Virus record (IMG/VR): IMGVR_UViG_3300032330_001609
Location: 5,975 to 69,974 of that record
Length of the DNA: 64,000 nucleotides
Origin: a virus
Lineage: Duplodnaviria; Heunggongvirae; Uroviricota; Caudoviricetes
Direction: 5' to 3' (one strand)
The stretch's first letter is position 1, and every line of letters begins with the position of its first letter. Shown in pieces: positions 1-64,000 of this stretch. Both the position numbers and the translations under genes were made by a program. Below the pieces are notes generated by a model that saw only the letters and a program-made list of their open reading frames with translations, searched no databases and had not been told where the DNA came from.

Positions 1-618
1 AGATAAACGTTGTCTTAATTCTCCGTGTTCTTTTTTTGCTTTAGGTAATTTACCAAATTCTTTGGCTCTCTCAACAGCGTTTTCCACACCCATTTTTTTA
101 AGTGTTTTTACCGTATTTTTGAAATCCATATCTTTTGTTTCTTCATATCCAAATGCTTCGGAATAATCAACCTCATTAATCACCTCATCACTTCCTTCTT
201 TACCCTCACCATAATAAACTCTATAACCTCTCATAACCGGGTCATTTGTTGTTCTTGACATCTGAACTGTCTGGTCCATAGTTTTTCTTGGTGTAAGAGC
301 GTGATTCAAATTAGGGATTTTTGAACTTAACATTGTTCCATCATCATCAACCAATTCTTCAATCTCTCCGGATGTTTTAGTTTTTTCTAAACGTTTTTTA
401 ATATCACCTTTACTAAGTTTTTTCTTTGATTTAAGAATACTGTTAATCATTGATTTAACATTTTTTGAATTTTTTTTATCAAAATCCATTCGGTCATCAT
501 TTTTCCTAGATTCGGTCAAAGTATCAGCAGTTGAATAATATAAAGAGATTTTATCTCCTCTATCCTTCAAAAAAAAGTAATGTCCGTTACTAAAGTACTC
601 TGTATTAAAATTTATCAT
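1..618 (-). CDS. Hypothetical phage protein, runs off the left edge of the window (MINFNTEYFSNGHYFFLKDRGDKISLYYS...)
   Basis: Hand translation: ATG at 618, open to position 1 (206 codons, no stop). Preceded by a TATTTATA motif on the minus strand. Absent from the ORF track because it is truncated. Confidence 0.85.
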   Translation of the reverse strand, partial: MINFNTEYFSNGHYFFLKDRGDKISLYYSTADTLTESRKNDDRMDFDKKNSKNVKSMINSILKSKKKLSKGDIKKRLEKTKTSGEIEELVDDDGTMLSSKIPNLNHALTPRKTMDQTVQMSRTTNDPVMRGYRVYYGEGKEGSDEVINEVDYSEAFGYEETKDMDFKNTVKTLKKMGVENAVERAKEFGKLPKAKKEHGELRQRLS

Positions 619-630
619 AGTGTTTTTTCA

Positions 631-659
631 TATAAATACTTCGTTTTAGAGTATTTATC
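631..659. promoter_or_regulatory. Back-to-back TATTTAT(A/C) putative late promoters (minus 631-638, plus 652-659)
   Basis: The same motif recurs just upstream of many genes on both strands. Confidence 0.65.
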
Positions 660-669
660 ATAAAAAAGG

Positions 670-3552
670 ATGGCAGGTCAAAATATAAATCAATATGTTA
701 AACCAAATTGGTCTCTAAAACTTAATTTAGAGTCCAACGATATGTCTTTGACATCAGACGAACGTGACTTCAATCAAGAGGTAGTTTTCTCACCTTATTT
801 GATTGCTCAAACCTATGGTAATAAGTTACCTGTTTATTTTGATATCAATAATGAGGAATCAGTACAACCACTTGACTTAATATATAAGGAGTACAATCCA
901 AACAATATTTTTGTTTCCCAAAATTACTATAACGGTGATAATTTAGATTTGGCGTGTTTTACAGTACAAACATCTTGTGATATTGGTTTGACCGGTACTG
1001 ACAATGGTTTAGTTGAAAATATCAAAGGTGATGAAATATATTTTACAAATGGATTTTTTGATGAGAGTTTGAAATTTGAAAGGTTATACTTTGATAGAAG
1101 ATTAAAAATGTTTCAAGTTACCGGATATACGGATTCTCCTAATGTTAGATTTTCAGGTTTTGATAAAACCGTTTTATATGAAGTTGTTAGTAAGGAAGAT
1201 AGCGTAGGTAAATACCACGAATTATATGGTGGATTCTATCAAGGGTTCTACAAACTTTTTGGATATGATTATGAAATCTTACCTGAGAGAATGAATAAGG
1301 GTTGGACGGTTGAAATGTTATTAAAACCAAGGTTGATTAATGAGTATACACCTTCATCCGGTGAAACAACATTAAATGAACTTTATCCTGAGAATAAAAA
1401 TATGTTCTTTTACTTTGGTACAAGAGCTGAAAATAAATATTATCACCACGCAGATGGAACACCAAATTGTTTTGTTAGTGGATACACTAGAGTTACCACA
1501 CCATTAGCGGGTTGTTTACAAACTTGTGCTTGTTGTAATTCGGGGGTGACAAACAGTAGATGTATCTATGTATACCCACCAAGGTCAGTTGATAATCTTC
1601 ACGACCCACACGCAAATTATGGATGTGATAAATGTAAAGGTGAACCGGACGCAAAAATTAGTTGTGGATGTAGTTGTTATGACCCCCATTGTACAACGTG
1701 TGGTTGGGAATGTCAAACACATACTTGTGAATTATTAATTACATTACCGGAATTACCACAAATTGATATTGTTGGGGATATTTTATCAACAACAGTTAAT
1801 TTTGATTTATGTGAGGTAGAACCATTAACTCCGGTATGTACACCAACTTGTACGACTTGTGATAGTTGTGATACTTGTTATGATACAACAGGATACACTT
1901 CAATAGAAAATACCTGTGAGAGTAATCCTTTATTTGATGCTATGGATAACGGATTAGGGTTTAGACTTTGTGGTGAACCTGAGAATCCTCAAATTGGTGT
2001 TAAAGTTTTACGATTCACCGGTGATTGTGTTACAACAGGTAGTTGTTCCACTTCCGGAATTACATATACAACAGGTTATACTGTTGATGAATATTGTACA
2101 CCACCGATTTATCCATTTTGTTTAGAACAAAACCCGGATTGGTTATTAGAAGAACATTGGTTCCAAGTAAATTTTGTTTGGGAGAGATATACGTGGTTAG
2201 ATAATTGTGATTTATGGTATCGTGGTGGATTAGGGGATATTACCGAAGAGAAATATCTTGAGTCATTAGCGAACAATACTATGGCACTAATTACAGTACC
2301 ATATACACATCAATTATGTAATATTGACCCGGAAAAAATCAAATGGGTTAGTTTGAATGAGAAATGGTTATTAGACCAACATTATAGAAATGGTAGATTG
2401 AAGATTTACGTAAACGGTAAATTATTTTACACAATTGAAGACTTCAAAGAGATTATTCCAAGAGCGTTAACAACAGACAAAGAAAAACAAGTCGGGGTAC
2501 CTTATAACATCTCTTGGGGTGGTGGAACACAAGGATTACGTGAGAATTTAATTTTATCAGGATGTACATTAGGTGAACCACCATATATTCAAGACCCGGA
2601 AAGTTTCCCAACAAATGATTTTGTTGGAACATCATTAGAAGGTTCAAAAACAAATATTGTATTAGAACAAACATTTGCCGGTACTTTTGAAGGTGGTATT
2701 TCTCAATTCAGAATGTATATGGAACCATTGTCGGCTCCGGAAGTTAAACATAATTTTAATTTGTTGAAAGACCAATTCAATATGTTTAACCCTGATTGCC
2801 CAAATTGTGATACTCAAGTTTGTGTTGAGGGTGATATTAATTATGAGATAATTCAAAACACACCACCAAATATTTGTTTCTCTTACGATTTAATATTACC
2901 TGAAGTTTTAGGTAGGGTTTATATTCCTGATGTTAGAGACAATAATCACTTAATTGCCAACGCATTTCCTAAACAAGTAACGTCAATAACTTCAAAGTAT
3001 TGGGAAGATAATGTGTGGTGGGGAAATCAAGGTAGTACACCTCAGTGTGTGGGATATGCTTGGGCTCATTGGATTGCCGACGGCCCAATTACTCATACAG
3101 GGGTACAACCTCCGGTAAATCCAACAACAATTTATAAAGAAGCTCAAAAGGTTGATGAATGGACGGGAGAAAATTACGATGGAACATCTGTAAGGGGTGC
3201 TGCTAAGTATTTAAGAAGTTCAGGTAAAATATCTTCTTATTTATGGGCGTTTGATGTTAATACGTTAATTAATACAGTATTAAATGTTGGGCCGGTTGTG
3301 GTTGGAACAAATTGGTATAACGGAATGTTTTATCCTGATAAAACAGGTTTGATTAGAATAACAGGTAGACTAGCCGGTGGTCACGCATATGTGATTAATG
3401 GTGTTGACACAAAAACTCAACGTTTTAGAATTAAAAATAGTTGGGGTAAAACTTGGGGTCAATCAGGTCACGCTTACATTTCATACACAGATATGACAAG
3501 ATTAATACGTGAGAACGGAGAGATTTGTTTGGCAATAGAAAATAGATTTTAA
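670..3552 (+). CDS. Cys-rich LamG/ConA-like putative virion protein with C-terminal papain-like (C1A) cysteine peptidase
   Basis: C-terminus: NQGSTPQC (Gln/Cys), GGHAY (His), IKNSWG (Asn). LamG-like strands WTVEMLL, LKIYVNG, FEGGISQFRMY..PLS..EV. Many CxxC/CxC clusters. Confidence 0.8.
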   Translation: MAGQNINQYVKPNWSLKLNLESNDMSLTSDERDFNQEVVFSPYLIAQTYGNKLPVYFDINNEESVQPLDLIYKEYNPNNIFVSQNYYNGDNLDLACFTVQTSCDIGLTGTDNGLVENIKGDEIYFTNGFFDESLKFERLYFDRRLKMFQVTGYTDSPNVRFSGFDKTVLYEVVSKEDSVGKYHELYGGFYQGFYKLFGYDYEILPERMNKGWTVEMLLKPRLINEYTPSSGETTLNELYPENKNMFFYFGTRAENKYYHHADGTPNCFVSGYTRVTTPLAGCLQTCACCNSGVTNSRCIYVYPPRSVDNLHDPHANYGCDKCKGEPDAKISCGCSCYDPHCTTCGWECQTHTCELLITLPELPQIDIVGDILSTTVNFDLCEVEPLTPVCTPTCTTCDSCDTCYDTTGYTSIENTCESNPLFDAMDNGLGFRLCGEPENPQIGVKVLRFTGDCVTTGSCSTSGITYTTGYTVDEYCTPPIYPFCLEQNPDWLLEEHWFQVNFVWERYTWLDNCDLWYRGGLGDITEEKYLESLANNTMALITVPYTHQLCNIDPEKIKWVSLNEKWLLDQHYRNGRLKIYVNGKLFYTIEDFKEIIPRALTTDKEKQVGVPYNISWGGGTQGLRENLILSGCTLGEPPYIQDPESFPTNDFVGTSLEGSKTNIVLEQTFAGTFEGGISQFRMYMEPLSAPEVKHNFNLLKDQFNMFNPDCPNCDTQVCVEGDINYEIIQNTPPNICFSYDLILPEVLGRVYIPDVRDNNHLIANAFPKQVTSITSKYWEDNVWWGNQGSTPQCVGYAWAHWIADGPITHTGVQPPVNPTTIYKEAQKVDEWTGENYDGTSVRGAAKYLRSSGKISSYLWAFDVNTLINTVLNVGPVVVGTNWYNGMFYPDKTGLIRITGRLAGGHAYVINGVDTKTQRFRIKNSWGKTWGQSGHAYISYTDMTRLIRENGEICLAIENRF

Positions 3553-3554
3553 TT

Positions 3555-5783
3555 ATGACTGATTTACAATTTACACCTAATGGTACATATAATGGATATA
3601 CTCAGTGGGAGGCAACTGATGGTATTGACACGTATTCTATTGTTTGGAATTTAGAAGGGTATTGGGAAATGTTAGGATGGTCTGTTGGTGATTTAAGAAG
3701 TTATTCATCACCAAATATTACACCATTAGATGGGTGGAGATTATACAATACAACAACAACAGGTATTTTCAATGTTTTTGAAGGTTATTGTATTCCTCTA
3801 ACCCCAACACCTACACCAACAAATACAGTAACTCCTACTGTAACACCAACTTCAACATTAAATATATGTGGTAATCAAGATAGTTTAGTTGACCCAATTA
3901 TTACAGAAAATGAAGAATATATTATAGTTGGTAACTGTGAATATTTAATGTTTATATATTCTGAACCGAGTCCAACACCAACAAATACTGTAACATCAAC
4001 TCCAACTATTACACCTACTCAAACACCGACTATTACACCTACTCAAACACCAACAATTACACCTGTATCTTGTACAGGAATACCGTATAATTTATCAACA
4101 ATATTTGATATTCCAATATCCGGAGATATTCTGTTCGCCAATTTAGGTGTTGGTGAAGCGAGTAATAATCCTGATGGTATTAATGAATATGGTGGTGTTT
4201 ATTTTAATGTTATTGATTTTAACGGAACTGACCAAACAAGTTATTTTAGTAATTTAATTGGTAATAACTTTTTATTAACGTTATGTCAAAATAATGTTAC
4301 AGCAACATATAGTGGTTCATCTGATTCATTTCAATTTTTAGATACAGCGTATTATTGTAGTACAGACACAGGTGCTAATTTTATTGAAACTATATCGGCA
4401 AACACTTTGTTTAATTTTGGTGAGATAGTATATATTGATTATTCTGTGGTTGCACCATCTACACCAACTCCTACACCGACAGTAACTGAAACACCTACAA
4501 ATACTCCAACAATAAGTGTAACACCAACAATTACACCAACAATAACTGAAACACCTACAAATACTCCGACAATAAGTGTAACACCAACAATTACACCAAC
4601 AATAACTTGTTCGAGACCGGAAGGGTTGTCTTCTTTTTCATTAGTATATGTTTGTAATAGTGTGGTTATTACAGGTTCGTTAATTGATGCTTGTAATTCA
4701 TTTAATTGTGCGGTACCTGGAAGCTATTCGGTAGAGGCGGTTTCGTTGAATGTTGGAGAAATCGTATATCTATTTAGTGGTGTCACTAGTTGCGAAACAA
4801 TACCAACAGGTTATTATACATATAATAATGATACTGTCATCTATATTGTTAATGGTGTTGTGGATAGTTATCCTATTTGCCCAAGTCCAACACCGACACC
4901 AACTAATACCGTAACTCCAACTGTAACACCAAGTTTTGGTATAAATTGTAGATGTGTTGAAGTGGTTATTAGTCAATTAGATATTGATTCCGCGACAGGT
5001 AATACAAGTAACCCATCATTAAACGGTGTTGTAAGATTTATGAACTCAGTAGGTGGTTCAAATTGTAGTGGTGGTACTATTTTTGACGAGTATAGTACAC
5101 CCGGAACATATTACTACTGTATGAATACGTTAGTAGGTATAACAAATTTATATTATTATGAAAACAATTCACTACGCTCTTACCCATCAATTAGTAGTAC
5201 ATATACGATATTACGTGATTCTATGTGTATTGATAGTCCAACTTGTTTACCGGCAACACCAACACCAACAATAAGTCAAACACCAACAATGACACCTACA
5301 CCTACAACACCATTGACTTGTGATACTTTTACTTTTAATGGTATTAACGCAAACACAACTATAAATTCTGCGATAAACACAGGAGGTGGTGGTTGGGATT
5401 CATCAGCATATTCGACAGAATCATATACAACACCTGTTACATTGACTTTCCAAACCACAGCTAATGGTAACTATTTAATGGGTGGATTCTCTTATAATCC
5501 AACTAGTAACCCTACAACTTATTTGAATACCACATACGGACTTTACATACAACCTAATTTCTTAGAGATATATGAAAATGGTGGACAAGTAACAGTTCCG
5601 GGTTCAATGACTAATTTATCAACTGATGTTTGGAAGGTAATTTATAATGGAACAAATGTTACATATTATAAAAATGATGTATTAATTTACACTTCATCAA
5701 ATCCGGTTACACAACCATTACACATTTTCTTTCCACTTTTAACACAAAATGAGGGAGTAACTAATGTTTGTGTTATTGGTTAG
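3555..5783 (+). CDS. Thr-Pro repeat multidomain putative virion fibre/decoration protein
   Basis: Five TPTPT linkers separate small beta-rich or Cys-containing domains; C-terminal jelly-roll-like domain. Confidence 0.7.
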   Translation: MTDLQFTPNGTYNGYTQWEATDGIDTYSIVWNLEGYWEMLGWSVGDLRSYSSPNITPLDGWRLYNTTTTGIFNVFEGYCIPLTPTPTPTNTVTPTVTPTSTLNICGNQDSLVDPIITENEEYIIVGNCEYLMFIYSEPSPTPTNTVTSTPTITPTQTPTITPTQTPTITPVSCTGIPYNLSTIFDIPISGDILFANLGVGEASNNPDGINEYGGVYFNVIDFNGTDQTSYFSNLIGNNFLLTLCQNNVTATYSGSSDSFQFLDTAYYCSTDTGANFIETISANTLFNFGEIVYIDYSVVAPSTPTPTPTVTETPTNTPTISVTPTITPTITETPTNTPTISVTPTITPTITCSRPEGLSSFSLVYVCNSVVITGSLIDACNSFNCAVPGSYSVEAVSLNVGEIVYLFSGVTSCETIPTGYYTYNNDTVIYIVNGVVDSYPICPSPTPTPTNTVTPTVTPSFGINCRCVEVVISQLDIDSATGNTSNPSLNGVVRFMNSVGGSNCSGGTIFDEYSTPGTYYYCMNTLVGITNLYYYENNSLRSYPSISSTYTILRDSMCIDSPTCLPATPTPTISQTPTMTPTPTTPLTCDTFTFNGINANTTINSAINTGGGGWDSSAYSTESYTTPVTLTFQTTANGNYLMGGFSYNPTSNPTTYLNTTYGLYIQPNFLEIYENGGQVTVPGSMTNLSTDVWKVIYNGTNVTYYKNDVLIYTSSNPVTQPLHIFFPLLTQNEGVTNVCVIG
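4483..4607 (+). repeat. 60-bp tandem duplication (2 copies, 1 mismatch) encoding TETPTNTPTISVTPTITPTI
   Basis: 4483-4542 is repeated from 4543 onward. Confidence 0.9.
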
Positions 5784-5834
5784 TAACTCTAAATAATAAT
5801 AAAATAAAAACTATTTATATAAAAAACAAAAATT

Positions 5835-6410
5835 ATGTTAACAGGAAAAACAATAGGTGAATTACCATTATTAACGGTAGTGAATGATGATGTTAAAGTA
5901 CCGGTAGAGGCAAGCGGTTCAACATATCACATACCTTTTTCAGATATTATACATAGACCTTTTGCGTCATATTACGATACAACAACACAATCTTTATCAG
6001 GGGTTAATACTCCAACAGTAATATCTTTTAATACTATTGTTATTGAAAGTGGTATTACTTTATCTGACTCAACAAAAATTATTGTTTCAACACCGGGTGT
6101 TTATAGTGTTGGGATATCTATGCAGTTCGATAAATCATCTTCATTATCGTTAGAACCAATATTTATTTGGACAAGAGTTAATGGTGATGATGTACCGGAT
6201 AGTTCAGGGGAAATTAGATTATTAAATAACAATTCAGAGGCGTTACCGTATATTCCTTATATCTATGAATTAAATGCTAACGATTATATTGAATTTATTT
6301 TTGCATCATCCGATGATTCTGTGAATTTATCGTATATATCATCATCGGACTCACCATATGTGAGACCGGGTGCACCATCAATTACTTTAGAAATAAAACA
6401 AATATCGTAA
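5835..6410 (+). CDS. C1q/BclA-C-like (TNF-fold) trimerisation-domain virion protein
   Basis: FASYYDTTTQ...ISFNT...GITL...IIVSTPGVYSV...LNANDYIE pattern; short N-terminal K.I.ELP fibre-anchor-like motif. Confidence 0.6.
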   Translation: MLTGKTIGELPLLTVVNDDVKVPVEASGSTYHIPFSDIIHRPFASYYDTTTQSLSGVNTPTVISFNTIVIESGITLSDSTKIIVSTPGVYSVGISMQFDKSSSLSLEPIFIWTRVNGDDVPDSSGEIRLLNNNSEALPYIPYIYELNANDYIEFIFASSDDSVNLSYISSSDSPYVRPGAPSITLEIKQIS

Positions 6411-6416
6411 CATTAA

Positions 6417-7442
6417 ATGTCCCAATCAATAATAATTGAAAGTATAAATTTTGATGGAGAATTTGCAACCATTATATTAACCCCTTATAATAATGATAAT
6501 GTGGTTAACATTGGTTTGCAACAATTACCATATACTTTTAATCCAAGTTTAATCAATCCGTTACTTGAAATTTACGGGACATACACATTAGTAATAAATG
6601 AAAATGGTAAGGATTGTACTTATTTCTTAAATGTGATTAAGGAAACTCCTACTCCAACACCAACTATAACCCCAACTAAAACACCAACTCAAACACCTAC
6701 AGTTACTCCAACAGTTACACCAACTTACGACCCTTGTCCACAACCATCACAAACACCTTCACCAACAGAGACACCTACAAGTACACCAACTCCAACTGTA
6801 ACACCAACGGTTACTAAAACACCTTGTTTTGTCCCAAGTGCAACACCGACTAAAACACCAACACCTACACCAACTCCGATGTATTTTGCGTACTTATTTA
6901 TTGAACCAACAACCGGTTCAACTGATATAGGTCAATGGATGTTTGATAGTGGTTCTAATTTCTTTGGATTTACAAATAATAGTCAGCCAGCCCAAGACCA
7001 AACTCAATTTAATATTGATATGAATACGTATGTTGACTTTAGTGGTTGGACTAGTGGATTATTCCCAACAATTATTCAACAATCAGTACCACAACAAAGT
7101 GGTGGATTTGATACGTTTGGTAACCCAATTGTTAGATATAATTTCTTAACAACTGAGGTTCTTGAGAATACTGTTCCGGTAAATGCTTGGTATACTTGGA
7201 TAATCCCAATTTCATTAACAAATAATGAAACTCAAACGGCAATTGATGTTAATAGTGACGGTGACCCTAACTCATTAGCAACAGTATTGACTGATAGTAC
7301 AATTAATACTTACACATTTACATACTCAGGTAATACCATTCAACCGGTAACTTATAAAGTTTATACAACTTTCCCGAGTAGAATTTTTGCATTAAACAAT
7401 AATCAAAGTATTTATTTCAGAGGGAACACTGTTTCCCCTTAA
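6417..7442 (+). CDS. Thr-Pro repeat putative virion protein
   Basis: About 80-aa TP-rich linker between two globular domains. Confidence 0.7.
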
Positions 7443-7460
7443 TTAATATTTTGATGAAAT

Positions 7461-10400
7461 ATGTCTAATCTAAACTATAAGAATCCTTTATCACCTCTTA
7501 TTGCGAACGGAAGTCAAACTTCTTTACGTACAAGTACTTTTGGAACAACCTTTAGTGTTCTTAACACCGGAGGTTTTATGGAGGTTTATACTCTAAATGA
7601 TTTAATATACTCAATACCGTCAGGTTCTAATGGGGATATTGAATTTTCCGGCAATACAATCCCTGTTCAATTATGGAAAGGAACCGGTAGTTCATTCTCT
7701 TTTGACACATTAACATTAAATTCTGATAATATTTCATCAGGAAGACGCCGTCTTGGTATGTTGGTATATGTTTATGAAACAGACCAAATTTATCAATATT
7801 CAATTGACAATTATAACACATTATGGTCTAATGCTTTAGCATCTTCAGGGCCGGGTGGTAATACAATAGTTATTTCAGATTTTGGAACAACTGTAAAAAA
7901 TAATACTCCGGAAGGTCAAACATTTATTGACACTTGGACAGGTTCAACTATTGAAGGTGTTAATGGTGTTACAAGACCAAATGCAAGATGGAGAAAATAT
8001 TCTTCAGCAACTGACATATATGTTACCGGTGGTACATATTTTTCTGCATCAACAACATTAGATTTATATAGAAATGACGGTGCAACCATATCTATCACAG
8101 GATTTACATCCGGTGGTGGAGGTACCGGTACGTCAGGTACGTCAGGTACTTCGGGTACAAACGGTACTTCAGGAGCTAATGGTACTTCCGGTACTAGTGG
8201 TATGGATGGAACATCAGGAACAAGCGGTGAAAATGGTACTTCAGGGGTTAATGGAACGTCAGGTGAAAGTGGTACTTCAGGGGTTAATGGAACATCAGGT
8301 GAAAGTGGTACTTCAGGTATTAGTGGAACATCAGGTTCAAGTGGTATTGATGGAACTAGTGGAAGTTCAGGTACTAGTGGTATTGATGGAACTAGTGGAA
8401 GTTCAGGTACTAGTGGTAATAACGGTACTTCAGGAATAAATGGAACATCAGGTGAAAGTGGTACTTCAGGTATTAGCGGAACTTCAGGCATTAGCGGAAC
8501 TTCAGGTTCAAGTGGAACTTCAGGTTCTTCAGGAACAAGCGGAACAAATGGTAGAAACGGTACTTCAGGGGTTAGTGGGACATCGGGTTTAAGTGGTACA
8601 TCGGGTTTAAGTGGTACATCAGGTTCAAGTGGTACTTCAGGTTCAAGTGGTGAGAGTGGTACTTCAGGTAATAGTGGAAATGATGGTTCTAATTCAAGTA
8701 GATGGGAATATAATATTAATATAAGTCCTTTTAATGACCCTAGTGGTAAAAGATTTTTGAGTGATTCTTCATTATCCGCAGTAACAAAATTTAGTATTAG
8801 TAAAATTAATATATATAATGTTAATTTTTATCAATGGTTAAACGAATTAAGTACGATATATAGTAATCATAATAGAGTATTTTTTCAAATAACAAAAGTT
8901 GGAGATAATTCAGTAAGTGCAAATTATTACGTTGACAATGTTATTGATAATACAAATTATTTTGATATTTCACTTTCGTATATTGCCGGTACAGGCACAT
9001 TAGTTGATAGAGATGTTTGTACAATTTCTTGGGTTTATAATGGTCTTAATGGAACATCAGGTTTATCAGGAACAAGTGGAACGTCAGGTGCTAATGGTAC
9101 GAGAGGAACTTCAGGTAATAGTGGTACTTCAGGAACAAGCGGATTAAATGGAACTTCAGGTACTAGTGGTACTTCAGGAATTTCGGGTACAAGTGGTACA
9201 AGTGGTGTTAATGGAACTTCAGGTACTTCAGGTACTAGTGGTAATAACGGAACTTCAGGGACTAGCGGGATTAATGGAACTTCAGGTACTGCGGGAACAA
9301 GTGGCACTGCAGGGTCTTCAGGTACAAGTGGTACAAGTGGTGTTAATGGAACATCAGGTACTAGTGGTAATAACGGAACATCAGGAACATCAGGAACATC
9401 AGGTATAAACGGTACATCGGGAACTTCAGGGACTAGCGGTTCAAGTGGAACTTCAGGTTCATCAGGGACTTCGGGAACATCAGGGACTGCAGGTTCTTCA
9501 GGTACTAGTGGTATTAATGGAACATCGGGAACAAGCGGTTCAAGTGGAACATCGGGAACTAGTGGTTCTTCGGGTACAAGTGGAAGTTCAGGAACAACAG
9601 GTACTTCAGGTTCTTCGGGTACTAGCGGTTCATCAGGAACTTCAGGGACAAGCGGAAGTTCAGGAACAAGTGGGACTGCGGGAACAACAGGTTCATCAGG
9701 TACTTCAGGAACGAGTGGGTCTTCAGGAACAAGCGGTCAAAATGGTATATCAGGAGGTCAGAATTTATTCTTCAACCAATCAATTGCTGAAACACCATCA
9801 CCATTTAGACAACTTAATAAATTAACATCAGGAGCTGCTCAACAGACGGTTGTTGTTAATATGACATCTAACCAACAGAATGTTTTAGTTAGTACAGGAT
9901 TTATTACAGCAACAGGAATACCAAATGCCTTGGTTATACCAAATGGTATATGGCATTCATATATTTATTTTACCAAAAATGCAAGTAATAATGATATTGA
10001 TTATTATTTTACTGTATCAAAATATACGACGGGTGGAACAACAACATTGTTGTTTACATCTGACGCTGCTCCTTTAGGTTGGGATACAAATAATACAACA
10101 CCGGTTGAGGTTAAAACAAATGGAGTTGCGACCACTGCGGTATTAGTACCATCAGATAGATTGATTGTTAATTTATATGTGAATAACAAAGATAATCAAT
10201 CTCGTTCTATTACATTCTATACGGAAGGAACACAACATTACTCTTATATTGTAACAACATTAGAGGCAGTTAGTGGAAGTAGTGGTACAAGTGGAACATC
10301 AGGTGCTAACGGAACATCAGGAACTAGTGGGACTGCGGGAACAACAGGTTCTTCCGGAACTAGTGGTACATCAGGTTCTGCAGGAACAAGCGGAACTTCA

Positions 10401-13265
10401 GGTTCAAGTGGTACTTCAGGAACATCAGGTGTTAGTGTAAGATTTAGTGGTTCATCAGTAACTTGTATTAATTTGAGTAGTTTAGTTATTGGAAATAATG
10501 TGCCACTGACAGGAACAACCAATTTATCTTATTCAGTTGGACAAGGTGTTTTAGTGGTATACGATGTTTCAAATTATTTTACAGGTAATATTATATCATA
10601 TAACTCAACAACCGGTGAATTTGTTATTAAAGTAACAGATGTTGTCGGTTCAGGTAATTTATGTTCTTGGACAATAAATTTACAAGGTTCTCCGGGAACA
10701 GATGGTTCATCGGGTACAAGTGGTACTTCAGGTTCATCAGGAACAAGTGGTAGTGCCGGTACTTCAGGTTCATCAGGAACCTCAGGTTCAAGTGGTACAA
10801 GCGGAACATCAGGGTCTTCAGGAACATCAGGAACAAGCGGCGCTAATGGTACTTCAGGTGCCAATGGAACGTCAGGTACAAGCGGTGCTAATGGTACATC
10901 CGGAACTTCAGGTTCATCAGGAACATCAGGTAGTTCAGGAACAAGCGGAACTTCAGGTGCTAACGGTACTTCGGGCACAAGTGGTTCTTCAGGAACTAGT
11001 GGGACATCAGGTATTAATGGAACTTCAGGCACATCAGGTTCAAGTGGTACTAGCGGTATTAACGGAACATCGGGTACTTCAGGAACAAGCGGTGCTAATG
11101 GTACATCCGGAACTTCGGGGTCATCAGGAACATCAGGTAGTTCAGGAACAAGTGGTGCTAATGGAACTTCAGGCACAAGCGGTTCTTCGGGTACAAGTGG
11201 TTCTTCAGGCACTAGTGGTGTAAACGGAACGTCAGGTACTTCAGGTATAAATGGAACAAGTGGCACAAGTGGTTCTTCAGGTACATCAGGTGCCAATGGA
11301 ACATCAGGAACAAGTGGTACTAGCGGTATTAACGGAACATCGGGGACAAGCGGAACTTCAGGTGCTAACGGTACTTCGGGGACAAGTGGTATAAACGGAA
11401 CATCAGGAACAAGCGGTACTTCAGGTGCTAATGGAACATCAGGAACAAGCGGTTCAAGTGGAACATCAGGTACTAGAGGAACATCAGGTAGTTCAGGTGC
11501 GAATGGGACTTCAGGAACATCGGGTACTAGAGGGACTTCAGGTTCATCGGGTTCATCAGGTACAAGTGGTACGGGTACATCGGGAACATCAGGTGTTAGT
11601 GGTTCAGGAACATCAGGAACATCAGGTGTGAATGGGACATCAGGAACATCAGGAGCAAACGGTATTGATGGTGTAGCCGGAGCTTCAGGAACTGCAGGAA
11701 CAAGCGGTTTAGGTACGTCAGGAACAAGTGGTTCATCAGGTACTAGTGGTACATCAGGTGCTAACGGGACTTCAGGAACATCCGGGGCTAACGGTACAAG
11801 TGGAACTTCAGGTTCTTCAGGTACAAGTGGAACTTCAGGAGAACAAGGTTATAAAGGAGGTTTACTATATCAATTTGGAGCGTCTACCACAGGAAAATTT
11901 TTCTTTAGTCCAAGTTCTCCAATTAGTAGTGTTAATCAAATATATATTAATGATACTACTTATGACGGTGCGTTAGTTAATAATTATATAATAAGTTGGG
12001 ATGATTCAACAGGAACGCCATCAGGTTATGTTATAATACAAAGTAACACTAATGGGGATTCAACATACGCAATTTTTGAATTAACCGGTGTTATTTCAAA
12101 TGCGGGTTATCAACAATTACAAGTTAGTTATGTTGATGGTACTTTACCAAGTACAAATGAATTATGTGTTATTAGTTTTTCAAGAACCGGTGATGTCGGT
12201 GGTTCAGGTACTTCAGGTACTTCGGGAACAAGAGGAACTTCCGGGTCATCAGGTTCGTCAGGTACAAGCGGAACTTCAGGAGCATCAGGTTTATCAGGAA
12301 CGAGTGGTACTTCGGGTGCTAACGGAACATCAGGTACATCAGGTACAAGAGGAACTTCAGGTTCAAGTGGTACTTCAGGTGCTAATGGAACTGCCGGAAC
12401 ATCAGGTATTAATGGTTCAGGAACTGCCGGGACATCAGGTGTTAGTGGTTCGGGTACTGCTGGAACATCAGGTACTTCAAGTTCATATGCTACTGCGGTG
12501 AACATAACAAATCAAACTACAGGGGCGGCATATTATTATCCTGTGTTTGTTTCTCAAGATGGTGCATCTCAAACTTTGTATGTTGACCACGAAATACCAT
12601 CATATTTTGGTTTAGCTTATTACCCATCTAGTAAGACTTTTGTTGTTGGTACTAATAATAGTGGGAACATTAGTACAGATTACGTTAATGCGACTTATTC
12701 TTTTCAAGTTCAAAATGTTGGTGCGGGTATGTACCAAGATGGTAGTAATTTAGCAATTGGCGATTATGGGGCAAACACTGTTTTAACAACATTGTGGGGT
12801 GAAGGTGGTGTCAATATTGGTGAATTAACGGGTGGTGGTCTTAAATTCAACGAAAGAACAACGTATAAACAACCAACTTCAAATATTGGTTATGGTGATG
12901 TTGTTTATTATGGTAGTTCAGGTGGTGCGTTAACCGCCGGTCTTATTTATTATTTGAATACTGCGGGTTCTTGGACTATAGCCAATTCAAACTTAGCGTC
13001 ATCTTCCAAATATATGTTGGGTATTGCGTTAGGAAGTTCGATATCTAGTGGTATGTTAGTTAGAGGTTATGCAAAATTTGCTGTGGGTAATTACTCAACA
13101 GTAACCATAGGACAAATACTTTATTTAGGAACAACAAACGGATATTTCCAATCAACAGCACCTGCATCAACAGGACAGGTGGTTAGAGTTGTTGGTTATT
13201 GTGTTGATGCGACAAATGATATTATTTATTTTTGTCCTGATAATACTTGGGTAGAAATCGCGTAA
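7461..13265 (+). CDS. Giant Gly-Thr-Ser triplet-repeat (collagen-like G-X-Y) fibre protein, 1934 aa
   Basis: Five blocks with Gly at every third residue (GTS/GSS/GAN/GIN) separated by globular domains; C-terminal domain GQILYL...TAP...VRVVGY typical of phage fibres. Confidence 0.8.
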   Translation: MSNLNYKNPLSPLIANGSQTSLRTSTFGTTFSVLNTGGFMEVYTLNDLIYSIPSGSNGDIEFSGNTIPVQLWKGTGSSFSFDTLTLNSDNISSGRRRLGMLVYVYETDQIYQYSIDNYNTLWSNALASSGPGGNTIVISDFGTTVKNNTPEGQTFIDTWTGSTIEGVNGVTRPNARWRKYSSATDIYVTGGTYFSASTTLDLYRNDGATISITGFTSGGGGTGTSGTSGTSGTNGTSGANGTSGTSGMDGTSGTSGENGTSGVNGTSGESGTSGVNGTSGESGTSGISGTSGSSGIDGTSGSSGTSGIDGTSGSSGTSGNNGTSGINGTSGESGTSGISGTSGISGTSGSSGTSGSSGTSGTNGRNGTSGVSGTSGLSGTSGLSGTSGSSGTSGSSGESGTSGNSGNDGSNSSRWEYNINISPFNDPSGKRFLSDSSLSAVTKFSISKINIYNVNFYQWLNELSTIYSNHNRVFFQITKVGDNSVSANYYVDNVIDNTNYFDISLSYIAGTGTLVDRDVCTISWVYNGLNGTSGLSGTSGTSGANGTRGTSGNSGTSGTSGLNGTSGTSGTSGISGTSGTSGVNGTSGTSGTSGNNGTSGTSGINGTSGTAGTSGTAGSSGTSGTSGVNGTSGTSGNNGTSGTSGTSGINGTSGTSGTSGSSGTSGSSGTSGTSGTAGSSGTSGINGTSGTSGSSGTSGTSGSSGTSGSSGTTGTSGSSGTSGSSGTSGTSGSSGTSGTAGTTGSSGTSGTSGSSGTSGQNGISGGQNLFFNQSIAETPSPFRQLNKLTSGAAQQTVVVNMTSNQQNVLVSTGFITATGIPNALVIPNGIWHSYIYFTKNASNNDIDYYFTVSKYTTGGTTTLLFTSDAAPLGWDTNNTTPVEVKTNGVATTAVLVPSDRLIVNLYVNNKDNQSRSITFYTEGTQHYSYIVTTLEAVSGSSGTSGTSGANGTSGTSGTAGTTGSSGTSGTSGSAGTSGTSGSSGTSGTSGVSVRFSGSSVTCINLSSLVIGNNVPLTGTTNLSYSVGQGVLVVYDVSNYFTGNIISYNSTTGEFVIKVTDVVGSGNLCSWTINLQGSPGTDGSSGTSGTSGSSGTSGSAGTSGSSGTSGSSGTSGTSGSSGTSGTSGANGTSGANGTSGTSGANGTSGTSGSSGTSGSSGTSGTSGANGTSGTSGSSGTSGTSGINGTSGTSGSSGTSGINGTSGTSGTSGANGTSGTSGSSGTSGSSGTSGANGTSGTSGSSGTSGSSGTSGVNGTSGTSGINGTSGTSGSSGTSGANGTSGTSGTSGINGTSGTSGTSGANGTSGTSGINGTSGTSGTSGANGTSGTSGSSGTSGTRGTSGSSGANGTSGTSGTRGTSGSSGSSGTSGTGTSGTSGVSGSGTSGTSGVNGTSGTSGANGIDGVAGASGTAGTSGLGTSGTSGSSGTSGTSGANGTSGTSGANGTSGTSGSSGTSGTSGEQGYKGGLLYQFGASTTGKFFFSPSSPISSVNQIYINDTTYDGALVNNYIISWDDSTGTPSGYVIIQSNTNGDSTYAIFELTGVISNAGYQQLQVSYVDGTLPSTNELCVISFSRTGDVGGSGTSGTSGTRGTSGSSGSSGTSGTSGASGLSGTSGTSGANGTSGTSGTRGTSGSSGTSGANGTAGTSGINGSGTAGTSGVSGSGTAGTSGTSSSYATAVNITNQTTGAAYYYPVFVSQDGASQTLYVDHEIPSYFGLAYYPSSKTFVVGTNNSGNISTDYVNATYSFQVQNVGAGMYQDGSNLAIGDYGANTVLTTLWGEGGVNIGELTGGGLKFNERTTYKQPTSNIGYGDVVYYGSSGGALTAGLIYYLNTAGSWTIANSNLASSSKYMLGIALGSSISSGMLVRGYAKFAVGNYSTVTIGQILYLGTTNGYFQSTAPASTGQVVRVVGYCVDATNDIIYFCPDNTWVEIA
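8121..12480 (+). repeat. Five blocks of degenerate 9-bp coding repeats (approx. 8121-8690, 9041-9760, 10271-10435, 10687-11850, 12200-12480)
   Basis: GGN-ACN-TCN/AGY units with heavy synonymous variation. Confidence 0.9.
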
Positions 13266-13269
13266 TGGT

Positions 13270-13971
13270 ATGGCAACAATAAATTCAGCAACAACAAGAG
13301 GTAGTGTAAAAGCAAGTGGAACTGATTTATCTTTTGGTAGTTGGGAAGATGTTAGAGATTTAACTAATGGTAATTCAGTTTCTGTTAATACAAATGATGC
13401 TCAAGCAGTTAGAGCGGGTCAAGTTATTAGTAAACTTGCAACCACTTGGACTTGTCATAGATATTTTATGGCTTTTGATACTTCATCGGTTACTTCAGTT
13501 CCGGGGTCAGCCACGTTATATGTTTATGGAAATACAACCGCGACAAGTGATTTAATAGCCGTTAAAGCGACTGCACCAACAACCTCAACTAATATTGCAA
13601 CAACAAATTATTCAAACATAGTTGGATATACTCCAGGTACATTATCACCTATGCAAGGATTTGTTACTGAATATTCCGGTTATATTGCTCCGGGGTGGAG
13701 TACAACCGGATATAACGCTATACCATTAACTGCTGCCGCATTATCTGATATGGATAGTTTAACAACACTTAAATTAGCATTGGTTAATTATACATACGAT
13801 TATTTATTAACAGGTTTTATTGGTACTACAGTTCAAACGGGTATTAACATTACTAATCCACCCTATATTGAATATACAGGATTTGGTGGGAAGATTTATA
13901 GTATATCATTGGCGTCAATTAGTAAAGTTGATGATATCTCTAAAGGTTCTATAAGTAGAATAAACACCTAA
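13270..13971 (+). CDS. Putative virion structural protein (fibre-associated)
   Basis: Thr/Ser/Ala-rich; R.FMAFDTS....SATLYVYG resembles a DNRLRE/CBM96-like pattern; starts 4 nt after the fibre gene. Confidence 0.55.
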   Translation: MATINSATTRGSVKASGTDLSFGSWEDVRDLTNGNSVSVNTNDAQAVRAGQVISKLATTWTCHRYFMAFDTSSVTSVPGSATLYVYGNTTATSDLIAVKATAPTTSTNIATTNYSNIVGYTPGTLSPMQGFVTEYSGYIAPGWSTTGYNAIPLTAAALSDMDSLTTLKLALVNYTYDYLLTGFIGTTVQTGINITNPPYIEYTGFGGKIYSISLASISKVDDISKGSISRINT

Positions 13972-16767
13972 TTAAATTAGGTGTTGTATTTGTGATATAA
14001 TCATTTCTGAAGTAATTGATTTATGACATTCAAATTGACGTTCAGTGTTTTTATGTTCCGGACACCAATTCCAATCCCCCTTGTCAAACTTAAATTGTGG
14101 TTTGTTCCAACATCCATTACATACTGAGTTATTAACAATTCGAGTACAATTTGATGTGAACTCGTGGTTATACTCCGTAAAATTAGAAATCATTACAACG
14201 TGTTTTCCAATTGCCCAAGACAACCAAGAAAGACCACTTGACAATCCTATGAAGAATTCACTATGGTGAATACAATTCAGAGTATTCTCAATTGAGGTGT
14301 CTTTTAGTTTGGTTACGTTATTTAAGTTACCACCATTTTTAGATACGTTAATAACTTTGTATCCTTTTGATACCAAATAATTAACTAACTCTTGCCATCC
14401 GGTGGGGTTATTCCATAATTTAAGACCTGCAGTTGATTCGTTTGCAATGGTAACATATTTACCCACAAATGGTCTTGTTTTAACTTTATAATCTATTGTT
14501 GGTTTTATTTCGGTATATTCTAAACCTAAAATATCTGTTATGGTTTGTTGTAATGGAATTACGTTTGGTTGTATTGGATGTTTGGTATCTTCTTCAAACC
14601 AACCTACTTTGTACATAGCAAATAGATTATGAACCATTACACCCGGTTCAACAAATTCAAGTTCCGGATAGGTGTTTCTAACTAACTTATTCCAAAACGT
14701 ACAAACAATCACTTCACAATTATGTTTCTTCTTAAATTCCAACACATACGGAATCCAAGCGATGGTATCACCTAATGAACTTGATTCAAAAGATATGAAT
14801 ACTCGTTTGTTGTTTAAGTTTAATTTATATTGGAATATTGTTTCATTCTCAGATTTAACTTTAATTAACCAATCTGTGTAATATTCTCGTGATACTTTTG
14901 TCCACATATTGGTTGTTAAGTCGCTAGTATGATGTAGAATATCATTATCGTAAAACTCAACTCTAAATCTTTTATCAGAGTTTCCTAATATTTCAAAAAA
15001 CGGGTTATTAACAAAGTGATAATTGTAATTGATATTTGGTTCAACTTTTATATTTGACTTAGACGTGTTATCAAAGTTATATTTTAATAGATTTTTTGTA
15101 TCTTCGGAATCATATTCTTTTTTAATTAACTTGGTAACCTCATACATTTTAATCATTCTTTTACAAATGGTTGTCCAATCAAATTTAGTTCTATTTTTTT
15201 GAGTTAAGTCAACATAGTGTTTATAGTTGGAGATGATATCACTAATTGATGATGCGACCGAATTAGAATCTCTATCAGTCACTATCATCCCGTCAATTTT
15301 TTGAGACCCCTCATATGTACCAACAACCGGAAGACCACAAGAAACCGCCTCAAGTAATGTTAGGTTTGGATGACCGGCTTCTAATATTGATGGATGTAAA
15401 AAGATTGAGTGTGATTTATATAATTCTAAAATTTCATCTTCTGTTAAATTTGTTAACAATAATGTTAACTTATCATATTCCAATAAATCTTGGTGATGTT
15501 CAAAGAAGGTGTGGTTGTTCTCCGGACCAGCGATTGTAATCGGTAAGTTTAATTTTTTTGCCGCCTCGATTGCATATCTAAAACCTTTTCTATCAAACGA
15601 TGCGTTACCACCAATTCCGTTATTAGCAATACATAACAATTTATGTTCAGGTCTGTATAAATTATCTGTCTTGAAAAAATCAACCTCAACACCGTGAGAT
15701 AAGTAAAACAATTTATCGGTCTCATCAAAATAATCAACAAGGTATTCTGCGTGACAGAATGAAATAACTGACTTTTTAATTGCCTCTAAATTTTGTTTGT
15801 AATTAAATGATTCTTTACCATAGTGAACTACGTGATGGTCGTGTAATGAAAAAATATAAGGTAGACCTCTTTCCGCCGCCTCTAATGCTAAATTAGCAAT
15901 ATGGATGTGAATAATGTCGGAGTTATCGGTTGTTGCTCCGTTAAGATATTGAATGGAACATTCTTCACCCAATGAATTAAATTCTTTATGATAATTCCAT
16001 ATTATTTTTTCAACAGCTCCCCAACCATTTGGTGGTATTGAAATTACTCCCGGTGTTACTTGTGTTATTCTCATTGTATGTTTCTTAATTCCCCACTTAT
16101 GTTCAAATTCTTTTGATAATAGGGTTGTTTTATAATATAGTTCTTTTTCGTTTATTAAGTTATGACTTTTAGATTCTAAGTGATGAACTATTGAATCTTT
16201 AACCAAAGCGTGTTTGATATTGTACTTGTTTAAGGTTTGCCCGTAATCATCATCTTGGTACCAAAATGAAAACTTCTCATCAAATCCTCCGATTAAATTT
16301 AGGACATCTCTTTTAACTAATATACACCATCCGTGTAATTCAACACAAGGTTTATATCCAAAATAAAGATTACCATCTTTATAGAGGTGGGAATAATGTT
16401 TCTGAGCAAATTCCGGCTCATATGGTGAGAACGATTTGATATCCGGATTTAAGTTGTACTCTCTTTCGATGTTATTCAACCAATCTTCAGTAAAGATTAA
16501 ATCATTGTTGATAATCAACACCCATTCACTTGTACAATAGGTTAAACCAATGTTTAAGAATTTGTTATAATTAAACTTTTCGTTTGGTTTTATTATTTGT
16601 AAATTTGGATAATCGTAAATAAATTCACAATTTTTATTGGATTCCATTAACTTTATGTTAAAATTATGGTCACCTTTTGATAATAACAAAGTTTCTATAG
16701 TTTGTTTTGTTAAACCATAGAAACTCTCATTATGTGTATTTGTTAAACAAATTACGTCAATATTCAT
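13972..16767 (-). CDS. Tri-domain glycosyltransferase: GT2 + GT4 + TibC/Aah-like autotransporter O-heptosyltransferase domain
   Basis: GT2: IINNDL, GGFDEKF..WYQDDD. GT4: PPNGWGAVE, RKG, EAGHPNLTLLEAVSCGLPVV. BAHT: SLGDTIAW, FIGLSSGLSWL, CNGCW...WCPEH...FEC (4-Cys Fe site). Confidence 0.85.
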   Translation of the reverse strand: MNIDVICLTNTHNESFYGLTKQTIETLLLSKGDHNFNIKLMESNKNCEFIYDYPNLQIIKPNEKFNYNKFLNIGLTYCTSEWVLIINNDLIFTEDWLNNIEREYNLNPDIKSFSPYEPEFAQKHYSHLYKDGNLYFGYKPCVELHGWCILVKRDVLNLIGGFDEKFSFWYQDDDYGQTLNKYNIKHALVKDSIVHHLESKSHNLINEKELYYKTTLLSKEFEHKWGIKKHTMRITQVTPGVISIPPNGWGAVEKIIWNYHKEFNSLGEECSIQYLNGATTDNSDIIHIHIANLALEAAERGLPYIFSLHDHHVVHYGKESFNYKQNLEAIKKSVISFCHAEYLVDYFDETDKLFYLSHGVEVDFFKTDNLYRPEHKLLCIANNGIGGNASFDRKGFRYAIEAAKKLNLPITIAGPENNHTFFEHHQDLLEYDKLTLLLTNLTEDEILELYKSHSIFLHPSILEAGHPNLTLLEAVSCGLPVVGTYEGSQKIDGMIVTDRDSNSVASSISDIISNYKHYVDLTQKNRTKFDWTTICKRMIKMYEVTKLIKKEYDSEDTKNLLKYNFDNTSKSNIKVEPNINYNYHFVNNPFFEILGNSDKRFRVEFYDNDILHHTSDLTTNMWTKVSREYYTDWLIKVKSENETIFQYKLNLNNKRVFISFESSSLGDTIAWIPYVLEFKKKHNCEVIVCTFWNKLVRNTYPELEFVEPGVMVHNLFAMYKVGWFEEDTKHPIQPNVIPLQQTITDILGLEYTEIKPTIDYKVKTRPFVGKYVTIANESTAGLKLWNNPTGWQELVNYLVSKGYKVINVSKNGGNLNNVTKLKDTSIENTLNCIHHSEFFIGLSSGLSWLSWAIGKHVVMISNFTEYNHEFTSNCTRIVNNSVCNGCWNKPQFKFDKGDWNWCPEHKNTERQFECHKSITSEMIISQIQHLI

Positions 16768-16768
16768 C

Positions 16769-17314
16769 TTATCTTTTTATTCCCCAAAAATATAAATCAC
16801 AAGATGATGGTTCGTATTCAAAATTAAAATCTGAAAAAGTATTGTTAATCTCAATCACCGCTCGGATATCATCTTCTGTTAAGTTTTTATAGTAATTCGC
16901 CCATTTTTCATCAATTCCTTCTAAGAACGGTGCGTCGGCAGGATTAGACCTCAATGTTCCGTGTTCCGGTCTTCCGGTGGATGCACAAGTAAACACCATA
17001 AGTCCACCCGGTCTTAATAACCTTACCATATTTTGTAATGTTCTTGAATAGTACATATCGTGTTCAAAACATTCTGCGGATGTGACCACATCAAATTGAA
17101 ATCCTGAATCATATAAATGCCCCGGACAAACAACGTCCACATTTGGCCCCTGAGCTAAATCAACACCAACATAATAAAATGGATGGTCGAATACGTGTTT
17201 AATGTTTCCGTTTATATCTAATGACCCAATGTCCAATACTTTAACATCACTAAAATATCTTGGGTATGCTTGTTTAACTCTATTAAAAAAATCTTGTTGT
17301 AGTTCGTGAGCCAT
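16769..17314 (-). CDS. Class I SAM-dependent methyltransferase (probably glycan O-methyltransferase)
   Basis: VLDIGS.DING, YVGVD, FDVVTSAECFEHD, LLRPGG. Confidence 0.85.
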   Translation of the reverse strand: MAHELQQDFFNRVKQAYPRYFSDVKVLDIGSLDINGNIKHVFDHPFYYVGVDLAQGPNVDVVCPGHLYDSGFQFDVVTSAECFEHDMYYSRTLQNMVRLLRPGGLMVFTCASTGRPEHGTLRSNPADAPFLEGIDEKWANYYKNLTEDDIRAVIEINNTFSDFNFEYEPSSCDLYFWGIKR

Positions 17315-17315
17315 A

Positions 17316-18293
17316 TTAATTAATCTCTATTATTCCTTTATCTTTTATTTTTTCTAAATTTTCTTCAGTCAATTCGTATGTTTTAATATAATCAATTGAA
17401 CCGTCAATGTCAAATACTGTTAATTTTAATGTGTTACCTAAAGTGAACTCTCGATAAAACCAATGTGATGGTAACATTAACTTATCCTCAATAACCTCAC
17501 CATTAAATTCCACCAATATTTTTTTAACTTCATCTTTTAATGTGTTGTTATGACAATATAAAACAGGGTATGATGGGTTGTGAACATTATAGAGTAATTC
17601 AAATATAAAACTCTCAACTCTAAAAATGTTAATTTGACTTTCGTTAAAGTATTCACTAGAGTGAACATCAATAATTAAAAAGTCATCTTCAAGATGTTTT
17701 AACTTATTGTAAAACGCCAATTCTAATGTATGACTCATTGATGTTTCATACCATTCATTCTCCGTAGTTGGAATCACAAATTTCACATTTAGATATTTTG
17801 GTGAAATCCCAAACAATTGAGTTTCGTATACGTATGAATTATCCTGTCTAAATGATTCCGGTTTGAAAAAGATACATTGTTTATTCTTACTAACCATCTC
17901 GTTTAATAAAGTAAGAAACTTATTAACATCATTTGGGGTGAAGATATTATCATTTTCAACAAAAAACACAAAATCATAGTTTTTTATTTCAGAAAACTTA
18001 AAAGAATTAAACATATTTTGACAAATTGGTAATGAATGTCTTGAATTGAATACTTTTATATGAAAGTTATGACTGTTAAACCAATAATACGGTGAACGGT
18101 CTTTTGGTGTTAATGTTTGATTCTTATCGTAAATGTAATAATCAACCATATCTTGTAATTCAACTGATACCGGATAATGACTAACAATCATAAAATCAAA
18201 CCCCAAACTTTTAAGGGATTCAATCTCTTGTTTTAACACCTCTTCTTTTTTAGTTGTATTTGGATATGCTCCGATAACAATTAGAACTTTCAT
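17316..18293 (-). CDS. Putative GT-A-like protein, paralogous to the middle domain of the upstream gene
   Basis: IGAYPNT...IESLK.LG...VSHYP...VDYYIYD aligns with IGTYPNT...IESVK.LG...VTHYP...VDYYVYD. Confidence 0.6.
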   Translation of the reverse strand: MKVLIVIGAYPNTTKKEEVLKQEIESLKSLGFDFMIVSHYPVSVELQDMVDYYIYDKNQTLTPKDRSPYYWFNSHNFHIKVFNSRHSLPICQNMFNSFKFSEIKNYDFVFFVENDNIFTPNDVNKFLTLLNEMVSKNKQCIFFKPESFRQDNSYVYETQLFGISPKYLNVKFVIPTTENEWYETSMSHTLELAFYNKLKHLEDDFLIIDVHSSEYFNESQINIFRVESFIFELLYNVHNPSYPVLYCHNNTLKDEVKKILVEFNGEVIEDKLMLPSHWFYREFTLGNTLKLTVFDIDGSIDYIKTYELTEENLEKIKDKGIIEIN

Positions 18294-20956
18294 TATTTTA
18301 TAAATGTTTTAACTTCTTTATCAATTAATGAATATCCATCCGCTTGAGTTGTGATTCGTTCTTTTAATATTCCCATATTTTTACCTGAGAAAATTATGTT
18401 AAAATAAGTGTCGGCACAATCCCACTTATGAGTTCTTAGTTTTTCAAACAAATATTCTCTTGTCTTTTTTGGGAACATAATACATTGTAACCCAATAATT
18501 TTATCAGTAATGAATAACAAATCTTGATTAGGTATTTCTCTCACTACGTTTGATTGAGGCCAACCAAAATCTAATGTCTTAACATCACCAAATGAAAAAT
18601 AGGAAATATCTTCATTGTTAATTATCTCACAAACTTTGGTGACTTTATTAACAAACTCATCAATCGGTACCTCAATAATACAATCACCCTCACAAACAAT
18701 TAAAAAATCCAATTGTGGGTCAAACTCAGATAAGATACCAATCTTAAATGATTCAAAACATCCATAGTGTGATGGTGTTAATGCGTATCCATAATCCTCA
18801 CTAGTTGGGTCAGTGTATTTTTCCATTCTCACATCAAATGGTCTAACACAATTATGACTAGGTGGTAATGATGTGTAAGGTTCATTCGTATGTAACACAT
18901 ATTTTATTCCATACTTCTCAACCTGTTGTACTGATTCTCTAGACAATCGTTCTCTCTCATCGTTAAGTGTTGTTTGTAAATGAACCAATTTAATGTTAAT
19001 AGGTTTTTTTAATCTAAAATAACCGTTCTTCTTAAATTCTTGAATGTTGGATGGGTTTAATGAATATTTTTCACTGGCATAAATCTCACCCTGTTCATAG
19101 AAGTTGATGTTAATAACTACTTCTTGACCTCTATACTCAAATTCTTGTATAAATTCTTTTTGTTCTTTAATGTTAAATTTTTTCTGATATGAAGTATGAT
19201 TCATAATGTGAATCTCAACTTCTCTATCATCATTATTGTAACTAAAAAAATACACCACCCACTTATTTGGGTCCGGTGTTTGTAGGATTGAATAGTATTC
19301 TGATAATGATTGAACCCCTCTACCTGAATTAACTAACAATGTTTCTTGAGGATTTGAAAATATTTCTAAGGTTGGTTCCGGATATAATTTATTATACATA
19401 AAATCTTCCAAGAAATTATGACAATTCAATAATTTACATTCACTACGATAATCATCGGTTGTTTTAATATAACCAAACTTATCCAAGAAGAAATCTGTTC
19501 TAAATCCCATTGAGGTTGTTTCAATACCCAATCCTAAATCTGTCTTTAAGGTACAAAGATATCCATCTCTATTTGATAATCTATTAAACAAATGATTAAC
19601 ATTGTTTGTATCGTTAAGATTTAAGATTACATCGTAGGTGATATAGAATACTTTATTAAAACCAAGATTCTTTGCCTCACTAAACCCATTTATCAAATTG
19701 GTTAATACCGGAAAAGATTGATTCAAATCTTTTAACCCGTTTAGATTTATCTCAACATCATATGACGCTTGGTGATTATAAAACGTAGTATAATAAGAAT
19801 GTTCCGTCTTTGGGTTGTTCTCATCATACACATAGTAATCAACATTCTTACGTATTTCATCTGATGCCGGGTAATGTGTAACCAACATTATCTTTCTACC
19901 CAAATGTTTTACTGACTCAATACATTCTAAGGTTAATTGTTCTCTTGTTTTTGTATTAGGATATGTTCCAATAATGATTAACTCATCATCAGTGCTTTCA
20001 ACCGGAGGGTTTAATAGTTCCACTAATTTATTGGTATCAGTTTCAATATCTCCGGTTAAGAAAGATATGTTGTCGTAATTGTCGTACTTACCACAATATA
20101 CGTCCAAATTATACATCATCATTGGAATTTGATACTCCAACGCCTCTTTCAAGGCAATCGGGTTTAATTCCTTGTTATTTCTATCTCCTTTGGATGGGAA
20201 TAAAAATAAATCACAAGCTTCAATAAATGTTGACACATCACCACGTTCACCCCAAATAATACAGTTGTCCGTTTTTTCATTCAATAACGGTTCCCAATAA
20301 CTTTTGAAGTTATCCGCCTGATTACCCAAGAAATGGAATTTAATTTTATGGTCTTTTAATCTTTTTGCAATCTCAAAAATATATCCCTGATTCTTTCTTT
20401 GGGTGAACAACCCAACATTTAATACGTGTTTGTAAGATGGGTCAAATTCTAATTTTTGTTGTGAACCACCTTTGTCTTTATATTTTTGGTCAACGGGATA
20501 TTCAACAATATCATATGGAATATCATAAATCGAATATCTAAACGCATTAAACGCACTTACGAAAATAAATTTATCCGGGAACCATCGTTTAGAGGTTACA
20601 GGGAAACTAGAATCGTGAGTAGTCTCAAATATCGTATACGACCTATTCTCATCATACAATGTTTTGGTGATAAGGTCATCCATAAAAAACTCAGGGAATT
20701 CTTCCATACTAAGAATGTCCGGATTAAATTCTCTTACTATATCTAATAAGTCAAATTTGTTATCCCCCAACGAATGGAAGTTATCTCCCAATAGTTCTTG
20801 TATCTGATTTCTTTGAACCACATAATTCCAAGCAACAAAGTTATACTCAACACATTTTATAATGTATTCGTTTTTAATTAGTTTGATTTTGTTTAAGGTT
20901 ACCTGAGGTGCCCCACCGGTACTTAAATGGGGGGTTATAATTAAAACTTTTTTCAT
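18293..20956 (-). CDS. Multidomain glycosyltransferase: GT4 + GT-A-like + GT25-like
   Basis: HLSTGGAPQ, NVGLFTQRKNQ, DLFLFPS...ELNPIALKEA (GT4); HYGCFES...LIVCEGD (GT25-like). Confidence 0.8.
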   Translation of the reverse strand: MKKVLIITPHLSTGGAPQVTLNKIKLIKNEYIIKCVEYNFVAWNYVVQRNQIQELLGDNFHSLGDNKFDLLDIVREFNPDILSMEEFPEFFMDDLITKTLYDENRSYTIFETTHDSSFPVTSKRWFPDKFIFVSAFNAFRYSIYDIPYDIVEYPVDQKYKDKGGSQQKLEFDPSYKHVLNVGLFTQRKNQGYIFEIAKRLKDHKIKFHFLGNQADNFKSYWEPLLNEKTDNCIIWGERGDVSTFIEACDLFLFPSKGDRNNKELNPIALKEALEYQIPMMMYNLDVYCGKYDNYDNISFLTGDIETDTNKLVELLNPPVESTDDELIIIGTYPNTKTREQLTLECIESVKHLGRKIMLVTHYPASDEIRKNVDYYVYDENNPKTEHSYYTTFYNHQASYDVEINLNGLKDLNQSFPVLTNLINGFSEAKNLGFNKVFYITYDVILNLNDTNNVNHLFNRLSNRDGYLCTLKTDLGLGIETTSMGFRTDFFLDKFGYIKTTDDYRSECKLLNCHNFLEDFMYNKLYPEPTLEIFSNPQETLLVNSGRGVQSLSEYYSILQTPDPNKWVVYFFSYNNDDREVEIHIMNHTSYQKKFNIKEQKEFIQEFEYRGQEVVININFYEQGEIYASEKYSLNPSNIQEFKKNGYFRLKKPINIKLVHLQTTLNDERERLSRESVQQVEKYGIKYVLHTNEPYTSLPPSHNCVRPFDVRMEKYTDPTSEDYGYALTPSHYGCFESFKIGILSEFDPQLDFLIVCEGDCIIEVPIDEFVNKVTKVCEIINNEDISYFSFGDVKTLDFGWPQSNVVREIPNQDLLFITDKIIGLQCIMFPKKTREYLFEKLRTHKWDCADTYFNIIFSGKNMGILKERITTQADGYSLIDKEVKTFIK

Positions 20957-21033
20957 ACCTTAAAAATAATTTATTGTGGAATTAAGTCAACAAAACTATT
21001 TATGGAAAAAGATTTCTATTTATATTTATAAGG

Positions 21034-23010
21034 ATGCAAACCATTGATATTACAAGCTTATCGGGACACTCACCATATGATATATCCATATGTGATATTT
21101 CGTACTCAAATTGTTCTGTTGTTGCAACCGGAGTTGTTTCAGCTCCCGTTACTGTAACAGTACCAACCTTATTACAATCGGCAACACAATTAATTCTTTC
21201 TATAACAGATTCTATTGGATGTGAGTATTTTGAAGTTCTTAACTGTGTTACACCAACACCGACACCTACAATCACCACAACACCAACGGTAACACCAACA
21301 AATATTTCTTGTAGTTGTATTACGTTTGTTAATGATAATCCGGCTAGTTATGGTTACGGATATACCGATTGTGATGGGTTTACTTATACATATAAATTAG
21401 GACCTTATTCAACGGCATATGTTTGTGGTAAAAACCCTAATGTTTTTGGTAGTCCAATAACATATTCTATTGGTTCACCTTGTGTTGATAATACCTGCCC
21501 ATTTCCTAGTCAAACACCTTCCGGAACTCCAACACCAACACCTACATTACCACCAATTGTTGGTTATTTTCAAGATTGTTGTGACCCATCTAATCAATTT
21601 ATAATTGCTGATATACCATTTTCATATTCACCATTATCCGGAATTTATTTTATTAATGTTAAAGAGTTTGTTGGGTGTGCAACCTCAGGAGGTAGTTTTA
21701 GTTCTTCAAATGTTTATTCATATAATTCTATGAGTTCTTCTTTTGCAAGTTGTGATAATTGTTTTAAGTCTAACCCATTTTATGTTTGTGTAACTCCAAC
21801 GCCAACTGTAACACCTACTTTAACTCCAACACCAACTGTAACACCTACTTTAACTCCAACACTTACACCGACAGTAACACCTACTTGTGCACCACAAATG
21901 ATATATAATGGTGAAAAATTTACAAGTTTAATAACCCAGAATGGAGCGTCTTTCAAACCGGATGGGACTATATTATATGTTACGGGTCATAATAATTCAC
22001 CTAACGATAGTGTTTGTGCATATTCATTATCAACACCTTGGGATGTTTCAACAATTAGTCCACCAACAACGATAGCTTGTTCAATAGCATCTCCGGTTGC
22101 TTCACCGGTAAGTACTATTTACGGTAATTATTTTTCACCTGATGGTACTAAATTATTTTTAGCCAATGCAGGTTCAAATTGTATTTTAAGATATACTTTA
22201 TCAACACCTTGGGATGTTTCAACAACTAGTTATTCTCCGGGAGATTTATTTAGTGGTGGTACTTTAACATCCCCAACTTATTTAGATTTTAGTCCGGATG
22301 GTTTATATATGTTTGTTGCTCTTGGTTCCGGTCTTCTAAAAAGATATACTTTAACAACTCCTTGGGTTATATCTTCCGGTGTTGTTGAAACTCAATCAGT
22401 GACTTACGGAGGAAATTATGATTTTTCATTTCAAAATAATGGTTATTATTTATTTTCGTTATTAAGTTCAGGAGGTTTAGTTATCAAGAAACAAACATTA
22501 TCAACGGCATATGACTTAACATCAATTACTTTAACAGAAACTAAAAATATTAGCAGTTTTATTTCGGGAGGTAATTTTTATTCGTTAAATTTTAAGGATG
22601 GGTATAAAGGATTTATTGGGGCATATTTCTCTAGTATTTACGCATTTGAATTAACTTGTGAATACAATATTAATGGAACACTAATATTACCTACTCCAAC
22701 CCCAACACCAACTAATACCGTGACACCAACTAATACGGTAACACCAACTAAAACAATAACCCCAACCCCAACAAATACACCCGCTGGATTAGTTTTAGAG
22801 TTATATGGTTGTTGTGATTTAACAACTCAATATGTTTCATATAACCCATTATTTACATCACTACCTGCAGTATTTACCGCAACAAATGGGTTACCTTATG
22901 AAGTGGTAACCGGTGTTGCAATTAGTGGTGTTCCAACAGTTACTATTGTTGATATTACAAATTATATTGATTGTACTAGTTGGTTAACGATTTTTGGTGG
23001 TTGTCCGTAA
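21034..23010 (+). CDS. Thr-Pro repeat, Cys-rich putative virion protein with beta-propeller
   Basis: Repeated F(S/K)PDG and Y.LSTPWDVST blades; TP linkers; CC...CxxC modules. Confidence 0.75.
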   Translation: MQTIDITSLSGHSPYDISICDISYSNCSVVATGVVSAPVTVTVPTLLQSATQLILSITDSIGCEYFEVLNCVTPTPTPTITTTPTVTPTNISCSCITFVNDNPASYGYGYTDCDGFTYTYKLGPYSTAYVCGKNPNVFGSPITYSIGSPCVDNTCPFPSQTPSGTPTPTPTLPPIVGYFQDCCDPSNQFIIADIPFSYSPLSGIYFINVKEFVGCATSGGSFSSSNVYSYNSMSSSFASCDNCFKSNPFYVCVTPTPTVTPTLTPTPTVTPTLTPTLTPTVTPTCAPQMIYNGEKFTSLITQNGASFKPDGTILYVTGHNNSPNDSVCAYSLSTPWDVSTISPPTTIACSIASPVASPVSTIYGNYFSPDGTKLFLANAGSNCILRYTLSTPWDVSTTSYSPGDLFSGGTLTSPTYLDFSPDGLYMFVALGSGLLKRYTLTTPWVISSGVVETQSVTYGGNYDFSFQNNGYYLFSLLSSGGLVIKKQTLSTAYDLTSITLTETKNISSFISGGNFYSLNFKDGYKGFIGAYFSSIYAFELTCEYNINGTLILPTPTPTPTNTVTPTNTVTPTKTITPTPTNTPAGLVLELYGCCDLTTQYVSYNPLFTSLPAVFTATNGLPYEVVTGVAISGVPTVTIVDITNYIDCTSWLTIFGGCP

Positions 23011-23075
23011 TAATTAAATAATTTTTATTTATATTTTTCTCTGTATTATTATCTTTTGTGTAAAATAAGAGATAT

Positions 23076-24323
23076 ATGAAGATATTTGTACAGATAGCAT
23101 CCTATCGTGACCCCCAACTTATTCCAACGATTAAATCAATGTTGGAAAACGCAAAAAAACCTAAAAACTTAGTAATTGGTATTTGTCGTCAGTATCACCC
23201 GGAAGATGGGTTTGATGACTTATCTGAATATGCTAACGATAAACGATTCAGAGTAGTTGATGTTTTATATTCAGATGCTAAAGGTGTTTGTTGGGCGAGA
23301 AATCAAGTACAACAATTATATGGTGGTGAGGAGTATACCCTTCAAATTGATTCTCATATGAGATTTGAAAAAGATTGGGATGATACTTTAATCAAAATGA
23401 TTAAACAACTTCAAAAGAAAGGTTTTGAAAAACCATTATTAACAGGATATGTATCTTCCTTTGACCCTGATAATGACCCGGCGATGAGAGTTAGAGAACC
23501 TTGGAGAATGTCTTTTGACAGATTTATTCCTGAAGGTGCCGTATTCTTCTTACCTGAAACTATTCCGGGATGGCAACAAATGACTGAACCGGTTACCGCA
23601 AGATTCTATTCTGCACACTTTGCATTTACATTAGGTAAATTTAGTGTTGAGGTTCAACACGACCCTGAGTTCTATTTCCACGGAGAAGAAATCTCAATTG
23701 CTGTTAGAGCGTTTACTCACGGATATGATTTATTCCATCCACATAAAGTTGTTATTTGGCACGAATATACTCGTAAGGGTAGAACCAAACAATGGGATGA
23801 TGATAAGGATTGGGTAAACAAAAATAACTTATCTCACAAAAAGAATAGACAATTATTCGGTATGGATGGAGAAGAAGTTACTATGGATTTTAGTAAATAC
23901 GGATTCGGTACCGAAAGAACTCTTAAAGACTATGAAATCTACTCAGGTCTTAAATTTTCAAATAGAGCGGTACAACAATATACATTAGACAAACACTATC
24001 CACCAAACCCTACCATTTATAATACTGAGGAAGAATGGTTAGCAAGTTTTGCAAGTATCTTCAAACATTGTATTGATATTTCATTCCATCAAGTTCCGGA
24101 ACCTGATTATGACTTTTGGGTTGTTGCTTTCCACGATGAAAATGATAATACATTATTCAGAAAAGATGCCGACATAAATGAGATTAATATGATGAAGAGA
24201 GACCCGGATGGGTATTGTAAAGTTTGGAGAGAATTCCAAACGGTACATAAACCAAAATATTGGGTTGTTTGGCCTCACAGTACATCAAAAGATTGGTGTG
24301 AAAGAATAACGGGTAATTTATAA
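23076..24323 (+). CDS. GT60-family polypeptide alpha-N-acetylglucosaminyltransferase (Gnt1/OGNT-like)
   Basis: IFVQIASYRDP, KGVCWAR, LQIDSHMRF...WD, FHGEEI...RAFTHGYD, V.WHEY.R. Confidence 0.85.
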   Translation: MKIFVQIASYRDPQLIPTIKSMLENAKKPKNLVIGICRQYHPEDGFDDLSEYANDKRFRVVDVLYSDAKGVCWARNQVQQLYGGEEYTLQIDSHMRFEKDWDDTLIKMIKQLQKKGFEKPLLTGYVSSFDPDNDPAMRVREPWRMSFDRFIPEGAVFFLPETIPGWQQMTEPVTARFYSAHFAFTLGKFSVEVQHDPEFYFHGEEISIAVRAFTHGYDLFHPHKVVIWHEYTRKGRTKQWDDDKDWVNKNNLSHKKNRQLFGMDGEEVTMDFSKYGFGTERTLKDYEIYSGLKFSNRAVQQYTLDKHYPPNPTIYNTEEEWLASFASIFKHCIDISFHQVPEPDYDFWVVAFHDENDNTLFRKDADINEINMMKRDPDGYCKVWREFQTVHKPKYWVVWPHSTSKDWCERITGNL

Positions 24324-24326
24324 GAT

Positions 24327-25322
24327 TTGAAAAAAAATATTAAAATTTCAAGAGCGGGATTTCCGGGTGTTGGTAATTTTTCTTGGATGAATTATTTAAC
24401 TAAAATTTTATCTAAAAAATATAATGTAGTTATTGATAGTAAAAATCCGGATTTAATACTATATTCAAATTTACACTATAACTCAAATCAACTTGACTAT
24501 TATACTAATGATTTAACCAAAGGTGTTGATGATTATGATAATAATGTTATAAAAATATTTATTTCGGGTGAGGCAAACCCTGGTTACTTATCACACATTA
24601 ATAAGGGTGAAAATTATTACGCATTAGGGTATGAACATATTGACCATCCAAGATATTTAAGATTCCCTACTTATGTTTTAGACGCGTTTGTGTTACATAA
24701 TGAGGGGGAAATGTTTGATGAACCGTTTGATTGGTTAATTGATAGGTCAAAAATTGGTGTATCAATTGAAGATAAATTACATTTTTGTAGTGTTGTCCAA
24801 GCTAGTGAGAATAATGATAGAGGTAAAATGTTTGATTTAATATCCTCTAAATACTATATTAAGTCATCAGGACCTTGGAGACCTACAATCCAAAATAACG
24901 AGGAATTAAATAGACATAAATATCATAACTACAGCAACCCTGATTATATGGGTAAGATAGATGGATTAACATATAAAGATAAAATTAATTTTTTCAAAAA
25001 TTGTTATTTTAATTTATCTTTTCAATATACAAACACAAATTATTTAACTCAAGAAAAAATAATACATTCTTTCGCGTCAAATTCAATCCCAATTTTTTAT
25101 GGTAATAATAATATATTAGATGAAGGATTTAATCCGGACTCATTTATTAATGTTCATAACTATAAAACATTTGAGGAATGTTTTAATCACATTAATGAGA
25201 TTTATGAAAATAAAAACTTATTAAATTCATATTTAACCGCACCAATTTTTGTTGACAATAAATTACCAATATATTTTGAGGAAAGTTATATGTTAAATTT
25301 TTTAGAAAACATTTTGAAATAA
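24327..25322 (+). CDS. GT10 alpha-1,3-fucosyltransferase-like protein
   Basis: NPDLILYS, ISGEAN, YLRFP, FCSVV, YLTQEKI..SF....IPIFYG, FNPDSFIN; matches the Helicobacter FucT layout. TTG start. Confidence 0.75.
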   Translation: MKKNIKISRAGFPGVGNFSWMNYLTKILSKKYNVVIDSKNPDLILYSNLHYNSNQLDYYTNDLTKGVDDYDNNVIKIFISGEANPGYLSHINKGENYYALGYEHIDHPRYLRFPTYVLDAFVLHNEGEMFDEPFDWLIDRSKIGVSIEDKLHFCSVVQASENNDRGKMFDLISSKYYIKSSGPWRPTIQNNEELNRHKYHNYSNPDYMGKIDGLTYKDKINFFKNCYFNLSFQYTNTNYLTQEKIIHSFASNSIPIFYGNNNILDEGFNPDSFINVHNYKTFEECFNHINEIYENKNLLNSYLTAPIFVDNKLPIYFEESYMLNFLENILK

Positions 25323-25323
25323 T

Positions 25324-25998
25324 ATGAAGAAATTAATTTCATTTACACTATTTGGAGATAGTCCAAAATACAACATTGGTGCTATTAAAAATATTGACCA
25401 GTTTAATCAGATGTTACCTGATTGGGATGTTGTAATATATTATCATAAAAATAATATTAATAAAAATGTCTTAACGGATTTAGAAAATCGTAATGTTATT
25501 TTGGTAGATGTTTCAGAGTTTAATTTAACTAAAAAACCAATAACGGAGTATTCTTATTTTTGGAGATTTTTCGCGTTTTTTGAAAACAATAATTATGTTA
25601 TTTCTAGAGATTTAGATAGTAGACCATCAAACAGAGAAATAACTTATATTAATAATTGGGTTAATTCCGGTAAAGATTTTTTTATAATAAGAGACCATCC
25701 TTGGCATTCACCAATTCCTGCAGGATTATTAGGTATGAAAAATAACGGTGAAAAATTCAAATCACATTTAATTAATTATATTGATAATAATAATATTAAA
25801 TGGGGGAGTGACCAAGAAATTTTAGAAGATTTTTTTAGACTAATATCCAATGACAATATTTTTTATTGTGGATTTAACGATAATCTTAATTATATTAAAA
25901 GAGATGATGAAAATTTTTTCATTGGTATGCAATTAGATGAAAACGACGAATCAATTTCACCTGTTGCGGTTACTTTTTTAAAAGAAATGGGTTATTAA
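25324..25998 (+). CDS. Putative GT-A glycosyltransferase
   Basis: ISFTLFG...Y..GA..N, FWRF, SRDLDSR (DxD), IIRDHPWH, GSDQ. Confidence 0.6.
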   Translation: MKKLISFTLFGDSPKYNIGAIKNIDQFNQMLPDWDVVIYYHKNNINKNVLTDLENRNVILVDVSEFNLTKKPITEYSYFWRFFAFFENNNYVISRDLDSRPSNREITYINNWVNSGKDFFIIRDHPWHSPIPAGLLGMKNNGEKFKSHLINYIDNNNIKWGSDQEILEDFFRLISNDNIFYCGFNDNLNYIKRDDENFFIGMQLDENDESISPVAVTFLKEMGY

Positions 25999-26001
25999 GT
26001 T

Positions 26002-26715
26002 ATGTTAAAAAAATATATATATTGTACTATAGCCGTTAATCAAAGCTATATTGATTACGCTATTAAATTTGCTAATCAGTTATATGAGAAATCACCAAAT
26101 AGTAAAGTTTTAATTGTTTCAGATATTGATAATATTGATTTACCGAATGTTATTTATCATAAAATTCCTGAACATTATAAAACAAAATTGTTGATGGGTA
26201 ACATATTCAATTACAACCTAAAATTCTATCCAATATTAAAATCGTTAGAGGAAAATTATGAATATATTATTTTTAAGGATTGTGATTGGGAAATTTATGA
26301 CGGTTATTCTGATGAAAAATTAGATAATTTAATTAGTGTTTTTGAAGAATCTGGATACGATTGTTTTTTTGAAAGACCATATTCAATTAGTTCAAAATAT
26401 ACTGATAAAAATTGTATATTCAAACATAAGATTGACATATATAATCTTATGGAAACTGATAAATATGACAAAGGGGTTGTTCCAATAGAACAATTCTTTT
26501 TATTCAAAAACTCTCCAAAGTTAAAGATTTTTTGTGATAAATGGGCTGAGAGAGAAAAAATAATTTCAGACAGTAATATACACCCTTGGGCTGAAGGTTT
26601 AGAAATAGGGATGTCTTTAATTGATGCGGATATGACATATAATAATTCAAGATTTACAGAAATCTCCAATTGTTTCAAATTTGATTCATATGGGAATAAA
26701 CATACAAGATATTAA
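26002..26715 (+). CDS. Putative GT-A glycosyltransferase
   Basis: CTIAV...Y, FNYNLK, FKDCD (DxD); located inside the GT operon. Confidence 0.5.
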   Translation: MLKKYIYCTIAVNQSYIDYAIKFANQLYEKSPNSKVLIVSDIDNIDLPNVIYHKIPEHYKTKLLMGNIFNYNLKFYPILKSLEENYEYIIFKDCDWEIYDGYSDEKLDNLISVFEESGYDCFFERPYSISSKYTDKNCIFKHKIDIYNLMETDKYDKGVVPIEQFFLFKNSPKLKIFCDKWAEREKIISDSNIHPWAEGLEIGMSLIDADMTYNNSRFTEISNCFKFDSYGNKHTRY

Positions 26716-26732
26716 TAAAAATAAATAAAAAA

Positions 26733-27338
26733 ATGGAAGTTAGAGGACATTACGCTTATAAAAATTTAACAATATCACAACACACTTCAGTACCTGAAAG
26801 TTTTGAGATATTAATTAAAAAAATTAAACCTAAACAAGTATTGGAAATAGGAACTGCATTTGGTGGTTTAACATTACTAATAAGAGATTTGTTAGACAAC
26901 AATGGTTTAACAGAAACTAAATTAATAACATATGATGTTTACGACCCGGTATATCTTAGGGAAAATGTAAGTAAAGGTTCTAACATTGATATTAGAGTCA
27001 AAAATGTTTTTAATCATCAGTATAACGAATTAATCAATAAGGATGAAATTTCTGAAATTATCCAATCAAATGGTGTGACATTAGTATTATGTGACGGTGG
27101 TAGTAAAAAGAATGAATTTAGAATTTTATCTGATTACTTAAAACCCGGTGATGTCATAATGGCTCACGATTATGCGCCTAATGAAACTTATTTTCAAGAA
27201 CATATTAATAATAAAATTTGGAATTGGTTGGAAATACAGGATAGTGATATTAATGAATCTTGTGTTAAGAATAATTTAATACCATATATGGAAGACGAAT
27301 TTAGACAAGTTGTTTGGGTTTGTAAAATTAAAGAATAA
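26733..27338 (+). CDS. CmcI/Methyltransf_24-like SAM methyltransferase (sugar O-methyltransferase-like)
   Basis: VLEIGTAFGG, ITYD, LCDGG, LKPGDVIMAHD. Confidence 0.8.
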   Translation: MEVRGHYAYKNLTISQHTSVPESFEILIKKIKPKQVLEIGTAFGGLTLLIRDLLDNNGLTETKLITYDVYDPVYLRENVSKGSNIDIRVKNVFNHQYNELINKDEISEIIQSNGVTLVLCDGGSKKNEFRILSDYLKPGDVIMAHDYAPNETYFQEHINNKIWNWLEIQDSDINESCVKNNLIPYMEDEFRQVVWVCKIKE

Positions 27339-27347
27339 ATTACTATT

Positions 27348-29033
27348 ATGAATAAGGACATTACTATTGTTACCGGACTTTGGGATTTAGGTAGAGGAAA
27401 ATTAGATTCTTGGGCTAAAAGAGATTTTAATCATTATAAAGAACGTTTTTTTGAAATGTTAGAGGCAGACGCTCAGATGTGTATTTGGATACCATCAGAA
27501 TTAAAGGTGGATGTGGAAAGAATACGTGGTAATAAACCAACAAGAATTTTTATCAAAGAAGTTTCTGATTTTGAAACTTGGAATCCTTTTTTTGATAAAA
27601 TACAGGAAATTAGAAAAAATGAAAATTGGTTATCACAAGCGGGATGGTTAAGAGAGTCACCTCAAGCAACTTTAGAATCATATAACGCAATGATGTTTAC
27701 TAAAATGTTTATGTTAAATGATTCCGCAATAACCAATCCATTCAATAGTAAATATTTTTATTGGATTGACGGGGGATTAACAAATACGGTTAATAAAGGA
27801 TATTTTCAAAAAGATTTAGTTTTAGATAATTTAGGTAATTTTATGTCTCAAAAAGATATAAAATACGTTCATTTGGCATATCCATATGAAGGTAATACTG
27901 AAATACACGGATTTGAAAGAACTGCGATGGCAAAATATTGTAATACTGATTATGTTAGATATGTTTGTCGTGGAGGATTTTTTGGTGGTGATAAAGATGT
28001 TATTCATCAACTTAATACGTTATACTACTCTATTATGGAGAATACATTAGGAAGTGGTTATATGGGTGCGGATGAATGTTTTTTTACAATTTTAACACAT
28101 ACTTATCCAAATTTAATTTATAAGTATGATATTGAAGGTAATGGTCTTGTGTGGCCGTTTTTTGAAGAACTTAAAAAGTATGATAAAGAATTTATTAAAA
28201 TAAATAAAGTATCTAAAATAAATGTTGATAATGTTGGTATTTACGTAATAACATTTAATTCCCCAAAACAATTTGAGGTGTTAATTCAATCAATGTTGGA
28301 TTATGATAAAGATTTTATTAATAAACCAAAGAAATTTTTATTAGATAACTCAACGGATTTATCGACAACCCCAAGATATGTTGAATTATGTGAACAATAT
28401 GGGTTTGAACATATTAAAAAAGATAATATTGGAATCGTTGGTGGTAGAGTATTTGTTGCGGAACATTTTAATGAAACAGATTTAGATTGTTATTTTTGGT
28501 TTGAAGATGATATGGCATTTTATTCTAAAAAAGGAGAAGTCTGTAGAAATGGTTTTAATAGAGTTGTTGATAATCTTTATCAAAAATCATTAGAAATTGT
28601 TAAACAAGAAAATTTTGACTTCTTAAAATTAAATTATTCAGAATTTTTTGGGGATAATTCTATACAATGGTCTTGGTATAATGTCCCTCAATCATTTAGA
28701 GAAACACATTGGCCTAACAATAAAAAATTACCGGTACAAGGTTTAGACCCAAATGCTCCGGCAACTAAATTTACATCAATAAAAACTTATAAAGGTTTAT
28801 CTTATATTACCGGAGAAATTTACTTATGTAATTGGCCAATCATATTAACAAGAGAGGGTAACTATAAATGTTATTTAGAAACTAAATGGGCTCATCCATT
28901 TGAACAAACTCTTATGTCTCATTGTTATCAAGAAACTGTTAAAGGAAATATTAATCCGGGGTTATTGTTATTGACACCAACTGAACATAATAGATTTGAT
29001 TTTTATGATGGTAATTTAAGAAAAGAAAGTTAA
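27348..29033 (+). CDS. HtrL/YibB (WlaTC)-family glycosyltransferase fused to a GT2-like domain
   Basis: ITIVTGLWDLGR...HY.ERF, NPFNSKYFYWIDGG, GGFFGG; second domain VITFNS...LLDNS...WFEDD. Confidence 0.75.
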   Translation: MNKDITIVTGLWDLGRGKLDSWAKRDFNHYKERFFEMLEADAQMCIWIPSELKVDVERIRGNKPTRIFIKEVSDFETWNPFFDKIQEIRKNENWLSQAGWLRESPQATLESYNAMMFTKMFMLNDSAITNPFNSKYFYWIDGGLTNTVNKGYFQKDLVLDNLGNFMSQKDIKYVHLAYPYEGNTEIHGFERTAMAKYCNTDYVRYVCRGGFFGGDKDVIHQLNTLYYSIMENTLGSGYMGADECFFTILTHTYPNLIYKYDIEGNGLVWPFFEELKKYDKEFIKINKVSKINVDNVGIYVITFNSPKQFEVLIQSMLDYDKDFINKPKKFLLDNSTDLSTTPRYVELCEQYGFEHIKKDNIGIVGGRVFVAEHFNETDLDCYFWFEDDMAFYSKKGEVCRNGFNRVVDNLYQKSLEIVKQENFDFLKLNYSEFFGDNSIQWSWYNVPQSFRETHWPNNKKLPVQGLDPNAPATKFTSIKTYKGLSYITGEIYLCNWPIILTREGNYKCYLETKWAHPFEQTLMSHCYQETVKGNINPGLLLLTPTEHNRFDFYDGNLRKES

Positions 29034-29069
29034 TTTCATATATTAAAGTATTTATAATAAAAACTTTAG

Positions 29070-29486
29070 ATGGAATTTTTTATTAAAAAGAAAGCAACTT
29101 TACCGGTATTAAAACTTCAAGTAGTTAAAGACGGTAGAAGTGATTATAATCATTTTATGAAAGCGATTGAATTATCTTCTATCTTTTTTTCTATGGTTGA
29201 TGTTGAAACAGGTTTAATTAAGATTAATTCAAAACCCGGAGGATTTGTTGAAAAAACCTTTACAGACCCAAATGCTGAACCGGAATATTATATTTATTAC
29301 CAATTTACATCAACTGATACTAACCGAGTTGGTAGATATGAAGGACAATTTCTTCTTAAAAATGATGACGGTAATTTAATTGTTCCAATTAGAGAACAAT
29401 TGTTTATTAATGTTCAAGAATCGTTTGTTGCAGACGATTTAGTTTACGACACACCACACACATCAGAATTTCCTTGTTGTAATTAA
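29070..29486 (+). CDS. BppU-N-like Ig-fold fibre/baseplate adaptor
   Basis: FFIKK..TLP.L, Y.F...DT...G.YEGQF pattern. Confidence 0.55.
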   Translation: MEFFIKKKATLPVLKLQVVKDGRSDYNHFMKAIELSSIFFSMVDVETGLIKINSKPGGFVEKTFTDPNAEPEYYIYYQFTSTDTNRVGRYEGQFLLKNDDGNLIVPIREQLFINVQESFVADDLVYDTPHTSEFPCCN

Positions 29487-29537
29487 AAAAAAATATTTTT
29501 TATTCAAATTTTGACTATTTATAGTTAAAAACATTGT

Positions 29538-32500
29538 ATGGCAAATATTAAGTATTTAGTTAAAAATTTAAGTTCTAATATTGTTTTATTGAGTTATCAA
29601 AACTCTAATGACAATATGTGGAATTACCAAGTGGTTTTAAGACCCGGTCAAACCAAAAATATATGGTGTGTTGAAGGTACTTTATCTCACTCAGGAAGAA
29701 ATAGTGATGTAAGCATTACTGTTGATACAAGTACGTGTACACCAATTACACCAACAACATCACCAACACCTATTGTTGGTAATTCAAACCCATTAACTTT
29801 AACACCGGTATATTATCCGGGGTCTATTGGTGTGGTTTATACATTATCGTCAAAATATCCTTCAGATACTGACATTACTGTTAATTTTACTAACTTATTA
29901 GGAACTATTGATAATGGAGGTATTTCTATTAAAAGTTCTGTAACTTTATTTACCGGTGAAAAATCAGGTTCAACTGAAGTAATTATTGACGGTGATTTTA
30001 CCACATTAAATGACTCAAGTTTGTTCTCTGATGTTATAGTAACAACAGATAGTCCTTCACAATACATTGAAACCCCAATATCGGCACCACCTTTGGTTAT
30101 TAGACCTATAAAACCTTTCGACCCTCCAACTTATTTAGCGGTATATCTTGTTCAAAGTTGTTGTTATTCTGGTGTGACCGGTCTTATGTCATTAAAAGTT
30201 GGTGGTTTTAATTCTATTGATTGGGTAGGTATGGTTGTGGTTGATACATTAGGGAATTGTTATACCGTTATTGAAGAATATCCACTAGTTGCAGACCCTG
30301 TACAAATGAGACCTCAAAGTTTAACTTATGGTGGTGGTTACTATCAAAATTGTGAAATTTGTCTTGCTAAATATCCGTGTAGTGTTGTTAGACCAACACC
30401 AACACCAACAACATCTGCTGTCGCAGTAACACCTTGTAATGTAACACCAACACCAACACCAACTGTTAGTAAAGCGTGTGCAACAGGTCAACCAATAATT
30501 AATAGTGTATTTAATACAACCGGTAATACTTTTATGGTGTATTTTACAACACAAGGATGTTGTGATGCGTTAACGGTTAGTTGGTCATCTAATAATATAA
30601 CTTGGAATAATTCTACTGCAGGTTGTGGTTCACCAAGAACAATAACTATTCCGAATTCATCAAGTTATCCATCACTTTATTTTAGAATTACACAAATTTG
30701 TAATGGTTGTAATACGTTAAATTCAAATGTATTAACACTAAACACCGTAACAGTAACACCTACATCAACACCGGGGGCAACTCCAACAGTAACACCAACA
30801 ATATCGGTAACACCAACTAAAACACCAACACAAACACCTACTAAAACACCAACACAAACACCAACACAAACACCATTGAGATATGGTGCTTACCTTGTAC
30901 AATCTTGTTGTGAAGGAAAAGGAGCTACAGGTGTTATATTATTACCAACAACTTTCCAAGTTGGTACAACAATTGTTACAACAGGTGATTTATGTATGAC
31001 AATTACAGGTAGAGCCCCTAAAGGTGCTATTGCAACACATACTTGGAATTCAGCGTCTATATTCTCAGGTTGTACTGAATGTACAAACGAATATCCTTGT
31101 CAATTAACACCAACACCGACACCGACACCAACAGTTACACCAACATTAACATTAGGTTATACACCTTGTATTGAAATTACAAGTGAGTGTCGAACTCAAA
31201 TAGCAACTCCGGGTCAAATAATTAATGGACATATTTCATACACATTTATATCCGGATTTGGTAATCCAACATTGATTTATTGGGAAAATGGTGCTTGGTT
31301 AGTGATAAATACTGATACAAAAGAAGTTTGTTCGTCATTAAAAGGTGATTCACAATTTCCAATTGGAACGTCATCGGAATGGCAATCATCAATACCTCCA
31401 GTAAAAGGTTGTGAATGTTTAGGTAGTGATACAGGATTTAACACGATTTTAAGTTATTGTCCAACACCTACACCAACACCTACAAAAACCCCTACACCAA
31501 CACCTGCGTTTTGTGAAGGTAACTTAGTAACTAATGGTAATTTTAATAGTAGTTTAAGTGGATGGTCACAAAGTGTTAGTGGTAATTGGGTTTGGAGTGA
31601 TTATTTTGGTGGTAGTGCACATTATGTTGGTGAAGATGAAGGAGGACTTTTATTCCAAGATATATTAACCGAAGGTGCTACTTATAATATCACATTTACA
31701 TTATACAATTACGCTTCTTGTACTGAGTATGGTTATGTAGTTGTTTATGCGGGTGATTCTATGTCGTTACCAATTAGTGACACCGGAGTAACTTATCAAA
31801 ATGTCACACTTATATGTGGAACAGGTATTGGTTTTGGAATTTCAGGTGAAGACGCTTGTGGTGGTGGAAATATTGGAACAATATATATTGATAATCTTTG
31901 TATTACAGAAATTGCCGGACCGACACCTACACCTACAGCAACAATAGGTACAACACCAACAAATACTCCAACACATACACCAACACCAACTGTTACACCA
32001 ACAAGTACTGTTACAGGATGTATTGATTGTGATGTATCAGGATATTCTTATATAATATCAAACACAACAACAAACCCATCAACTGCAACTGTTTGTGGTA
32101 GAATAATAACAACATCAAATTCAACACTAACAGTTTTAAGTAATGGTAATCCTATTGCATACGCATCTAACATAACAGAATGGAATAATTACTGTAATAA
32201 TAATATTCCTTGTTATACTTATTGGCAATTTAACCCTTCGGAGGCATATAGAGGATGTATGTATAATCAACAGGCAATTAATAATTTAGCACCTGCGGGA
32301 TGGAGAGGATTAACATATGAGGATGTTGTTTATTTTATAACTTGTTACGGTAACGCAAATGTATTTGCCGCAAACACAGGTCATTGGAATTTAAGTTTTT
32401 GGACAAATAGAACCCAAGCGGGTGAAACAGGTGTGAATTTCCAAGGTTATGGTTGGGGGAGTTGGAACCCTAGTAGTAATCAAATTGATTGGGTTTATGA

Positions 32501-32651
32501 TGGAAGAGCTGAAGTTCACGGATTTACCAATATAACCGCACCTAATTATACTTCTTATGTAAGTATTATTTCAGGAAAAATTTATTGGGGGTCTTCAGTG
32601 GAAACTAATTATCTAAAAGCACCTAAATACGCAAGATTTATAAAACTATAA
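29538..32651 (+). CDS. Thr-Pro repeat, Cys-rich multidomain putative virion protein with CBM-like and degenerate Fib_succ_major-like domains
   Basis: TP linkers; two QSCC modules; NLVTNGNF...GW (CBM4/9-like); G.MYN..A...LAPAGWR (FISUMP-like). Confidence 0.65.
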   Translation: MANIKYLVKNLSSNIVLLSYQNSNDNMWNYQVVLRPGQTKNIWCVEGTLSHSGRNSDVSITVDTSTCTPITPTTSPTPIVGNSNPLTLTPVYYPGSIGVVYTLSSKYPSDTDITVNFTNLLGTIDNGGISIKSSVTLFTGEKSGSTEVIIDGDFTTLNDSSLFSDVIVTTDSPSQYIETPISAPPLVIRPIKPFDPPTYLAVYLVQSCCYSGVTGLMSLKVGGFNSIDWVGMVVVDTLGNCYTVIEEYPLVADPVQMRPQSLTYGGGYYQNCEICLAKYPCSVVRPTPTPTTSAVAVTPCNVTPTPTPTVSKACATGQPIINSVFNTTGNTFMVYFTTQGCCDALTVSWSSNNITWNNSTAGCGSPRTITIPNSSSYPSLYFRITQICNGCNTLNSNVLTLNTVTVTPTSTPGATPTVTPTISVTPTKTPTQTPTKTPTQTPTQTPLRYGAYLVQSCCEGKGATGVILLPTTFQVGTTIVTTGDLCMTITGRAPKGAIATHTWNSASIFSGCTECTNEYPCQLTPTPTPTPTVTPTLTLGYTPCIEITSECRTQIATPGQIINGHISYTFISGFGNPTLIYWENGAWLVINTDTKEVCSSLKGDSQFPIGTSSEWQSSIPPVKGCECLGSDTGFNTILSYCPTPTPTPTKTPTPTPAFCEGNLVTNGNFNSSLSGWSQSVSGNWVWSDYFGGSAHYVGEDEGGLLFQDILTEGATYNITFTLYNYASCTEYGYVVVYAGDSMSLPISDTGVTYQNVTLICGTGIGFGISGEDACGGGNIGTIYIDNLCITEIAGPTPTPTATIGTTPTNTPTHTPTPTVTPTSTVTGCIDCDVSGYSYIISNTTTNPSTATVCGRIITTSNSTLTVLSNGNPIAYASNITEWNNYCNNNIPCYTYWQFNPSEAYRGCMYNQQAINNLAPAGWRGLTYEDVVYFITCYGNANVFAANTGHWNLSFWTNRTQAGETGVNFQGYGWGSWNPSSNQIDWVYDGRAEVHGFTNITAPNYTSYVSIISGKIYWGSSVETNYLKAPKYARFIKL

Positions 32652-32675
32652 AAATAAAAAAATAAAAATATAATT

Positions 32676-34937
32676 ATGTCATTTTCAACGTCATTTTGTT
32701 TAACAAACATAGGGAGTTTACCCCCAAATACAACATTATCATTTTATTCAAATGTAGATGGATATACGGTACCGTTTCAAACAACGGTACCTCTTTTAAG
32801 TGTAACAGGAAATAACTGTCCTTACACATTAACAGGAGTACCTAATGGTACATTACAAATTAAAGTAGAGTCTTCAACAGGTAATTGTTGTGCGGTTGTT
32901 AATGTTACACCAAACGACCCTTGTACTTTTTGTAATTTAGGGTTTGATTCATTTTCAGCAACAACAATTGGTCAAATAGTTGCTGGTAATCTTACAGGTA
33001 GTTGTGATGCAAACATTACAGATTATTTTATAGAATGGTATGATGTTACAAATTCTAGTTCACCGGTTTTGAAATTTAGTAGTGGTAATGGAACTTTATT
33101 TACTTATACTTATCAACATCCATTAGTGAATACAACGGCTGTTCCGGTATTACCGGGGTTATATAAACCATATTTACGTAAAGTAATTATTAATGGAATT
33201 ACATATACCAATAACGTTGAGGTTGGAGCGGTTCAAGCTAATTTAGATTGTTTTACGACTCTTTCTGTTAATGTATCACCATTAAATTGTAGTAATGGGG
33301 AAGAAGAAGGTGATTATACTCACAGAATACAATTTTCAGGTGCATCTAATGGTATACAACCTGTTCCACTATATTCTATTTTTCAATTATCCGCGGACAC
33401 TAATTACATTGCTTGGAAATTTTGGGGGTATGATATAGCAGATGAAGTAAAATTAACATATTATGGTTCTAATTATAATAATCAACCGATTATTTTAGAA
33501 TGGTTTACTATTGGTAATAATAATAATGGGTTTAATTTATACGATAATGTTTTTCCAAAAGTAACATTTACTTTTGATGGTGGTGATAATAGTGATTATT
33601 TTAATAAAATTACTTGTTTAACAGGTATTACTAGAAGTCAAAATGATTATATTCTTATTGAAGTCAAACCAAATATTCTAAATAGTAAAACAAATTTCAA
33701 ACTTTTATTACAATGTTTAACATCATTCAATTGTGAAAGTTGTTTTGATAATTACTATAATAGTATTGGTTATCCAATAATTGAAAATTCTATAACATCA
33801 ACTTCACAAACTTGTAATCAACTACAAGTGTCGTTAGAATATAGTGGATGTTCTACGAATGATGTTTCTAATAGTGATTTATATAAATATATGAGAACAT
33901 CAACATCAACAATACCTAATTCCGGACCAAGTTGGATTAATAATAGTGGAGTTTACTGGCTAGGTAACACATTAGCGTTTAATAGAATTTTATGTAGTTC
34001 GGGAAAACAATCGTTGAACTTAGTTTGTGAAAACCCTAGTAATAATACAATAACATTTACAAAAGATAATTCAGGTGTTGGTGGTATTGGTAACATTTAT
34101 ATGACTTTTTCAAACATTGTTGATTTTAATGCTTATTATAATTCATATTTAACGTTATTATCCGGATTAGGTGGTATACCAACAGACCCAACACAAATTA
34201 ATTATTATCGTTCAATGTTTTTAATAACACCTAATCCAACAAGTGTTACAGACCAATGTGGTGATACAACAGGTAAATCTGACTATGAAATACACACAAC
34301 GTCTGTTGTTACAACAGGTTTTACTAATAATTTTTACACTTTGAATTTTACGATGCCAACAATAACAAATCAAATGTCTTTTACAAATTGTCAATTATAT
34401 TGTGAAAGTTATGTAAATAGTTTTGTTATGGGGGTTAACCAAGAATCAACCGGTTCTACGAACAATTATAATTACATTAACAGTAAAGGTAATAGATATA
34501 CTAAACCTTTTAGTGCATCTAAAACAGTTGGTATATATAATACACCTTTAACAGGTTTTTCGTCAGTATATTCAGTTAGTTATTCTAAATTCCTAAATGA
34601 AACAAAACCTTTTTCGGCGAATACTGATGGAACGTACACTTACATTAATAGTTTATCTGCAACGACTTGTAATAGTTTTTCAAATTTAACATTAATCCCC
34701 GGAACTCCAGGATATAATGACGAGTATTATCTACAAATACTTTGTTATTATAGAGTAGAATCGACAAACCCATTAAATATTAATGATTTTGTTATTAAGG
34801 CATCTCCATTATCCCAAGGCACGTATAACCCACCTTTAATTCAATATCAATATGAACCAAACCCAAACAATTTGATAACAATATATCAAAATCTGAATGG
34901 TGTTGGAACAGTATTAAATCCAAATTATTTTATATAA
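32676..34937 (+). CDS. Cys/Asn/Thr-rich putative virion protein
   Basis: Composition and operon context; no recognisable enzyme motif. Confidence 0.55.
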   Translation: MSFSTSFCLTNIGSLPPNTTLSFYSNVDGYTVPFQTTVPLLSVTGNNCPYTLTGVPNGTLQIKVESSTGNCCAVVNVTPNDPCTFCNLGFDSFSATTIGQIVAGNLTGSCDANITDYFIEWYDVTNSSSPVLKFSSGNGTLFTYTYQHPLVNTTAVPVLPGLYKPYLRKVIINGITYTNNVEVGAVQANLDCFTTLSVNVSPLNCSNGEEEGDYTHRIQFSGASNGIQPVPLYSIFQLSADTNYIAWKFWGYDIADEVKLTYYGSNYNNQPIILEWFTIGNNNNGFNLYDNVFPKVTFTFDGGDNSDYFNKITCLTGITRSQNDYILIEVKPNILNSKTNFKLLLQCLTSFNCESCFDNYYNSIGYPIIENSITSTSQTCNQLQVSLEYSGCSTNDVSNSDLYKYMRTSTSTIPNSGPSWINNSGVYWLGNTLAFNRILCSSGKQSLNLVCENPSNNTITFTKDNSGVGGIGNIYMTFSNIVDFNAYYNSYLTLLSGLGGIPTDPTQINYYRSMFLITPNPTSVTDQCGDTTGKSDYEIHTTSVVTTGFTNNFYTLNFTMPTITNQMSFTNCQLYCESYVNSFVMGVNQESTGSTNNYNYINSKGNRYTKPFSASKTVGIYNTPLTGFSSVYSVSYSKFLNETKPFSANTDGTYTYINSLSATTCNSFSNLTLIPGTPGYNDEYYLQILCYYRVESTNPLNINDFVIKASPLSQGTYNPPLIQYQYEPNPNNLITIYQNLNGVGTVLNPNYFI

Positions 34938-34940
34938 ATT

Positions 34941-34968
34941 AAGAGACCTTCGGGTCTCTTTTTTTTTT
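34941..34968 (+). terminator. Rho-independent terminator
   Basis: AAGAGACC-TTCG-GGTCTCTT followed by a T run (cUUCGg loop). Confidence 0.92.
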
Positions 34969-34973
34969 ATCGT

Positions 34974-35006
34974 TTGACTTACTCAAACATTTCTAATATA
35001 TTTATA
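34974..35006 (+). promoter_or_regulatory. Sigma70-like promoter TTGACT-N17-TATATT overlapping a TATTTATA motif, upstream of DNA polymerase
   Basis: TTGACT 34974-34979, TATATT 34997-35002, TATTTATA 34999-35006. Confidence 0.55.
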
Positions 35007-35066
35007 GAGAACAAGGTAAATCTCATCAAGAATGGGAGCAAATATACCAATCTAAAAAAATATATT

Positions 35067-38012
35067 ATGGTAACACAAGAAGAAATTAAGTCATTCCTTG
35101 AGGGGAGTGACCCCGAAGAGCACATCGTTGCTATCGAGTTTGATTATGTAACAGACTCAATCTACAAAATTAAAGAAGTCCCGGGTCAGGGAAAAATTAT
35201 CAAAAAAGACACATTTACTGCATTTGCTTGGGTTGGAGATTTGAGAGGTTTGAATTTTTATTCATCTTCCAAAGACCAACAGAAAGAGGCAATGAAAAAA
35301 CACGGAATTATCATTGATAAATTACGTACCACAAATGAAGATGGGACTGTTAACGAAAGGTTAGACAGAGGTCTTAAATTTATGGTTAAATCAATGAGAG
35401 GGTATCGTGCGTTAATCCAATTCTTTCGTGAAGGTGGTGTTGACCCTTGGGGTGAAAAAACCAAAGATAAGGTTATGATTTTACCCCCGGTTGAACAATA
35501 CTTAATCTCAAGAGAAAAAAGATTGTTTAAGGGTTATGAGGAGTACAACGACATCACAAGACTCGGATTTGACTTGGAGACGACCGCTCTTGAACCTAAA
35601 GACGGTCGTATATTTATGATTGGAATCAAAACCAATAAAGGATTCCAAAAAGTTATTGAATGTGCAACTGAAGACCAAGAAAGAAAAGGACTTGTTGAGT
35701 TCTTCAACATTATAGATGAAATTAAACCATCAATTATTGGTGGATACAATTCCGCAAACTTCGATTGGTTTTGGATTTTTGAAAGATGTAAAGCTCTTAA
35801 CTTGGATATTAAAAAGATTGCAAAATCATTAAACCCTTCAAGACCTATTGGTCAGAAAGATGGAATGTTAAAACTTGCTAATGAGGTTGAAAGATTTTCT
35901 CAAACTCAATTATGGGGTTATAATGTAATTGATATTATCCACTCTGTTCGTAGAGCACAGGCAATTAATTCAAGTATTAAATCTGCGGGTTTGAAATATA
36001 TTACCCAATACATTAAAGCCGAGTCTCCTGACCGTGTTTATATCGACCACTTAGATATTGGGCCGATGTATGCTAAAAAAGAGGAGTATTGGTTAAATGT
36101 TGAAAATGGTAAGTATAAGAAAGCCGACAATCCGGCGTTTGATAATTTAGATACAAGATTCCCGGGAAAATATATAAAGGTTACCGGAGATAATATTGTT
36201 GAGAGATATCTTGACGATGACTTGGAGGAAACGTTGACAGTGGATGATGAATTCAACCAAGGAACATTTCTATTAGCTTCTATGGTACCAACAACATATG
36301 AAAGAGTTTCCACTATGGGAACCGCAACCTTATGGAAGATGATTATGTTAGCTTGGTCGTATAAACATAATTTGGCAATACCGGAGAAAGAACAAAAAAC
36401 AGACTTCGTAGGAGGACTTTCAAGACTACTTAAAGTTGGTTACTCTACCAATGTATTAAAACTTGACTACTCTTCCCTATATCCATCAATTCAGTTAGTA
36501 CACGATGTGTTTCCAACTTGTGATGTCTTAGGAGGAATGAAAGGTATGTTAGCTTACTTCCGTAACGCTCGTATTATGTATAAAAACTTGGCGGGTGAGT
36601 TCTATGAATCAGACCCTAAGAAGTCTTTATCATATGACCGAAAACAATTACCGATTAAGATATTCATCAACTCGATGTTCGGTGCGTTGTCAGCCCCACA
36701 GGTATATGCTTGGGGAGATATGTTTATGGGAGAACAGATTACTTGTACCGGAAGACAATATCTTCGTCAGATGATTAAGTTCTTTATGAAGAAAGGTTAT
36801 ACACCACTAGTAATGGATACCGATGGTGTGAACTTCTCAAAACCTGAGGGGTGGGAAAATAGACGTTATGTTGGTAAAGGATTAAATTGGAAAGTGAAAG
36901 AGGGTAAAGAATATACCGGTGATGATGCCGACGTTGCAGAATTTAATGATATGTTTATGAGAGGTGAGATGGCATTGGATACCGATGGTACTTGGCCTTC
37001 GTGTATTAACTTAGCTCGTAAGAACTATGCGGTTATGGAGGCAAATGGTAAAATTAAACTTACCGGAAACACCATCAAATCAAAGAAACTTCCATTATAT
37101 ATTGAGGACTTCTTAGACAAGGGGGTTAAAATGTTATTGGAAGGTAAAGGACAAGAGTTTATTGAGTGGTATTACGAATACTTAACAAAGATTCATAGTC
37201 AGGACATTCCACTTATGAAAATTGCTCAGAGAGCTAAGGTTAAGTTGTCAGTTGATGATTATAAAAAACGTTGTACTCAGAAGACTAAAGGTGGTTCGTT
37301 AATGAGTAGAATGGCTCATATGGAACTTGCTATCAAACACAACCTAAAAGTATCATTGGGGGATGTTATTAGTTATGTAAATAATGGTGAGAGAGCATCA
37401 CACGGAGATGTTCAGAAAGTAAATAAACCTAAAAAAGGTTGGTCTGAAAAACAAATAGAACTATATTTTTCATCATATGATTCTGCCCACTATAAAGAAA
37501 AAGAAAAGTTTTTATTAAAAAATGGATGGGAAAAATCTTGGTCTGATGATAATTGGGTTCGTTCAGACGAACCAATCAAAGAAGCGATGAATGGTATTTC
37601 AACAGATGTTGCTTATAGATTGGCAAATGCTGACAATACAGATTCAACAATACAATTAAATTGTTATATGTTAGACCCAACTGAGATTGAGAACAATCCG
37701 GATATGAGAGGTGAATATAATGTGTTACGAGCAATCTCAACATTTAACAAACGTATTGAACCATTATTGGTTGTATTCAAAGAAGAGGTAAGAGAACAAT
37801 TATTAGTGACTAATCCTGAAGATAGAGGATTCTTTACTAAAGACCAATCTGAATTGATTAACGGGGTTCCATTTGAAGAAGGAGACCAAGACACTTTGGA
37901 AGAAGTATTAACATTATCTGAGGGTGAGATTAAGTATTGGGAGAAAAGAGGGATGAGTCCTGATTACATTTACGATTTGGCATCTGAAGGATGGGAAGAA
38001 TATATAAATTAA
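35067..38012 (+). CDS. polB: Family B DNA polymerase with 3'-5' exonuclease (likely start ATG 35067 rather than TTG 34974)
   Basis: Exo motifs FDLET, GYNSANFD, YLDDD; Pol motifs DYSSLYPS, KIFINSMFG, MDTDG, KNYA. Confidence 0.95.
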   Translation: MVTQEEIKSFLEGSDPEEHIVAIEFDYVTDSIYKIKEVPGQGKIIKKDTFTAFAWVGDLRGLNFYSSSKDQQKEAMKKHGIIIDKLRTTNEDGTVNERLDRGLKFMVKSMRGYRALIQFFREGGVDPWGEKTKDKVMILPPVEQYLISREKRLFKGYEEYNDITRLGFDLETTALEPKDGRIFMIGIKTNKGFQKVIECATEDQERKGLVEFFNIIDEIKPSIIGGYNSANFDWFWIFERCKALNLDIKKIAKSLNPSRPIGQKDGMLKLANEVERFSQTQLWGYNVIDIIHSVRRAQAINSSIKSAGLKYITQYIKAESPDRVYIDHLDIGPMYAKKEEYWLNVENGKYKKADNPAFDNLDTRFPGKYIKVTGDNIVERYLDDDLEETLTVDDEFNQGTFLLASMVPTTYERVSTMGTATLWKMIMLAWSYKHNLAIPEKEQKTDFVGGLSRLLKVGYSTNVLKLDYSSLYPSIQLVHDVFPTCDVLGGMKGMLAYFRNARIMYKNLAGEFYESDPKKSLSYDRKQLPIKIFINSMFGALSAPQVYAWGDMFMGEQITCTGRQYLRQMIKFFMKKGYTPLVMDTDGVNFSKPEGWENRRYVGKGLNWKVKEGKEYTGDDADVAEFNDMFMRGEMALDTDGTWPSCINLARKNYAVMEANGKIKLTGNTIKSKKLPLYIEDFLDKGVKMLLEGKGQEFIEWYYEYLTKIHSQDIPLMKIAQRAKVKLSVDDYKKRCTQKTKGGSLMSRMAHMELAIKHNLKVSLGDVISYVNNGERASHGDVQKVNKPKKGWSEKQIELYFSSYDSAHYKEKEKFLLKNGWEKSWSDDNWVRSDEPIKEAMNGISTDVAYRLANADNTDSTIQLNCYMLDPTEIENNPDMRGEYNVLRAISTFNKRIEPLLVVFKEEVREQLLVTNPEDRGFFTKDQSELINGVPFEEGDQDTLEEVLTLSEGEIKYWEKRGMSPDYIYDLASEGWEEYIN

Positions 38013-38040
38013 AAAAGGGGTTTAAAACCCCTTTTTTTTT
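38011..38040. terminator. Bidirectional terminator between convergent genes
   Basis: AAAAAAGGGGTT-TAA-AACCCCTTTTTTTTT. Confidence 0.9.
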
Positions 38041-38387
38041 TATTCTAATTTTAATCCATCGGATGAAACAATGTACCAATTATCTTCTAATAAATAAAAT
38101 TCAACACAAGCTCCTCGGTCAATGAAAATTTCATCATACGTTTCATCAATTTTGTTTTTTGAGGCGTTGATGTAAACTTTTGTTAATGTCTTAATAATGA
38201 TATGTTCTGTTGTATTATTGTCTAATACAATTCTACATTCATCAACATCTTTGACCAAAATTAAAGATTCACCATTTGTTGAGTAATAATTTGTTCTAAT
38301 AATTTTTTTCAAATCAATTTCTTTAAGTTCCGGTTCAAAATAACGTTTATCACCAATTTGTTTTTTATTTAAGTGAGATTTTAACAT
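38040..38387 (-). CDS. Hypothetical protein (resembles a single tail-fibre beta-module)
   Basis: ORF; IVL...IIIK...ID...W.IVS pattern; follows the neck gene. Confidence 0.55.
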   Translation of the reverse strand: MLKSHLNKKQIGDKRYFEPELKEIDLKKIIRTNYYSTNGESLILVKDVDECRIVLDNNTTEHIIIKTLTKVYINASKNKIDETYDEIFIDRGACVEFYLLEDNWYIVSSDGLKLE

Positions 38388-38392
38388 AATAA

Positions 38393-39505
38393 TTATATTA
38401 CATAAATTTGTCTTGGCATCGCTCTGAACTTTAATTGTTTGTTTAAATTCTCAGCTAATAATGCCTCACGTTCCATCATTTTATCAGGACGTAATCTTTC
38501 AAGTCTTAATTTTAATTCCTCCTCAAGTTTTGATTTTTCATCAGCCCCTTCAGTTGCTAATGACGCGTAATCCATAGTTAATTCACTATCCGGTGTCTTA
38601 ACGTTACCACTAAATTTACCACGAACTTTCGCTAGTGTTTGTTTACAATAAGCGGTGAACCAACGACGAACCCATTGTTGTGCGGGATTATTCAAATCAA
38701 CCCAATTTATTTCTTCAAAAGGAACATCAGAAGGTAATGTAATAATGTCCGGATTTGCTTTCAAACATTTATCTCTGTCAGCAGGTCCAACATCATAATA
38801 CCAATACCATACTTTACCTCTTGTTAGGGTTGCATTTCCAAAATCAAATTTACCACCCGGAGTATTCATTAAATGTAATGCCTTTTTACCATCAGGTAAA
38901 GCGGTAATTCTATAAGTTAAATCACCGGCAATAATTCTTCGTTGAATGTTAATCTCTTGCATTCTTAATAACATATCAAATGCTGGCATCATAAAGAATG
39001 AACCTGACATACCCATTTGAGAGAATCCTCCCGGACCACCTAATCCACCGGCACCTAAAGCACCAAACGTCCAAGGGTCAAATAATAAGTTATTAAGTTC
39101 TGCGGGTGTAAACCATAAAACTTCATTTATTTCTCTGTTAGCCGGTATTTCATAGATTTGTTGACCTCTAACTAGTTGAATATAATCTTTTTTAAGTTCC
39201 CATTCCCCACCGGCTTGTAGTCCAACAATTTTGGAATAAGCATAAGTGTATCTTGTTTCAAAATCTAAACTTTTAGTTATAAAAGCTTTTGATAATGATT
39301 GTGTATCTAAATTAAGGTTATATAATGAAGTCCATTGGGACTCAATTAACCAATCTTGTACATACTGAGAATAATCACCAATAGATAATTCTAATAAACT
39401 ATCCATCATTTCGTCTTCAAGTTCAACAGAACGAAGAGGTGCACCAAGTAAGTGTTTAATTCTTGTATATAAAGCGGTTCTGTGTGGTTCTGCGATTACT
39501 GCCAT
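38393..39505 (-). CDS. Neck/head-completion protein (T4 gp13-like)
   Basis: RIKHLLGAPLRSVEL N-terminus; WVRRW..A..K..L..VRGKF C-terminus. Confidence 0.8.
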   Translation of the reverse strand: MAVIAEPHRTALYTRIKHLLGAPLRSVELEDEMMDSLLELSIGDYSQYVQDWLIESQWTSLYNLNLDTQSLSKAFITKSLDFETRYTYAYSKIVGLQAGGEWELKKDYIQLVRGQQIYEIPANREINEVLWFTPAELNNLLFDPWTFGALGAGGLGGPGGFSQMGMSGSFFMMPAFDMLLRMQEINIQRRIIAGDLTYRITALPDGKKALHLMNTPGGKFDFGNATLTRGKVWYWYYDVGPADRDKCLKANPDIITLPSDVPFEEINWVDLNNPAQQWVRRWFTAYCKQTLAKVRGKFSGNVKTPDSELTMDYASLATEGADEKSKLEEELKLRLERLRPDKMMEREALLAENLNKQLKFRAMPRQIYVI

Positions 39506-39530
39506 ATAGATTTGTGTTTCTATATAAATA

Positions 39531-40415
39531 TCAGCTAAGACTATAAATTAAATTTTCCTGAGGAAAAACAAAATTACCATTAACAATTTTAGAATTATGG
39601 TTATCAAACACTAAAATTTCTTTATTATTCTTGGAGAAAATTAATAAGTCAGTTTTATATTTCTTAACATTACCGGCACCCATAACATAAGTTACCCCAT
39701 CTTCAGTTTTCATATGAGTAAATGGTTTGATTTGTCCGGTTTTTAATTCACCATCAATATTAATCTCACAATCAACACCACCAATCATATCTTCACTACT
39801 TCCAAGTTTTCCAACAGCTGTTACGTTGTCATCACCAAATTGTTTTTTAAGAACCTCAACAACAGAATCTTCTCGTTTTTGACCCCAAGCGTGAGTTTTA
39901 CCCAATACCATCATAAGAGATTGAAACGTTGAGGAATCAGGATTAAAAATTCTTGTTTTAAATTCATAAATAATATTAACAAATTGTTTAACTTTATTGA
40001 TTTGACCAAACATATCTGTATTTTCAAATGAGATTGGTTCTTGTTTTTTAGATACTAAAACTTTGTTAACATCTCTAAGTAACACACAAAAACAATTATA
40101 GTTTGTGTTTAATTTGTTAATGACTGAACGACCCGGTTGTTCTAAATCATATATTCCCGACATTTCTCCTTCAGAGTAACCACCTTTAGCATAATAGTTG
40201 TCAGGAAAAACTTCTCGTAAGACATTGTTAATTGAGTTTTTGAAGATTTCTTTAACACGAGGATTTGTGTTAAATAATTGTCTAATTTCTTCTACTTTAG
40301 ATGGGGAACACTTTTCGGCTTTGGATTCGGATAACACTAATGTTACTTTTTTCTCCACATCATTCTTGTTGATTTGTTCAATAATTAAATCAACTTTTTT
40401 TTCTAAATTTTTCAT
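39531..40415 (-). CDS. Hypothetical protein with possible C-terminal PD-(D/E)xK nuclease-like domain
   Basis: G..RE...EDMIGGVD...QIKP pattern. Confidence 0.5.
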   Translation of the reverse strand: MKNLEKKVDLIIEQINKNDVEKKVTLVLSESKAEKCSPSKVEEIRQLFNTNPRVKEIFKNSINNVLREVFPDNYYAKGGYSEGEMSGIYDLEQPGRSVINKLNTNYNCFCVLLRDVNKVLVSKKQEPISFENTDMFGQINKVKQFVNIIYEFKTRIFNPDSSTFQSLMMVLGKTHAWGQKREDSVVEVLKKQFGDDNVTAVGKLGSSEDMIGGVDCEINIDGELKTGQIKPFTHMKTEDGVTYVMGAGNVKKYKTDLLIFSKNNKEILVFDNHNSKIVNGNFVFPQENLIYSLS

Positions 40416-40453
40416 ACTAGGCTTGTTTTAATATAAATATGTAAACAACCGAT

Positions 40454-42259
40454 TTACCCTCGGTTGTTTATCTTATTCATAATGTTTGCAATAAAATCAC
40501 CACTCTCTTCTAAATTGTCACCCATTACGGTTCCAATATTTTGTTTCTTTTCATTCACCATATCGTAAATTATCCCCTCAATTGAGTTTTCAAAGATTGG
40601 ATAATAAACTGAAACAGAATTCTTTTGTCCATATCTGTAAGCTCTATCTTCCGCTTGTGCTAAATCACCCGGAACAAATGATAAGTCATTTATTATCACC
40701 GCCTCGGCAGCGGTTAAAGTGATTCCAACACCGGCAGCTTTCACGTTACCGACAAACACTGTTATCTTTTCATTCTCTTGGAATTGGTCAACGGCATATT
40801 GTCGTTGAGGTTTTCCTGTTGAACCATCTAATCTAACGGCTTGTTTTCCGAAATGGTCTGCAATTCTGTTTAATGTTTCAGTAAAGTTGGTAAAGATAAT
40901 AACTTTTTTCCCTTGTTCCAAAATATTTTCAGCTAATTCTATGGTATCTTTAATTTTTTCTTCGGCAATTACTTGACGAACTTTCATTAATTTACTGAAT
41001 TGAACGGTTAAAGACGTTGATTCATCAGGGTTTTTATTATACCAATCATAATATTCTCCCATTAACCCTTCATACAGTTTTGATTTTAATCTTAGATAAA
41101 CCGGTGTAATAATTTTTTCAGGTAAATCTAAAACGTCAGTTTTTAATCTACGTAAAACTTGTCTTGATGTTCGGTCTCTCAACTCTTCCAAGTTTGATGC
41201 CCCGGTTACGTTCCAAATTTTTCTTTTCCCTGCGGTGAATTGATATCCTTGACAATATCTAATTGCATAAGCCATCCAATTTTGGGCGACAGGACTTTCA
41301 ATAATTGATAATAGGTTGAAATAGTTCATTGGTCGGTTAGTCATCGGTGTACCGGTTAATAACCAAACTCTTTCACATTTTTTAACAAAACTATTAACCA
41401 ATTTTGTTCTTGCAGCGGTTCCATTACTTACATAATGTGCCTCATCCAAAATAATTAAATCAAATTCACCTTTGGTAATTAAAGAATTCTCTTTATCTTT
41501 TAGGTCATAGAAGTTTTTAAGAATGTCGTAATTAACAATCACAAAATCGTGTTCATTTGACCAATTTTTACTCTCAGAAATATAAACACTTCTATCGGAA
41601 TAGTTTTCAATCTCACGTTGCCAGTTGATTTTTAACGATGCCGGACAAATTATAAGTATTTTTTTAGCCCCCGTCTCTAACGCAGCAATAATGGTTGAAG
41701 TGGTCTTACCCAATCCCATATCATCGGCAAGAATAAATCTTTTAGAACCGGCTAACTTCTCAATAGCTTCTTTTTGATGTGTTAGTGGTGGTCGGTGTGA
41801 ATACTTATCGTAATCAATTTTCATATCCTTTACGGTATGAGTTTTAATCAAAGCACCTTTAGGTAACCAAAATTCGTGGATGGTTTCTCCCTCTAAAATT
41901 TTACCCCAAATGTGATATGACTTGTCTTTCTCGACTAATAGCTTTTCAACCCATATCTGTTCAGGAATTTTAAGTAGTAATTTTTCATCGGCAATCTTTT
42001 TGGCAAAGTAAGGGTCTAAATCTACCCACCTTTTGGCTACCTTTGGTGTGACTTCATAGTAATTTGTTATATAATCACATTGAGACCGTGTAGGAAAAAA
42101 TCTTTTGTTGGTCTCTTTTTGATGTTTTAATTTAAGGATATAGTTATTTGCCCCTTGATAAGTTTCAAGGAGATTTAACGCTCGTTGTTCTATAGTTAAA
42201 TTAGAATTTTCAGATATATTGTTTTCCAAATTTAATCTTTTTATAGAAATATAACACAT
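40454..42259 (-). CDS. SNF2-family helicase (SMARCAL1/HARP-like); exact start uncertain
   Basis: LADDMGLGKT, DEAH, LTGTP..N, RRLK, G.G.TL, QAEDRAYRYGQ. Confidence 0.93.
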   Translation of the reverse strand: MCYISIKRLNLENNISENSNLTIEQRALNLLETYQGANNYILKLKHQKETNKRFFPTRSQCDYITNYYEVTPKVAKRWVDLDPYFAKKIADEKLLLKIPEQIWVEKLLVEKDKSYHIWGKILEGETIHEFWLPKGALIKTHTVKDMKIDYDKYSHRPPLTHQKEAIEKLAGSKRFILADDMGLGKTTSTIIAALETGAKKILIICPASLKINWQREIENYSDRSVYISESKNWSNEHDFVIVNYDILKNFYDLKDKENSLITKGEFDLIILDEAHYVSNGTAARTKLVNSFVKKCERVWLLTGTPMTNRPMNYFNLLSIIESPVAQNWMAYAIRYCQGYQFTAGKRKIWNVTGASNLEELRDRTSRQVLRRLKTDVLDLPEKIITPVYLRLKSKLYEGLMGEYYDWYNKNPDESTSLTVQFSKLMKVRQVIAEEKIKDTIELAENILEQGKKVIIFTNFTETLNRIADHFGKQAVRLDGSTGKPQRQYAVDQFQENEKITVFVGNVKAAGVGITLTAAEAVIINDLSFVPGDLAQAEDRAYRYGQKNSVSVYYPIFENSIEGIIYDMVNEKKQNIGTVMGDNLEESGDFIANIMNKINNRG

Positions 42260-42277
42260 TTCTCAATATTTATCAAT

Positions 42278-43039
42278 ATGAATCAGTTTATCCTATATAA
42301 TTTGTCTTGCCCGATTACTAATGAAGTAAAATATGTTGGTATTACAACGCAATCAATTAATGATAGGTTATTACAACATCTAAGAAGACCAACAAACTAT
42401 ATGATGAAAAAATGGTTAAGTTCTTTATCAAAAAAAGGGTTAAAACCAAATATTAAAATTATTAAAGAATGTCTTAGTTATGAAGACTTATTATTGTCTG
42501 AAATAAATGAAATAAAAAAATGTAAAGATAGTGGGTATATTTTATTAAATATATCTGATGGTGGAGATGTTAACCCAATGTTGGGTAAATCACATAATGA
42601 TGAATCTAAAAAAATTATGTCAGAAAAGGGTAAATTAAGAGTTGGTGAAAAAAATAGTTTTTATGGTAAAAAACATTCGGAGATTTCTAAAATTAAAAGA
42701 AAAAATACTATAAAATTAAACGGTGGATTTGACGGTAAAAATAATTCTAATTATAAATATGATATTGATAAAGAAGTTTTGAAGGATTTATATCTTAACC
42801 AAAATAAAACAATACTTGAACTATCTATAATTTATAATTGTCATATTAATACCATAAATAAAAATTTGAGAACGTATAACATTTTCAAACAAAAGTCAAA
42901 CAAATACAATTTAGACATAAGTGAGATAGTTCAACACTTAAATAATGGGTTAAACTATGTTGAGATTGGTGAAAAATATGGTTGTAATAATAAGATAATT
43001 CATAAATTTGTTAAAAAAAATAATTTATATGTTAAATAA
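42278..43039 (+). mobile_element. Free-standing GIY-YIG homing endonuclease with NUMOD3 and HTH repeats
   Basis: ILYNL...KYVGIT...RL.QH, E...I, LLN...GG, MLGKSH/FYGKKHSE, two C-terminal HTH-like repeats; more AT-rich than neighbours. Confidence 0.85.
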
Positions 43040-43544
43040 TAAAGTACCCATCACTAGAATTGGTAAATTTTTTGGTGATGAAGATTTTAACTTAGAATTG
43101 TCATTTGGAACCGAATGGTTACACGGGGATATGAACTTTACATTAGTTCTATATCGTGTTGACAGAGTTAAAACAAAAACTGATGATGTTTATGGTGAAT
43201 CTGTATCTGATGGTATTAAATTTTTACCCCCTGTTGAATTCAAAGGCTACGTTCAAATTATGGCACCTGAGAACAAATATTTGGGGACATCTAAAATAGA
43301 CCAAATGGAACCGGGTAACTTAAAAGTATCTGTTTATCAAAGAGATTTGGATAATTTGGAAGTTGATATCAATTATGGTGATTACATTGGTTACTATGAA
43401 ACAGAAGATAGAGTAAGATATTACACAGTTAATAATGACGGTCGTGTTACTTCAGATAATAAACATACTTATGGTGGGTTCAAACCGTTTTATAGAACAA
43501 TTATGGCTTCACCGGTTACAAATAACGAATTTAGAGGTCTATAA
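43029..43544 (+). CDS. Neck/head-closure protein (T4 gp14-like); likely start ATG 43029
   Basis: DDVYGE, F..PVE, GDYI motifs; position in the neck module. Confidence 0.65.
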   Translation: MLNNKVPITRIGKFFGDEDFNLELSFGTEWLHGDMNFTLVLYRVDRVKTKTDDVYGESVSDGIKFLPPVEFKGYVQIMAPENKYLGTSKIDQMEPGNLKVSVYQRDLDNLEVDINYGDYIGYYETEDRVRYYTVNNDGRVTSDNKHTYGGFKPFYRTIMASPVTNNEFRGL

Positions 43545-43954
43545 TGAAAGTAATAATTACAGAAAATAGAGTATTTGAGACAATATATAGGTATCTTGAT
43601 AAGAACTTTAATCCAAATCAAATGGATTGGGTTTATGGTATAGGTGAAGATGATGAAGGATACCCGGATATTGATAGTGAAAATGAAAATTTTTTAATTT
43701 TCTTTAAGGGTGATTGGCAAGGTGAATATGATTCTGATATGGTCTTCCATTACTTTGAAAAAGAATATTATGATAGATACTCTTCATTCTATAATCAAGC
43801 CCCAATTTTGGAAGTTATTGGTGAGTACGCAAAACATTTAGATACAATGTTTGATAACCATTGGGAAGAACCGATGAAAAAATGGTTCCAAGACAATTTT
43901 AAGTTACCGGTTAAAACAATTTCAACTTATTACGATTATGAAGATTATAATTAA
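43544..43954 (+). CDS. Hypothetical acidic protein with MKVIITE leader
   Basis: ORF, translationally coupled (TAATG). Confidence 0.7.
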   Translation: MKVIITENRVFETIYRYLDKNFNPNQMDWVYGIGEDDEGYPDIDSENENFLIFFKGDWQGEYDSDMVFHYFEKEYYDRYSSFYNQAPILEVIGEYAKHLDTMFDNHWEEPMKKWFQDNFKLPVKTISTYYDYEDYN

Positions 43955-44471
43955 CGAAACACAATATAAAAAACTATTGGAAACTGTCACAAATAAAGAA
44001 GTAATTTGTGACAACTGTGGTTGGTCGTGGGATTTAGCCGACGGTGGTAATGACCCGTTTATTTGTCACAAATGTGGACACGACAATGAAGAGAAAAAAC
44101 ATATTGGTAAAAGAGTTATGGTTTATTATAATCTACATAAACACACTTTTTCAATTCAATATAAATCAAAAGTTATTTTACATACTGATTATGTTAAATT
44201 AAATGATGTTGAATTTAGAGTTAGACCGGGTGGTAACGAAAAAGTTGGTAGAGAAAAAAAGAAAAATGTTCACGCGTTTGTTATTGGTAATTTAGTGGAT
44301 TACTGTGAATATCCTTGTCAAAATATCCCTAGTGAACCAAATGATAATATTGTTACTTATGACCCATACAAATATAAAAGTTTTGTTGTTAAATCAACTA
44401 ATGAACCAATATTTGACGCTAACGAAGTAGAAATGATAAATTCAAAAAATAAAATCTTTATAATTAACTAA
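43938..44471 (+). CDS. Hypothetical protein with MKIIINE leader, Zn ribbon and a second phage domain
   Basis: CDNC...CHKC; VYYNLHK..FS, KKNVHAFV.G. Confidence 0.75.
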   Translation: MKIIINETQYKKLLETVTNKEVICDNCGWSWDLADGGNDPFICHKCGHDNEEKKHIGKRVMVYYNLHKHTFSIQYKSKVILHTDYVKLNDVEFRVRPGGNEKVGREKKKNVHAFVIGNLVDYCEYPCQNIPSEPNDNIVTYDPYKYKSFVVKSTNEPIFDANEVEMINSKNKIFIIN

Positions 44472-44472
44472 T

Positions 44473-45510
44473 ATGCCGTTACCTAAAAAAATCAAAAAAT
44501 TCATTCCTTTGACGGAACCCAAAACTCTTATGGGAAGAAGGGAAGAATTGTTGGAAAAAATCAATAGAGATGGAACTTACCTTCCAAAATCTTTATTGCA
44601 CAATGATTTGGATAGAGGTATGTTAGATTTTGTTAGAGATTCACTTAAAACGGTAGTTGAAGGTAAAGTTATTCCAACGGTTGATATTATTATTACAACA
44701 CAAAATTGGTCTCAGTTTATGGAAACTTGGAAGTTTCAAAATGTTGATAAAAATGTTGAACCCCCATTTATAACTACAGTTAGACAACCCGAAGTTAAAT
44801 TTGGTACCAATCCTGCTGTAATGTATAACATTCCGGACAGAAGATTATATTTCTATGCTCAGGTTCCAACGTGGGACGGACAAAGACAAGGTATGGATAT
44901 CTACAAAATACCTCAACCTGTTCCGGTTGATATTACCTATAATGTTAAAATTGTTTGTAATAGAATGAGAGAGTTAAATAAATTTAACCAAATTGTTCTT
45001 GAAAAATTTGCGTCCCGTCAAGCGTATCAAAATATTAAAGGACATTATATTCCTATTGTAATGAATAATATATCAGATGAATCCGTAATGGAACTTGAAA
45101 AAAGAAAATATTATATTCAGACTTATGATTTTACAATGTTAGGATTTTTAATTGATGAGGATGAATTTGAAGTTTCCCCAGCAATCAATAGAGTTTTACA
45201 GGTGGTTGAAATGGAATTAAATTCCACTAAAAGACGACCAAAAAAAGACGACAACCCGGCAAGTACCGAATTAAAGTTTATTTACCAAGTTGGTAGTTAT
45301 GTTAAAACTCAATTGTTTAACTACACCGTAAACCTAAACGTGGGGGATAATACCAATATACAAAGTTTCGATGTGTTCATCAATGGTCTTTACTATGGTA
45401 GTGATTTAACCCAAATTCAAATAAATACAAATGATACTATGAGGATTGAAATAACTAAGAATGATGATTCTCAAGAGAGTACTATTCTATTTAATAACGA
45501 GTTACTTTAA
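44473..45510 (+). CDS. Tail terminator/completion protein (T4 gp15-like)
   Basis: PVPVDITYNVKI...NQIVLE motif; immediately upstream of the sheath gene. Confidence 0.65.
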   Translation: MPLPKKIKKFIPLTEPKTLMGRREELLEKINRDGTYLPKSLLHNDLDRGMLDFVRDSLKTVVEGKVIPTVDIIITTQNWSQFMETWKFQNVDKNVEPPFITTVRQPEVKFGTNPAVMYNIPDRRLYFYAQVPTWDGQRQGMDIYKIPQPVPVDITYNVKIVCNRMRELNKFNQIVLEKFASRQAYQNIKGHYIPIVMNNISDESVMELEKRKYYIQTYDFTMLGFLIDEDEFEVSPAINRVLQVVEMELNSTKRRPKKDDNPASTELKFIYQVGSYVKTQLFNYTVNLNVGDNTNIQSFDVFINGLYYGSDLTQIQINTNDTMRIEITKNDDSQESTILFNNELL

Positions 45511-45671
45511 TCTTCTCCGTAGATATCTTTCTTCGGTTTACATTTCTCAACAATAAGTCTTTCCAAGAACCGGTACATTTTAATACCCCTCTTTTCGCAA
45601 TAGGTTTTAAGAATCTCGTGTGTTTCCACAGATATCTTTAAATTTTTAATCTTTTTGATGTCTTTATCCAT
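45507..45671 (-). CDS. Small ribbon-helix-helix-like DNA-binding protein, 54 aa (not in the ORF track)
   Basis: MDKDIKKIKNLKISVETHEILKTYCEKRGIKMYRFLERLIVEKCKPKKDIYGED; has its own TATTTATA at 45707-45714 (minus). Confidence 0.75.
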   Translation of the reverse strand: MDKDIKKIKNLKISVETHEILKTYCEKRGIKMYRFLERLIVEKCKPKKDIYGED

Positions 45672-45792
45672 AAGTAGAAAAAAGGCAGAAAATAATCTAC
45701 CTAAAATATAAATAGTTACTTAGAAGTAAAGTATTTTGGTTTTTTTGGTAATATTTATCAATAAAAATAAATTAATAACTAAACAAAGACTA

Positions 45793-48700
45793 ATGGCAAC
45801 AAGTAGCAACAGTAAAGTATTCGTATCTCCGGGTGTGTATACTTCAGAAGTTGATTTAAGTTTCGTAGCACAGAGTGTGGGTGTAACCACATTAGGTATT
45901 GTTGGTGAGACCATAAAAGGTCCTGCTTTTGAACCTATCTTCATACGTAACTTTGATGAATTTTCAACTTTTTTTGGAGGAACATCTCCTGAAAAATTTA
46001 TAAATACGCAAATCCCTAAATATGAGGCGGCGTATATTGCAAAATCATATTTACAACAATCTAATCAATTATTTGTAACAAGAGTATTAGGTTTATCAGG
46101 ATATGACGCGGGACCATCTTGGTCTATCACAACTAAAGCTAATGTAGATTGTACAACAGTTGATTTCAAATGTACCAGTGCAACAACAGTTGATTGTGTA
46201 AACACTTGTGTTGATTTTGAAACTTATGATTTCTCAATACCATTTACAGGATGTACATATACTGCGGACGGTATAACAACAACAACTGTAGGTATAACGG
46301 ATGCAGGTTCAATTCCGTCACAAATTTCAGGTATCCTAAATGAACAATTTGAATTATTTAACGGTAGTACATCAACAATTAACTCATACTTAACAAGTCA
46401 AATGGTTGGTGTTGTTGAAACACCAAGTACTTCAGGTAGTTCAGTATATTATTATGGTTCTATTTCAGGTGATGTATATAATCAATTAGTAGCAAGTGGA
46501 TATACAGGTTCAACAAACGTTTATGGTGTTGATAGTGTATGTTCTGATTTGAATAACTATTGTGCAGCACAAAATGACCCTTGGTATTATTCATTATTTG
46601 ATAATATTGGTGGTGGTAATTATTCAGGTAGTTCATTCTATACTATTGTAACTGATTTGGAAGAAACTACGACATCATCTAGTTGTGCTACTTTCTATAA
46701 CTTCAGTGTAAGTGGTATTTCAGGTAGTATCAATTATAATAACTTTACAATTGATGTTGTATTACCTTATAATGATTTCCAAAATGCTGATTTAACAACA
46801 GTTATTGCTGATTTCAGTGCTTGTACAGATTCTATTATTGTAGTAGAAACTGATGAATTACAAGTAAGTGGTGAAACGGAAAATAATTTCTCAGGTACTT
46901 GTTTAACTTACAGATTAGTATCACAAGATACTAATGTGGTTAATGATTTTGTTGTTTGTGTAACAATTCAAAATCAATGTGACCCAATTAATAGTGGTAA
47001 TACAGGTAATCATAATGTTGGTGGTATCCAAACTTGTTACCAAGGTAATTTAACCGGTACATTATATGTATACGATGGTATGGCATATACTGATTATGAT
47101 GATTTAGTAATCGCAACATTCCGTTCAAGAGGTATTTCTACTTATTCGGCAACACAATCAGGTCCTTTATATGAAGTTAATTTAACAGGTTTAACAATGG
47201 ATTGTTCAGGTTCTTATTCAGCGGTAACTAAAAATCCATTTGCACAATTTGGAATTGATATTGTTGATAAGGATGGTAATAACTATTTCTTTGAAACTTC
47301 ATTTAGAAACTCAGATTCTCAATATATTTCAAAAGTATTTGGTACAAGTAACTTCGCAAAACCAAGAACTGTTGTTCCAATCTTTGTTGAAGAGAATTTT
47401 CCAGCATTATTACAATACGCATACAAAAAAGGATATATTAGAGGTTTAAGTTGTTCAACAATTAATTTACCACAAGCAAGAGATTTAGAACAAGATTCTA
47501 TTGCGTGGTACTTAGAACAATATCAAGCACCTACATCTCCTTGGGTAGTATCAGAATTAAGAGGTAATAAAGTATTTAACTTATTCAAATTTGTTACAAT
47601 TGCTGATGGTGATTCTGCAAATGAATTAGTTAAAATTTCTATGGCTAATATGTCATTTACTAACGGAACATTTGATGTATTGGTGAGAGATTTCTTTGAT
47701 ACTGATGCTAATCCGGTAGTTATTGAGAAATTCACAAACTGTAATATGAACCCTAACGATAATTCATTTATCGCTAAGAAAATTGGTACAGTTGATGGTG
47801 AATACGAATTGAATTCAAAATACATTATGGTAGAAATTAATGAGGATGCACCGATAGATGCGTTACCTTGTGGTTTCTTAGGATACAATAATAGAGAATA
47901 CTCGGGTGTTAAATCACCATTCCCAATTATAAAATCACACTATGATTATCCGGGTGAGATTATTTGGAATCAACCTTTTGGAACTTCAACAGGTGTAGAT
48001 GATGCTTTAGCGTCTCCGGGTGATAATGTTCGTAGAACTTATTTAGGTATTTCTGATACATTAGGTATTGATTACAGTATTTTTGAATACAAAGGTAAAC
48101 AAAACGTTATTAGTCCTTGTGACACATCAGGTAGTGATTGGGCATTTAGAAGTAGAGGTTTCCATATGGACGTAAACGCTAGTGGTATTACAATCCCAAG
48201 TACTTTTACAACAAGTGGTACACCAGCATTCTATACAGGTATTTCACCATTCGTTACTGACCCTGTTAGTGAAACTAACCAATATTACAGAACATACGCA
48301 CGTAAATTCACGTTATTAGTTCAAGGAGGTTTTGATGGATGGGATATCTATAGAGAAAGTCGTACTAATACTGATAGATTTAAGTTAGGTAGAGCAGGTT
48401 ATTTAGCGGGAGCTAATCCTGATTGTAACCCAAGATATGGTACTGCAACCGGATGGGGAGCATTTAATCAAATCGCTGTTGGTGATAACACTCAAGATTG
48501 GGCAAACACTGACTACTACGCATACTTATTAGGTCAAAGAACATTCGCAAACCCTGAGGCTGTTAATATTAACGTATTTGCAACACCGGGTATATCAATC
48601 CAAGTTTCAGGTGACTTAGTTGAATCTGCAATTGAAATGATTGAATATAGTAGAGCGGATTCGTTGTATGTTTGTACTTTAGATGATTATAATATGTTCG

Positions 48701-49398
48701 TACCATCAACAGGTGACCCGAATGATTTATATTACCCACAAGATGTTGTTGATTATTTAGATAACACAGGTATTGACTCTAACTATACCGCTACTTACTA
48801 CCCTTGGGTATTAACTAGAGATAGTGTTAATAACACTCAAATCTATTTACCACCAACTGCTGAGGTTACAAGAAACTTGGCGTTAACTGATAACATCGCA
48901 TTCCCTTGGTTCGCGGCGGCAGGTTACACAAGAGGTATTGTAAACGCTATCAAAGCGAGAAAGAAACTTACTCAAGAAGATAGAGATACTCTTTACCAAG
49001 GACGTATTAATCCAATTGCGACTTTCTCTGATGTTGGTACAGTAATTTGGGGTAACAAAACTCTTCAAATTAGACAATCGGCTCTTGATAGAATCAACGT
49101 AAGAAGATTATTACTTCAAGCTCGTAAATTGATTTCTGCGGTATCTGTAAGATTATTGTTTGAACAAAACGACCAAAAAGTAAGACAAGACTTCTTAGAT
49201 GCGGTTAATCCTATCTTAGACGCTATTAGAAGAGACAGAGGTTTATATGACTTCCGTGTAACAGTTTCGTCTGACGCAGCTGATTTAGACAGAAATCAAA
49301 TGACAGGTAAGATTTACATCAAACCAACTAAATCATTAGAATTTATAGATATTACATTCTATATCACTCCAACAGGAGCTTCTTTTGAAGATATTTAA
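45793..49398 (+). CDS. Contractile tail sheath protein with large insertions (likely start ATG 45793)
   Basis: FVSPGVYTSEVD, GPAFEP, YYPW, WFAAAGYTRG, LY..RINPI, WGNKT, RINVRRLL, PTKSLEFI. Confidence 0.95.
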   Translation: MATSSNSKVFVSPGVYTSEVDLSFVAQSVGVTTLGIVGETIKGPAFEPIFIRNFDEFSTFFGGTSPEKFINTQIPKYEAAYIAKSYLQQSNQLFVTRVLGLSGYDAGPSWSITTKANVDCTTVDFKCTSATTVDCVNTCVDFETYDFSIPFTGCTYTADGITTTTVGITDAGSIPSQISGILNEQFELFNGSTSTINSYLTSQMVGVVETPSTSGSSVYYYGSISGDVYNQLVASGYTGSTNVYGVDSVCSDLNNYCAAQNDPWYYSLFDNIGGGNYSGSSFYTIVTDLEETTTSSSCATFYNFSVSGISGSINYNNFTIDVVLPYNDFQNADLTTVIADFSACTDSIIVVETDELQVSGETENNFSGTCLTYRLVSQDTNVVNDFVVCVTIQNQCDPINSGNTGNHNVGGIQTCYQGNLTGTLYVYDGMAYTDYDDLVIATFRSRGISTYSATQSGPLYEVNLTGLTMDCSGSYSAVTKNPFAQFGIDIVDKDGNNYFFETSFRNSDSQYISKVFGTSNFAKPRTVVPIFVEENFPALLQYAYKKGYIRGLSCSTINLPQARDLEQDSIAWYLEQYQAPTSPWVVSELRGNKVFNLFKFVTIADGDSANELVKISMANMSFTNGTFDVLVRDFFDTDANPVVIEKFTNCNMNPNDNSFIAKKIGTVDGEYELNSKYIMVEINEDAPIDALPCGFLGYNNREYSGVKSPFPIIKSHYDYPGEIIWNQPFGTSTGVDDALASPGDNVRRTYLGISDTLGIDYSIFEYKGKQNVISPCDTSGSDWAFRSRGFHMDVNASGITIPSTFTTSGTPAFYTGISPFVTDPVSETNQYYRTYARKFTLLVQGGFDGWDIYRESRTNTDRFKLGRAGYLAGANPDCNPRYGTATGWGAFNQIAVGDNTQDWANTDYYAYLLGQRTFANPEAVNINVFATPGISIQVSGDLVESAIEMIEYSRADSLYVCTLDDYNMFVPSTGDPNDLYYPQDVVDYLDNTGIDSNYTATYYPWVLTRDSVNNTQIYLPPTAEVTRNLALTDNIAFPWFAAAGYTRGIVNAIKARKKLTQEDRDTLYQGRINPIATFSDVGTVIWGNKTLQIRQSALDRINVRRLLLQARKLISAVSVRLLFEQNDQKVRQDFLDAVNPILDAIRRDRGLYDFRVTVSSDAADLDRNQMTGKIYIKPTKSLEFIDITFYITPTGASFEDI

Positions 49399-49405
49399 TA
49401 AATAA

Positions 49406-49437
49406 AATTATGGTTCATCTTAGGGTGGACCATAATT
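49406..49437 (+). other. 14-bp RNA hairpin after the sheath gene, no U tail
   Basis: AATTATGGTTCATC-TTAG-GGTGGACCATAATT, with two G-U pairs that form only on the plus strand. Confidence 0.65.
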
Positions 49438-49455
49438 AAGCCTTATAACAAGAAT

Positions 49456-50274
49456 ATGTTAAAAAATAAAATAACTGAAGGTATTGACGACACAGGTGCT
49501 CCGGATGAAAAGTATTACGCATTTGATTGGGATGACAATATTGTAACAATGCCAACAAAAATTTTAGTAAAAGATGAAGATGGTGATGTTGTTGGAATGT
49601 CTACCGAAGATTTTGCTAAATATCGTGAAATAATTGGTAAAGAACCTTTTGAATTTGACGGACATACTATTGTAGGTTATTCAGATGACCCTTATAAATA
49701 TTTTGGGGTTAAGGGTGACAAACAATTTATTATTGATGCAATGGGTGCTAAACCGGCTGCGGCTTGGCCTGACTTTGTTGAGGCAATTAACAATGGGTCA
49801 ATTTTTTCTATTGTTACCGCTAGAGGACATACACCATCTGTTTTAAAGGAAGGTGTCTATAATTATATTGTGTCAAACACAAATGGTATTAATTCCGATG
49901 AGTTAGTTAAGAATTTAGAAAAATACCGTGACTTAAATGACCAAGGTAGTACGTCAAAAAGAGAAATGATTCGTGAGTATTTAGATATGTGTAAATTTTA
50001 TCCGGTAACACACGGAAAAGGTTCGGCTGCAGAAGTGGAACCATTAAAGATTGAGGCGTTAAAAGAGTTTGTTAATTATGTGAAAAAAATGTCACACCAT
50101 ATTCAGAAACAAGCGTTCTTAAAAAATAAAATAAGTAATTATTTTGTACCAAAAGTAGGTTTTTCAGATGACGACTTAAAAAATGTGGAAAGTGTTAAAA
50201 AACATTTTGAGGATGACCCAGAGAATATTATAACAACATATTCAACAAAAGGAGGAATTAAAAAAGAATATTAA
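49456..50274 (+). CDS. HAD-superfamily hydrolase
   Basis: AFDWDDN (motif I), IVTARG (II), K (III), GFSDDD (IV). Confidence 0.75.
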   Translation: MLKNKITEGIDDTGAPDEKYYAFDWDDNIVTMPTKILVKDEDGDVVGMSTEDFAKYREIIGKEPFEFDGHTIVGYSDDPYKYFGVKGDKQFIIDAMGAKPAAAWPDFVEAINNGSIFSIVTARGHTPSVLKEGVYNYIVSNTNGINSDELVKNLEKYRDLNDQGSTSKREMIREYLDMCKFYPVTHGKGSAAEVEPLKIEALKEFVNYVKKMSHHIQKQAFLKNKISNYFVPKVGFSDDDLKNVESVKKHFEDDPENIITTYSTKGGIKKEY

Positions 50275-50434
50275 ATAATAAATAAATAAAAAAACTATTA
50301 AATTAAAACTAGTAATAAAAACTGGATTACTAGAAATATAAAAAATTAAATTTATTAAGTCAAGAGAAAAAAATTTAATAGGTAATATTTATAATAAACA
50401 AAATAAATAAAATAAAATTAAAAACAAATAGAAT

Positions 50435-50923
50435 ATGGCTGATTTATTAATGAAAATGCCCATACCGTATGAACCAAAAAGACAGAACAGGTTCATCCTA
50501 CGTTTTCCATCTACTTTAGGTATTAACGAATGGTTTGTTGAGTCGGCTGCAAGACCTCACTTAACAATCGGTTCAACTGAGATACAATTTTTAAATACTT
50601 CAACTTATGTTGCAGGTCGTTTTACTTGGGGTACAATAAATGTTAAATTCCGTGACCCGATTGGGCCGTCGGCATCTCAAGCATTAATGGAGTGGGTTCG
50701 TTTATGTGCTGAGTCTGTTACAGGACGTATGGGGTACGCTGCAGGGTACAAAAAGAATGTTGACTTAGAAATGTTAGACCCAACAGGAGTTGTTGTTGAA
50801 AAATGGGTTTTAGAAGGTTCTTGGTTAATGGATATTAACTTTGATACGTTAGCATATAACGCAGATGCTTTAGCATCAATCACGGCAACATTACGTATGG
50901 ACCGTTGTATTTTAGTTTACTAA
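50435..50923 (+). CDS. Tail tube protein (T4 gp19-like)
   Basis: YEPKRQNRF, YVAGRFTW, YKK...LDPTG.VVEKW.L.G. Confidence 0.9.
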   Translation: MADLLMKMPIPYEPKRQNRFILRFPSTLGINEWFVESAARPHLTIGSTEIQFLNTSTYVAGRFTWGTINVKFRDPIGPSASQALMEWVRLCAESVTGRMGYAAGYKKNVDLEMLDPTGVVVEKWVLEGSWLMDINFDTLAYNADALASITATLRMDRCILVY

Positions 50924-50949
50924 TAGAATTTATATCCAATATATTAATG

Positions 50950-50978
50950 AATCCACATAGAAATATGTGGATTTTTTT
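50950..50978 (+). terminator. Rho-independent terminator
   Basis: AATCCACATA-GAAA-TATGTGGATT followed by a T run. Confidence 0.85.
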
Positions 50979-51035
50979 ATTTAATATTTATAAAAAATGA
51001 ATGTGACGTATATTTTATAATAAAACCTAATTATT

Positions 51036-51794
51036 ATGGAACAAAATATTATAGACGCGGGAACTCAAGGATTTAATTTACCACACGATATTGTATCACT
51101 ACCAACCGGTGGTATTTTTTACAAATCTAAAAAAAAATCAATCAAAGTTGGTTATTTAACAGCTAATGATGAAAATTTTTTATTAAGTGGTGCTCAAGGT
51201 AATAAAGATAATATGATTGTTTCTTTATTAAGAAACAAAATATATGAACACGATTTAAGACCTGAAGAATTATTGGATGGTGATATTGAGGCAATTTTAA
51301 TTTATTTAAGAAATACTTCATTTGGTCCTGAATATACTGTTAATTTAAGTGACCCTAGTACCGGAAAATCATTTGAAACAACAATAATTTTAGATGAATT
51401 AAATATTAAACAAACACAATATAAACCGGATGAAAATGGACTTTTTACAACAAAATTACCTAAAACAGGTGTTACGGTTAAATTAAGACCATTAAACTAT
51501 GGTGATAATCTTGAAATTGATAAATTGGCAGATTCATACCCACCGGGTAGAGTTGTTCCAAAAATTACTTGGAGATTAAACAAACAAATTGTTGAGATTG
51601 ATGGTAATACAAATCCGGGAGATATTTCAATGTTTGTTGACCAATTACCAATTATGGATTCAAAATATATCCGTAACTTTATGAGAGATAATCAACCTTC
51701 GTTAGATTTAACGAGAACTGCAATCGCCCCGTCCGGAGAATTGGTATCCTTTGAGATTGCCTTTGGGGTGGAGTTTTTTCGCCCTTTCTTCTAA
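51036..51794 (+). CDS. Baseplate hub/tail assembly chaperone (T4 gp26-like)
   Basis: V.LPTGG.FY, LTA.DE, D..AIL..LR, ends ...FGVEFFRP; between tube and tape measure. Confidence 0.7.
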   Translation: MEQNIIDAGTQGFNLPHDIVSLPTGGIFYKSKKKSIKVGYLTANDENFLLSGAQGNKDNMIVSLLRNKIYEHDLRPEELLDGDIEAILIYLRNTSFGPEYTVNLSDPSTGKSFETTIILDELNIKQTQYKPDENGLFTTKLPKTGVTVKLRPLNYGDNLEIDKLADSYPPGRVVPKITWRLNKQIVEIDGNTNPGDISMFVDQLPIMDSKYIRNFMRDNQPSLDLTRTAIAPSGELVSFEIAFGVEFFRPFF

Positions 51795-51939
51795 TAATCG
51801 ACAACTTCTAATTGAGGAATTTTATTTAATGTCAAAATTTAATAGAATATCCTGGACTGACTTCCACATAATGCCAACTTATGTTAGGAAATACTTAGTA
51901 AATAAAATAATTGAACACAATACACCAAGTGAGAGTTAA
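51751..51939 (+). CDS. Overlapping +1-frame ORF, probable frameshift extension of the chaperone
   Basis: EEFYLM.....SWTDF..MPTY.R.Y resembles chaperone GT-type extensions; no convincing independent start. Confidence 0.6.
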   Translation: MRLPLGWSFFALSSNNRQLLIEEFYLMSKFNRISWTDFHIMPTYVRKYLVNKIIEHNTPSES

Positions 51940-51984
51940 TATAAAAAATTCTTCTTGGTGTATTTATATATAAAAACGTATTGA

Positions 51985-53910
51985 ATGGCAAATATTGCAA
52001 AAGTAATTGAGGAAAGTATTAAAAAAACCATTTTGGAGTACAAAGACGCGTTAGCAACTAACGTTTCAGGTGATGCTATATACAAGATTATGAAAGACCT
52101 TGATGAAGGTGCTCATAATGTCGCAAACGCATTTGGTCAAGGTAGAGAGGCTATTATGGGTCTTAAATCCGCAATGGGTGAAGCTGTTACATCAGTTGAA
52201 TTGTTAGGTGGTGAATTCGCAAATATTGTGGAAATTCAAAAAGAGGTTGGTGAAACATTAGGTAGAAATGTATTACTTAATTCTGAGGCTTACGCTAAAT
52301 TATTTGCGGCTGAAAAAGTATCGGGTCAAAATGCAAAAGATATTGTTAGTGCGTTCAAAGACGCAGGTGTTTCAGCTTATGATGCCGGTAAACAAATGCA
52401 AACTGTAATAGATTCTGCAAGACAAATTGGGGTTAATGCTAAAGCCGTTTCAGAACAAGTTGTTAAAAATACTGCAGAGTTGAATAAATACAATTTTGTT
52501 AATGGTGTTGAAGGTTTGTCTAAAATGGCTGCTCAAGCAGTTTCGTTAAGGGTTAATATGAAAGATACTTTGGATTTTGCCGAACGAGTTTTTAAACCTG
52601 ATGGGGCGATTGAAATGGCTGCGGCAATGCAAAGATTGGGTGTGGCACAAAGTGATTTATTAGACCCATTAAGATTAATGGATTTATCAGCAAATGACCC
52701 AACAGAACTTCAAAATCAAATTGTTAAAATGACTCAACAATTTGTTCAATTAAACAAAGATGGTCGTTTTGAAATTATGCCAGGTGCTAAGAGACAATTT
52801 ATGGAAATTGCTGAGGCAATGAAAATTCCTTATGGTACTCTTACTAAAATGGCTATTGGTAGTCAAGAATTGGATGAGAAAATGAAAAAAATTGCTTTTC
52901 CAAGTTCATTGGCAAGTGAAGATGATAGAAAAATGATTGCCAATATGGCAGAGGCTAAAGACGGTAAATTTGAAATTTCGTTCAATGATGAAAAGGGTAA
53001 TTTAGTCAGAAAAGAAGTTTCAAAATTAGATACAACCGATTTAGAAAATATTAAAAAAGGTTTTGAACCAAAAACTTTAGAAGAATTAACTAAAGAACAA
53101 TTATCCGTTCAAAAAGATATGGCTGCAAATATGAGAGCGGTTGCTCATCAAGGAGGTTTTGGTGTCGCAAAATCTAAAGTTGGTCAAGAACTCTATGGTG
53201 TTAAAAGAGATGTTTCAAGAGGTTTTGCTGATACTTTTATTAATGAGTCAACATCATCAAAAAGAATTGCCGAAGGGATTAATAATACTATGGGGCCTGT
53301 AATGGATACTTTCAAAGATATGTTAGCCGGTAAAAAATCACCTCAACAAGCTTTAGATTCATTAGCAACGGCTGCCAAATCTGCGGGTAATTATTTAAGT
53401 ACGTTAGGTAGTGATACTATGAAAGCGGGTAAAGCCGCAGGACAAAAAATGTTAATGTCTGAAAACCAAGTTACACAAGTAGTTGCAATGGTTATAAAAC
53501 AATTAGTATCTAGTGAATTCACCAAATCCACAACAGCAAAAAACACTGAGACACCGGTTAATGATTTTATGATTGATGGTAGAAATTTAATAACAAATCC
53601 TGCTGACACAATATTTGGAGGAACGGGGGCTGAAAGGTTTTTTGAGTCTGTTAATAAATTAACCTCAAGTAATAATATGGGTATGATGAATAATTCACCT
53701 CAAAATATGAATTCAACAATGGATATTAATTTTAACTTAAAATTAGATTCAAATCAAAATATAGATATGGCTCAATTAGAAAGAGCATTTAATAATACAG
53801 GACTTAAAGAAAAAATTATTGAAGTTGCCACATTAGGTATGGATAGATTCTCACCGGAGGCTTCAGTAAGAAAAAAAATGAACCCATACGTAAAAAGTAT
53901 GAACGGATAA
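51985..53910 (+). CDS. Tape measure-like protein
   Basis: Helical Ala/Lys/Met/Gln-rich, Cys-free, 641 aa; canonical position after the chaperone. Confidence 0.7.
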   Translation: MANIAKVIEESIKKTILEYKDALATNVSGDAIYKIMKDLDEGAHNVANAFGQGREAIMGLKSAMGEAVTSVELLGGEFANIVEIQKEVGETLGRNVLLNSEAYAKLFAAEKVSGQNAKDIVSAFKDAGVSAYDAGKQMQTVIDSARQIGVNAKAVSEQVVKNTAELNKYNFVNGVEGLSKMAAQAVSLRVNMKDTLDFAERVFKPDGAIEMAAAMQRLGVAQSDLLDPLRLMDLSANDPTELQNQIVKMTQQFVQLNKDGRFEIMPGAKRQFMEIAEAMKIPYGTLTKMAIGSQELDEKMKKIAFPSSLASEDDRKMIANMAEAKDGKFEISFNDEKGNLVRKEVSKLDTTDLENIKKGFEPKTLEELTKEQLSVQKDMAANMRAVAHQGGFGVAKSKVGQELYGVKRDVSRGFADTFINESTSSKRIAEGINNTMGPVMDTFKDMLAGKKSPQQALDSLATAAKSAGNYLSTLGSDTMKAGKAAGQKMLMSENQVTQVVAMVIKQLVSSEFTKSTTAKNTETPVNDFMIDGRNLITNPADTIFGGTGAERFFESVNKLTSSNNMGMMNNSPQNMNSTMDINFNLKLDSNQNIDMAQLERAFNNTGLKEKIIEVATLGMDRFSPEASVRKKMNPYVKSMNG

Positions 53911-53947
53911 ATTAAATTATAATCTATTTATAGATAAACAATAAAAA

Positions 53948-56900
53948 ATGCCAAGTACATTATCATTTGCATCATCGTCATCTTTTAGAGATTCTCTTTT
54001 AGCAAAAAACCTATCGCCATATACTGTTCCCGGAGTGTATTCACCCCCAAGTGGAAACGTGGCTTATGAACCGGCAATTAATCAATCAAATGTTATTGAT
54101 TCACCGGATGGTTTAATAGCTAACGATTCGTTTGCACCATCACAATACGTGATGAATCAATATGGTCCTCAAGGTGGTTATAATACAAATATAACTTATA
54201 ATGGTGTACCTTTACCTGTATTATCAAATTCGGGGGAATATGACCCAAATGATACTGTATTAGATTTAGTTAATGAATTTTTTATAGATGCCGCTTATAT
54301 ATTAAACCCATATGGACCAATAGGTGGTTTTAATGATTTATATTATGTGTCAGAAACGATAACTAATCAAGTTTATCATCAACCATATCCATCTACTTTT
54401 GTACCTTCAAGTTATTCTCCTTACGAGATACTTTTTAATACTAATCCAACAGGTAGTGATGGTACATTATCTCAAGATTCATATATTGCTCAGATTGGAG
54501 CTATACAATTGGATAGTGCTTTCCAAAGTACAATTGCATCTGAAATATATCAAAATACCGTTGGTGCAGTCAACCTACAAGGACTACAGGACCCTTTTGA
54601 GATAAGTTTAATATTATCAGGACAAGAACCTTTAATTTATAGAAATTGGAGAATTACGGTACCTGAAAATCCTTTATTAGCGGCAGTTGACTTTGCAACA
54701 AGATTAGCCGGAGCGTATTGGCCTGTATCCCCAATTCCGGGAGATTATTTTGAGGACAATACCTTAAATGGTCAAACACAACAAACCTCAACAGCATTAA
54801 ATGTTACTAATCAATTAACGGGTGGTTTTTTAGGACCAATTTTAAACATTAAAAGAAATCCGTCTGAAATATTCTTAGTTAATACCGGAAATGGTCAAAG
54901 GTCTGCGTTATTTGCTAACTTAAATTATAATAGATACCAACCAAGTTATCGTAAGGATTATGGTGGTATTTTAGGTATTGGACAAGCGATTGTTAACTTA
55001 ATTAATCCGGCTAATGGAACATTAGTTGGGGGGTACTATGTTGGTAGTAGAAATGCTGAACCATCTAATATTACTTCACCACCTAATCAAGTTCCCGTAA
55101 ATGCTTTTGGTCAACAAGAACAATCACCGGTATATGGACCATCTGAGATGGGTATTCTATATGAGGGTAATCAAGACACACTTAAATTTGGTCTTGCCGC
55201 AAAATCATTTACTGATAGTGGGGACATTAGTGGTCAATTTGTTTGGACATCACCAAAATACAAACCAAACGCTGGTTTTCACGCAACACCGGGGGGTGGT
55301 TCAGGGTCTCGTGATGATGAATATAATTTAATTAGTAGTTATTATAGTCGTGGTGAATCAACAAACATAACTTTCAAAGAAACGTCTATTTTAGACCAAA
55401 CTCAAAGATTAGTTGATTCTGCTGATAATGTTCAAGGTATCTCAAGATTGAAACACGTTGGTAATGCGATTAATCAAGTTAGTAAAGTTTTCCACGATGG
55501 TTATAAAGAAATGACAAAAGGTTCTCAAGTTGTATCATATAAAGATAATACAACCGGAACAGAAAAAGGTATTGAATATTGTCGTGTGTTTACGAAAGAT
55601 ACACCATATTATACTTACGCTGATTTACAAAAATCAGATGGTATTACTACTTCAGGTAGAAGATTTGCAAGTTCAGTATTAGACAACACTTACAATTTGA
55701 ATATTGCCCCAATGAGAAATCCTGGGTCAACTAATATTCAACCGGGAGCTAATGGTAACTTGGTTGCTAAAAAATATATGTTCTCAATTGAGAATTTAGC
55801 TTGGAGAACTTCTAGTAGACCGGGGTATAGAGTACAAGATTTACCTGTTTGTGAACAAGGTCCAAATGGGGGTAGAGTTATGTGGTTCCCACCTTATGAT
55901 TTAAAATTTTCAGATTCAAGTCAAGCGGGTTGGAATAAAACAACGTTTTTAGGTAGACCTGAACCAATGTATACCTATAAAGATACAAGTAGAACCGGTA
56001 CATTGTCTTGGAAAATGATTGTTGACCATCCATCGATATTAAATTTAGTTGTTGACCAACAATTAAAAGGTGTTGATAGAGAAAAAATGAATTCAATTTT
56101 AGATTCATTCTTTGCGGGATGTGTGAAGTATGACATATATGAATTGGCTAAAAAATATAATAGATTAAAACCTAATGATTTATATACCTATCAAGAGATT
56201 TTAAGTAACCCAAGGTTGACAGAGGAAGAATTACGTAAAGTTTATACAGAAATACCTGCGGATAATAATACTACAACCGGTGAAGGTAATGGTGCTACAG
56301 TGGGTGGTACTGAAACGGGTTATAATGGTAGTTTTGAAACTGATTATTTGAATCTTGGTTTTTATTTTGAAAATGACCAACCAAATCCTAATACAAGACA
56401 AGTAACAACAACCGAAAATTTTGAAAATTTATATGGTTCATATACAGACCAAAAAAATATTGATAGATATGAGTATAATGCAAATAATTTATTTTCATTG
56501 GTTGATACTAATAGAAACGTTGTTCAATTTTTTGATACCGTTGTTAAAGATAATTTTAATATAGTTAAAGAAAAATTTATCAAAGATGCTGTTGACATTA
56601 TTGCCAATCAAAAAGGTACTATTTCATTATCGTTACAAGGTTCAGCATCGGCATTGGCGTCAAAAAGTTATAATATAAATTTATCTGCTAGAAGAATTAT
56701 ATCTGTTGAAAATTATTTTAAAACAACTGAGTTAAAAAATTATGTTGGTAAAGAATTTAAAGTTGTTAATGAGAATCCTAAAGGTGAAGGTGAGACTATT
56801 GTATTTCCAAAATCATCTAAAAGTTTTGGAGAATCAGTTACTTGTACTGAAAATATTAAAGCGACTGCAGGTCCAAATGCCGGTAAAGTAATTAATGATG

Positions 56901-58915
56901 GTTCGGAAATTTTCTCAGTAGATGCAATGGCTTGTAGACGTGTTGCAATTACATCTATTAAGGTTACAGTTCCACCACCAGTTAAAGTTGAAGAACCTAA
57001 AAAAGAACAAAGTACAACAGGTGTAAACGTACCGGTTCCACAACCAACCAAAACAGTTAAAGAAACTTTAATTGATGGTATTGGTAAAAAGATTCTAAGA
57101 GATTTATTATCTGAATGTGATTATTTTGAAATGATTGAAAAGTCTAATCCAATGTTGTATGATAACATAAAACAAAAAATTAAACATTTTAATCCGGCAT
57201 TTCACTCTATGACACCTGAAGGATTGAATGGTAGATTAAACTTTTTGAATCAATGTGTTAGACCGGGAGAAACTATACCAACAATTGGTACCGATAACAA
57301 ACCAAAATACAATGATGCGGTGAATACCTCATTTGGTGCACCACCGGTGTTAATATTAAGAATTGGGGATTTCTTCAATACTAAAATTATACCTAATTCA
57401 GTTCAATTTCAATATGAACCATTGGTTTTAGATATGAATCCTGAAGGTATTGGTGTTCAACCAATGATTGCTAATGTTACTATGTCATTTGATATTATTG
57501 GTGGTATGGGTCTTGCAAAACCTGTTGAGGAATTACAAAACGCATTATCATTCAATTATTATGCTAATACTGAGATTTACGATGAAAGAGCTAAATGGAC
57601 TGATGATAGTTTCAAAACAATTGACAAAGAAATTTGGGATTCAATATTAGCACAACAACCATCGGCAAAACCAACAGAGGTTGATAACCAACAACAAAAT
57701 AATGGTGGAACTACTATTGGAGAAATTATAACTAATATTCCTGTACCAAGTGGTCAAACGGGGGAAATTACATATAAAACGATTATGGATAATTTATTGG
57801 ATGTAACTAAAGAATATTACACTAATATAGTTAATCAGGCGGAAAGTTTTACTAGTACATACAATTATGGTGTTTGGCAGTTAATAACTAAAAACAGATT
57901 GTATACTACCGGTAAATTTAATTTAGATATTGGAGATACTTGGGATGTACCGATTTATGGTGCACCTGAAAAAGTACAGGATAAAATTAATAAATTATTT
58001 ACTGACATTAATGGTGATATAACAGACCAAAGTAATTTTATTATTGCGGGGTTAAATACTTATAGTTTTCCATCACAAGTAATGACTACGGTTACCACTA
58101 ATTTACGTCAGTTTTTAACTGATTTTAAAGATAGTTTTAGTTCCGGAATTATGAGTAAAATAAATTCAGATATTATTGTACAAGAACAAAATATGGTATT
58201 TGTGTTTAATAAAATAAATTTAGTTACAACTAAAACGGATGGTAAAATAGTTGGTAATCAGGCTAAAGTTTATAATATATCAGGAACAACTGAAGTTGAC
58301 CCAAGTACAAAAGGTGCTACGGACACTTATTCTGAACTATGGTTTGATTTTCAAGCTGTTGGGACAAGATTACAAAATTATGATAAATTCTTACAAAGAC
58401 CTGAAAATTTAATAATAACTGATTTGTATGATACTAGTGGACCAAGTTGTTTTTCACCGTTAAAAGGTTATGGAAGTTCAGCATTTGATGTGGGTGCAAA
58501 TTCACAATATCAAAATCAAAATAGGTTCTTTATTGCTTTAGGAAGATATTTGAGTGATAAAAATAATTTAAAAGCTTTCAAATCTAAAATTATAACAGCG
58601 GATTTACAAAAGGTTAAATCACCTTCAAATCTAAGTAATAAGTTTGATAAAATTATGGATAATTTTGTTGATAGTTGTAAAGAAGAATTAAAACAAGAAC
58701 AAAAATTCTTTGATAAATTAAAGAAATCAAATGATTACTTAGATTATATTAATAAATCAGTATACAATAAAGGAAAGTTACGTAAGTTTAATTACACAAC
58801 GATTGCGATTCCTTCAACAAATGCAACACAAGAAGCTGCAATAAAATTATTATATTCAACAACAGGTGATATAACATCACCAACTTGGAATAATAAGGTC
58901 AAATTTAATTCATAA
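53948..58915 (+). CDS. Large baseplate/tube-initiator-like protein with inserted OmpA-like domain
   Basis: W....LGRPEP.YTY....R...L and APPV..LRIGD flank FYFEND...L.GSAS......N..LS.RR...CRRV.I. Confidence 0.65.
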   Translation: MPSTLSFASSSSFRDSLLAKNLSPYTVPGVYSPPSGNVAYEPAINQSNVIDSPDGLIANDSFAPSQYVMNQYGPQGGYNTNITYNGVPLPVLSNSGEYDPNDTVLDLVNEFFIDAAYILNPYGPIGGFNDLYYVSETITNQVYHQPYPSTFVPSSYSPYEILFNTNPTGSDGTLSQDSYIAQIGAIQLDSAFQSTIASEIYQNTVGAVNLQGLQDPFEISLILSGQEPLIYRNWRITVPENPLLAAVDFATRLAGAYWPVSPIPGDYFEDNTLNGQTQQTSTALNVTNQLTGGFLGPILNIKRNPSEIFLVNTGNGQRSALFANLNYNRYQPSYRKDYGGILGIGQAIVNLINPANGTLVGGYYVGSRNAEPSNITSPPNQVPVNAFGQQEQSPVYGPSEMGILYEGNQDTLKFGLAAKSFTDSGDISGQFVWTSPKYKPNAGFHATPGGGSGSRDDEYNLISSYYSRGESTNITFKETSILDQTQRLVDSADNVQGISRLKHVGNAINQVSKVFHDGYKEMTKGSQVVSYKDNTTGTEKGIEYCRVFTKDTPYYTYADLQKSDGITTSGRRFASSVLDNTYNLNIAPMRNPGSTNIQPGANGNLVAKKYMFSIENLAWRTSSRPGYRVQDLPVCEQGPNGGRVMWFPPYDLKFSDSSQAGWNKTTFLGRPEPMYTYKDTSRTGTLSWKMIVDHPSILNLVVDQQLKGVDREKMNSILDSFFAGCVKYDIYELAKKYNRLKPNDLYTYQEILSNPRLTEEELRKVYTEIPADNNTTTGEGNGATVGGTETGYNGSFETDYLNLGFYFENDQPNPNTRQVTTTENFENLYGSYTDQKNIDRYEYNANNLFSLVDTNRNVVQFFDTVVKDNFNIVKEKFIKDAVDIIANQKGTISLSLQGSASALASKSYNINLSARRIISVENYFKTTELKNYVGKEFKVVNENPKGEGETIVFPKSSKSFGESVTCTENIKATAGPNAGKVINDGSEIFSVDAMACRRVAITSIKVTVPPPVKVEEPKKEQSTTGVNVPVPQPTKTVKETLIDGIGKKILRDLLSECDYFEMIEKSNPMLYDNIKQKIKHFNPAFHSMTPEGLNGRLNFLNQCVRPGETIPTIGTDNKPKYNDAVNTSFGAPPVLILRIGDFFNTKIIPNSVQFQYEPLVLDMNPEGIGVQPMIANVTMSFDIIGGMGLAKPVEELQNALSFNYYANTEIYDERAKWTDDSFKTIDKEIWDSILAQQPSAKPTEVDNQQQNNGGTTIGEIITNIPVPSGQTGEITYKTIMDNLLDVTKEYYTNIVNQAESFTSTYNYGVWQLITKNRLYTTGKFNLDIGDTWDVPIYGAPEKVQDKINKLFTDINGDITDQSNFIIAGLNTYSFPSQVMTTVTTNLRQFLTDFKDSFSSGIMSKINSDIIVQEQNMVFVFNKINLVTTKTDGKIVGNQAKVYNISGTTEVDPSTKGATDTYSELWFDFQAVGTRLQNYDKFLQRPENLIITDLYDTSGPSCFSPLKGYGSSAFDVGANSQYQNQNRFFIALGRYLSDKNNLKAFKSKIITADLQKVKSPSNLSNKFDKIMDNFVDSCKEELKQEQKFFDKLKKSNDYLDYINKSVYNKGKLRKFNYTTIAIPSTNATQEAAIKLLYSTTGDITSPTWNNKVKFNS

Positions 58916-59241
58916 TGGGAAGTAGAGATACATACAATAGATATAATGAGTTTTTAACTAATGGACAACAAACCGTTGTACCATATGTTAATTTGCAGAC
59001 AAAATCGACTGATAAAAAATACATTTATAAAGTTGGTCAATCAAGATTAGATAAAGTTTCTCAACAGTATTATGGTTCCGGAACTTTTGGATGGTTAATC
59101 CTTATGGCCAACCCAATTTTTGGAGGACAAGAATGGAACATTACTGATGGTTCTATCTTGACAATTCCATTTCCTTTAGTAGCTTCATTACAGGATTATA
59201 AAAATCAGTTAGATAATCATTTCTTTTATTATGGTAGATAA
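58915..59241 (+). CDS. LysM-like baseplate wedge protein (gp53/tail X-like)
   Basis: RLDKVSQQYYG....WLILMANP...L.IP. Confidence 0.8.
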   Translation: MGSRDTYNRYNEFLTNGQQTVVPYVNLQTKSTDKKYIYKVGQSRLDKVSQQYYGSGTFGWLILMANPIFGGQEWNITDGSILTIPFPLVASLQDYKNQLDNHFFYYGR

Positions 59242-62200
59242 GTCGGAAAATATATTAGTGGAGTTTGATTACAACAATATAACAATTGTTGACCCAAATA
59301 AAGTAATAGATAGTCAAGGTAAAGTTAAAGACAGAAATGTCAAACAAGAAGATTTAGTAATGTATGCTAATTTGGAATGTAAAGTATTACCAAGAACTAA
59401 ACTAGCTCTTGGGGTTGCATCAAATGACCAAGTTAGAACAATTTCGGTTGCGTCAATTAATTTTCTTAATCCGGGTAATAAAGGGGTGTTAGATAATGCT
59501 TATACTGATGAAATTACCGGTAAAGATAGTTTAGCGGGGAATGGTGTTAATCAACCAAAAACTGAAAAAATATCAAACCCTAATAAGTCTGATGATTATT
59601 ATCTTAGACAAACTATTTCATCTAATGGTAAACCAGGCTCAATAGACAATGGTTTATTGGGAATTACGAACATTCAAATTAGACAAGGTTTGGATTTCTT
59701 ACCAACCATTACTATGGAATTGGAGGATATTAAAGGTCGTGCTATGTTTGAGGCGGGTAATAACTCACCTTATGCTGCTTTCTTTAATTTACCTTACCCA
59801 TTATTTTACCTAACAATTAAAGGTTATTACGGAAAAGCCGTTAGATTAGCTTTAATGTTACAAAACTTCACATCAAGATATGACACTTCAAGTGGAAATT
59901 TTAAAGTCAGTTTAACTTTTTATACTTACAAATACACAGTATTAAACGAAGTTTTAATGGGGTATTTACAAGCAATTCCATATATGTATTCTTCAAGAGT
60001 TAAAATACAACCGGTTAAAGGTGGACCGTCAAATTTCCAACTTCAAGAAAATAAATCGGTAGAATTAGGTTATCAAAAAATTAAAGAATTATATAGTGAA
60101 TATAAATCAAAAGGGTTAATACCTGACGATTTCCCGGAAATTACTGTTAAACAATTACGAAACAAGTTAGAGTTTTTTGTTAAAAATATTTTAGACGAAT
60201 TTAGTAAACAAAATATGGACCCATTAACCAATTTGGATACATATACTAAAACTTTAGAAGCATATACTAAAAGAGTTTATTATACTCAAGATTCATCAGA
60301 CCCATCTTGGTTTTATAAGTATATGGATACTGATGATTATTTTGTTTTAAAAGATGGTACAAAAGTTTATACTTTCAAAAAAGAATATAAGGATAAACCA
60401 AACGTTAGAAATAATGCACCAAGTGAATTGGCTGGTATTATTAAAAAATTTAATGATGAGTTACAGGCAAATACAACCGTTGGTAAAAACGGTTCTTATA
60501 CAATTGATAACACAACAGAAAAGCCACGAATACCAATTAATATAACACTTGATAGTTTTAAATATAAATTAAGTCAGGGTAATATTGATTTTGCTGAAAG
60601 TTATAGACAAAGAAAAAAAGTATCACAAGCGAGTGAACAAGATATTAAAGCGTTTGAATCTGAATTAGTTACTCAAGGTATTTTTAATAGTTCTGACATA
60701 GTACAAAAAAACGGTAAAAAAGAAGTAATTTATAATTATTTTATATTTGAGGGAAATCCTAAAACATTCATTGGTTTAACTAATGAAATGTTTAAAAGTT
60801 TAGAGTCTTATAGACAAAAAATACAAGACGCATTAACTAATGCGTTATCTAAATTATTATTAAATAAAGGTAAAAACGGTATTGGATTTGTTCCTAATAT
60901 TAGAAATGTTCTTGCGGTATTATTTGCTAATGGTGAGGCGTTTTTAAGATTAATGGATGATATCCATAGTAAGGCTTGGGACCAACGAGATAATATTATC
61001 AGAAAAGATGCAATTTTTGATGCGACAACTAAGAGTGCAAGTCAAGAACCTAGAGAAAATGAAACAGACCCTGTCTATCCTTGGCCTCAATTTATTGTGG
61101 CGACAAGTGGTGAAGATGGTCACGGAAAATATGAAATTAAATATCCGGGGGATTACACTGTTTTAAGTAAAACCAAAGGGTATCTTTATGATGTTTGGCC
61201 TGAAATTGAATTTGTTGAGGAGTTTATCAAAGGGTTTACTAAACAAGATAATCAAGATGCGGATAATAATACGACATTCAATGAAGTAACCAATGTTCAA
61301 AGAGTTTCAGTTAACGCAATTGAATTTCCTGTTAGTAATGTTGTTTATAATAACAAAGAAGAAGTTAAATTTTTCTATGAAATATTTGAAAGGTTATTTT
61401 TAACTAGTAATTATTCAAGATTATATAGAACAACAACATCAAGTTACGGTACCGGTGTTTTAACCGATGTTATCTCAGAAACCGAAAGTTTGAATATTAT
61501 TAATAGTCTAACAAATCAAAATCCTTTTTTAATTCAAAAATTAAAACAATTTGGGTTTAACGGTCAAAATTTTGATATAGTGTTAAGACATATTTCAAAT
61601 GATGGTATGGGTCAAAGTTGGCAAAATTTTATAAGAGGTATTTTTAATACAACTTATATTAAAAATTTGGTTAGTAATTCAAGTTTTCAGTTTATAAATG
61701 AAAATATTGTTGTATCACCATCAGGTAATCCAATTTCTTCATTAAAGAATGAGGATAAATTAGTTGAATATATACAAAATAATGACAATACAAATAATTT
61801 TGATTTATTAGACCTTTATCCTTTTACAAGATTAAGTTGGGATAATACTTATTTAGCAAACGGTGTTGCGGTATCAGATTCTTCATCATCATTTAGTACT
61901 AAGAATGTGATAACATATAATACAAGTTCTAAAGTTATTAGTAATTTTTTAGGTAGCACCGGTGTTGATAGTGTTAAACCTTTTACTAATTTCTCAACAA
62001 AAAATGTTGTTGCACCATACGGTTATGATACTAACTTAAAAACTTTTTATGAGAGTAGAACAAATGATATTCAGTTACCTACCGAAGGTAATCTTAGATA
62101 TTTTAATTATAGTGGATTGGTTAGTAGTGACCAAACAGTATCAATGTTAAACACTCCTTATTTTGTTAATTCAATTCAAGAAGGGGTTAAAAAGTATAGA

Positions 62201-64000
62201 AATTACGAGAGTTATCCATATGTGTCATCGGCATATTTGTTTATTAATAGTTTACCATTATCAACTTTAAGAGAAAAATATAAAACATATACGGGTAGTG
62301 ATTCAACTTATTCAGTTAAAGATTTAGATTATATATTTGCTACTTTGAAAAAATTTGGGGCAATCCATAAGATACCTTATGCTTGGTTATTAAAAATAGG
62401 TTCTGTTTGGCATCGGTATAAAACATATGTTGAAACAGGTAATGATATTTTAAATGAATCTTGGTCAGGGTTTAGTTATGTTAAAAATTATGACCCGGTA
62501 ACAAATTCACCACAAAGAGTTTATCCATTAACAATTGATGGTGCTCAAATAGATGTTGTATTAGAAAAAGATACAACATTAGGTCTTGAACTTTCAACGG
62601 TAATCAATACAGGTTTTTATCCTAAATTAATAAACGATTTTAATGTTTTTTATCAAGGGTTTGAAGTTTATTCGGGTTATACTGATACGGATATTCAATT
62701 AGGTTTTAACTCAGGGGTAACATTAAATTATGTACCTGAAGCAATTATAAATTTAGCGGAAGGATTTGACCCTAATAAACCAAAAAGGGATTTAAGAGTT
62801 ATACCTTGGTCTGTTTATATCAATACTTTTGATAAACAATTTTCATATGTAGTACCATCACAAGGTTCATTTATTAATCAAACATTAAATGAGTGTTTTT
62901 CGGGTTCAGGCATTAATACTAAAATGGTATATGAAGTTACGGGTAATACTGCGATGTATAATGGGTCTGTTAGATTATTATGGACCGCACCAAATTATGG
63001 ATATTTTGATAATAGTAAAGTTATCAAGTCAACACCTACGCAGTACTTAAAACAAATTTTTTCAGGTAAAAGTGAACAAGAAAATTTTTCAATTAATGGT
63101 ACATCAAGTGGTTATACAGAAATTAGTGAAATGTTTTCAGTTTTTGAAAAATCAGTATTGGATTTATTTGAGACCGAATTTTTGAATTTTTCTAAATCAG
63201 TTTATGATTATAATTCAGATGAAAATTATGTTAATTCATTACCATCAGATAAGTCGTTTAAAAATTTCCAAATGTTATTTAGAGATTTGATGAAAATCCC
63301 AAAAATTACCGGAACAACAAATACGACTAAAATAAATGATGCTCAACAAAAACAATTAGTTGGGTTTACAGATAAGATTAATAATTTTTTAAATTATAAT
63401 GTGGTATTCAAATACGGTAACCCGTCAAATTTTGATAAAAGATTATTTTATACATTTTCTAATTTACCAATAACTGACCCATATACTTGGGAAAATTATA
63501 ATATAGTAACACCAAATGCGTTACCCCCACAAACAACTTTAGTAAGTTCACAAACCTCTCGTCCAAATGTATGGAATGCGTTAAAATTATATGTTGGTTA
63601 TTCAGAAATTACTGAATTACAATATAAAAATAGTGGTTCATATATTACGGATTTCTTTATTGATTTGAATATTGCTTTTACGGTTGATAATGTAATTAAT
63701 TTTGCACCAATCATTAAAATATATGCAACACAAAAATTAAAAGACAATACATTGAACTTAAACAAGTTTTACAGTTTAATGAATGATTATTTAGCGTCGG
63801 TTGATAAATTTAGAAGTGATACAATAACTAATTTGATGATTGTTCTTAGAAATCAATTACCAAATGTTAATAATTCACCGGAAACAATTATTAATAGTAG
63901 ATTAGCCGGTGACCAAACAAAAGTAGAACATTGGGAAACTTTTAAGGCGTTAAATGATAAATGGATTGCTGGTGGTGACTTTAAAACAAAAACATTATTT
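59231..64000 (+). CDS. Very large putative baseplate hub protein, truncated by the window end (>1590 aa; MVDKSENILVEFDYNN...)
   Basis: ATG 59231 overlaps the LysM gene; frame checked open at both ends (...WIAGGDFKTKTLF); GITNIQI...ITMELEDIKG...FFNLPYPLFYLTIKGYYG. Absent from the ORF track. Confidence 0.8.
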   Translation, partial: MVDKSENILVEFDYNNITIVDPNKVIDSQGKVKDRNVKQEDLVMYANLECKVLPRTKLALGVASNDQVRTISVASINFLNPGNKGVLDNAYTDEITGKDSLAGNGVNQPKTEKISNPNKSDDYYLRQTISSNGKPGSIDNGLLGITNIQIRQGLDFLPTITMELEDIKGRAMFEAGNNSPYAAFFNLPYPLFYLTIKGYYGKAVRLALMLQNFTSRYDTSSGNFKVSLTFYTYKYTVLNEVLMGYLQAIPYMYSSRVKIQPVKGGPSNFQLQENKSVELGYQKIKELYSEYKSKGLIPDDFPEITVKQLRNKLEFFVKNILDEFSKQNMDPLTNLDTYTKTLEAYTKRVYYTQDSSDPSWFYKYMDTDDYFVLKDGTKVYTFKKEYKDKPNVRNNAPSELAGIIKKFNDELQANTTVGKNGSYTIDNTTEKPRIPINITLDSFKYKLSQGNIDFAESYRQRKKVSQASEQDIKAFESELVTQGIFNSSDIVQKNGKKEVIYNYFIFEGNPKTFIGLTNEMFKSLESYRQKIQDALTNALSKLLLNKGKNGIGFVPNIRNVLAVLFANGEAFLRLMDDIHSKAWDQRDNIIRKDAIFDATTKSASQEPRENETDPVYPWPQFIVATSGEDGHGKYEIKYPGDYTVLSKTKGYLYDVWPEIEFVEEFIKGFTKQDNQDADNNTTFNEVTNVQRVSVNAIEFPVSNVVYNNKEEVKFFYEIFERLFLTSNYSRLYRTTTSSYGTGVLTDVISETESLNIINSLTNQNPFLIQKLKQFGFNGQNFDIVLRHISNDGMGQSWQNFIRGIFNTTYIKNLVSNSSFQFINENIVVSPSGNPISSLKNEDKLVEYIQNNDNTNNFDLLDLYPFTRLSWDNTYLANGVAVSDSSSSFSTKNVITYNTSSKVISNFLGSTGVDSVKPFTNFSTKNVVAPYGYDTNLKTFYESRTNDIQLPTEGNLRYFNYSGLVSSDQTVSMLNTPYFVNSIQEGVKKYRNYESYPYVSSAYLFINSLPLSTLREKYKTYTGSDSTYSVKDLDYIFATLKKFGAIHKIPYAWLLKIGSVWHRYKTYVETGNDILNESWSGFSYVKNYDPVTNSPQRVYPLTIDGAQIDVVLEKDTTLGLELSTVINTGFYPKLINDFNVFYQGFEVYSGYTDTDIQLGFNSGVTLNYVPEAIINLAEGFDPNKPKRDLRVIPWSVYINTFDKQFSYVVPSQGSFINQTLNECFSGSGINTKMVYEVTGNTAMYNGSVRLLWTAPNYGYFDNSKVIKSTPTQYLKQIFSGKSEQENFSINGTSSGYTEISEMFSVFEKSVLDLFETEFLNFSKSVYDYNSDENYVNSLPSDKSFKNFQMLFRDLMKIPKITGTTNTTKINDAQQKQLVGFTDKINNFLNYNVVFKYGNPSNFDKRLFYTFSNLPITDPYTWENYNIVTPNALPPQTTLVSSQTSRPNVWNALKLYVGYSEITELQYKNSGSYITDFFIDLNIAFTVDNVINFAPIIKIYATQKLKDNTLNLNKFYSLMNDYLASVDKFRSDTITNLMIVLRNQLPNVNNSPETIINSRLAGDQTKVEHWETFKALNDKWIAGGDFKTKTLF

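What the first reader, a model, noticed from the sequence alone, without database searches (positions are those of the whole stretch)
3555..32651. Phage-encoded dual protein O-glycosylation system for a glycan-coated virion
Seen: two GT clusters (about 12 GT or GT-like domains, 2 MTases) are interleaved with five genes carrying long Ser/Thr-rich repeats. Known: TibC/Aah enzymes O-heptosylate Ser in repetitive adhesins, and GT60 enzymes add alpha-GlcNAc to Thr of protist mucins or to Hyp of Skp1. Each initiator sits near a plausible substrate class: the TibC-like gene is one small gene from the Gly-Thr-Ser fibre, and GT60 directly follows a Thr-Pro protein. Inference: the phage primes, extends (GT2/4/25/HtrL), fucosylates (GT10) and O-methylates glycans on its own fibres, giving a glycocalyx reminiscent of giant viruses. 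It could serve shielding, fibre stiffening or adhesion. No nucleotide-sugar synthesis genes are in the window.
Basis: partly seen in the sequence, partly recalled or inferred. Interest (0 to 1): 0.92.

Follow-up and report, generated by a model that had tools for sequence, protein, structure and literature searches.

The report
Jumbo-phage fibre sugar-coating gene island
A large uncultured T4-like phage keeps two sets of soluble protein-glycosylating enzymes beside its own collagen-like and Thr-Pro-linker fibre genes. Each enzyme is present or absent together with its own repeat type across related and cultured phages, so the phage probably sugar-coats its particle, though no sugar has been measured.

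Summary
Window 3555-32651 lies in a 215-kb T4-like jumbo-phage record. It contains four Thr-Pro-linker proteins, a 1934-aa proline-poor (Gly-Thr-Ser)n collagen-like fibre, two methyltransferases and two clusters of soluble glycosyltransferases.

One enzyme is a true Aah/TibC-family domain (TIGR04414, 290 bits against a cut-off of 200). It keeps the catalytic Asp and the four iron-binding Cys. Another is a strong GT60 match (PF11397, 248 bits) with an invariant DSH motif.

Across 24 phage records, the TibC-like gene tracks GTS collagen genes (16 of 17 against 0 of 7). GT60 tracks Thr-Pro linkers (17 of 17 against 1 of 7, the exception being a half-complete record). The two pairs separate from each other, including in the cultured phages Mel-JY01, XacN1 and RAS14. 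XacN1 virions have published Schiff-stained glycoprotein bands.

Not shown: the sugars, the acceptor sites, and that these proteins are in the virion. The records are related, so independent gains or losses are few.

This scan reached the same reading on at least seven other genomes. I found no paper describing it. I rate it a new variant of a known kind (phage-encoded virion glycosylation).

The parts
3555..5783 (+). 742-aa Cys-rich multidomain protein with TP linkers; candidate GT60 acceptor.
   Evidence: Translation; linker runs. It shares linker-flanked modules with the other TP proteins.
5835..6410 (+). 191-aa Ser-rich small protein of unknown role.
   Evidence: 16% Ser. Weak BclA_C match, E 0.0055, below the cut-off. 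TATTTATA motif 23 nt upstream.
6417..7442 (+). 341-aa protein with about 68 residues of TP linker; candidate GT60 acceptor.
   Evidence: Homologues occur in 21 of 80 GT60 loci.
7461..13265 (+). 1934-aa proline-poor (Gly-Thr-Ser)n collagen-like fibre; candidate acceptor of the TibC-like enzyme.
   Evidence: Pfam Collagen E 1e-120 in 12 stretches. 315 GXY triplets, 171 of them GTS and 45 GSS. Matches PHROG tail-fibre families at E 6e-125, largely through the repeats.
13270..13971 (+). 233-aa Thr/Ser/Ala/Gly-rich protein between the fibre gene and the TibC-like gene; function unknown.
   Evidence: Composition. No family match. No homologue in the related loci.
13972..16767 (-). 931-aa three-domain glycosyltransferase: GT2 (about residues 1-290), GT4 (about 291-560) and an Aah/TibC-type O-glycosyltransferase (600-929).
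   Evidence: Pfam. TibC structure 4rap, E 8.6e-52. TIGR04414, 289.8 bits against a cut-off of 200. Key residues checked.
16769..17314 (-). 181-aa class I SAM methyltransferase.
   Evidence: Methyltransf_23 and Methyltransf_11.
17316..18293 (-). 325-aa free-standing copy of the middle domain of the 887-aa enzyme.
   Evidence: phmmer E 9e-20 over its whole length. Present in 18 of 80 TibC-like loci. Weak WavE-like lead for the paralogous region.
18293..20956 (-). 887-aa multidomain GT, the constant partner of the TibC-like gene. N-terminal GT4 GT-B fold, a middle alpha/beta domain plus beta-sandwich, and a GT25-like C-terminus.
   Evidence: Pfam. AF2 model with pLDDT 76.7. Foldseek hit to BshA 5d01, E 4e-12. 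Atlas score 0.96 for PF01755 clusters. Found in 79 of 80 TibC-like loci.
21034..23010 (+). 658-aa Cys-rich protein with TP linkers, directly upstream of GT60; candidate GT60 acceptor.
   Evidence: Homologues in 43 of 80 GT60 loci. Promoter-like motif 11-17 nt upstream.
23076..24323 (+). 415-aa GT60-family glycosyltransferase; candidate initiator on Thr of TP linkers.
   Evidence: PF11397 E 3.3e-73, 247.6 bits against a cut-off of 21. DSH at 92-94 is invariant in 62 distinct sequences. 45-50% identical to genes of XacN1, Xoo-sp13, CM1 and RAS14.
24327..25322 (+). 331-aa GT10-like (fucosyltransferase-family) enzyme; a variable accessory gene.
   Evidence: PF00852, 36.3 bits against a cut-off of 23.9. 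Present in only 2 of 80 GT60 loci.
25324..25998 (+). 224-aa protein, unassigned.
   Evidence: No Pfam, PHROG or NCBIfam match. Present in 6 of 80 GT60 loci.
26002..26715 (+). 237-aa protein, unassigned; homologue of XacN1 ORF331.
   Evidence: blastp E 1e-11 to XacN1 ORF331, which lies inside the XacN1 GT60 module.
26733..27338 (+). 201-aa methyltransferase; candidate sugar O-methylase.
   Evidence: Methyltransf_24, 26.8 bits, and a weak RMNT_CmcI match. Present in 17 of 80 GT60 loci.
27348..29033 (+). 561-aa tandem GT-A enzyme (HtrL/YibB-like N-terminal half plus a second GT-A domain); the constant partner of GT60.
   Evidence: PF09612 E 7.6e-16. AF2 model with pLDDT 80.7. Foldseek hits to the two-GT-A proteins LH3, Mimivirus R699, LARGE1, COLGALT1 and K4CP, E 5e-10 to 2e-7. 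Found in 73 of 80 GT60 loci. 38% identical to XacN1 ORF330 and RAS14 WAX21640.
29070..29486 (+). 138-aa conserved module. In relatives it is the N-terminus of longer, variable proteins, so it is a likely attachment part of the following fibre.
   Evidence: Present in 70 of 80 GT60 loci. Homologous ORFs are 179-784 aa long.
29538..32651 (+). 1037-aa Cys-rich multidomain protein with TP linkers; candidate GT60 acceptor.
   Evidence: Promoter-like motif 22 nt upstream.

Best explanation
The island most likely encodes two cytoplasmic, lipid-carrier-independent protein O-glycosylation modules that the phage uses on its own fibre proteins before or during virion assembly.

Module A (13972-20956, minus strand): an Aah/TibC-type domain puts the first sugar on Ser, and possibly Thr, of the (Gly-Thr-Ser)n collagen-like fibre. 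The fused GT2 and GT4 domains, the 887-aa GT4/GT25-like partner and a methyltransferase then extend and cap the glycan.

Module B (23076-29033, plus strand): a GT60 enzyme puts the first sugar on Thr of the Thr-Pro linkers of the Cys-rich multidomain proteins. The tandem GT-A partner extends it. Variable accessory genes (GT10-like, methyltransferase, two unassigned genes) diversify it.

Shown here: family membership of both initiators, conservation of their catalytic motifs, the constant enzyme partners, the absence of predicted transmembrane segments in the enzymes (no signal-peptide predictor was run), and the co-occurrence of each initiator with one repeat class.

Inferred: the acceptors, the sugars, the order of steps, virion location and purpose. 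Possible purposes are stiffening or stabilising a Pro-poor triple helix, protecting extended linkers from proteases, shielding, or adhesion.
For: 1. Initiator A is a family member. TIGR04414 scores 289.8 bits against a cut-off of 200, and TibC 4rap matches at E 8.6e-52. The equivalents of Asp110, Thr226, Lys230, Trp305 and Cys339/342/358/370 are invariant in 49 distinct phage sequences (residue roles from PMC4358343).

2. Initiator B: PF11397 at 247.6 bits, with DSH invariant in 62 sequences.

3. None of the enzymes has a predicted transmembrane segment by hydropathy. No signal-peptide predictor was run.

4. Constant pairs. The TibC-like gene occurs with the 887-aa GT in 79 of 80 loci. GT60 occurs with the tandem GT-A gene in 73 of 80 loci, and also in XacN1, RAS14 and 15 of 18 XacN1-like loci.

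5. TibC-like gene and GTS collagen:
- 19 of 36 dereplicated TibC-like loci have a GXY gene within 10 kb. It is always GTS- or GSS-dominated and is often the convergent neighbour.
- All seven long records picked only by their collagen gene carry the TibC-like gene.
- Over 24 records, 16 of 17 TibC-like-positive records have GTS-type collagen, against 0 of 7 negative ones.
- Among the 12 records not chosen by either trait the table is 4/1/0/7, Fisher p about 0.01.

6. GT60 and TP linkers:
- Over 24 records, 17 of 17 GT60-positive records have TP runs, against 1 of 7 GT60-negative ones. The exception is 49% complete.
- Among the 12 records not chosen by GT60 the table is 5/0/1/6, p about 0.008.
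- PT-rich genes flank or precede GT60 in diverged lineages: G014 at 45% identity, and L281/L283 at 38-39%.

7. Double dissociation. G001 and G005 have GT60 and TP but neither the TibC-like gene nor collagen. G013, G016, G017 and Mel-JY01 are the reverse.

8. XacN1 virions show at least two Schiff-positive protein bands (PMC5852040).

9. The motif TATTTAT[AC] sits 11-51 nt upstream of GT60 and of the TP genes at 21034 and 29538. It also sits upstream of the tail tube and baseplate genes.

10. The collagen protein matches PHROG tail-fibre families.
Against: - No experimental datum exists for this phage, and no glycan has been measured.
- The records are related. The sheath tree resolves few branches, so well-supported branches force only one loss of the TibC-like/collagen pair. 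GT60-negative records fall in two distant clades.
- TibC acts on beta-helical strand-loop-strand repeats, not on collagen-like chains.
- The Arg286 equivalent, a sugar-binding residue needed for TibC activity, is Thr in 46 of 49 phage sequences. The beta-hairpin thumb tip is not conserved.
- 17 of 36 dereplicated TibC-like loci show no collagen gene within 10 kb, though many of these contigs are cut short.
- TP linkers are common plain linkers in some bacterial phyla and need no sugar to work.
- Virion presence of the TP proteins is inferred from position only.
- Module A lacks the shared promoter-like motif.
Confidence: 0.6

Rival explanations
1. The enzymes remodel host envelope glycans (LPS, capsule, O-glycans of surface proteins) during infection, for example to block superinfection or to aid release. 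They sit among fibre genes only by genome organisation, and the repeats are plain unglycosylated linkers or spacers.
For: GT2, GT4, GT9, GT25 and HtrL/YibB families are typical of LPS and polysaccharide synthesis. PHROGs files the GT families under 'moron, auxiliary metabolic gene and host takeover'. Soluble GTs can act on lipid-linked acceptors at the membrane.
Against: No flippase, polymerase, phosphoglycosyl transferase or ligase appeared among the window's ORFs, and no membrane segment is predicted in region proteins. Both initiators come from families with only protein acceptors known. This reading does not explain why each initiator is present or absent together with one repeat class. 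XacN1 virions carry glycoproteins.
Confidence: 0.13
2. The enzymes glycosylate proteins, but not these ones. Targets could be other virion proteins (capsid, tail tube, as in mycobacteriophages) or host proteins such as adhesins. The repeat genes merely share the structural module.
For: In mycobacteriophages the glycans sit on capsid and tail-tube C-termini (as summarised in PMC12619734). TibC's natural substrates are beta-helical adhesins. The glycoprotein bands of XacN1 were not identified.
Against: The initiator-repeat co-occurrence and the double dissociation are not expected under this reading. The acceptor chemistry fits: TibC modifies Ser, and to my knowledge characterised GT60 enzymes modify Thr in Thr/Pro-rich mucin peptides.
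Confidence: 0.15
3. The clusters, or at least the GT60 module that lies near the DNA polymerase here and in XacN1, glycosylate hypermodified bases of the phage DNA.
For: Phage GT clusters that hypermodify DNA are known (bioRxiv 10.1101/2023.12.21.572611; PMC13326640). GT60 lies within about 10 kb of PolB in 53 of 80 loci and in XacN1.
Against: The record has no Tet/JBP hit, although that search rang in no control genome and so does not show absence. The only thymidylate-synthase-family gene matches canonical ThyA best, E 6e-71. Neither DNA-GT paper mentions GT60, HtrL or XacN1. The record is 73% complete, so absence is not proven.
Confidence: 0.05

Closest known systems
Aah/AIDA-I and TibC/TibA of E. 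coli (bacterial autotransporter heptosyltransferases; TIGR04414; PDB 4rap)
   Same: The domain is homologous and scores above the equivalog cut-off. It keeps the catalytic Asp, three of four sugar-binding residues and the Cys4 iron finger. Like TibC it is soluble, would act directly from a nucleotide sugar on many Ser residues of a repetitive fibrous protein, and is encoded beside its presumed substrate.
   Different: It is phage-encoded and fused to GT2 and GT4 (to FkbM-type methylase or other domains in relatives). The Arg286 equivalent is Thr. The thumb that builds the dodecamer is not conserved. The presumed acceptor is a collagen-like Gly-Thr-Ser chain, not a beta-helix. No heptose-pathway family searched (CTP_transf_like, SIS_2) has a hit in the record, so the donor is unknown.
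GT60 polypeptide alpha-GlcNAc transferases (Skp1 Gnt1 of Dictyostelium and Toxoplasma; mucin-type enzymes of Trypanosoma cruzi and Dictyostelium). Their properties are from my own knowledge.
   Same: Strong PF11397 match with the DSH motif. Thr/Pro-rich candidate acceptors resemble protist mucin acceptor peptides. A soluble enzyme fits the cytoplasmic Gnt1 type.
   Different: Phage-encoded. It always comes with a tandem GT-A partner. The record has no prolyl hydroxylase, so the hydroxyproline route is unlikely. Neither sugar nor acceptor has been tested.
Mycobacteriophage virion glycosylation (Freeman et al. 2023, Cell Host Microbe; known here only through citing papers)
   Same: Phage-encoded GTs are thought to decorate the phage's own structural proteins in the cytoplasm.
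   Different: The enzyme families and acceptors differ: C-terminal tails of capsid and tail tube there, collagen-like and TP-linker fibre proteins here. This case has two separate initiator/acceptor pairs and no experimental proof.
Xanthomonas jumbo phage XacN1 (PMC5852040)
   Same: It carries the GT60 gene (49% identity), the tandem GT-A partner (38%) and an ORF331 homologue. A 3313-aa baseplate-adjacent protein has PT linkers. Its virions contain Schiff-positive glycoproteins.
   Different: No TibC-like gene and no collagen gene. It has a carbamoyltransferase in place of methyltransferases. The authors did not link the GT to PT tracts or name the family.
Glycosylated collagen-like surface fibres: BclA of the Bacillus anthracis exosporium, and Mimivirus fibrils with collagen-modifying enzymes (from my own knowledge; Mimivirus R699 and human LH3/COLGALT1 appear as fold matches)
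   Same: A collagen-like Gly-X-Thr/Ser filament on a particle surface is paired with dedicated GTs. Tandem GT-A architecture is shared with collagen glycosyltransferases.
   Different: The initiator families and linkages differ (rhamnose-based O-glycans on BclA Thr; Glc-Gal on hydroxylysine in animals and Mimivirus). The fold match reflects the two-GT-A architecture, not shown common function.

Membership tests
Aah/TibC autotransporter O-heptosyltransferases (BAHT, TIGR04414) | Score above the curated equivalog cut-off over nearly the whole model | tested here: met
   289.8 bits against 200; model positions 28-373 of 374; residues 600-929. TibC 4rap E 8.6e-52.
Aah/TibC autotransporter O-heptosyltransferases (BAHT, TIGR04414) | Catalytic base Asp110 | tested here: met
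   Asp667 in the SLGD motif aligns with TibC Asp110 and is invariant in 49 distinct phage sequences. Role from PMC4358343.
Aah/TibC autotransporter O-heptosyltransferases (BAHT, TIGR04414) | Iron finger Cys339, Cys342, Cys358, Cys370 | tested here: met
   Cys883, 886, 902 and 914 are all invariant in 49 sequences.
Aah/TibC autotransporter O-heptosyltransferases (BAHT, TIGR04414) | Four sugar-binding residues Thr226, Lys230, Arg286, Trp305 | tested here: not met
   Thr, Lys and Trp are invariant. The Arg286 equivalent is Thr in 46 of 49 sequences and Ile in 3. This suggests an altered donor or altered binding. The stereoselectivity position (TibC Pro300, Aah Ser294) is Ser in 47 of 49.
Aah/TibC autotransporter O-heptosyltransferases (BAHT, TIGR04414) | Beta-hairpin thumb (Phe265/Val266) and dodecamer assembly | tested here: inconclusive
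   The thumb region aligns with gaps, and the tip residues are Gly and Asn in the window protein. Oligomeric state cannot be read from sequence.
Aah/TibC autotransporter O-heptosyltransferases (BAHT, TIGR04414) | Transfers heptose from ADP-heptose to Ser of an autotransporter passenger | not testable with these tools
   No autotransporter is encoded. The record has no CTP_transf_like or SIS_2 hit. Donor and acceptor need biochemistry.
GT60 (PF11397, polypeptide GlcNAc transferases) | Pfam score above the gathering cut-off | tested here: met
   247.6 bits against 21, E 3.3e-73.
GT60 (PF11397, polypeptide GlcNAc transferases) | DxH-type metal/nucleotide motif (DSH) | tested here: met
DSH at 92-94 is invariant in 62 distinct sequences, including XacN1 and RAS14.
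GT60 (PF11397, polypeptide GlcNAc transferases) | Hydroxyproline route (Skp1 type) needs a prolyl 4-hydroxylase | tested here: not met
   No 2OG-FeII_Oxy_3 hit in the 215-kb record. The record is 73% complete.
GT60 (PF11397, polypeptide GlcNAc transferases) | Alpha-GlcNAc transfer from UDP-GlcNAc to Thr/Ser of a polypeptide | not testable with these tools
   Needs an enzyme assay.
GT10 fucosyltransferases | Pfam Glyco_transf_10 C-terminal domain above the cut-off | tested here: met
   36.3 bits against 23.9, covering only positions 46-136 of 182. Activity not tested.
Collagen triple-helix repeat proteins (PF01391) | Uninterrupted G-X-Y periodicity | tested here: met
   E 1e-120 in 12 stretches. 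Seven GXY blocks of up to 297 residues.
Collagen triple-helix repeat proteins (PF01391) | Pro/Hyp or charge-pair content that stabilises the helix | tested here: not met
   X is Thr in 190 and Y is Ser in 236 of 315 triplets. The protein has 28 Pro in total and few charged residues.
Phage DNA-glycosylation systems | A route to hydroxymethyl or hydroxy pyrimidines (dCMP/dUMP hydroxymethylase, or C5-methylase plus TET/JBP) | tested here: not met
   No Tet_JBP hit, although that search rang in no control genome and so cannot show absence. The only TS-family gene best matches canonical ThyA. The record is incomplete.

The most novel reading that the evidence does not exclude
The phage particle carries two chemically distinct glycoconjugate fibres made entirely by viral enzymes. 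The first is a half-micrometre-scale Pro-poor collagen whose triple helix exists only because nearly every Gly-Thr-Ser triplet is glycosylated by a TibC-type enzyme with a changed donor pocket. The second is a set of mucin- or proteoglycan-like fibres, in which GT60 primes Thr of TP linkers and the tandem GT-A partner polymerises a repeating disaccharide. That partner has the same two-domain architecture as LARGE1, chondroitin polymerase and heparosan synthase. Swapping of accessory GTs and methylases between related phages would then diversify the coat in an arms race with hosts or grazers.
Probability: 0.15. Interest if true: 0.9.

Novelty: new variant of a known kind. Interest (0 to 1): 0.72.

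Why it matters
Glycosylated virions are routine for eukaryotic viruses but have been demonstrated for very few phages. If this reading holds, a widespread group of aquatic jumbo phages builds its own glycoprotein fibres. IMG/VR holds at least 500 loci with the TibC-like gene and 246 with GT60. The phages would be using two enzyme families known so far from bacterial virulence adhesins and from protist mucins or Skp1.

This would add a new layer to phage-host recognition, particle stability and phage antigenicity. It would also provide soluble, sequon-simple O-glycosylation enzymes for (GTS)n and (TP)n tags. And it would offer a natural test of whether glycosylation can replace proline in stabilising a collagen helix.

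Three cultured phages carry one module each: Mel-JY01, XacN1 and RAS14. The question is therefore directly testable.

Tried and rejected
- Profile searches of the 887-aa and 561-aa partner proteins against PDB sequences found nothing. Only predicted folds gave assignments.
- Pfam at E up to 5, PHROGs and NCBIfam gave nothing for 17316-18293, 25324-25998, 26002-26715, 29070-29486 and 13270-13971.
- The middle domain of the 887-aa protein got only a weak WavE-like Atlas lead, score 0.88. I do not count it as a GT.
- DNA glycosylation was considered because GT60 lies near PolB. I rejected it as the main reading: no hydroxymethyl-pyrimidine route was found, and the known DNA-GT papers do not mention these families.
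- The hydroxyproline route for GT60 is unlikely because no prolyl hydroxylase was found.
- The sheath C-domain tree was meant to count independent losses, but it was too poorly resolved. The ML tree needs 3 changes for the group lacking both the TibC-like gene and collagen, while well-supported branches force only 1.
- The plain count of TATAAATA in the window is not above chance (19 found, 16 expected). Only its position directly upstream of genes is informative.
- The Freeman et al. 2023 paper is not held in the library, so I cite it only through other papers.
- Whether this phage belongs to the published 'moraphage' lineage (PMC12619734) was not tested.

Full report
**Context.** The window is bases 5975-69974 of a 214,776-bp IMG/VR virus record that CheckV rates 73% complete. 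It is a T4-like myophage. It has a tail sheath at 45736-49398, a gp19-type tube at 50435-50923, a T4 baseplate protein at 51036-51794, a family-B DNA polymerase at 34974-38012 and an SNF2 helicase. GC content is about 0.27-0.43. The nearest cultured relative by sheath is Microcystis phage Mel-JY01, at 31% identity. TP-linker proteins elsewhere in the record carry SprB and Fib_succ_major domains, which suggests a Bacteroidota host.

**Observation.** ORF calling and Pfam confirm the layout.
- Four Cys-rich multidomain proteins (3555-5783, 6417-7442, 21034-23010, 29538-32651) carry 2-4 short TP linkers each.
- The 1934-aa protein at 7461-13265 has 315 G-X-Y triplets, 171 of them GTS and 45 GSS. 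It has only 28 Pro in all. Its repeats match PHROG tail-fibre families.
- Cluster A, on the minus strand, holds a 931-aa GT2-GT4-TibC-like fusion, a methyltransferase, a 325-aa protein and an 887-aa GT.
- Cluster B, on the plus strand, holds GT60, a GT10-like gene, two unassigned genes, a methyltransferase and a 561-aa HtrL-like protein.
- None of the region's proteins has a predicted transmembrane helix by hydropathy; no signal-peptide predictor was run.

**The enzymes.**
- The C-terminal third of the 931-aa protein is a true Aah/TibC-family domain. TIGR04414 scores 289.8 bits against a cut-off of 200, and TibC 4rap matches at E 8.6e-52.
- I took residue roles from the TibC structure paper (PMC4358343). 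The catalytic Asp110, Thr226, Lys230, Trp305 and all four iron-finger Cys are invariant in 49 distinct phage homologues.
- The Arg286 equivalent is Thr in 46 of 49, and the Pro300 position is Ser as in Aah. The donor may therefore not be ADP-heptose.
- GT60: PF11397 at 247.6 bits, with DSH at 92-94 invariant in 62 sequences.
- AlphaFold models built from alignments of locus homologues (A1, A2; pLDDT 76.7 and 80.7) gave folds for the two partners.
  - The 887-aa protein starts with a GT4 GT-B fold (BshA, E 4e-12) and ends in a GT25-like domain (Atlas 0.96). Its middle region is paralogous to the free-standing 325-aa gene (E 9e-20).
  - The 561-aa protein is a tandem GT-A enzyme. Its best fold matches are two-GT-A proteins: LH3, Mimivirus R699, LARGE1, COLGALT1 and chondroitin polymerase.
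- This makes nine supported GT domains and two methyltransferases.

**Conserved cores.** IMG/VR holds at least 246 GT60 relatives, 500 TibC-like relatives and 264 (GTS)n loci.
- Within 10 kb, the TibC-like gene is accompanied by the 887-aa GT in 79 of 80 loci.
- GT60 is accompanied by the tandem GT-A gene in 73 of 80 loci and by the 138-aa module in 70 of 80.
- The GT10-like gene (2 of 80), the methyltransferase (17 of 80) and the unassigned genes (6 of 80) are variable accessories.
- The GT60 and tandem GT-A pair also occurs in the Xanthomonas and Stenotrophomonas jumbo phages XacN1 and RAS14, and in 15 of 18 XacN1-like contigs.

**Co-occurrence with the repeat classes.**
- 36 dereplicated TibC-like loci include 19 with a G-X-Y gene within 10 kb. 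That gene is always GTS- or GSS-dominated, is up to 3117 aa long, and is often the convergent neighbour despite very different domain fusions of the enzyme.
- I scored whole records for both enzymes and both repeat types.
- Three cultured phages were added.
  - Mel-JY01 has the TibC-like gene and a GTS/GSS collagen-like frame 2.6 kb upstream. It has no GT60 and no PT runs.
  - XacN1 and RAS14 have GT60 and 31 and 11 PT runs. They have no TibC-like gene and no collagen.
- Over the 24 records, 16 of 17 with the TibC-like gene have GTS-type collagen. The exception is 46% complete. None of the 7 without it has collagen.
- All 17 with GT60 have TP runs, against 1 of 7 without. That exception is 49% complete.
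- Ascertainment correction: restricting to the 12 records not chosen by the trait pair under test gives tables of 4/1/0/7 (p about 0.01) and 5/0/1/6 (p about 0.008).
- The two pairs dissociate. G001 and G005 have GT60 and TP only. G013, G016, G017 and Mel-JY01 have the TibC-like gene and collagen only.
- PT-rich genes flank GT60 in G014 (GT60 45% identical). A PT protein directly precedes GT60 in L281 and L283 (38-39% identical).
- Caveat: the sheath tree resolves few branches, so the number of independent events is small and uncertain.

**Other support.**
- XacN1 virions show at least two Schiff-stained glycoprotein bands. The authors attributed them to the two phage GTs without further analysis (PMC5852040).
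- XacN1's 3313-aa baseplate-adjacent ORF325 ends in PT linkers.
- The motif TATTTAT[AC] lies 11-51 nt upstream of GT60, of the TP genes at 21034 and 29538, of the 138-aa gene and of 5835. It also lies upstream of the tail tube and baseplate genes. This fits shared timing.

**Rivals.**
- Host-envelope remodelling fits the LPS-type families. However, no membrane machinery was seen in the window, and this reading does not explain the repeat co-occurrence.
- DNA glycosylation is known for phages. Here I found no hydroxymethyl-pyrimidine route, and the thymidylate synthase is canonical.
- Other protein targets, such as capsid or tube as in mycobacteriophages, remain possible.

**Sugar supply.** The record has no Epimerase, NTP_transferase, CTP_transf_like or SIS_2 hit. 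But 9 of 10 near-complete relatives (all rated at least 91% complete) carry epimerase/dehydratase genes and 6 of 10 carry cytidylyltransferase-like genes. In G013 one abuts the TibC-like gene. The missing 27% of this genome may therefore hold such genes.

**Novelty.** Full-text searches found no paper linking BAHT or GT60 enzymes to phages. A 2025 description of aquatic Bacteroidota jumbo phages notes four core GT families without assigning targets (PMC12619734). Phage virion glycosylation as a kind is known from mycobacteriophages. Earlier reports of this scan reached the same reading on at least seven other genomes. I reached the pairings before reading them, and took only the TIGR04414 lead from them.

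**Verdict.** I put confidence at about 0.6 that the phage glycosylates its own fibres through these two enzyme-acceptor pairs.

Noticed in passing
L002:14-2176 (+), GenBank PP395634.1 (Mel-JY01): The plus-strand frame encodes a GTS/GSS collagen-like protein (77 GTS and 57 GSS triplets). The record annotates Pro/Val/Glu-rich 'hypothetical proteins' on the opposite strand (1-651 and 739-2298). These look like shadow ORFs of the repeat.
   Followed up: partly
window 7461-13265: 45 triplets have Asn in the Y position followed by Gly-Thr, giving N-G-T sequons. In relatives, GTN triplets equal or outnumber GTS (for example 357 GTN to 267 GTS in L192). No GT41/HMW1C-type N-glycosyltransferase appeared among the window's ORFs.
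   Followed up: no
window 652, 5812, 21017, 23026, 29049, 29516, 42267, 50386, 50985, 51961, 53925 (+); 638, 39530, 40439 (-): TATTTAT[AC] lies 11-51 nt upstream of gene starts in the sense orientation. 15 of 25 occurrences are of this kind, although intergenic DNA is a small share of the window. It looks like a promoter element shared by tail genes, the GT60 cluster and the TP genes. Cluster A has no copy.
   Followed up: partly
window 29070-29486: The 138-aa protein is a separate gene here. Its homologues in relatives are the N-terminal part of ORFs of 179-784 aa with variable C-termini. This is the pattern expected of a conserved virion-attachment module with exchangeable distal parts.
   Followed up: partly
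window 670-3552: A 960-aa Cys-rich protein ends in a papain-like peptidase domain (Peptidase_C1 E 5.6e-6; phrog_16701 peptidase E 1.3e-54). It sits at the head of the fibre gene row.
   Followed up: no
L004:334-1119 (-), upstream of the window: A weak GT8-like ORF (PF01501, E 0.0014, below the cut-off) lies about 5 kb before the window. The island may extend further.
   Followed up: no
L003:2497-5154, 6496-8841, 10544-12118 (-), record 102-112 kb: Three more TP-linker proteins lie far from the GT clusters. One has a SprB repeat and one a Fib_succ_major domain, both Bacteroidota-type surface-protein domains. If GT60 serves TP linkers, it must also act on genes that are not adjacent to it.
   Followed up: partly
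L245:1486-2724 (+), record 210740-211978: The thymidylate synthase is 412 aa, against about 264-320 aa for the ThyA structures matched, and matches the family in separate stretches. So it carries an insertion or extension of unknown nature.
   Followed up: no
G013:C1:201215-202902 (-); G014:C1:138423-139788 (+): In complete relatives, sugar-nucleotide genes cluster with the system. In G013 an epimerase/dehydratase abuts the TibC-like gene. In G014 an epimerase and a cytidylyltransferase-like gene are adjacent to each other.
   Followed up: no

What the first reader, a model, noticed from the sequence alone, without database searches (positions are those of the whole stretch)
13972..16767. TibC/Aah-type Fe-binding heptosyltransferase domain fused to GT2 and GT4
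The C-terminal ~350 aa keeps the catalytic LGD and the CxxC...C...C iron site of the dodecameric bacterial autotransporter heptosyltransferases. Fusion to two more GTs suggests a prime-and-extend assembly line in one polypeptide. The donor may not be ADP-heptose if the host lacks it.
Basis: partly seen in the sequence, partly recalled or inferred. Interest (0 to 1): 0.8.

Follow-up and report, generated by a model that had tools for sequence, protein, structure and literature searches.

The report
Phage TibC-like fibre glycosyltransferase fusion
An uncultured jumbo phage encodes one soluble protein that joins three sugar-transferring enzymes, the last a true but modified relative of the E. coli adhesin-glycosylating enzyme TibC. 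It sits beside the phage's only Gly-Thr-Ser collagen-like fibre gene, so it most likely sugar-coats that fibre, though no sugar has been measured.

Summary
ORF 13972-16767 (minus strand, 931 aa) is GT2 + GT4 + a C-terminal TibC/Aah domain. That domain scores 290 bits on TIGR04414 (cut-off 200), E 1e-52 to PDB 4RAP, and its model has TM 0.84-0.86 to TibC against about 0.5 to GT9 WaaC. LGD (D667) and C883-x2-C886-x15-C902-x11-C914 match TibC residue for residue.

It is not a textbook TibC. All 39 phage representatives lack 10 residues of the beta-hairpin thumb that builds the TibC dodecamer. They carry Thr or Ile where TibC has the adenine-contacting Arg-286. They form their own clade.

The likely target is the adjacent 1934-aa Gly-Thr-Ser fibre, the only such protein in the 215-kb record. 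Such fibres lie downstream and convergent in 17 of 36 phage lineages and upstream in 0 of 34. Conversely, 17 of 37 viral records picked only by a (GTS)4 DNA pattern carry the enzyme.

Prime-and-extend is plausible but untested. The donor sugar is open: this record has no heptose-pathway genes, while some related phages carry a split HldE-like pair.

This scan has noted the same system on other DNA (202 notes, at least 144 genomes). I found no paper describing it.

The parts
13972..16767 (-). Whole ORF P0001, 931 aa: GT2 + GT4 + TibC-like domain. No signal peptide or hydrophobic segment, so a soluble cytoplasmic protein.
16093..16767 (-). GT2 (GT-A) domain, aa 1 to about 225, with NND and FDExF...DDD motifs. 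Related to glycosyltransferases of Gordonia and Mycobacterium phages (27-35% identity).
   Evidence: motifs read
15130..16074 (-). GT4 (retaining GT-B) domain, aa 232-546. E463 and E473 are invariant in 37 homologues. Structural neighbours are MshA, BshA and PimA.
15040..15129 (-). Low-confidence linker, aa 547-576.
   Evidence: pLDDT below 50 at 548-575
13975..15039 (-). TibC/Aah-like (BAHT) domain, aa 577-931: N-terminal beta-barrel followed by the catalytic GT-B.
14767..14775 (-). LGD, aa 665-667. D667 corresponds to the TibC catalytic base D110.
14026..14121 (-). Four-Cys 'iron finger', C883, C886, C902 and C914 (TibC C339/342/358/370). Invariant in 39 phage and 4 bacterial sequences.
14281..14283 (-). 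T829, at the position of TibC Arg-286 (the adenine N1 contact). It is Thr in 36 of 39 phage copies, Ile in 3 of 39, and Arg in nearly all classical bacterial copies (two have Cys).
14296..14346 (-). Site of the missing beta-hairpin thumb: 18 residues where classical BAHTs have 28. The model shows no hairpin here.
7461..13265 (+). 1934-aa Gly-Thr-Ser collagen-like fibre, the probable acceptor. It has 315 G-X-Y triplets in 7 blocks (X = Thr 60%, Y = Ser 75%), 230 [T/S/N]-S-G sites and only 28 Pro. It is the only such protein in the 215-kb record.
13270..13971 (+). 233-aa ORF of unknown function between the fibre and the enzyme. No family hit and no homologue in the related loci.
13963..13985 (.). 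10-bp palindromic hairpin exactly where the convergent genes meet. It is terminator-like on both strands.
16769..17314 (-). SAM-dependent methyltransferase, 181 aa, the next gene upstream in the same operon.
17316..18293 (-). 325-aa protein with no family. It is conserved beside the enzyme in 19 related loci.
18293..20956 (-). P0002, 887 aa: N-terminal GT4 plus two unassigned regions (a GT25-like lead only). Its type of GT4 is the one fused directly in front of the TibC-like domain in many other phages.
23076..29033 (+). Further glycosylation genes: GT60 (23076-24323), GT10-like (24327-25322), Methyltransf_24 / rhamnosyl-O-methyltransferase-like (26733-27338) and HtrL_YibB-like (27348-29033).

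Best explanation
P0001 is a soluble, cytoplasmic, three-module protein O-glycosyltransferase made by a jumbo myophage to decorate its own virion fibre.

Its C-terminal module is a TibC/Aah homologue with the full catalytic set: base D667, phosphate-binding T779 and K783, sugar-contacting W848, and a Cys4 metal finger. It most likely attaches the first sugar to the Ser hydroxyls of the [T/S/N]-S-G motif, which recurs about 230 times in the adjacent 1934-aa Gly-Thr-Ser collagen-like protein. The fused GT4 (retaining) and GT2 (inverting) modules, together with the neighbouring methyltransferase and P0002, then most likely extend and methylate the glycan.

Unlike TibC, the module lacks the thumb hairpin, so it probably does not form the dodecameric ring. 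It more likely works as a monomer or a back-to-back dimer tethered to its partner modules.

The first sugar is most simply a heptose from an ADP-heptose-type donor taken from the host pool, but this step is the least certain.

Shown: homology, fold, conserved residues, the fusion, the synteny. Inferred: the acceptor, the order of action, the oligomeric state, the sugar.
For: Homology and fold: TIGR04414 at 290 bits against a cut-off of 200. TibC 4RAP at E 1e-52. Model pLDDT 91 with TM 0.84-0.86 to TibC.

Catalytic set: the D110, T226, K230, W305 equivalents and all four Cys are invariant in 39 phage representatives that are 52-70% identical to the window's domain.

Synteny: a G-[T/S]-S repeat protein lies downstream on the convergent strand in 17 of 36 non-redundant phage lineages with at least 5 kb of flank, and upstream in 0 of 34 (Fisher p = 1.4e-6). 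Similar G-[T/S]-[S/T] repeat proteins also lie within 8 kb of more distant bacterial and MAG homologues, including one on a 2.7-Mb Methylococcales contig.

Reciprocal test: 17 of 37 viral records chosen only for a (GTS)4 DNA pattern hold a TIGR04414 match, 16 of them above the cut-off, although most records are fragments.

The fibre is the only GTS protein in the 215-kb record and sits about 700 nt from the enzyme.

Acceptor chemistry: TibC modifies Ser, not Thr, in NSGG and TSAA contexts, and accepts a free Gly/Ser/Thr-rich peptide (PMC4358343).

Fusion: over 1000 metagenomic homologues have the GT4+BAHT (about 700 aa) or GT2+GT4+BAHT (about 930 aa) architecture. The N-terminal GT4 of P0002 is the type fused to BAHT in 18 other lineages.

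Localisation: P0001 has no signal peptide or membrane segment.
Against: No glycan has been observed on any such fibre.

About half of the phage lineages with enough flank show no GTS protein within 10 kb. In the cultured Microcystis phage Mel-JY01 the neighbour is a Ser-rich non-collagen structural protein, so the acceptor class is broader than GTS or differs between lineages.

Arg-286 is Thr here. In TibC the R286A mutant is dead or crippled, and Arg-286 is said to explain ADP specificity.

The 215-kb record has no SIS/GmhA, HldE-kinase, cytidylyl/adenylyl-transferase, NTP-transferase or epimerase gene. It is only 73% complete.

The thumb needed for TibC activity in vivo is absent.

The full-length model gives no confident arrangement between domains (pTM 0.45), so nothing structural supports a hand-over between modules.
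Confidence: 0.62

Rival explanations
1. Same target, different chemistry. The TibC-like module uses a nucleotide sugar other than ADP-heptose, either a different nucleotide or a hexose. The clade has rebuilt the adenine pocket, and many hosts of these phages may make no ADP-heptose.
For: The Arg-286 position is Thr in 36 of 39 phage copies and Ile in 3 of 39. It is a hydrophobic residue in the Methylococcales-type clade and Arg in nearly all classical copies (two have Cys). This record has no heptose-pathway gene. Four of six related phage records that are at least 90% complete have no HldE-kinase-like gene, and none of five searched has GmhA.
Against: T226, K230, W305 (the heptose O4 contact) and the Ser at the P300 position (as in Aah) are all kept. 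A split HldE-like pair, whose best NCBIfam matches are heptose-1-P adenylyltransferase (106 bits) and heptose-7-P kinase (114 bits), both below their cut-offs, occurs in related BAHT-bearing phages. The TibC paper itself calls the Arg-286 hydrogen bond weak.
Confidence: 0.35
2. Parallel rather than serial action. The three modules each glycosylate protein directly at different sites (for example Ser at Y, Thr at X, or other virion proteins), so there is no prime-and-extend chain.
For: The GT2 module is related to glycosyltransferases encoded next to the capsid gene in Mycobacterium phage Omega and its relatives. PMC12619734 cites work showing glycans on the capsid and tail-tube proteins of Mycobacterium phages. 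The modules are joined by flexible linkers with no predicted interface. The fibre offers both Thr and Ser in every triplet.
Against: GT4 and GT2 enzymes usually act on sugar or lipid acceptors. The operon also holds methyltransferases and at least four more GT genes, which suits a multi-sugar glycan.
Confidence: 0.2
3. The enzyme targets the host, not the virion. It modifies host surface proteins or LPS during infection, for example to block superinfection.
For: Classical BAHTs act on bacterial surface adhesins (PMC4358343). Phage GTs that alter host serotype are known (cited in PMC12619734).
Against: The gene lies inside the fibre and tail module. The conserved convergent pairing with GTS fibre genes, and the reciprocal enrichment, point to a phage target. 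No autotransporter-like gene was noted nearby. There is no membrane anchor for LPS work.
Confidence: 0.08
4. The TibC-like module is catalytically dead and serves as a fibre-binding chaperone or scaffold.
For: The thumb and Arg-286, both needed for TibC activity, are missing.
Against: The catalytic Asp, both phosphate ligands, the sugar-contacting Trp and 50 other positions are invariant across sequences 52-70% identical to the window's domain. That pattern indicates selection on catalysis.
Confidence: 0.04

Closest known systems
TibC-TibA and Aah-AIDA-I of E. coli (bacterial autotransporter heptosyltransferases, BAHT; TIGR04414; PDB 4RAP and 4RB4; PMC4358343)
   Same: Same fold, including the N-terminal beta-barrel (TM 0.84-0.86). 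Same catalytic Asp, T/K phosphate ligands, sugar-contacting Trp and Cys4 finger with identical spacing. About 30% identity. The enzyme gene lies next to a gene for a long repetitive surface protein rich in Gly, Ser and Thr. Many Ser acceptors per substrate.
   Different: No beta-hairpin thumb, so the dodecamer is unlikely. Arg-286 is replaced by Thr. The domain is fused behind a GT2 and a GT4. It is encoded by a phage. The neighbour is a proline-free G-T-S collagen-like fibre, not a beta-helical autotransporter. The gene pair is convergent rather than co-directional. The donor is unknown.
GT9 LPS heptosyltransferases WaaC and WaaF
   Same: Distantly related GT-B fold. ADP-heptose enzymes.
   Different: Only TM about 0.5 and E 1e-7. 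16-20 bits on TIGR02193. They have no beta-barrel and no Cys4 finger, and they act on lipid-linked acceptors.
Mycobacteriophage virion glycosylation (Freeman et al. 2023, as cited in PMC12619734; the paper itself is not held)
   Same: Phage-encoded GTs that glycosylate the phage's own structural proteins. The GT2 module of P0001 is 27-35% identical to GTs of Mycobacterium and Gordonia phages. In phage Omega the gene follows the major head protein and precedes a methyltransferase.
   Different: Those phages have no TibC-like module, and their targets are capsid and tail-tube C-termini, not collagen-like repeats. The Omega methyltransferase is not detectably related to the one here.
Database entries for viral TibC-like proteins: A0A6J5SVC1 'Glycosyltransferase Aah/TibC [uncultured Caudovirales phage]', A0A7S9XE01 (Virus NIOZ-UU157), and the Microcystis phage Mel-JY01 protein WWT39291.1 annotated 'methyltransferase FkbM'
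   Same: The same phage-type domain at the C-terminus of multi-GT proteins (TM 0.89-0.91 with 42-52% identity; 41% identity).
   Different: These are automatic names only. I found no paper that studies them. Mel-JY01 is cultured, and its neighbour is a Ser-rich non-collagen structural protein.

Membership tests
BAHT (TibC/Aah; TIGR04414) | Sequence match to the family model above its curated cut-off | tested here: met
   289.8 bits against a cut-off of 200. 290.5 bits in the genome search.
BAHT (TibC/Aah; TIGR04414) | TibC protomer fold: N-terminal flattened beta-barrel plus an atypical GT-B | tested here: met
   AF2 model with pLDDT 91. Eight strands at domain residues 12-81, followed by the GT-B. 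TM 0.84-0.86 to 4RAP.
BAHT (TibC/Aah; TIGR04414) | Catalytic base Asp-110 (the LGD motif) | tested here: met
   D667, invariant in 39 phage copies.
BAHT (TibC/Aah; TIGR04414) | Sugar-nucleotide ligands Thr-226, Lys-230 and Trp-305 | tested here: met
   T779, K783 and W848, all invariant.
BAHT (TibC/Aah; TIGR04414) | Arg-286 contacting adenine N1 (the basis of ADP specificity) | tested here: not met
   T829 here. Thr in 36 of 39 and Ile in 3 of 39 phage copies. Arg in nearly all classical bacterial copies, with two exceptions that have Cys.
BAHT (TibC/Aah; TIGR04414) | Four-Cys iron finger (C339, C342, C358, C370) | tested here: met
   C883, C886, C902 and C914 with identical spacing, invariant. 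Which metal is bound cannot be tested here.
BAHT (TibC/Aah; TIGR04414) | Beta-hairpin thumb with a hydrophobic tip (F265/V266) that builds the dodecamer | tested here: not met
   A 10-residue deletion in all phage copies: an 18-aa segment against 28 aa in classical BAHTs. The model has no hairpin there.
BAHT (TibC/Aah; TIGR04414) | Dodecameric ring assembly | not testable with these tools
   Only single chains can be folded. Loss of the thumb argues against a ring. F912, equivalent to F368, is kept.
BAHT (TibC/Aah; TIGR04414) | Adjacent autotransporter (AIDA-type beta-helix) substrate gene | tested here: not met
   The neighbour is a G-T-S collagen-like fibre. Classical plasmid copies do sit before AIDA-repeat genes.
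BAHT (TibC/Aah; TIGR04414) | ADP-heptose as donor, with O-linkage to Ser | not testable with these tools
   Indirect evidence only: no pathway genes in this record, and HldE-like genes in some relatives.
GT9 LPS heptosyltransferases | Match to PF01075 / TIGR02193 above cut-off and closest fold WaaC/WaaF | tested here: not met
   PF01075 at 20.6 bits, below the cut-off of 22. TIGR02193 at 16-20 bits against 185. TM 0.5 or less.
GT4 (retaining GT-B) | Pfam Glycos_transf_1 / Glyco_trans_1_4 above cut-off, with conserved Glu pair | tested here: met
   45.7 and 48.6 bits. E463 and E473 are invariant in 37 homologues, with 9 residues between them rather than 7. Structural neighbours are MshA and BshA.
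GT2 (inverting GT-A) | Pfam Glycos_transf_2 above cut-off, with Asp motifs | tested here: met
   24.8 bits against a cut-off of 23.3. phrog_22332 at E 2e-17. NND and DDD motifs are visible. Their conservation was not quantified.

The most novel reading that the evidence does not exclude
The phage clade is a non-dodecameric, thumbless offshoot of the BAHT family with a rebuilt nucleotide pocket. Together with its fused GT4 and GT2 partners and the methyltransferases, it lays a methylated oligosaccharide on nearly every third residue of a proline-free, nearly charge-free Gly-Thr-Ser triple helix. On this reading the glycan, not hydroxyproline or salt bridges, holds a half-micrometre viral collagen together and sets its surface properties. 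That would be a new way of stabilising collagen and a new, widespread class of virion glycoprotein.
Probability: 0.2. Interest if true: 0.8.

Novelty: new variant of a known kind. Interest (0 to 1): 0.62.

Why it matters
Protein glycosylation by BAHT enzymes has so far been studied as a virulence trait of a few proteobacterial adhesins.

Here the same catalytic machinery turns up, remodelled, in a very abundant group of aquatic phages. At least 500 IMG/VR contigs carry the domain. There are 1555 clusters at 50% identity. At least 599 contigs have a near-identical sheath. The enzyme is physically and statistically tied to giant Ser-rich collagen-like fibres.

If confirmed, three things would follow:
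- Virion glycosylation would be a common feature of environmental phages, with consequences for host recognition, stickiness and particle stability.
- There would be a natural experiment on how a ring-forming enzyme works without its ring.
- There would be a compact one-polypeptide toolkit for dense O-glycosylation of simple G-T-S repeats.

The cultured Microcystis phage Mel-JY01 carries a homologue, so the idea can be tested at the bench.

Tried and rejected
Genomic context of homologues therefore came from the search for related loci instead.
- Megablast of 8 kb of the window against GenBank phages found nothing.
- The first literature query, 'TibC + phage', returned only unrelated uses of the letters. 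Three further queries found no relevant paper. The Freeman 2023 paper is not held.
- The IQ-TREE run did not finish in time. The tree is FastTree with SH-like support and a midpoint root only.
- I tested whether the methyltransferase next to P0001 is the same as the one next to the related GT in Mycobacterium phage Omega. There is no detectable similarity, so I dropped that parallel.
- I looked for a T4-type late promoter (TATAAATA). It is not enriched over shuffles. Sigma-70-like sites are not enriched either, so I make no claim about timing of expression.
- I tried to build a control set from sheath relatives. They turned out to be one very close lineage (84-97% identity, mostly short contigs). 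That makes them useless as a base-rate control, so the enrichment has no matched control.
- phmmer against the PDB gave nothing for the 325-aa protein or for P0002. The GT25 hint for the P0002 C-terminus is only an Atlas lead.
- The host could not be assigned. The nearest 'cellular' hits are MAG contigs labelled Sediminibacterium and Chitinophaga. These may be mis-binned phage DNA.
Full report
WHAT IS THERE

The window is bases 5975-69974 of a 214,776-bp IMG/VR virus record that CheckV rates 73% complete. It is a jumbo myophage: it has a tail sheath (45736-49398), a family-B-like DNA polymerase (34974-38012) and a helicase (40454-42259). It resembles no GenBank phage at the DNA level.

The finding's coordinates are one clean ORF on the minus strand, 13972-16767, 931 aa. 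It has no signal peptide or hydrophobic segment.

Pfam, PHROGs and NCBIfam divide it into three modules:
- a GT2 module (aa 1 to about 225);
- a GT4 module (aa 232-546);
- a C-terminal module that matches TIGR04414 'autotransporter strand-loop-strand O-heptosyltransferase' at 289.8 bits against a cut-off of 200.

The same stretch scores only 16-20 bits on LPS heptosyltransferase I, and it falls below the Pfam GT9 cut-off.

IS IT REALLY TibC-LIKE?

Yes.
- phmmer against all PDB sequences returns TibC (4RAP, 4RB4) at E about 1e-52 and nothing else of note.
- A model built on 40 phage sequences has pLDDT 91 and pTM 0.89.
- Foldseek places TibC first, at TM 0.84-0.86 and E 6e-31. The GT9 enzymes WaaC and WaaF follow at TM 0.5 or less and E 1e-7.

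The model includes the eight-stranded N-terminal barrel that is peculiar to TibC.

I mapped the window protein onto TibC using the residue roles given in the TibC paper (PMC4358343):

| TibC residue | Role | P0001 residue |
|---|---|---|
| T226, K230 | beta-phosphate ligands | T779, K783 |
| W305 | heptose O4 contact | W848 |
| P300 | stereoselectivity position | S843 (Ser, as in Aah) |
| C339, C342, C358, C370 | iron ligands | C883, C886, C902, C914 (identical spacing) |

All of these except S843 are invariant in 39 non-redundant phage copies that are 52-70% identical to the window's domain. S843 is Ser in 37 of 39 and Gly in 2.

WHERE IT DEPARTS FROM TibC

There are two differences, both clade-wide.

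First, the beta-hairpin thumb is cut by 10 residues in every phage copy. Its F265/V266 tip joins TibC dimers into the 12-mer, and mutating the tip leaves inactive dimers. The segment is 18 residues in the phage copies against 28 in classical BAHTs, and the model shows no hairpin there.

Second, TibC Arg-286 hydrogen-bonds adenine N1, and its Ala mutant is dead or crippled. That position is Thr in 36 of 39 phage copies and Ile in 3. It is Arg in nearly all classical bacterial copies I aligned; two have Cys.

A FastTree of 120 domains puts the 40 viral rows, plus two MAG contigs, in one clade (SH-like support 100). The classical autotransporter-linked clade (E. coli, Pantoea, Burkholderia, Bradyrhizobium, Selenomonadaceae) is separate, also with support 100. 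Intermediate groups lie in between: a Methylococcales type with a 24-residue segment and a hydrophobic residue at position 286, and an Arenicellales type with a 19-residue segment and Arg.

The tree is quick and midpoint-rooted, so I use it only to say that the phage type is a distinct subfamily.

THE FUSION

The architecture is common, not a one-off. A search of 5.8 billion proteins gave 1293 hits. The best 120 are either about 930-aa GT2+GT4+BAHT proteins or about 700-aa GT4+BAHT proteins, on contigs up to 641 kb.

In IMG/VR at least 500 contigs carry the domain. It occurs in several forms:
- alone (382-390 aa);
- behind one to several other modules (up to about 1600 aa);
- in front of another module.

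The library clustered at 50% identity holds 1555 representatives at E of 1e-3 or better.

The full-length model folds each module well (mean pLDDT 83) but gives no confident mutual arrangement. pTM is 0.45 and the linkers fall below pLDDT 50. The picture is three beads on a string.

The GT4 module resembles retaining enzymes such as MshA, BshA and PimA. The GT2 module is 27-35% identical to glycosyltransferases of Gordonia and Mycobacterium phages. In phage Omega that gene follows the major head protein.

THE LIKELY ACCEPTOR

Immediately downstream, on the opposite strand, lies a 1934-aa protein (7461-13265). It has 315 G-X-Y triplets in seven blocks. X is Thr in 60% of triplets and Y is Ser in 75%. 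There are 230 [T/S/N]-S-G sites and only 28 prolines. It is the only such protein in the whole 215-kb record.

Across 48 phage lineages clustered at 90%:
- 17 of the 36 with at least 5 kb of downstream flank have a G-[T/S]-S repeat protein there, always on the convergent strand;
- none of the 34 with upstream flank has one upstream (Fisher p = 1.4e-6).

Similar G-[T/S]-[S/T] repeat proteins lie within 8 kb of more distant homologues in bacterial and MAG contigs, one of them on a 2.7-Mb Methylococcales contig.

I also ran the test in the other direction. I took 37 viral records of at least 30 kb, selected only because they contain a (GTS)4-G coding pattern. Of these, 17 hold a TIGR04414 match, 16 above the cut-off, even though most are fragments. 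I have no matched control for that rate.

The acceptor chemistry also fits. TibC modifies Ser, not Thr, in NSGG and TSAA contexts. It also accepts a free peptide, GGVQHVSSGGSATSSTINSGG.

The pairing is not universal. About half of the lineages show no GTS protein within 10 kb. In the cultured Microcystis phage Mel-JY01 the neighbour is a Ser-rich structural protein without G-X-Y periodicity.

THE CASSETTE

P0001 is the last gene of a minus-strand operon that also encodes:
- P0002 (887 aa; GT4 plus two unassigned regions);
- a conserved 325-aa protein with no family;
- a SAM methyltransferase.

Relatives keep this order. The type of GT4 found in P0002 is the module fused directly to BAHT in 18 other lineages, which links the two proteins functionally.

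A 10-bp palindrome sits exactly where the convergent genes meet.

Further along the plus strand come a GT60, a GT10-like gene, a second methyltransferase and an HtrL/YibB-like gene. The phage therefore invests in at least seven or eight transferase domains around its fibre genes.

THE DONOR

The record has no SIS/GmhA, HldE-kinase, cytidylyl/adenylyl-transferase, NTP-transferase or epimerase gene. It is incomplete, however.

Two related BAHT-bearing phage records encode a 139-aa protein followed by a 247-aa protein. The best NCBIfam match of the first is heptose-1-phosphate adenylyltransferase (106 bits). The best match of the second is heptose-7-phosphate kinase (114 bits). This looks like a split HldE, and both scores are below the equivalog cut-offs.

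The kinase-like gene occurs in 4 of 32 such records, and in 2 of the 6 that are at least 90% complete. None of five records searched has GmhA.

An ADP-heptose-type donor is therefore plausible for the clade. It would have to come from the host in this phage, and the Arg-286 change keeps another donor in play. I could not assign the host.

VERDICT

The domain belongs to the BAHT superfamily by sequence and fold, but three textbook features are not met: the thumb, Arg-286 and an autotransporter partner. I therefore file it as a new variant, not a plain member.

Databases already carry automatic 'Aah/TibC' names on a few viral proteins. This scan has noted the system on many other genomes. I found no paper on it.

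Noticed in passing
window 5812-5819, 21017-21030, 23026-23033, 29049-29056, 29516-29523, 39523-39530, 40432-40439, 50985-50992, 51961-51968, 53925-53932: TATTTATA, read on the coding strand, sits about 4-50 nt (mostly 10-25 nt) upstream of the start codons of many fibre and tail genes on both strands. The total count of the octamer in the window is not above shuffles, so this may be a late-promoter motif or just AT-rich spacer.
   Followed up: partly
L167:1082-2611 (related complete 326-kb phage, G002) and L166: Three adjacent genes: a cupin-like protein (136 aa), an HldE domain-II-like adenylyltransferase (139 aa) and an HldE domain-I-like kinase (247 aa). This is a split, reordered HldE in BAHT-bearing phages, with no GmhA found.
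   Followed up: partly
L177:4750-8430 (Microcystis phage Mel-JY01, PP395634.1): The 1226-aa protein annotated 'methyltransferase FkbM' contains a GT4 domain and a C-terminal TibC-like domain (PF21129 TibC_1st plus PF01075; 41% identical to the window's domain). It follows an 18%-Ser 'structural protein'. This is a cultured system in which virion glycosylation could be tested.
   Followed up: partly
L118:9187-10083 (Methylococcales MAG contig of 2.67 Mb): A chromosomal BAHT-like gene of the intermediate type lies next to a 298-aa protein with 39 Gly-Thr-Ser triplets. The enzyme and GTS-repeat pairing may therefore also exist in ordinary bacteria.
   Followed up: partly
window 5835-6410: The 191-aa ORF just upstream of the fibre genes has a weak, sub-threshold match to the BclA C-terminal domain (E 0.0055). 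BclA is the glycosylated collagen-like exosporium protein of Bacillus. The ORF has homologues fused to a G-T-S protein in L074.
   Followed up: no
window 24000-30000: A low-GC stretch (0.27 against about 0.32 elsewhere) holds the GT10-like, methyltransferase and HtrL/YibB-like genes. It may be a separately acquired sugar-modification island.
   Followed up: no
P0124, P0130, P0132, P0145: Some representative proteins match the TibC-like domain in 3-4 separate stretches. They may hold tandem or interrupted copies of the domain in one polypeptide.
   Followed up: no
window 48400-49395 (sheath C-terminus): At least 599 IMG/VR contigs encode a relative of the sheath C-terminus, and the best 80 are 84-97% identical. 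This phage lineage therefore appears to be very abundant in the sampled environments.
   Followed up: no
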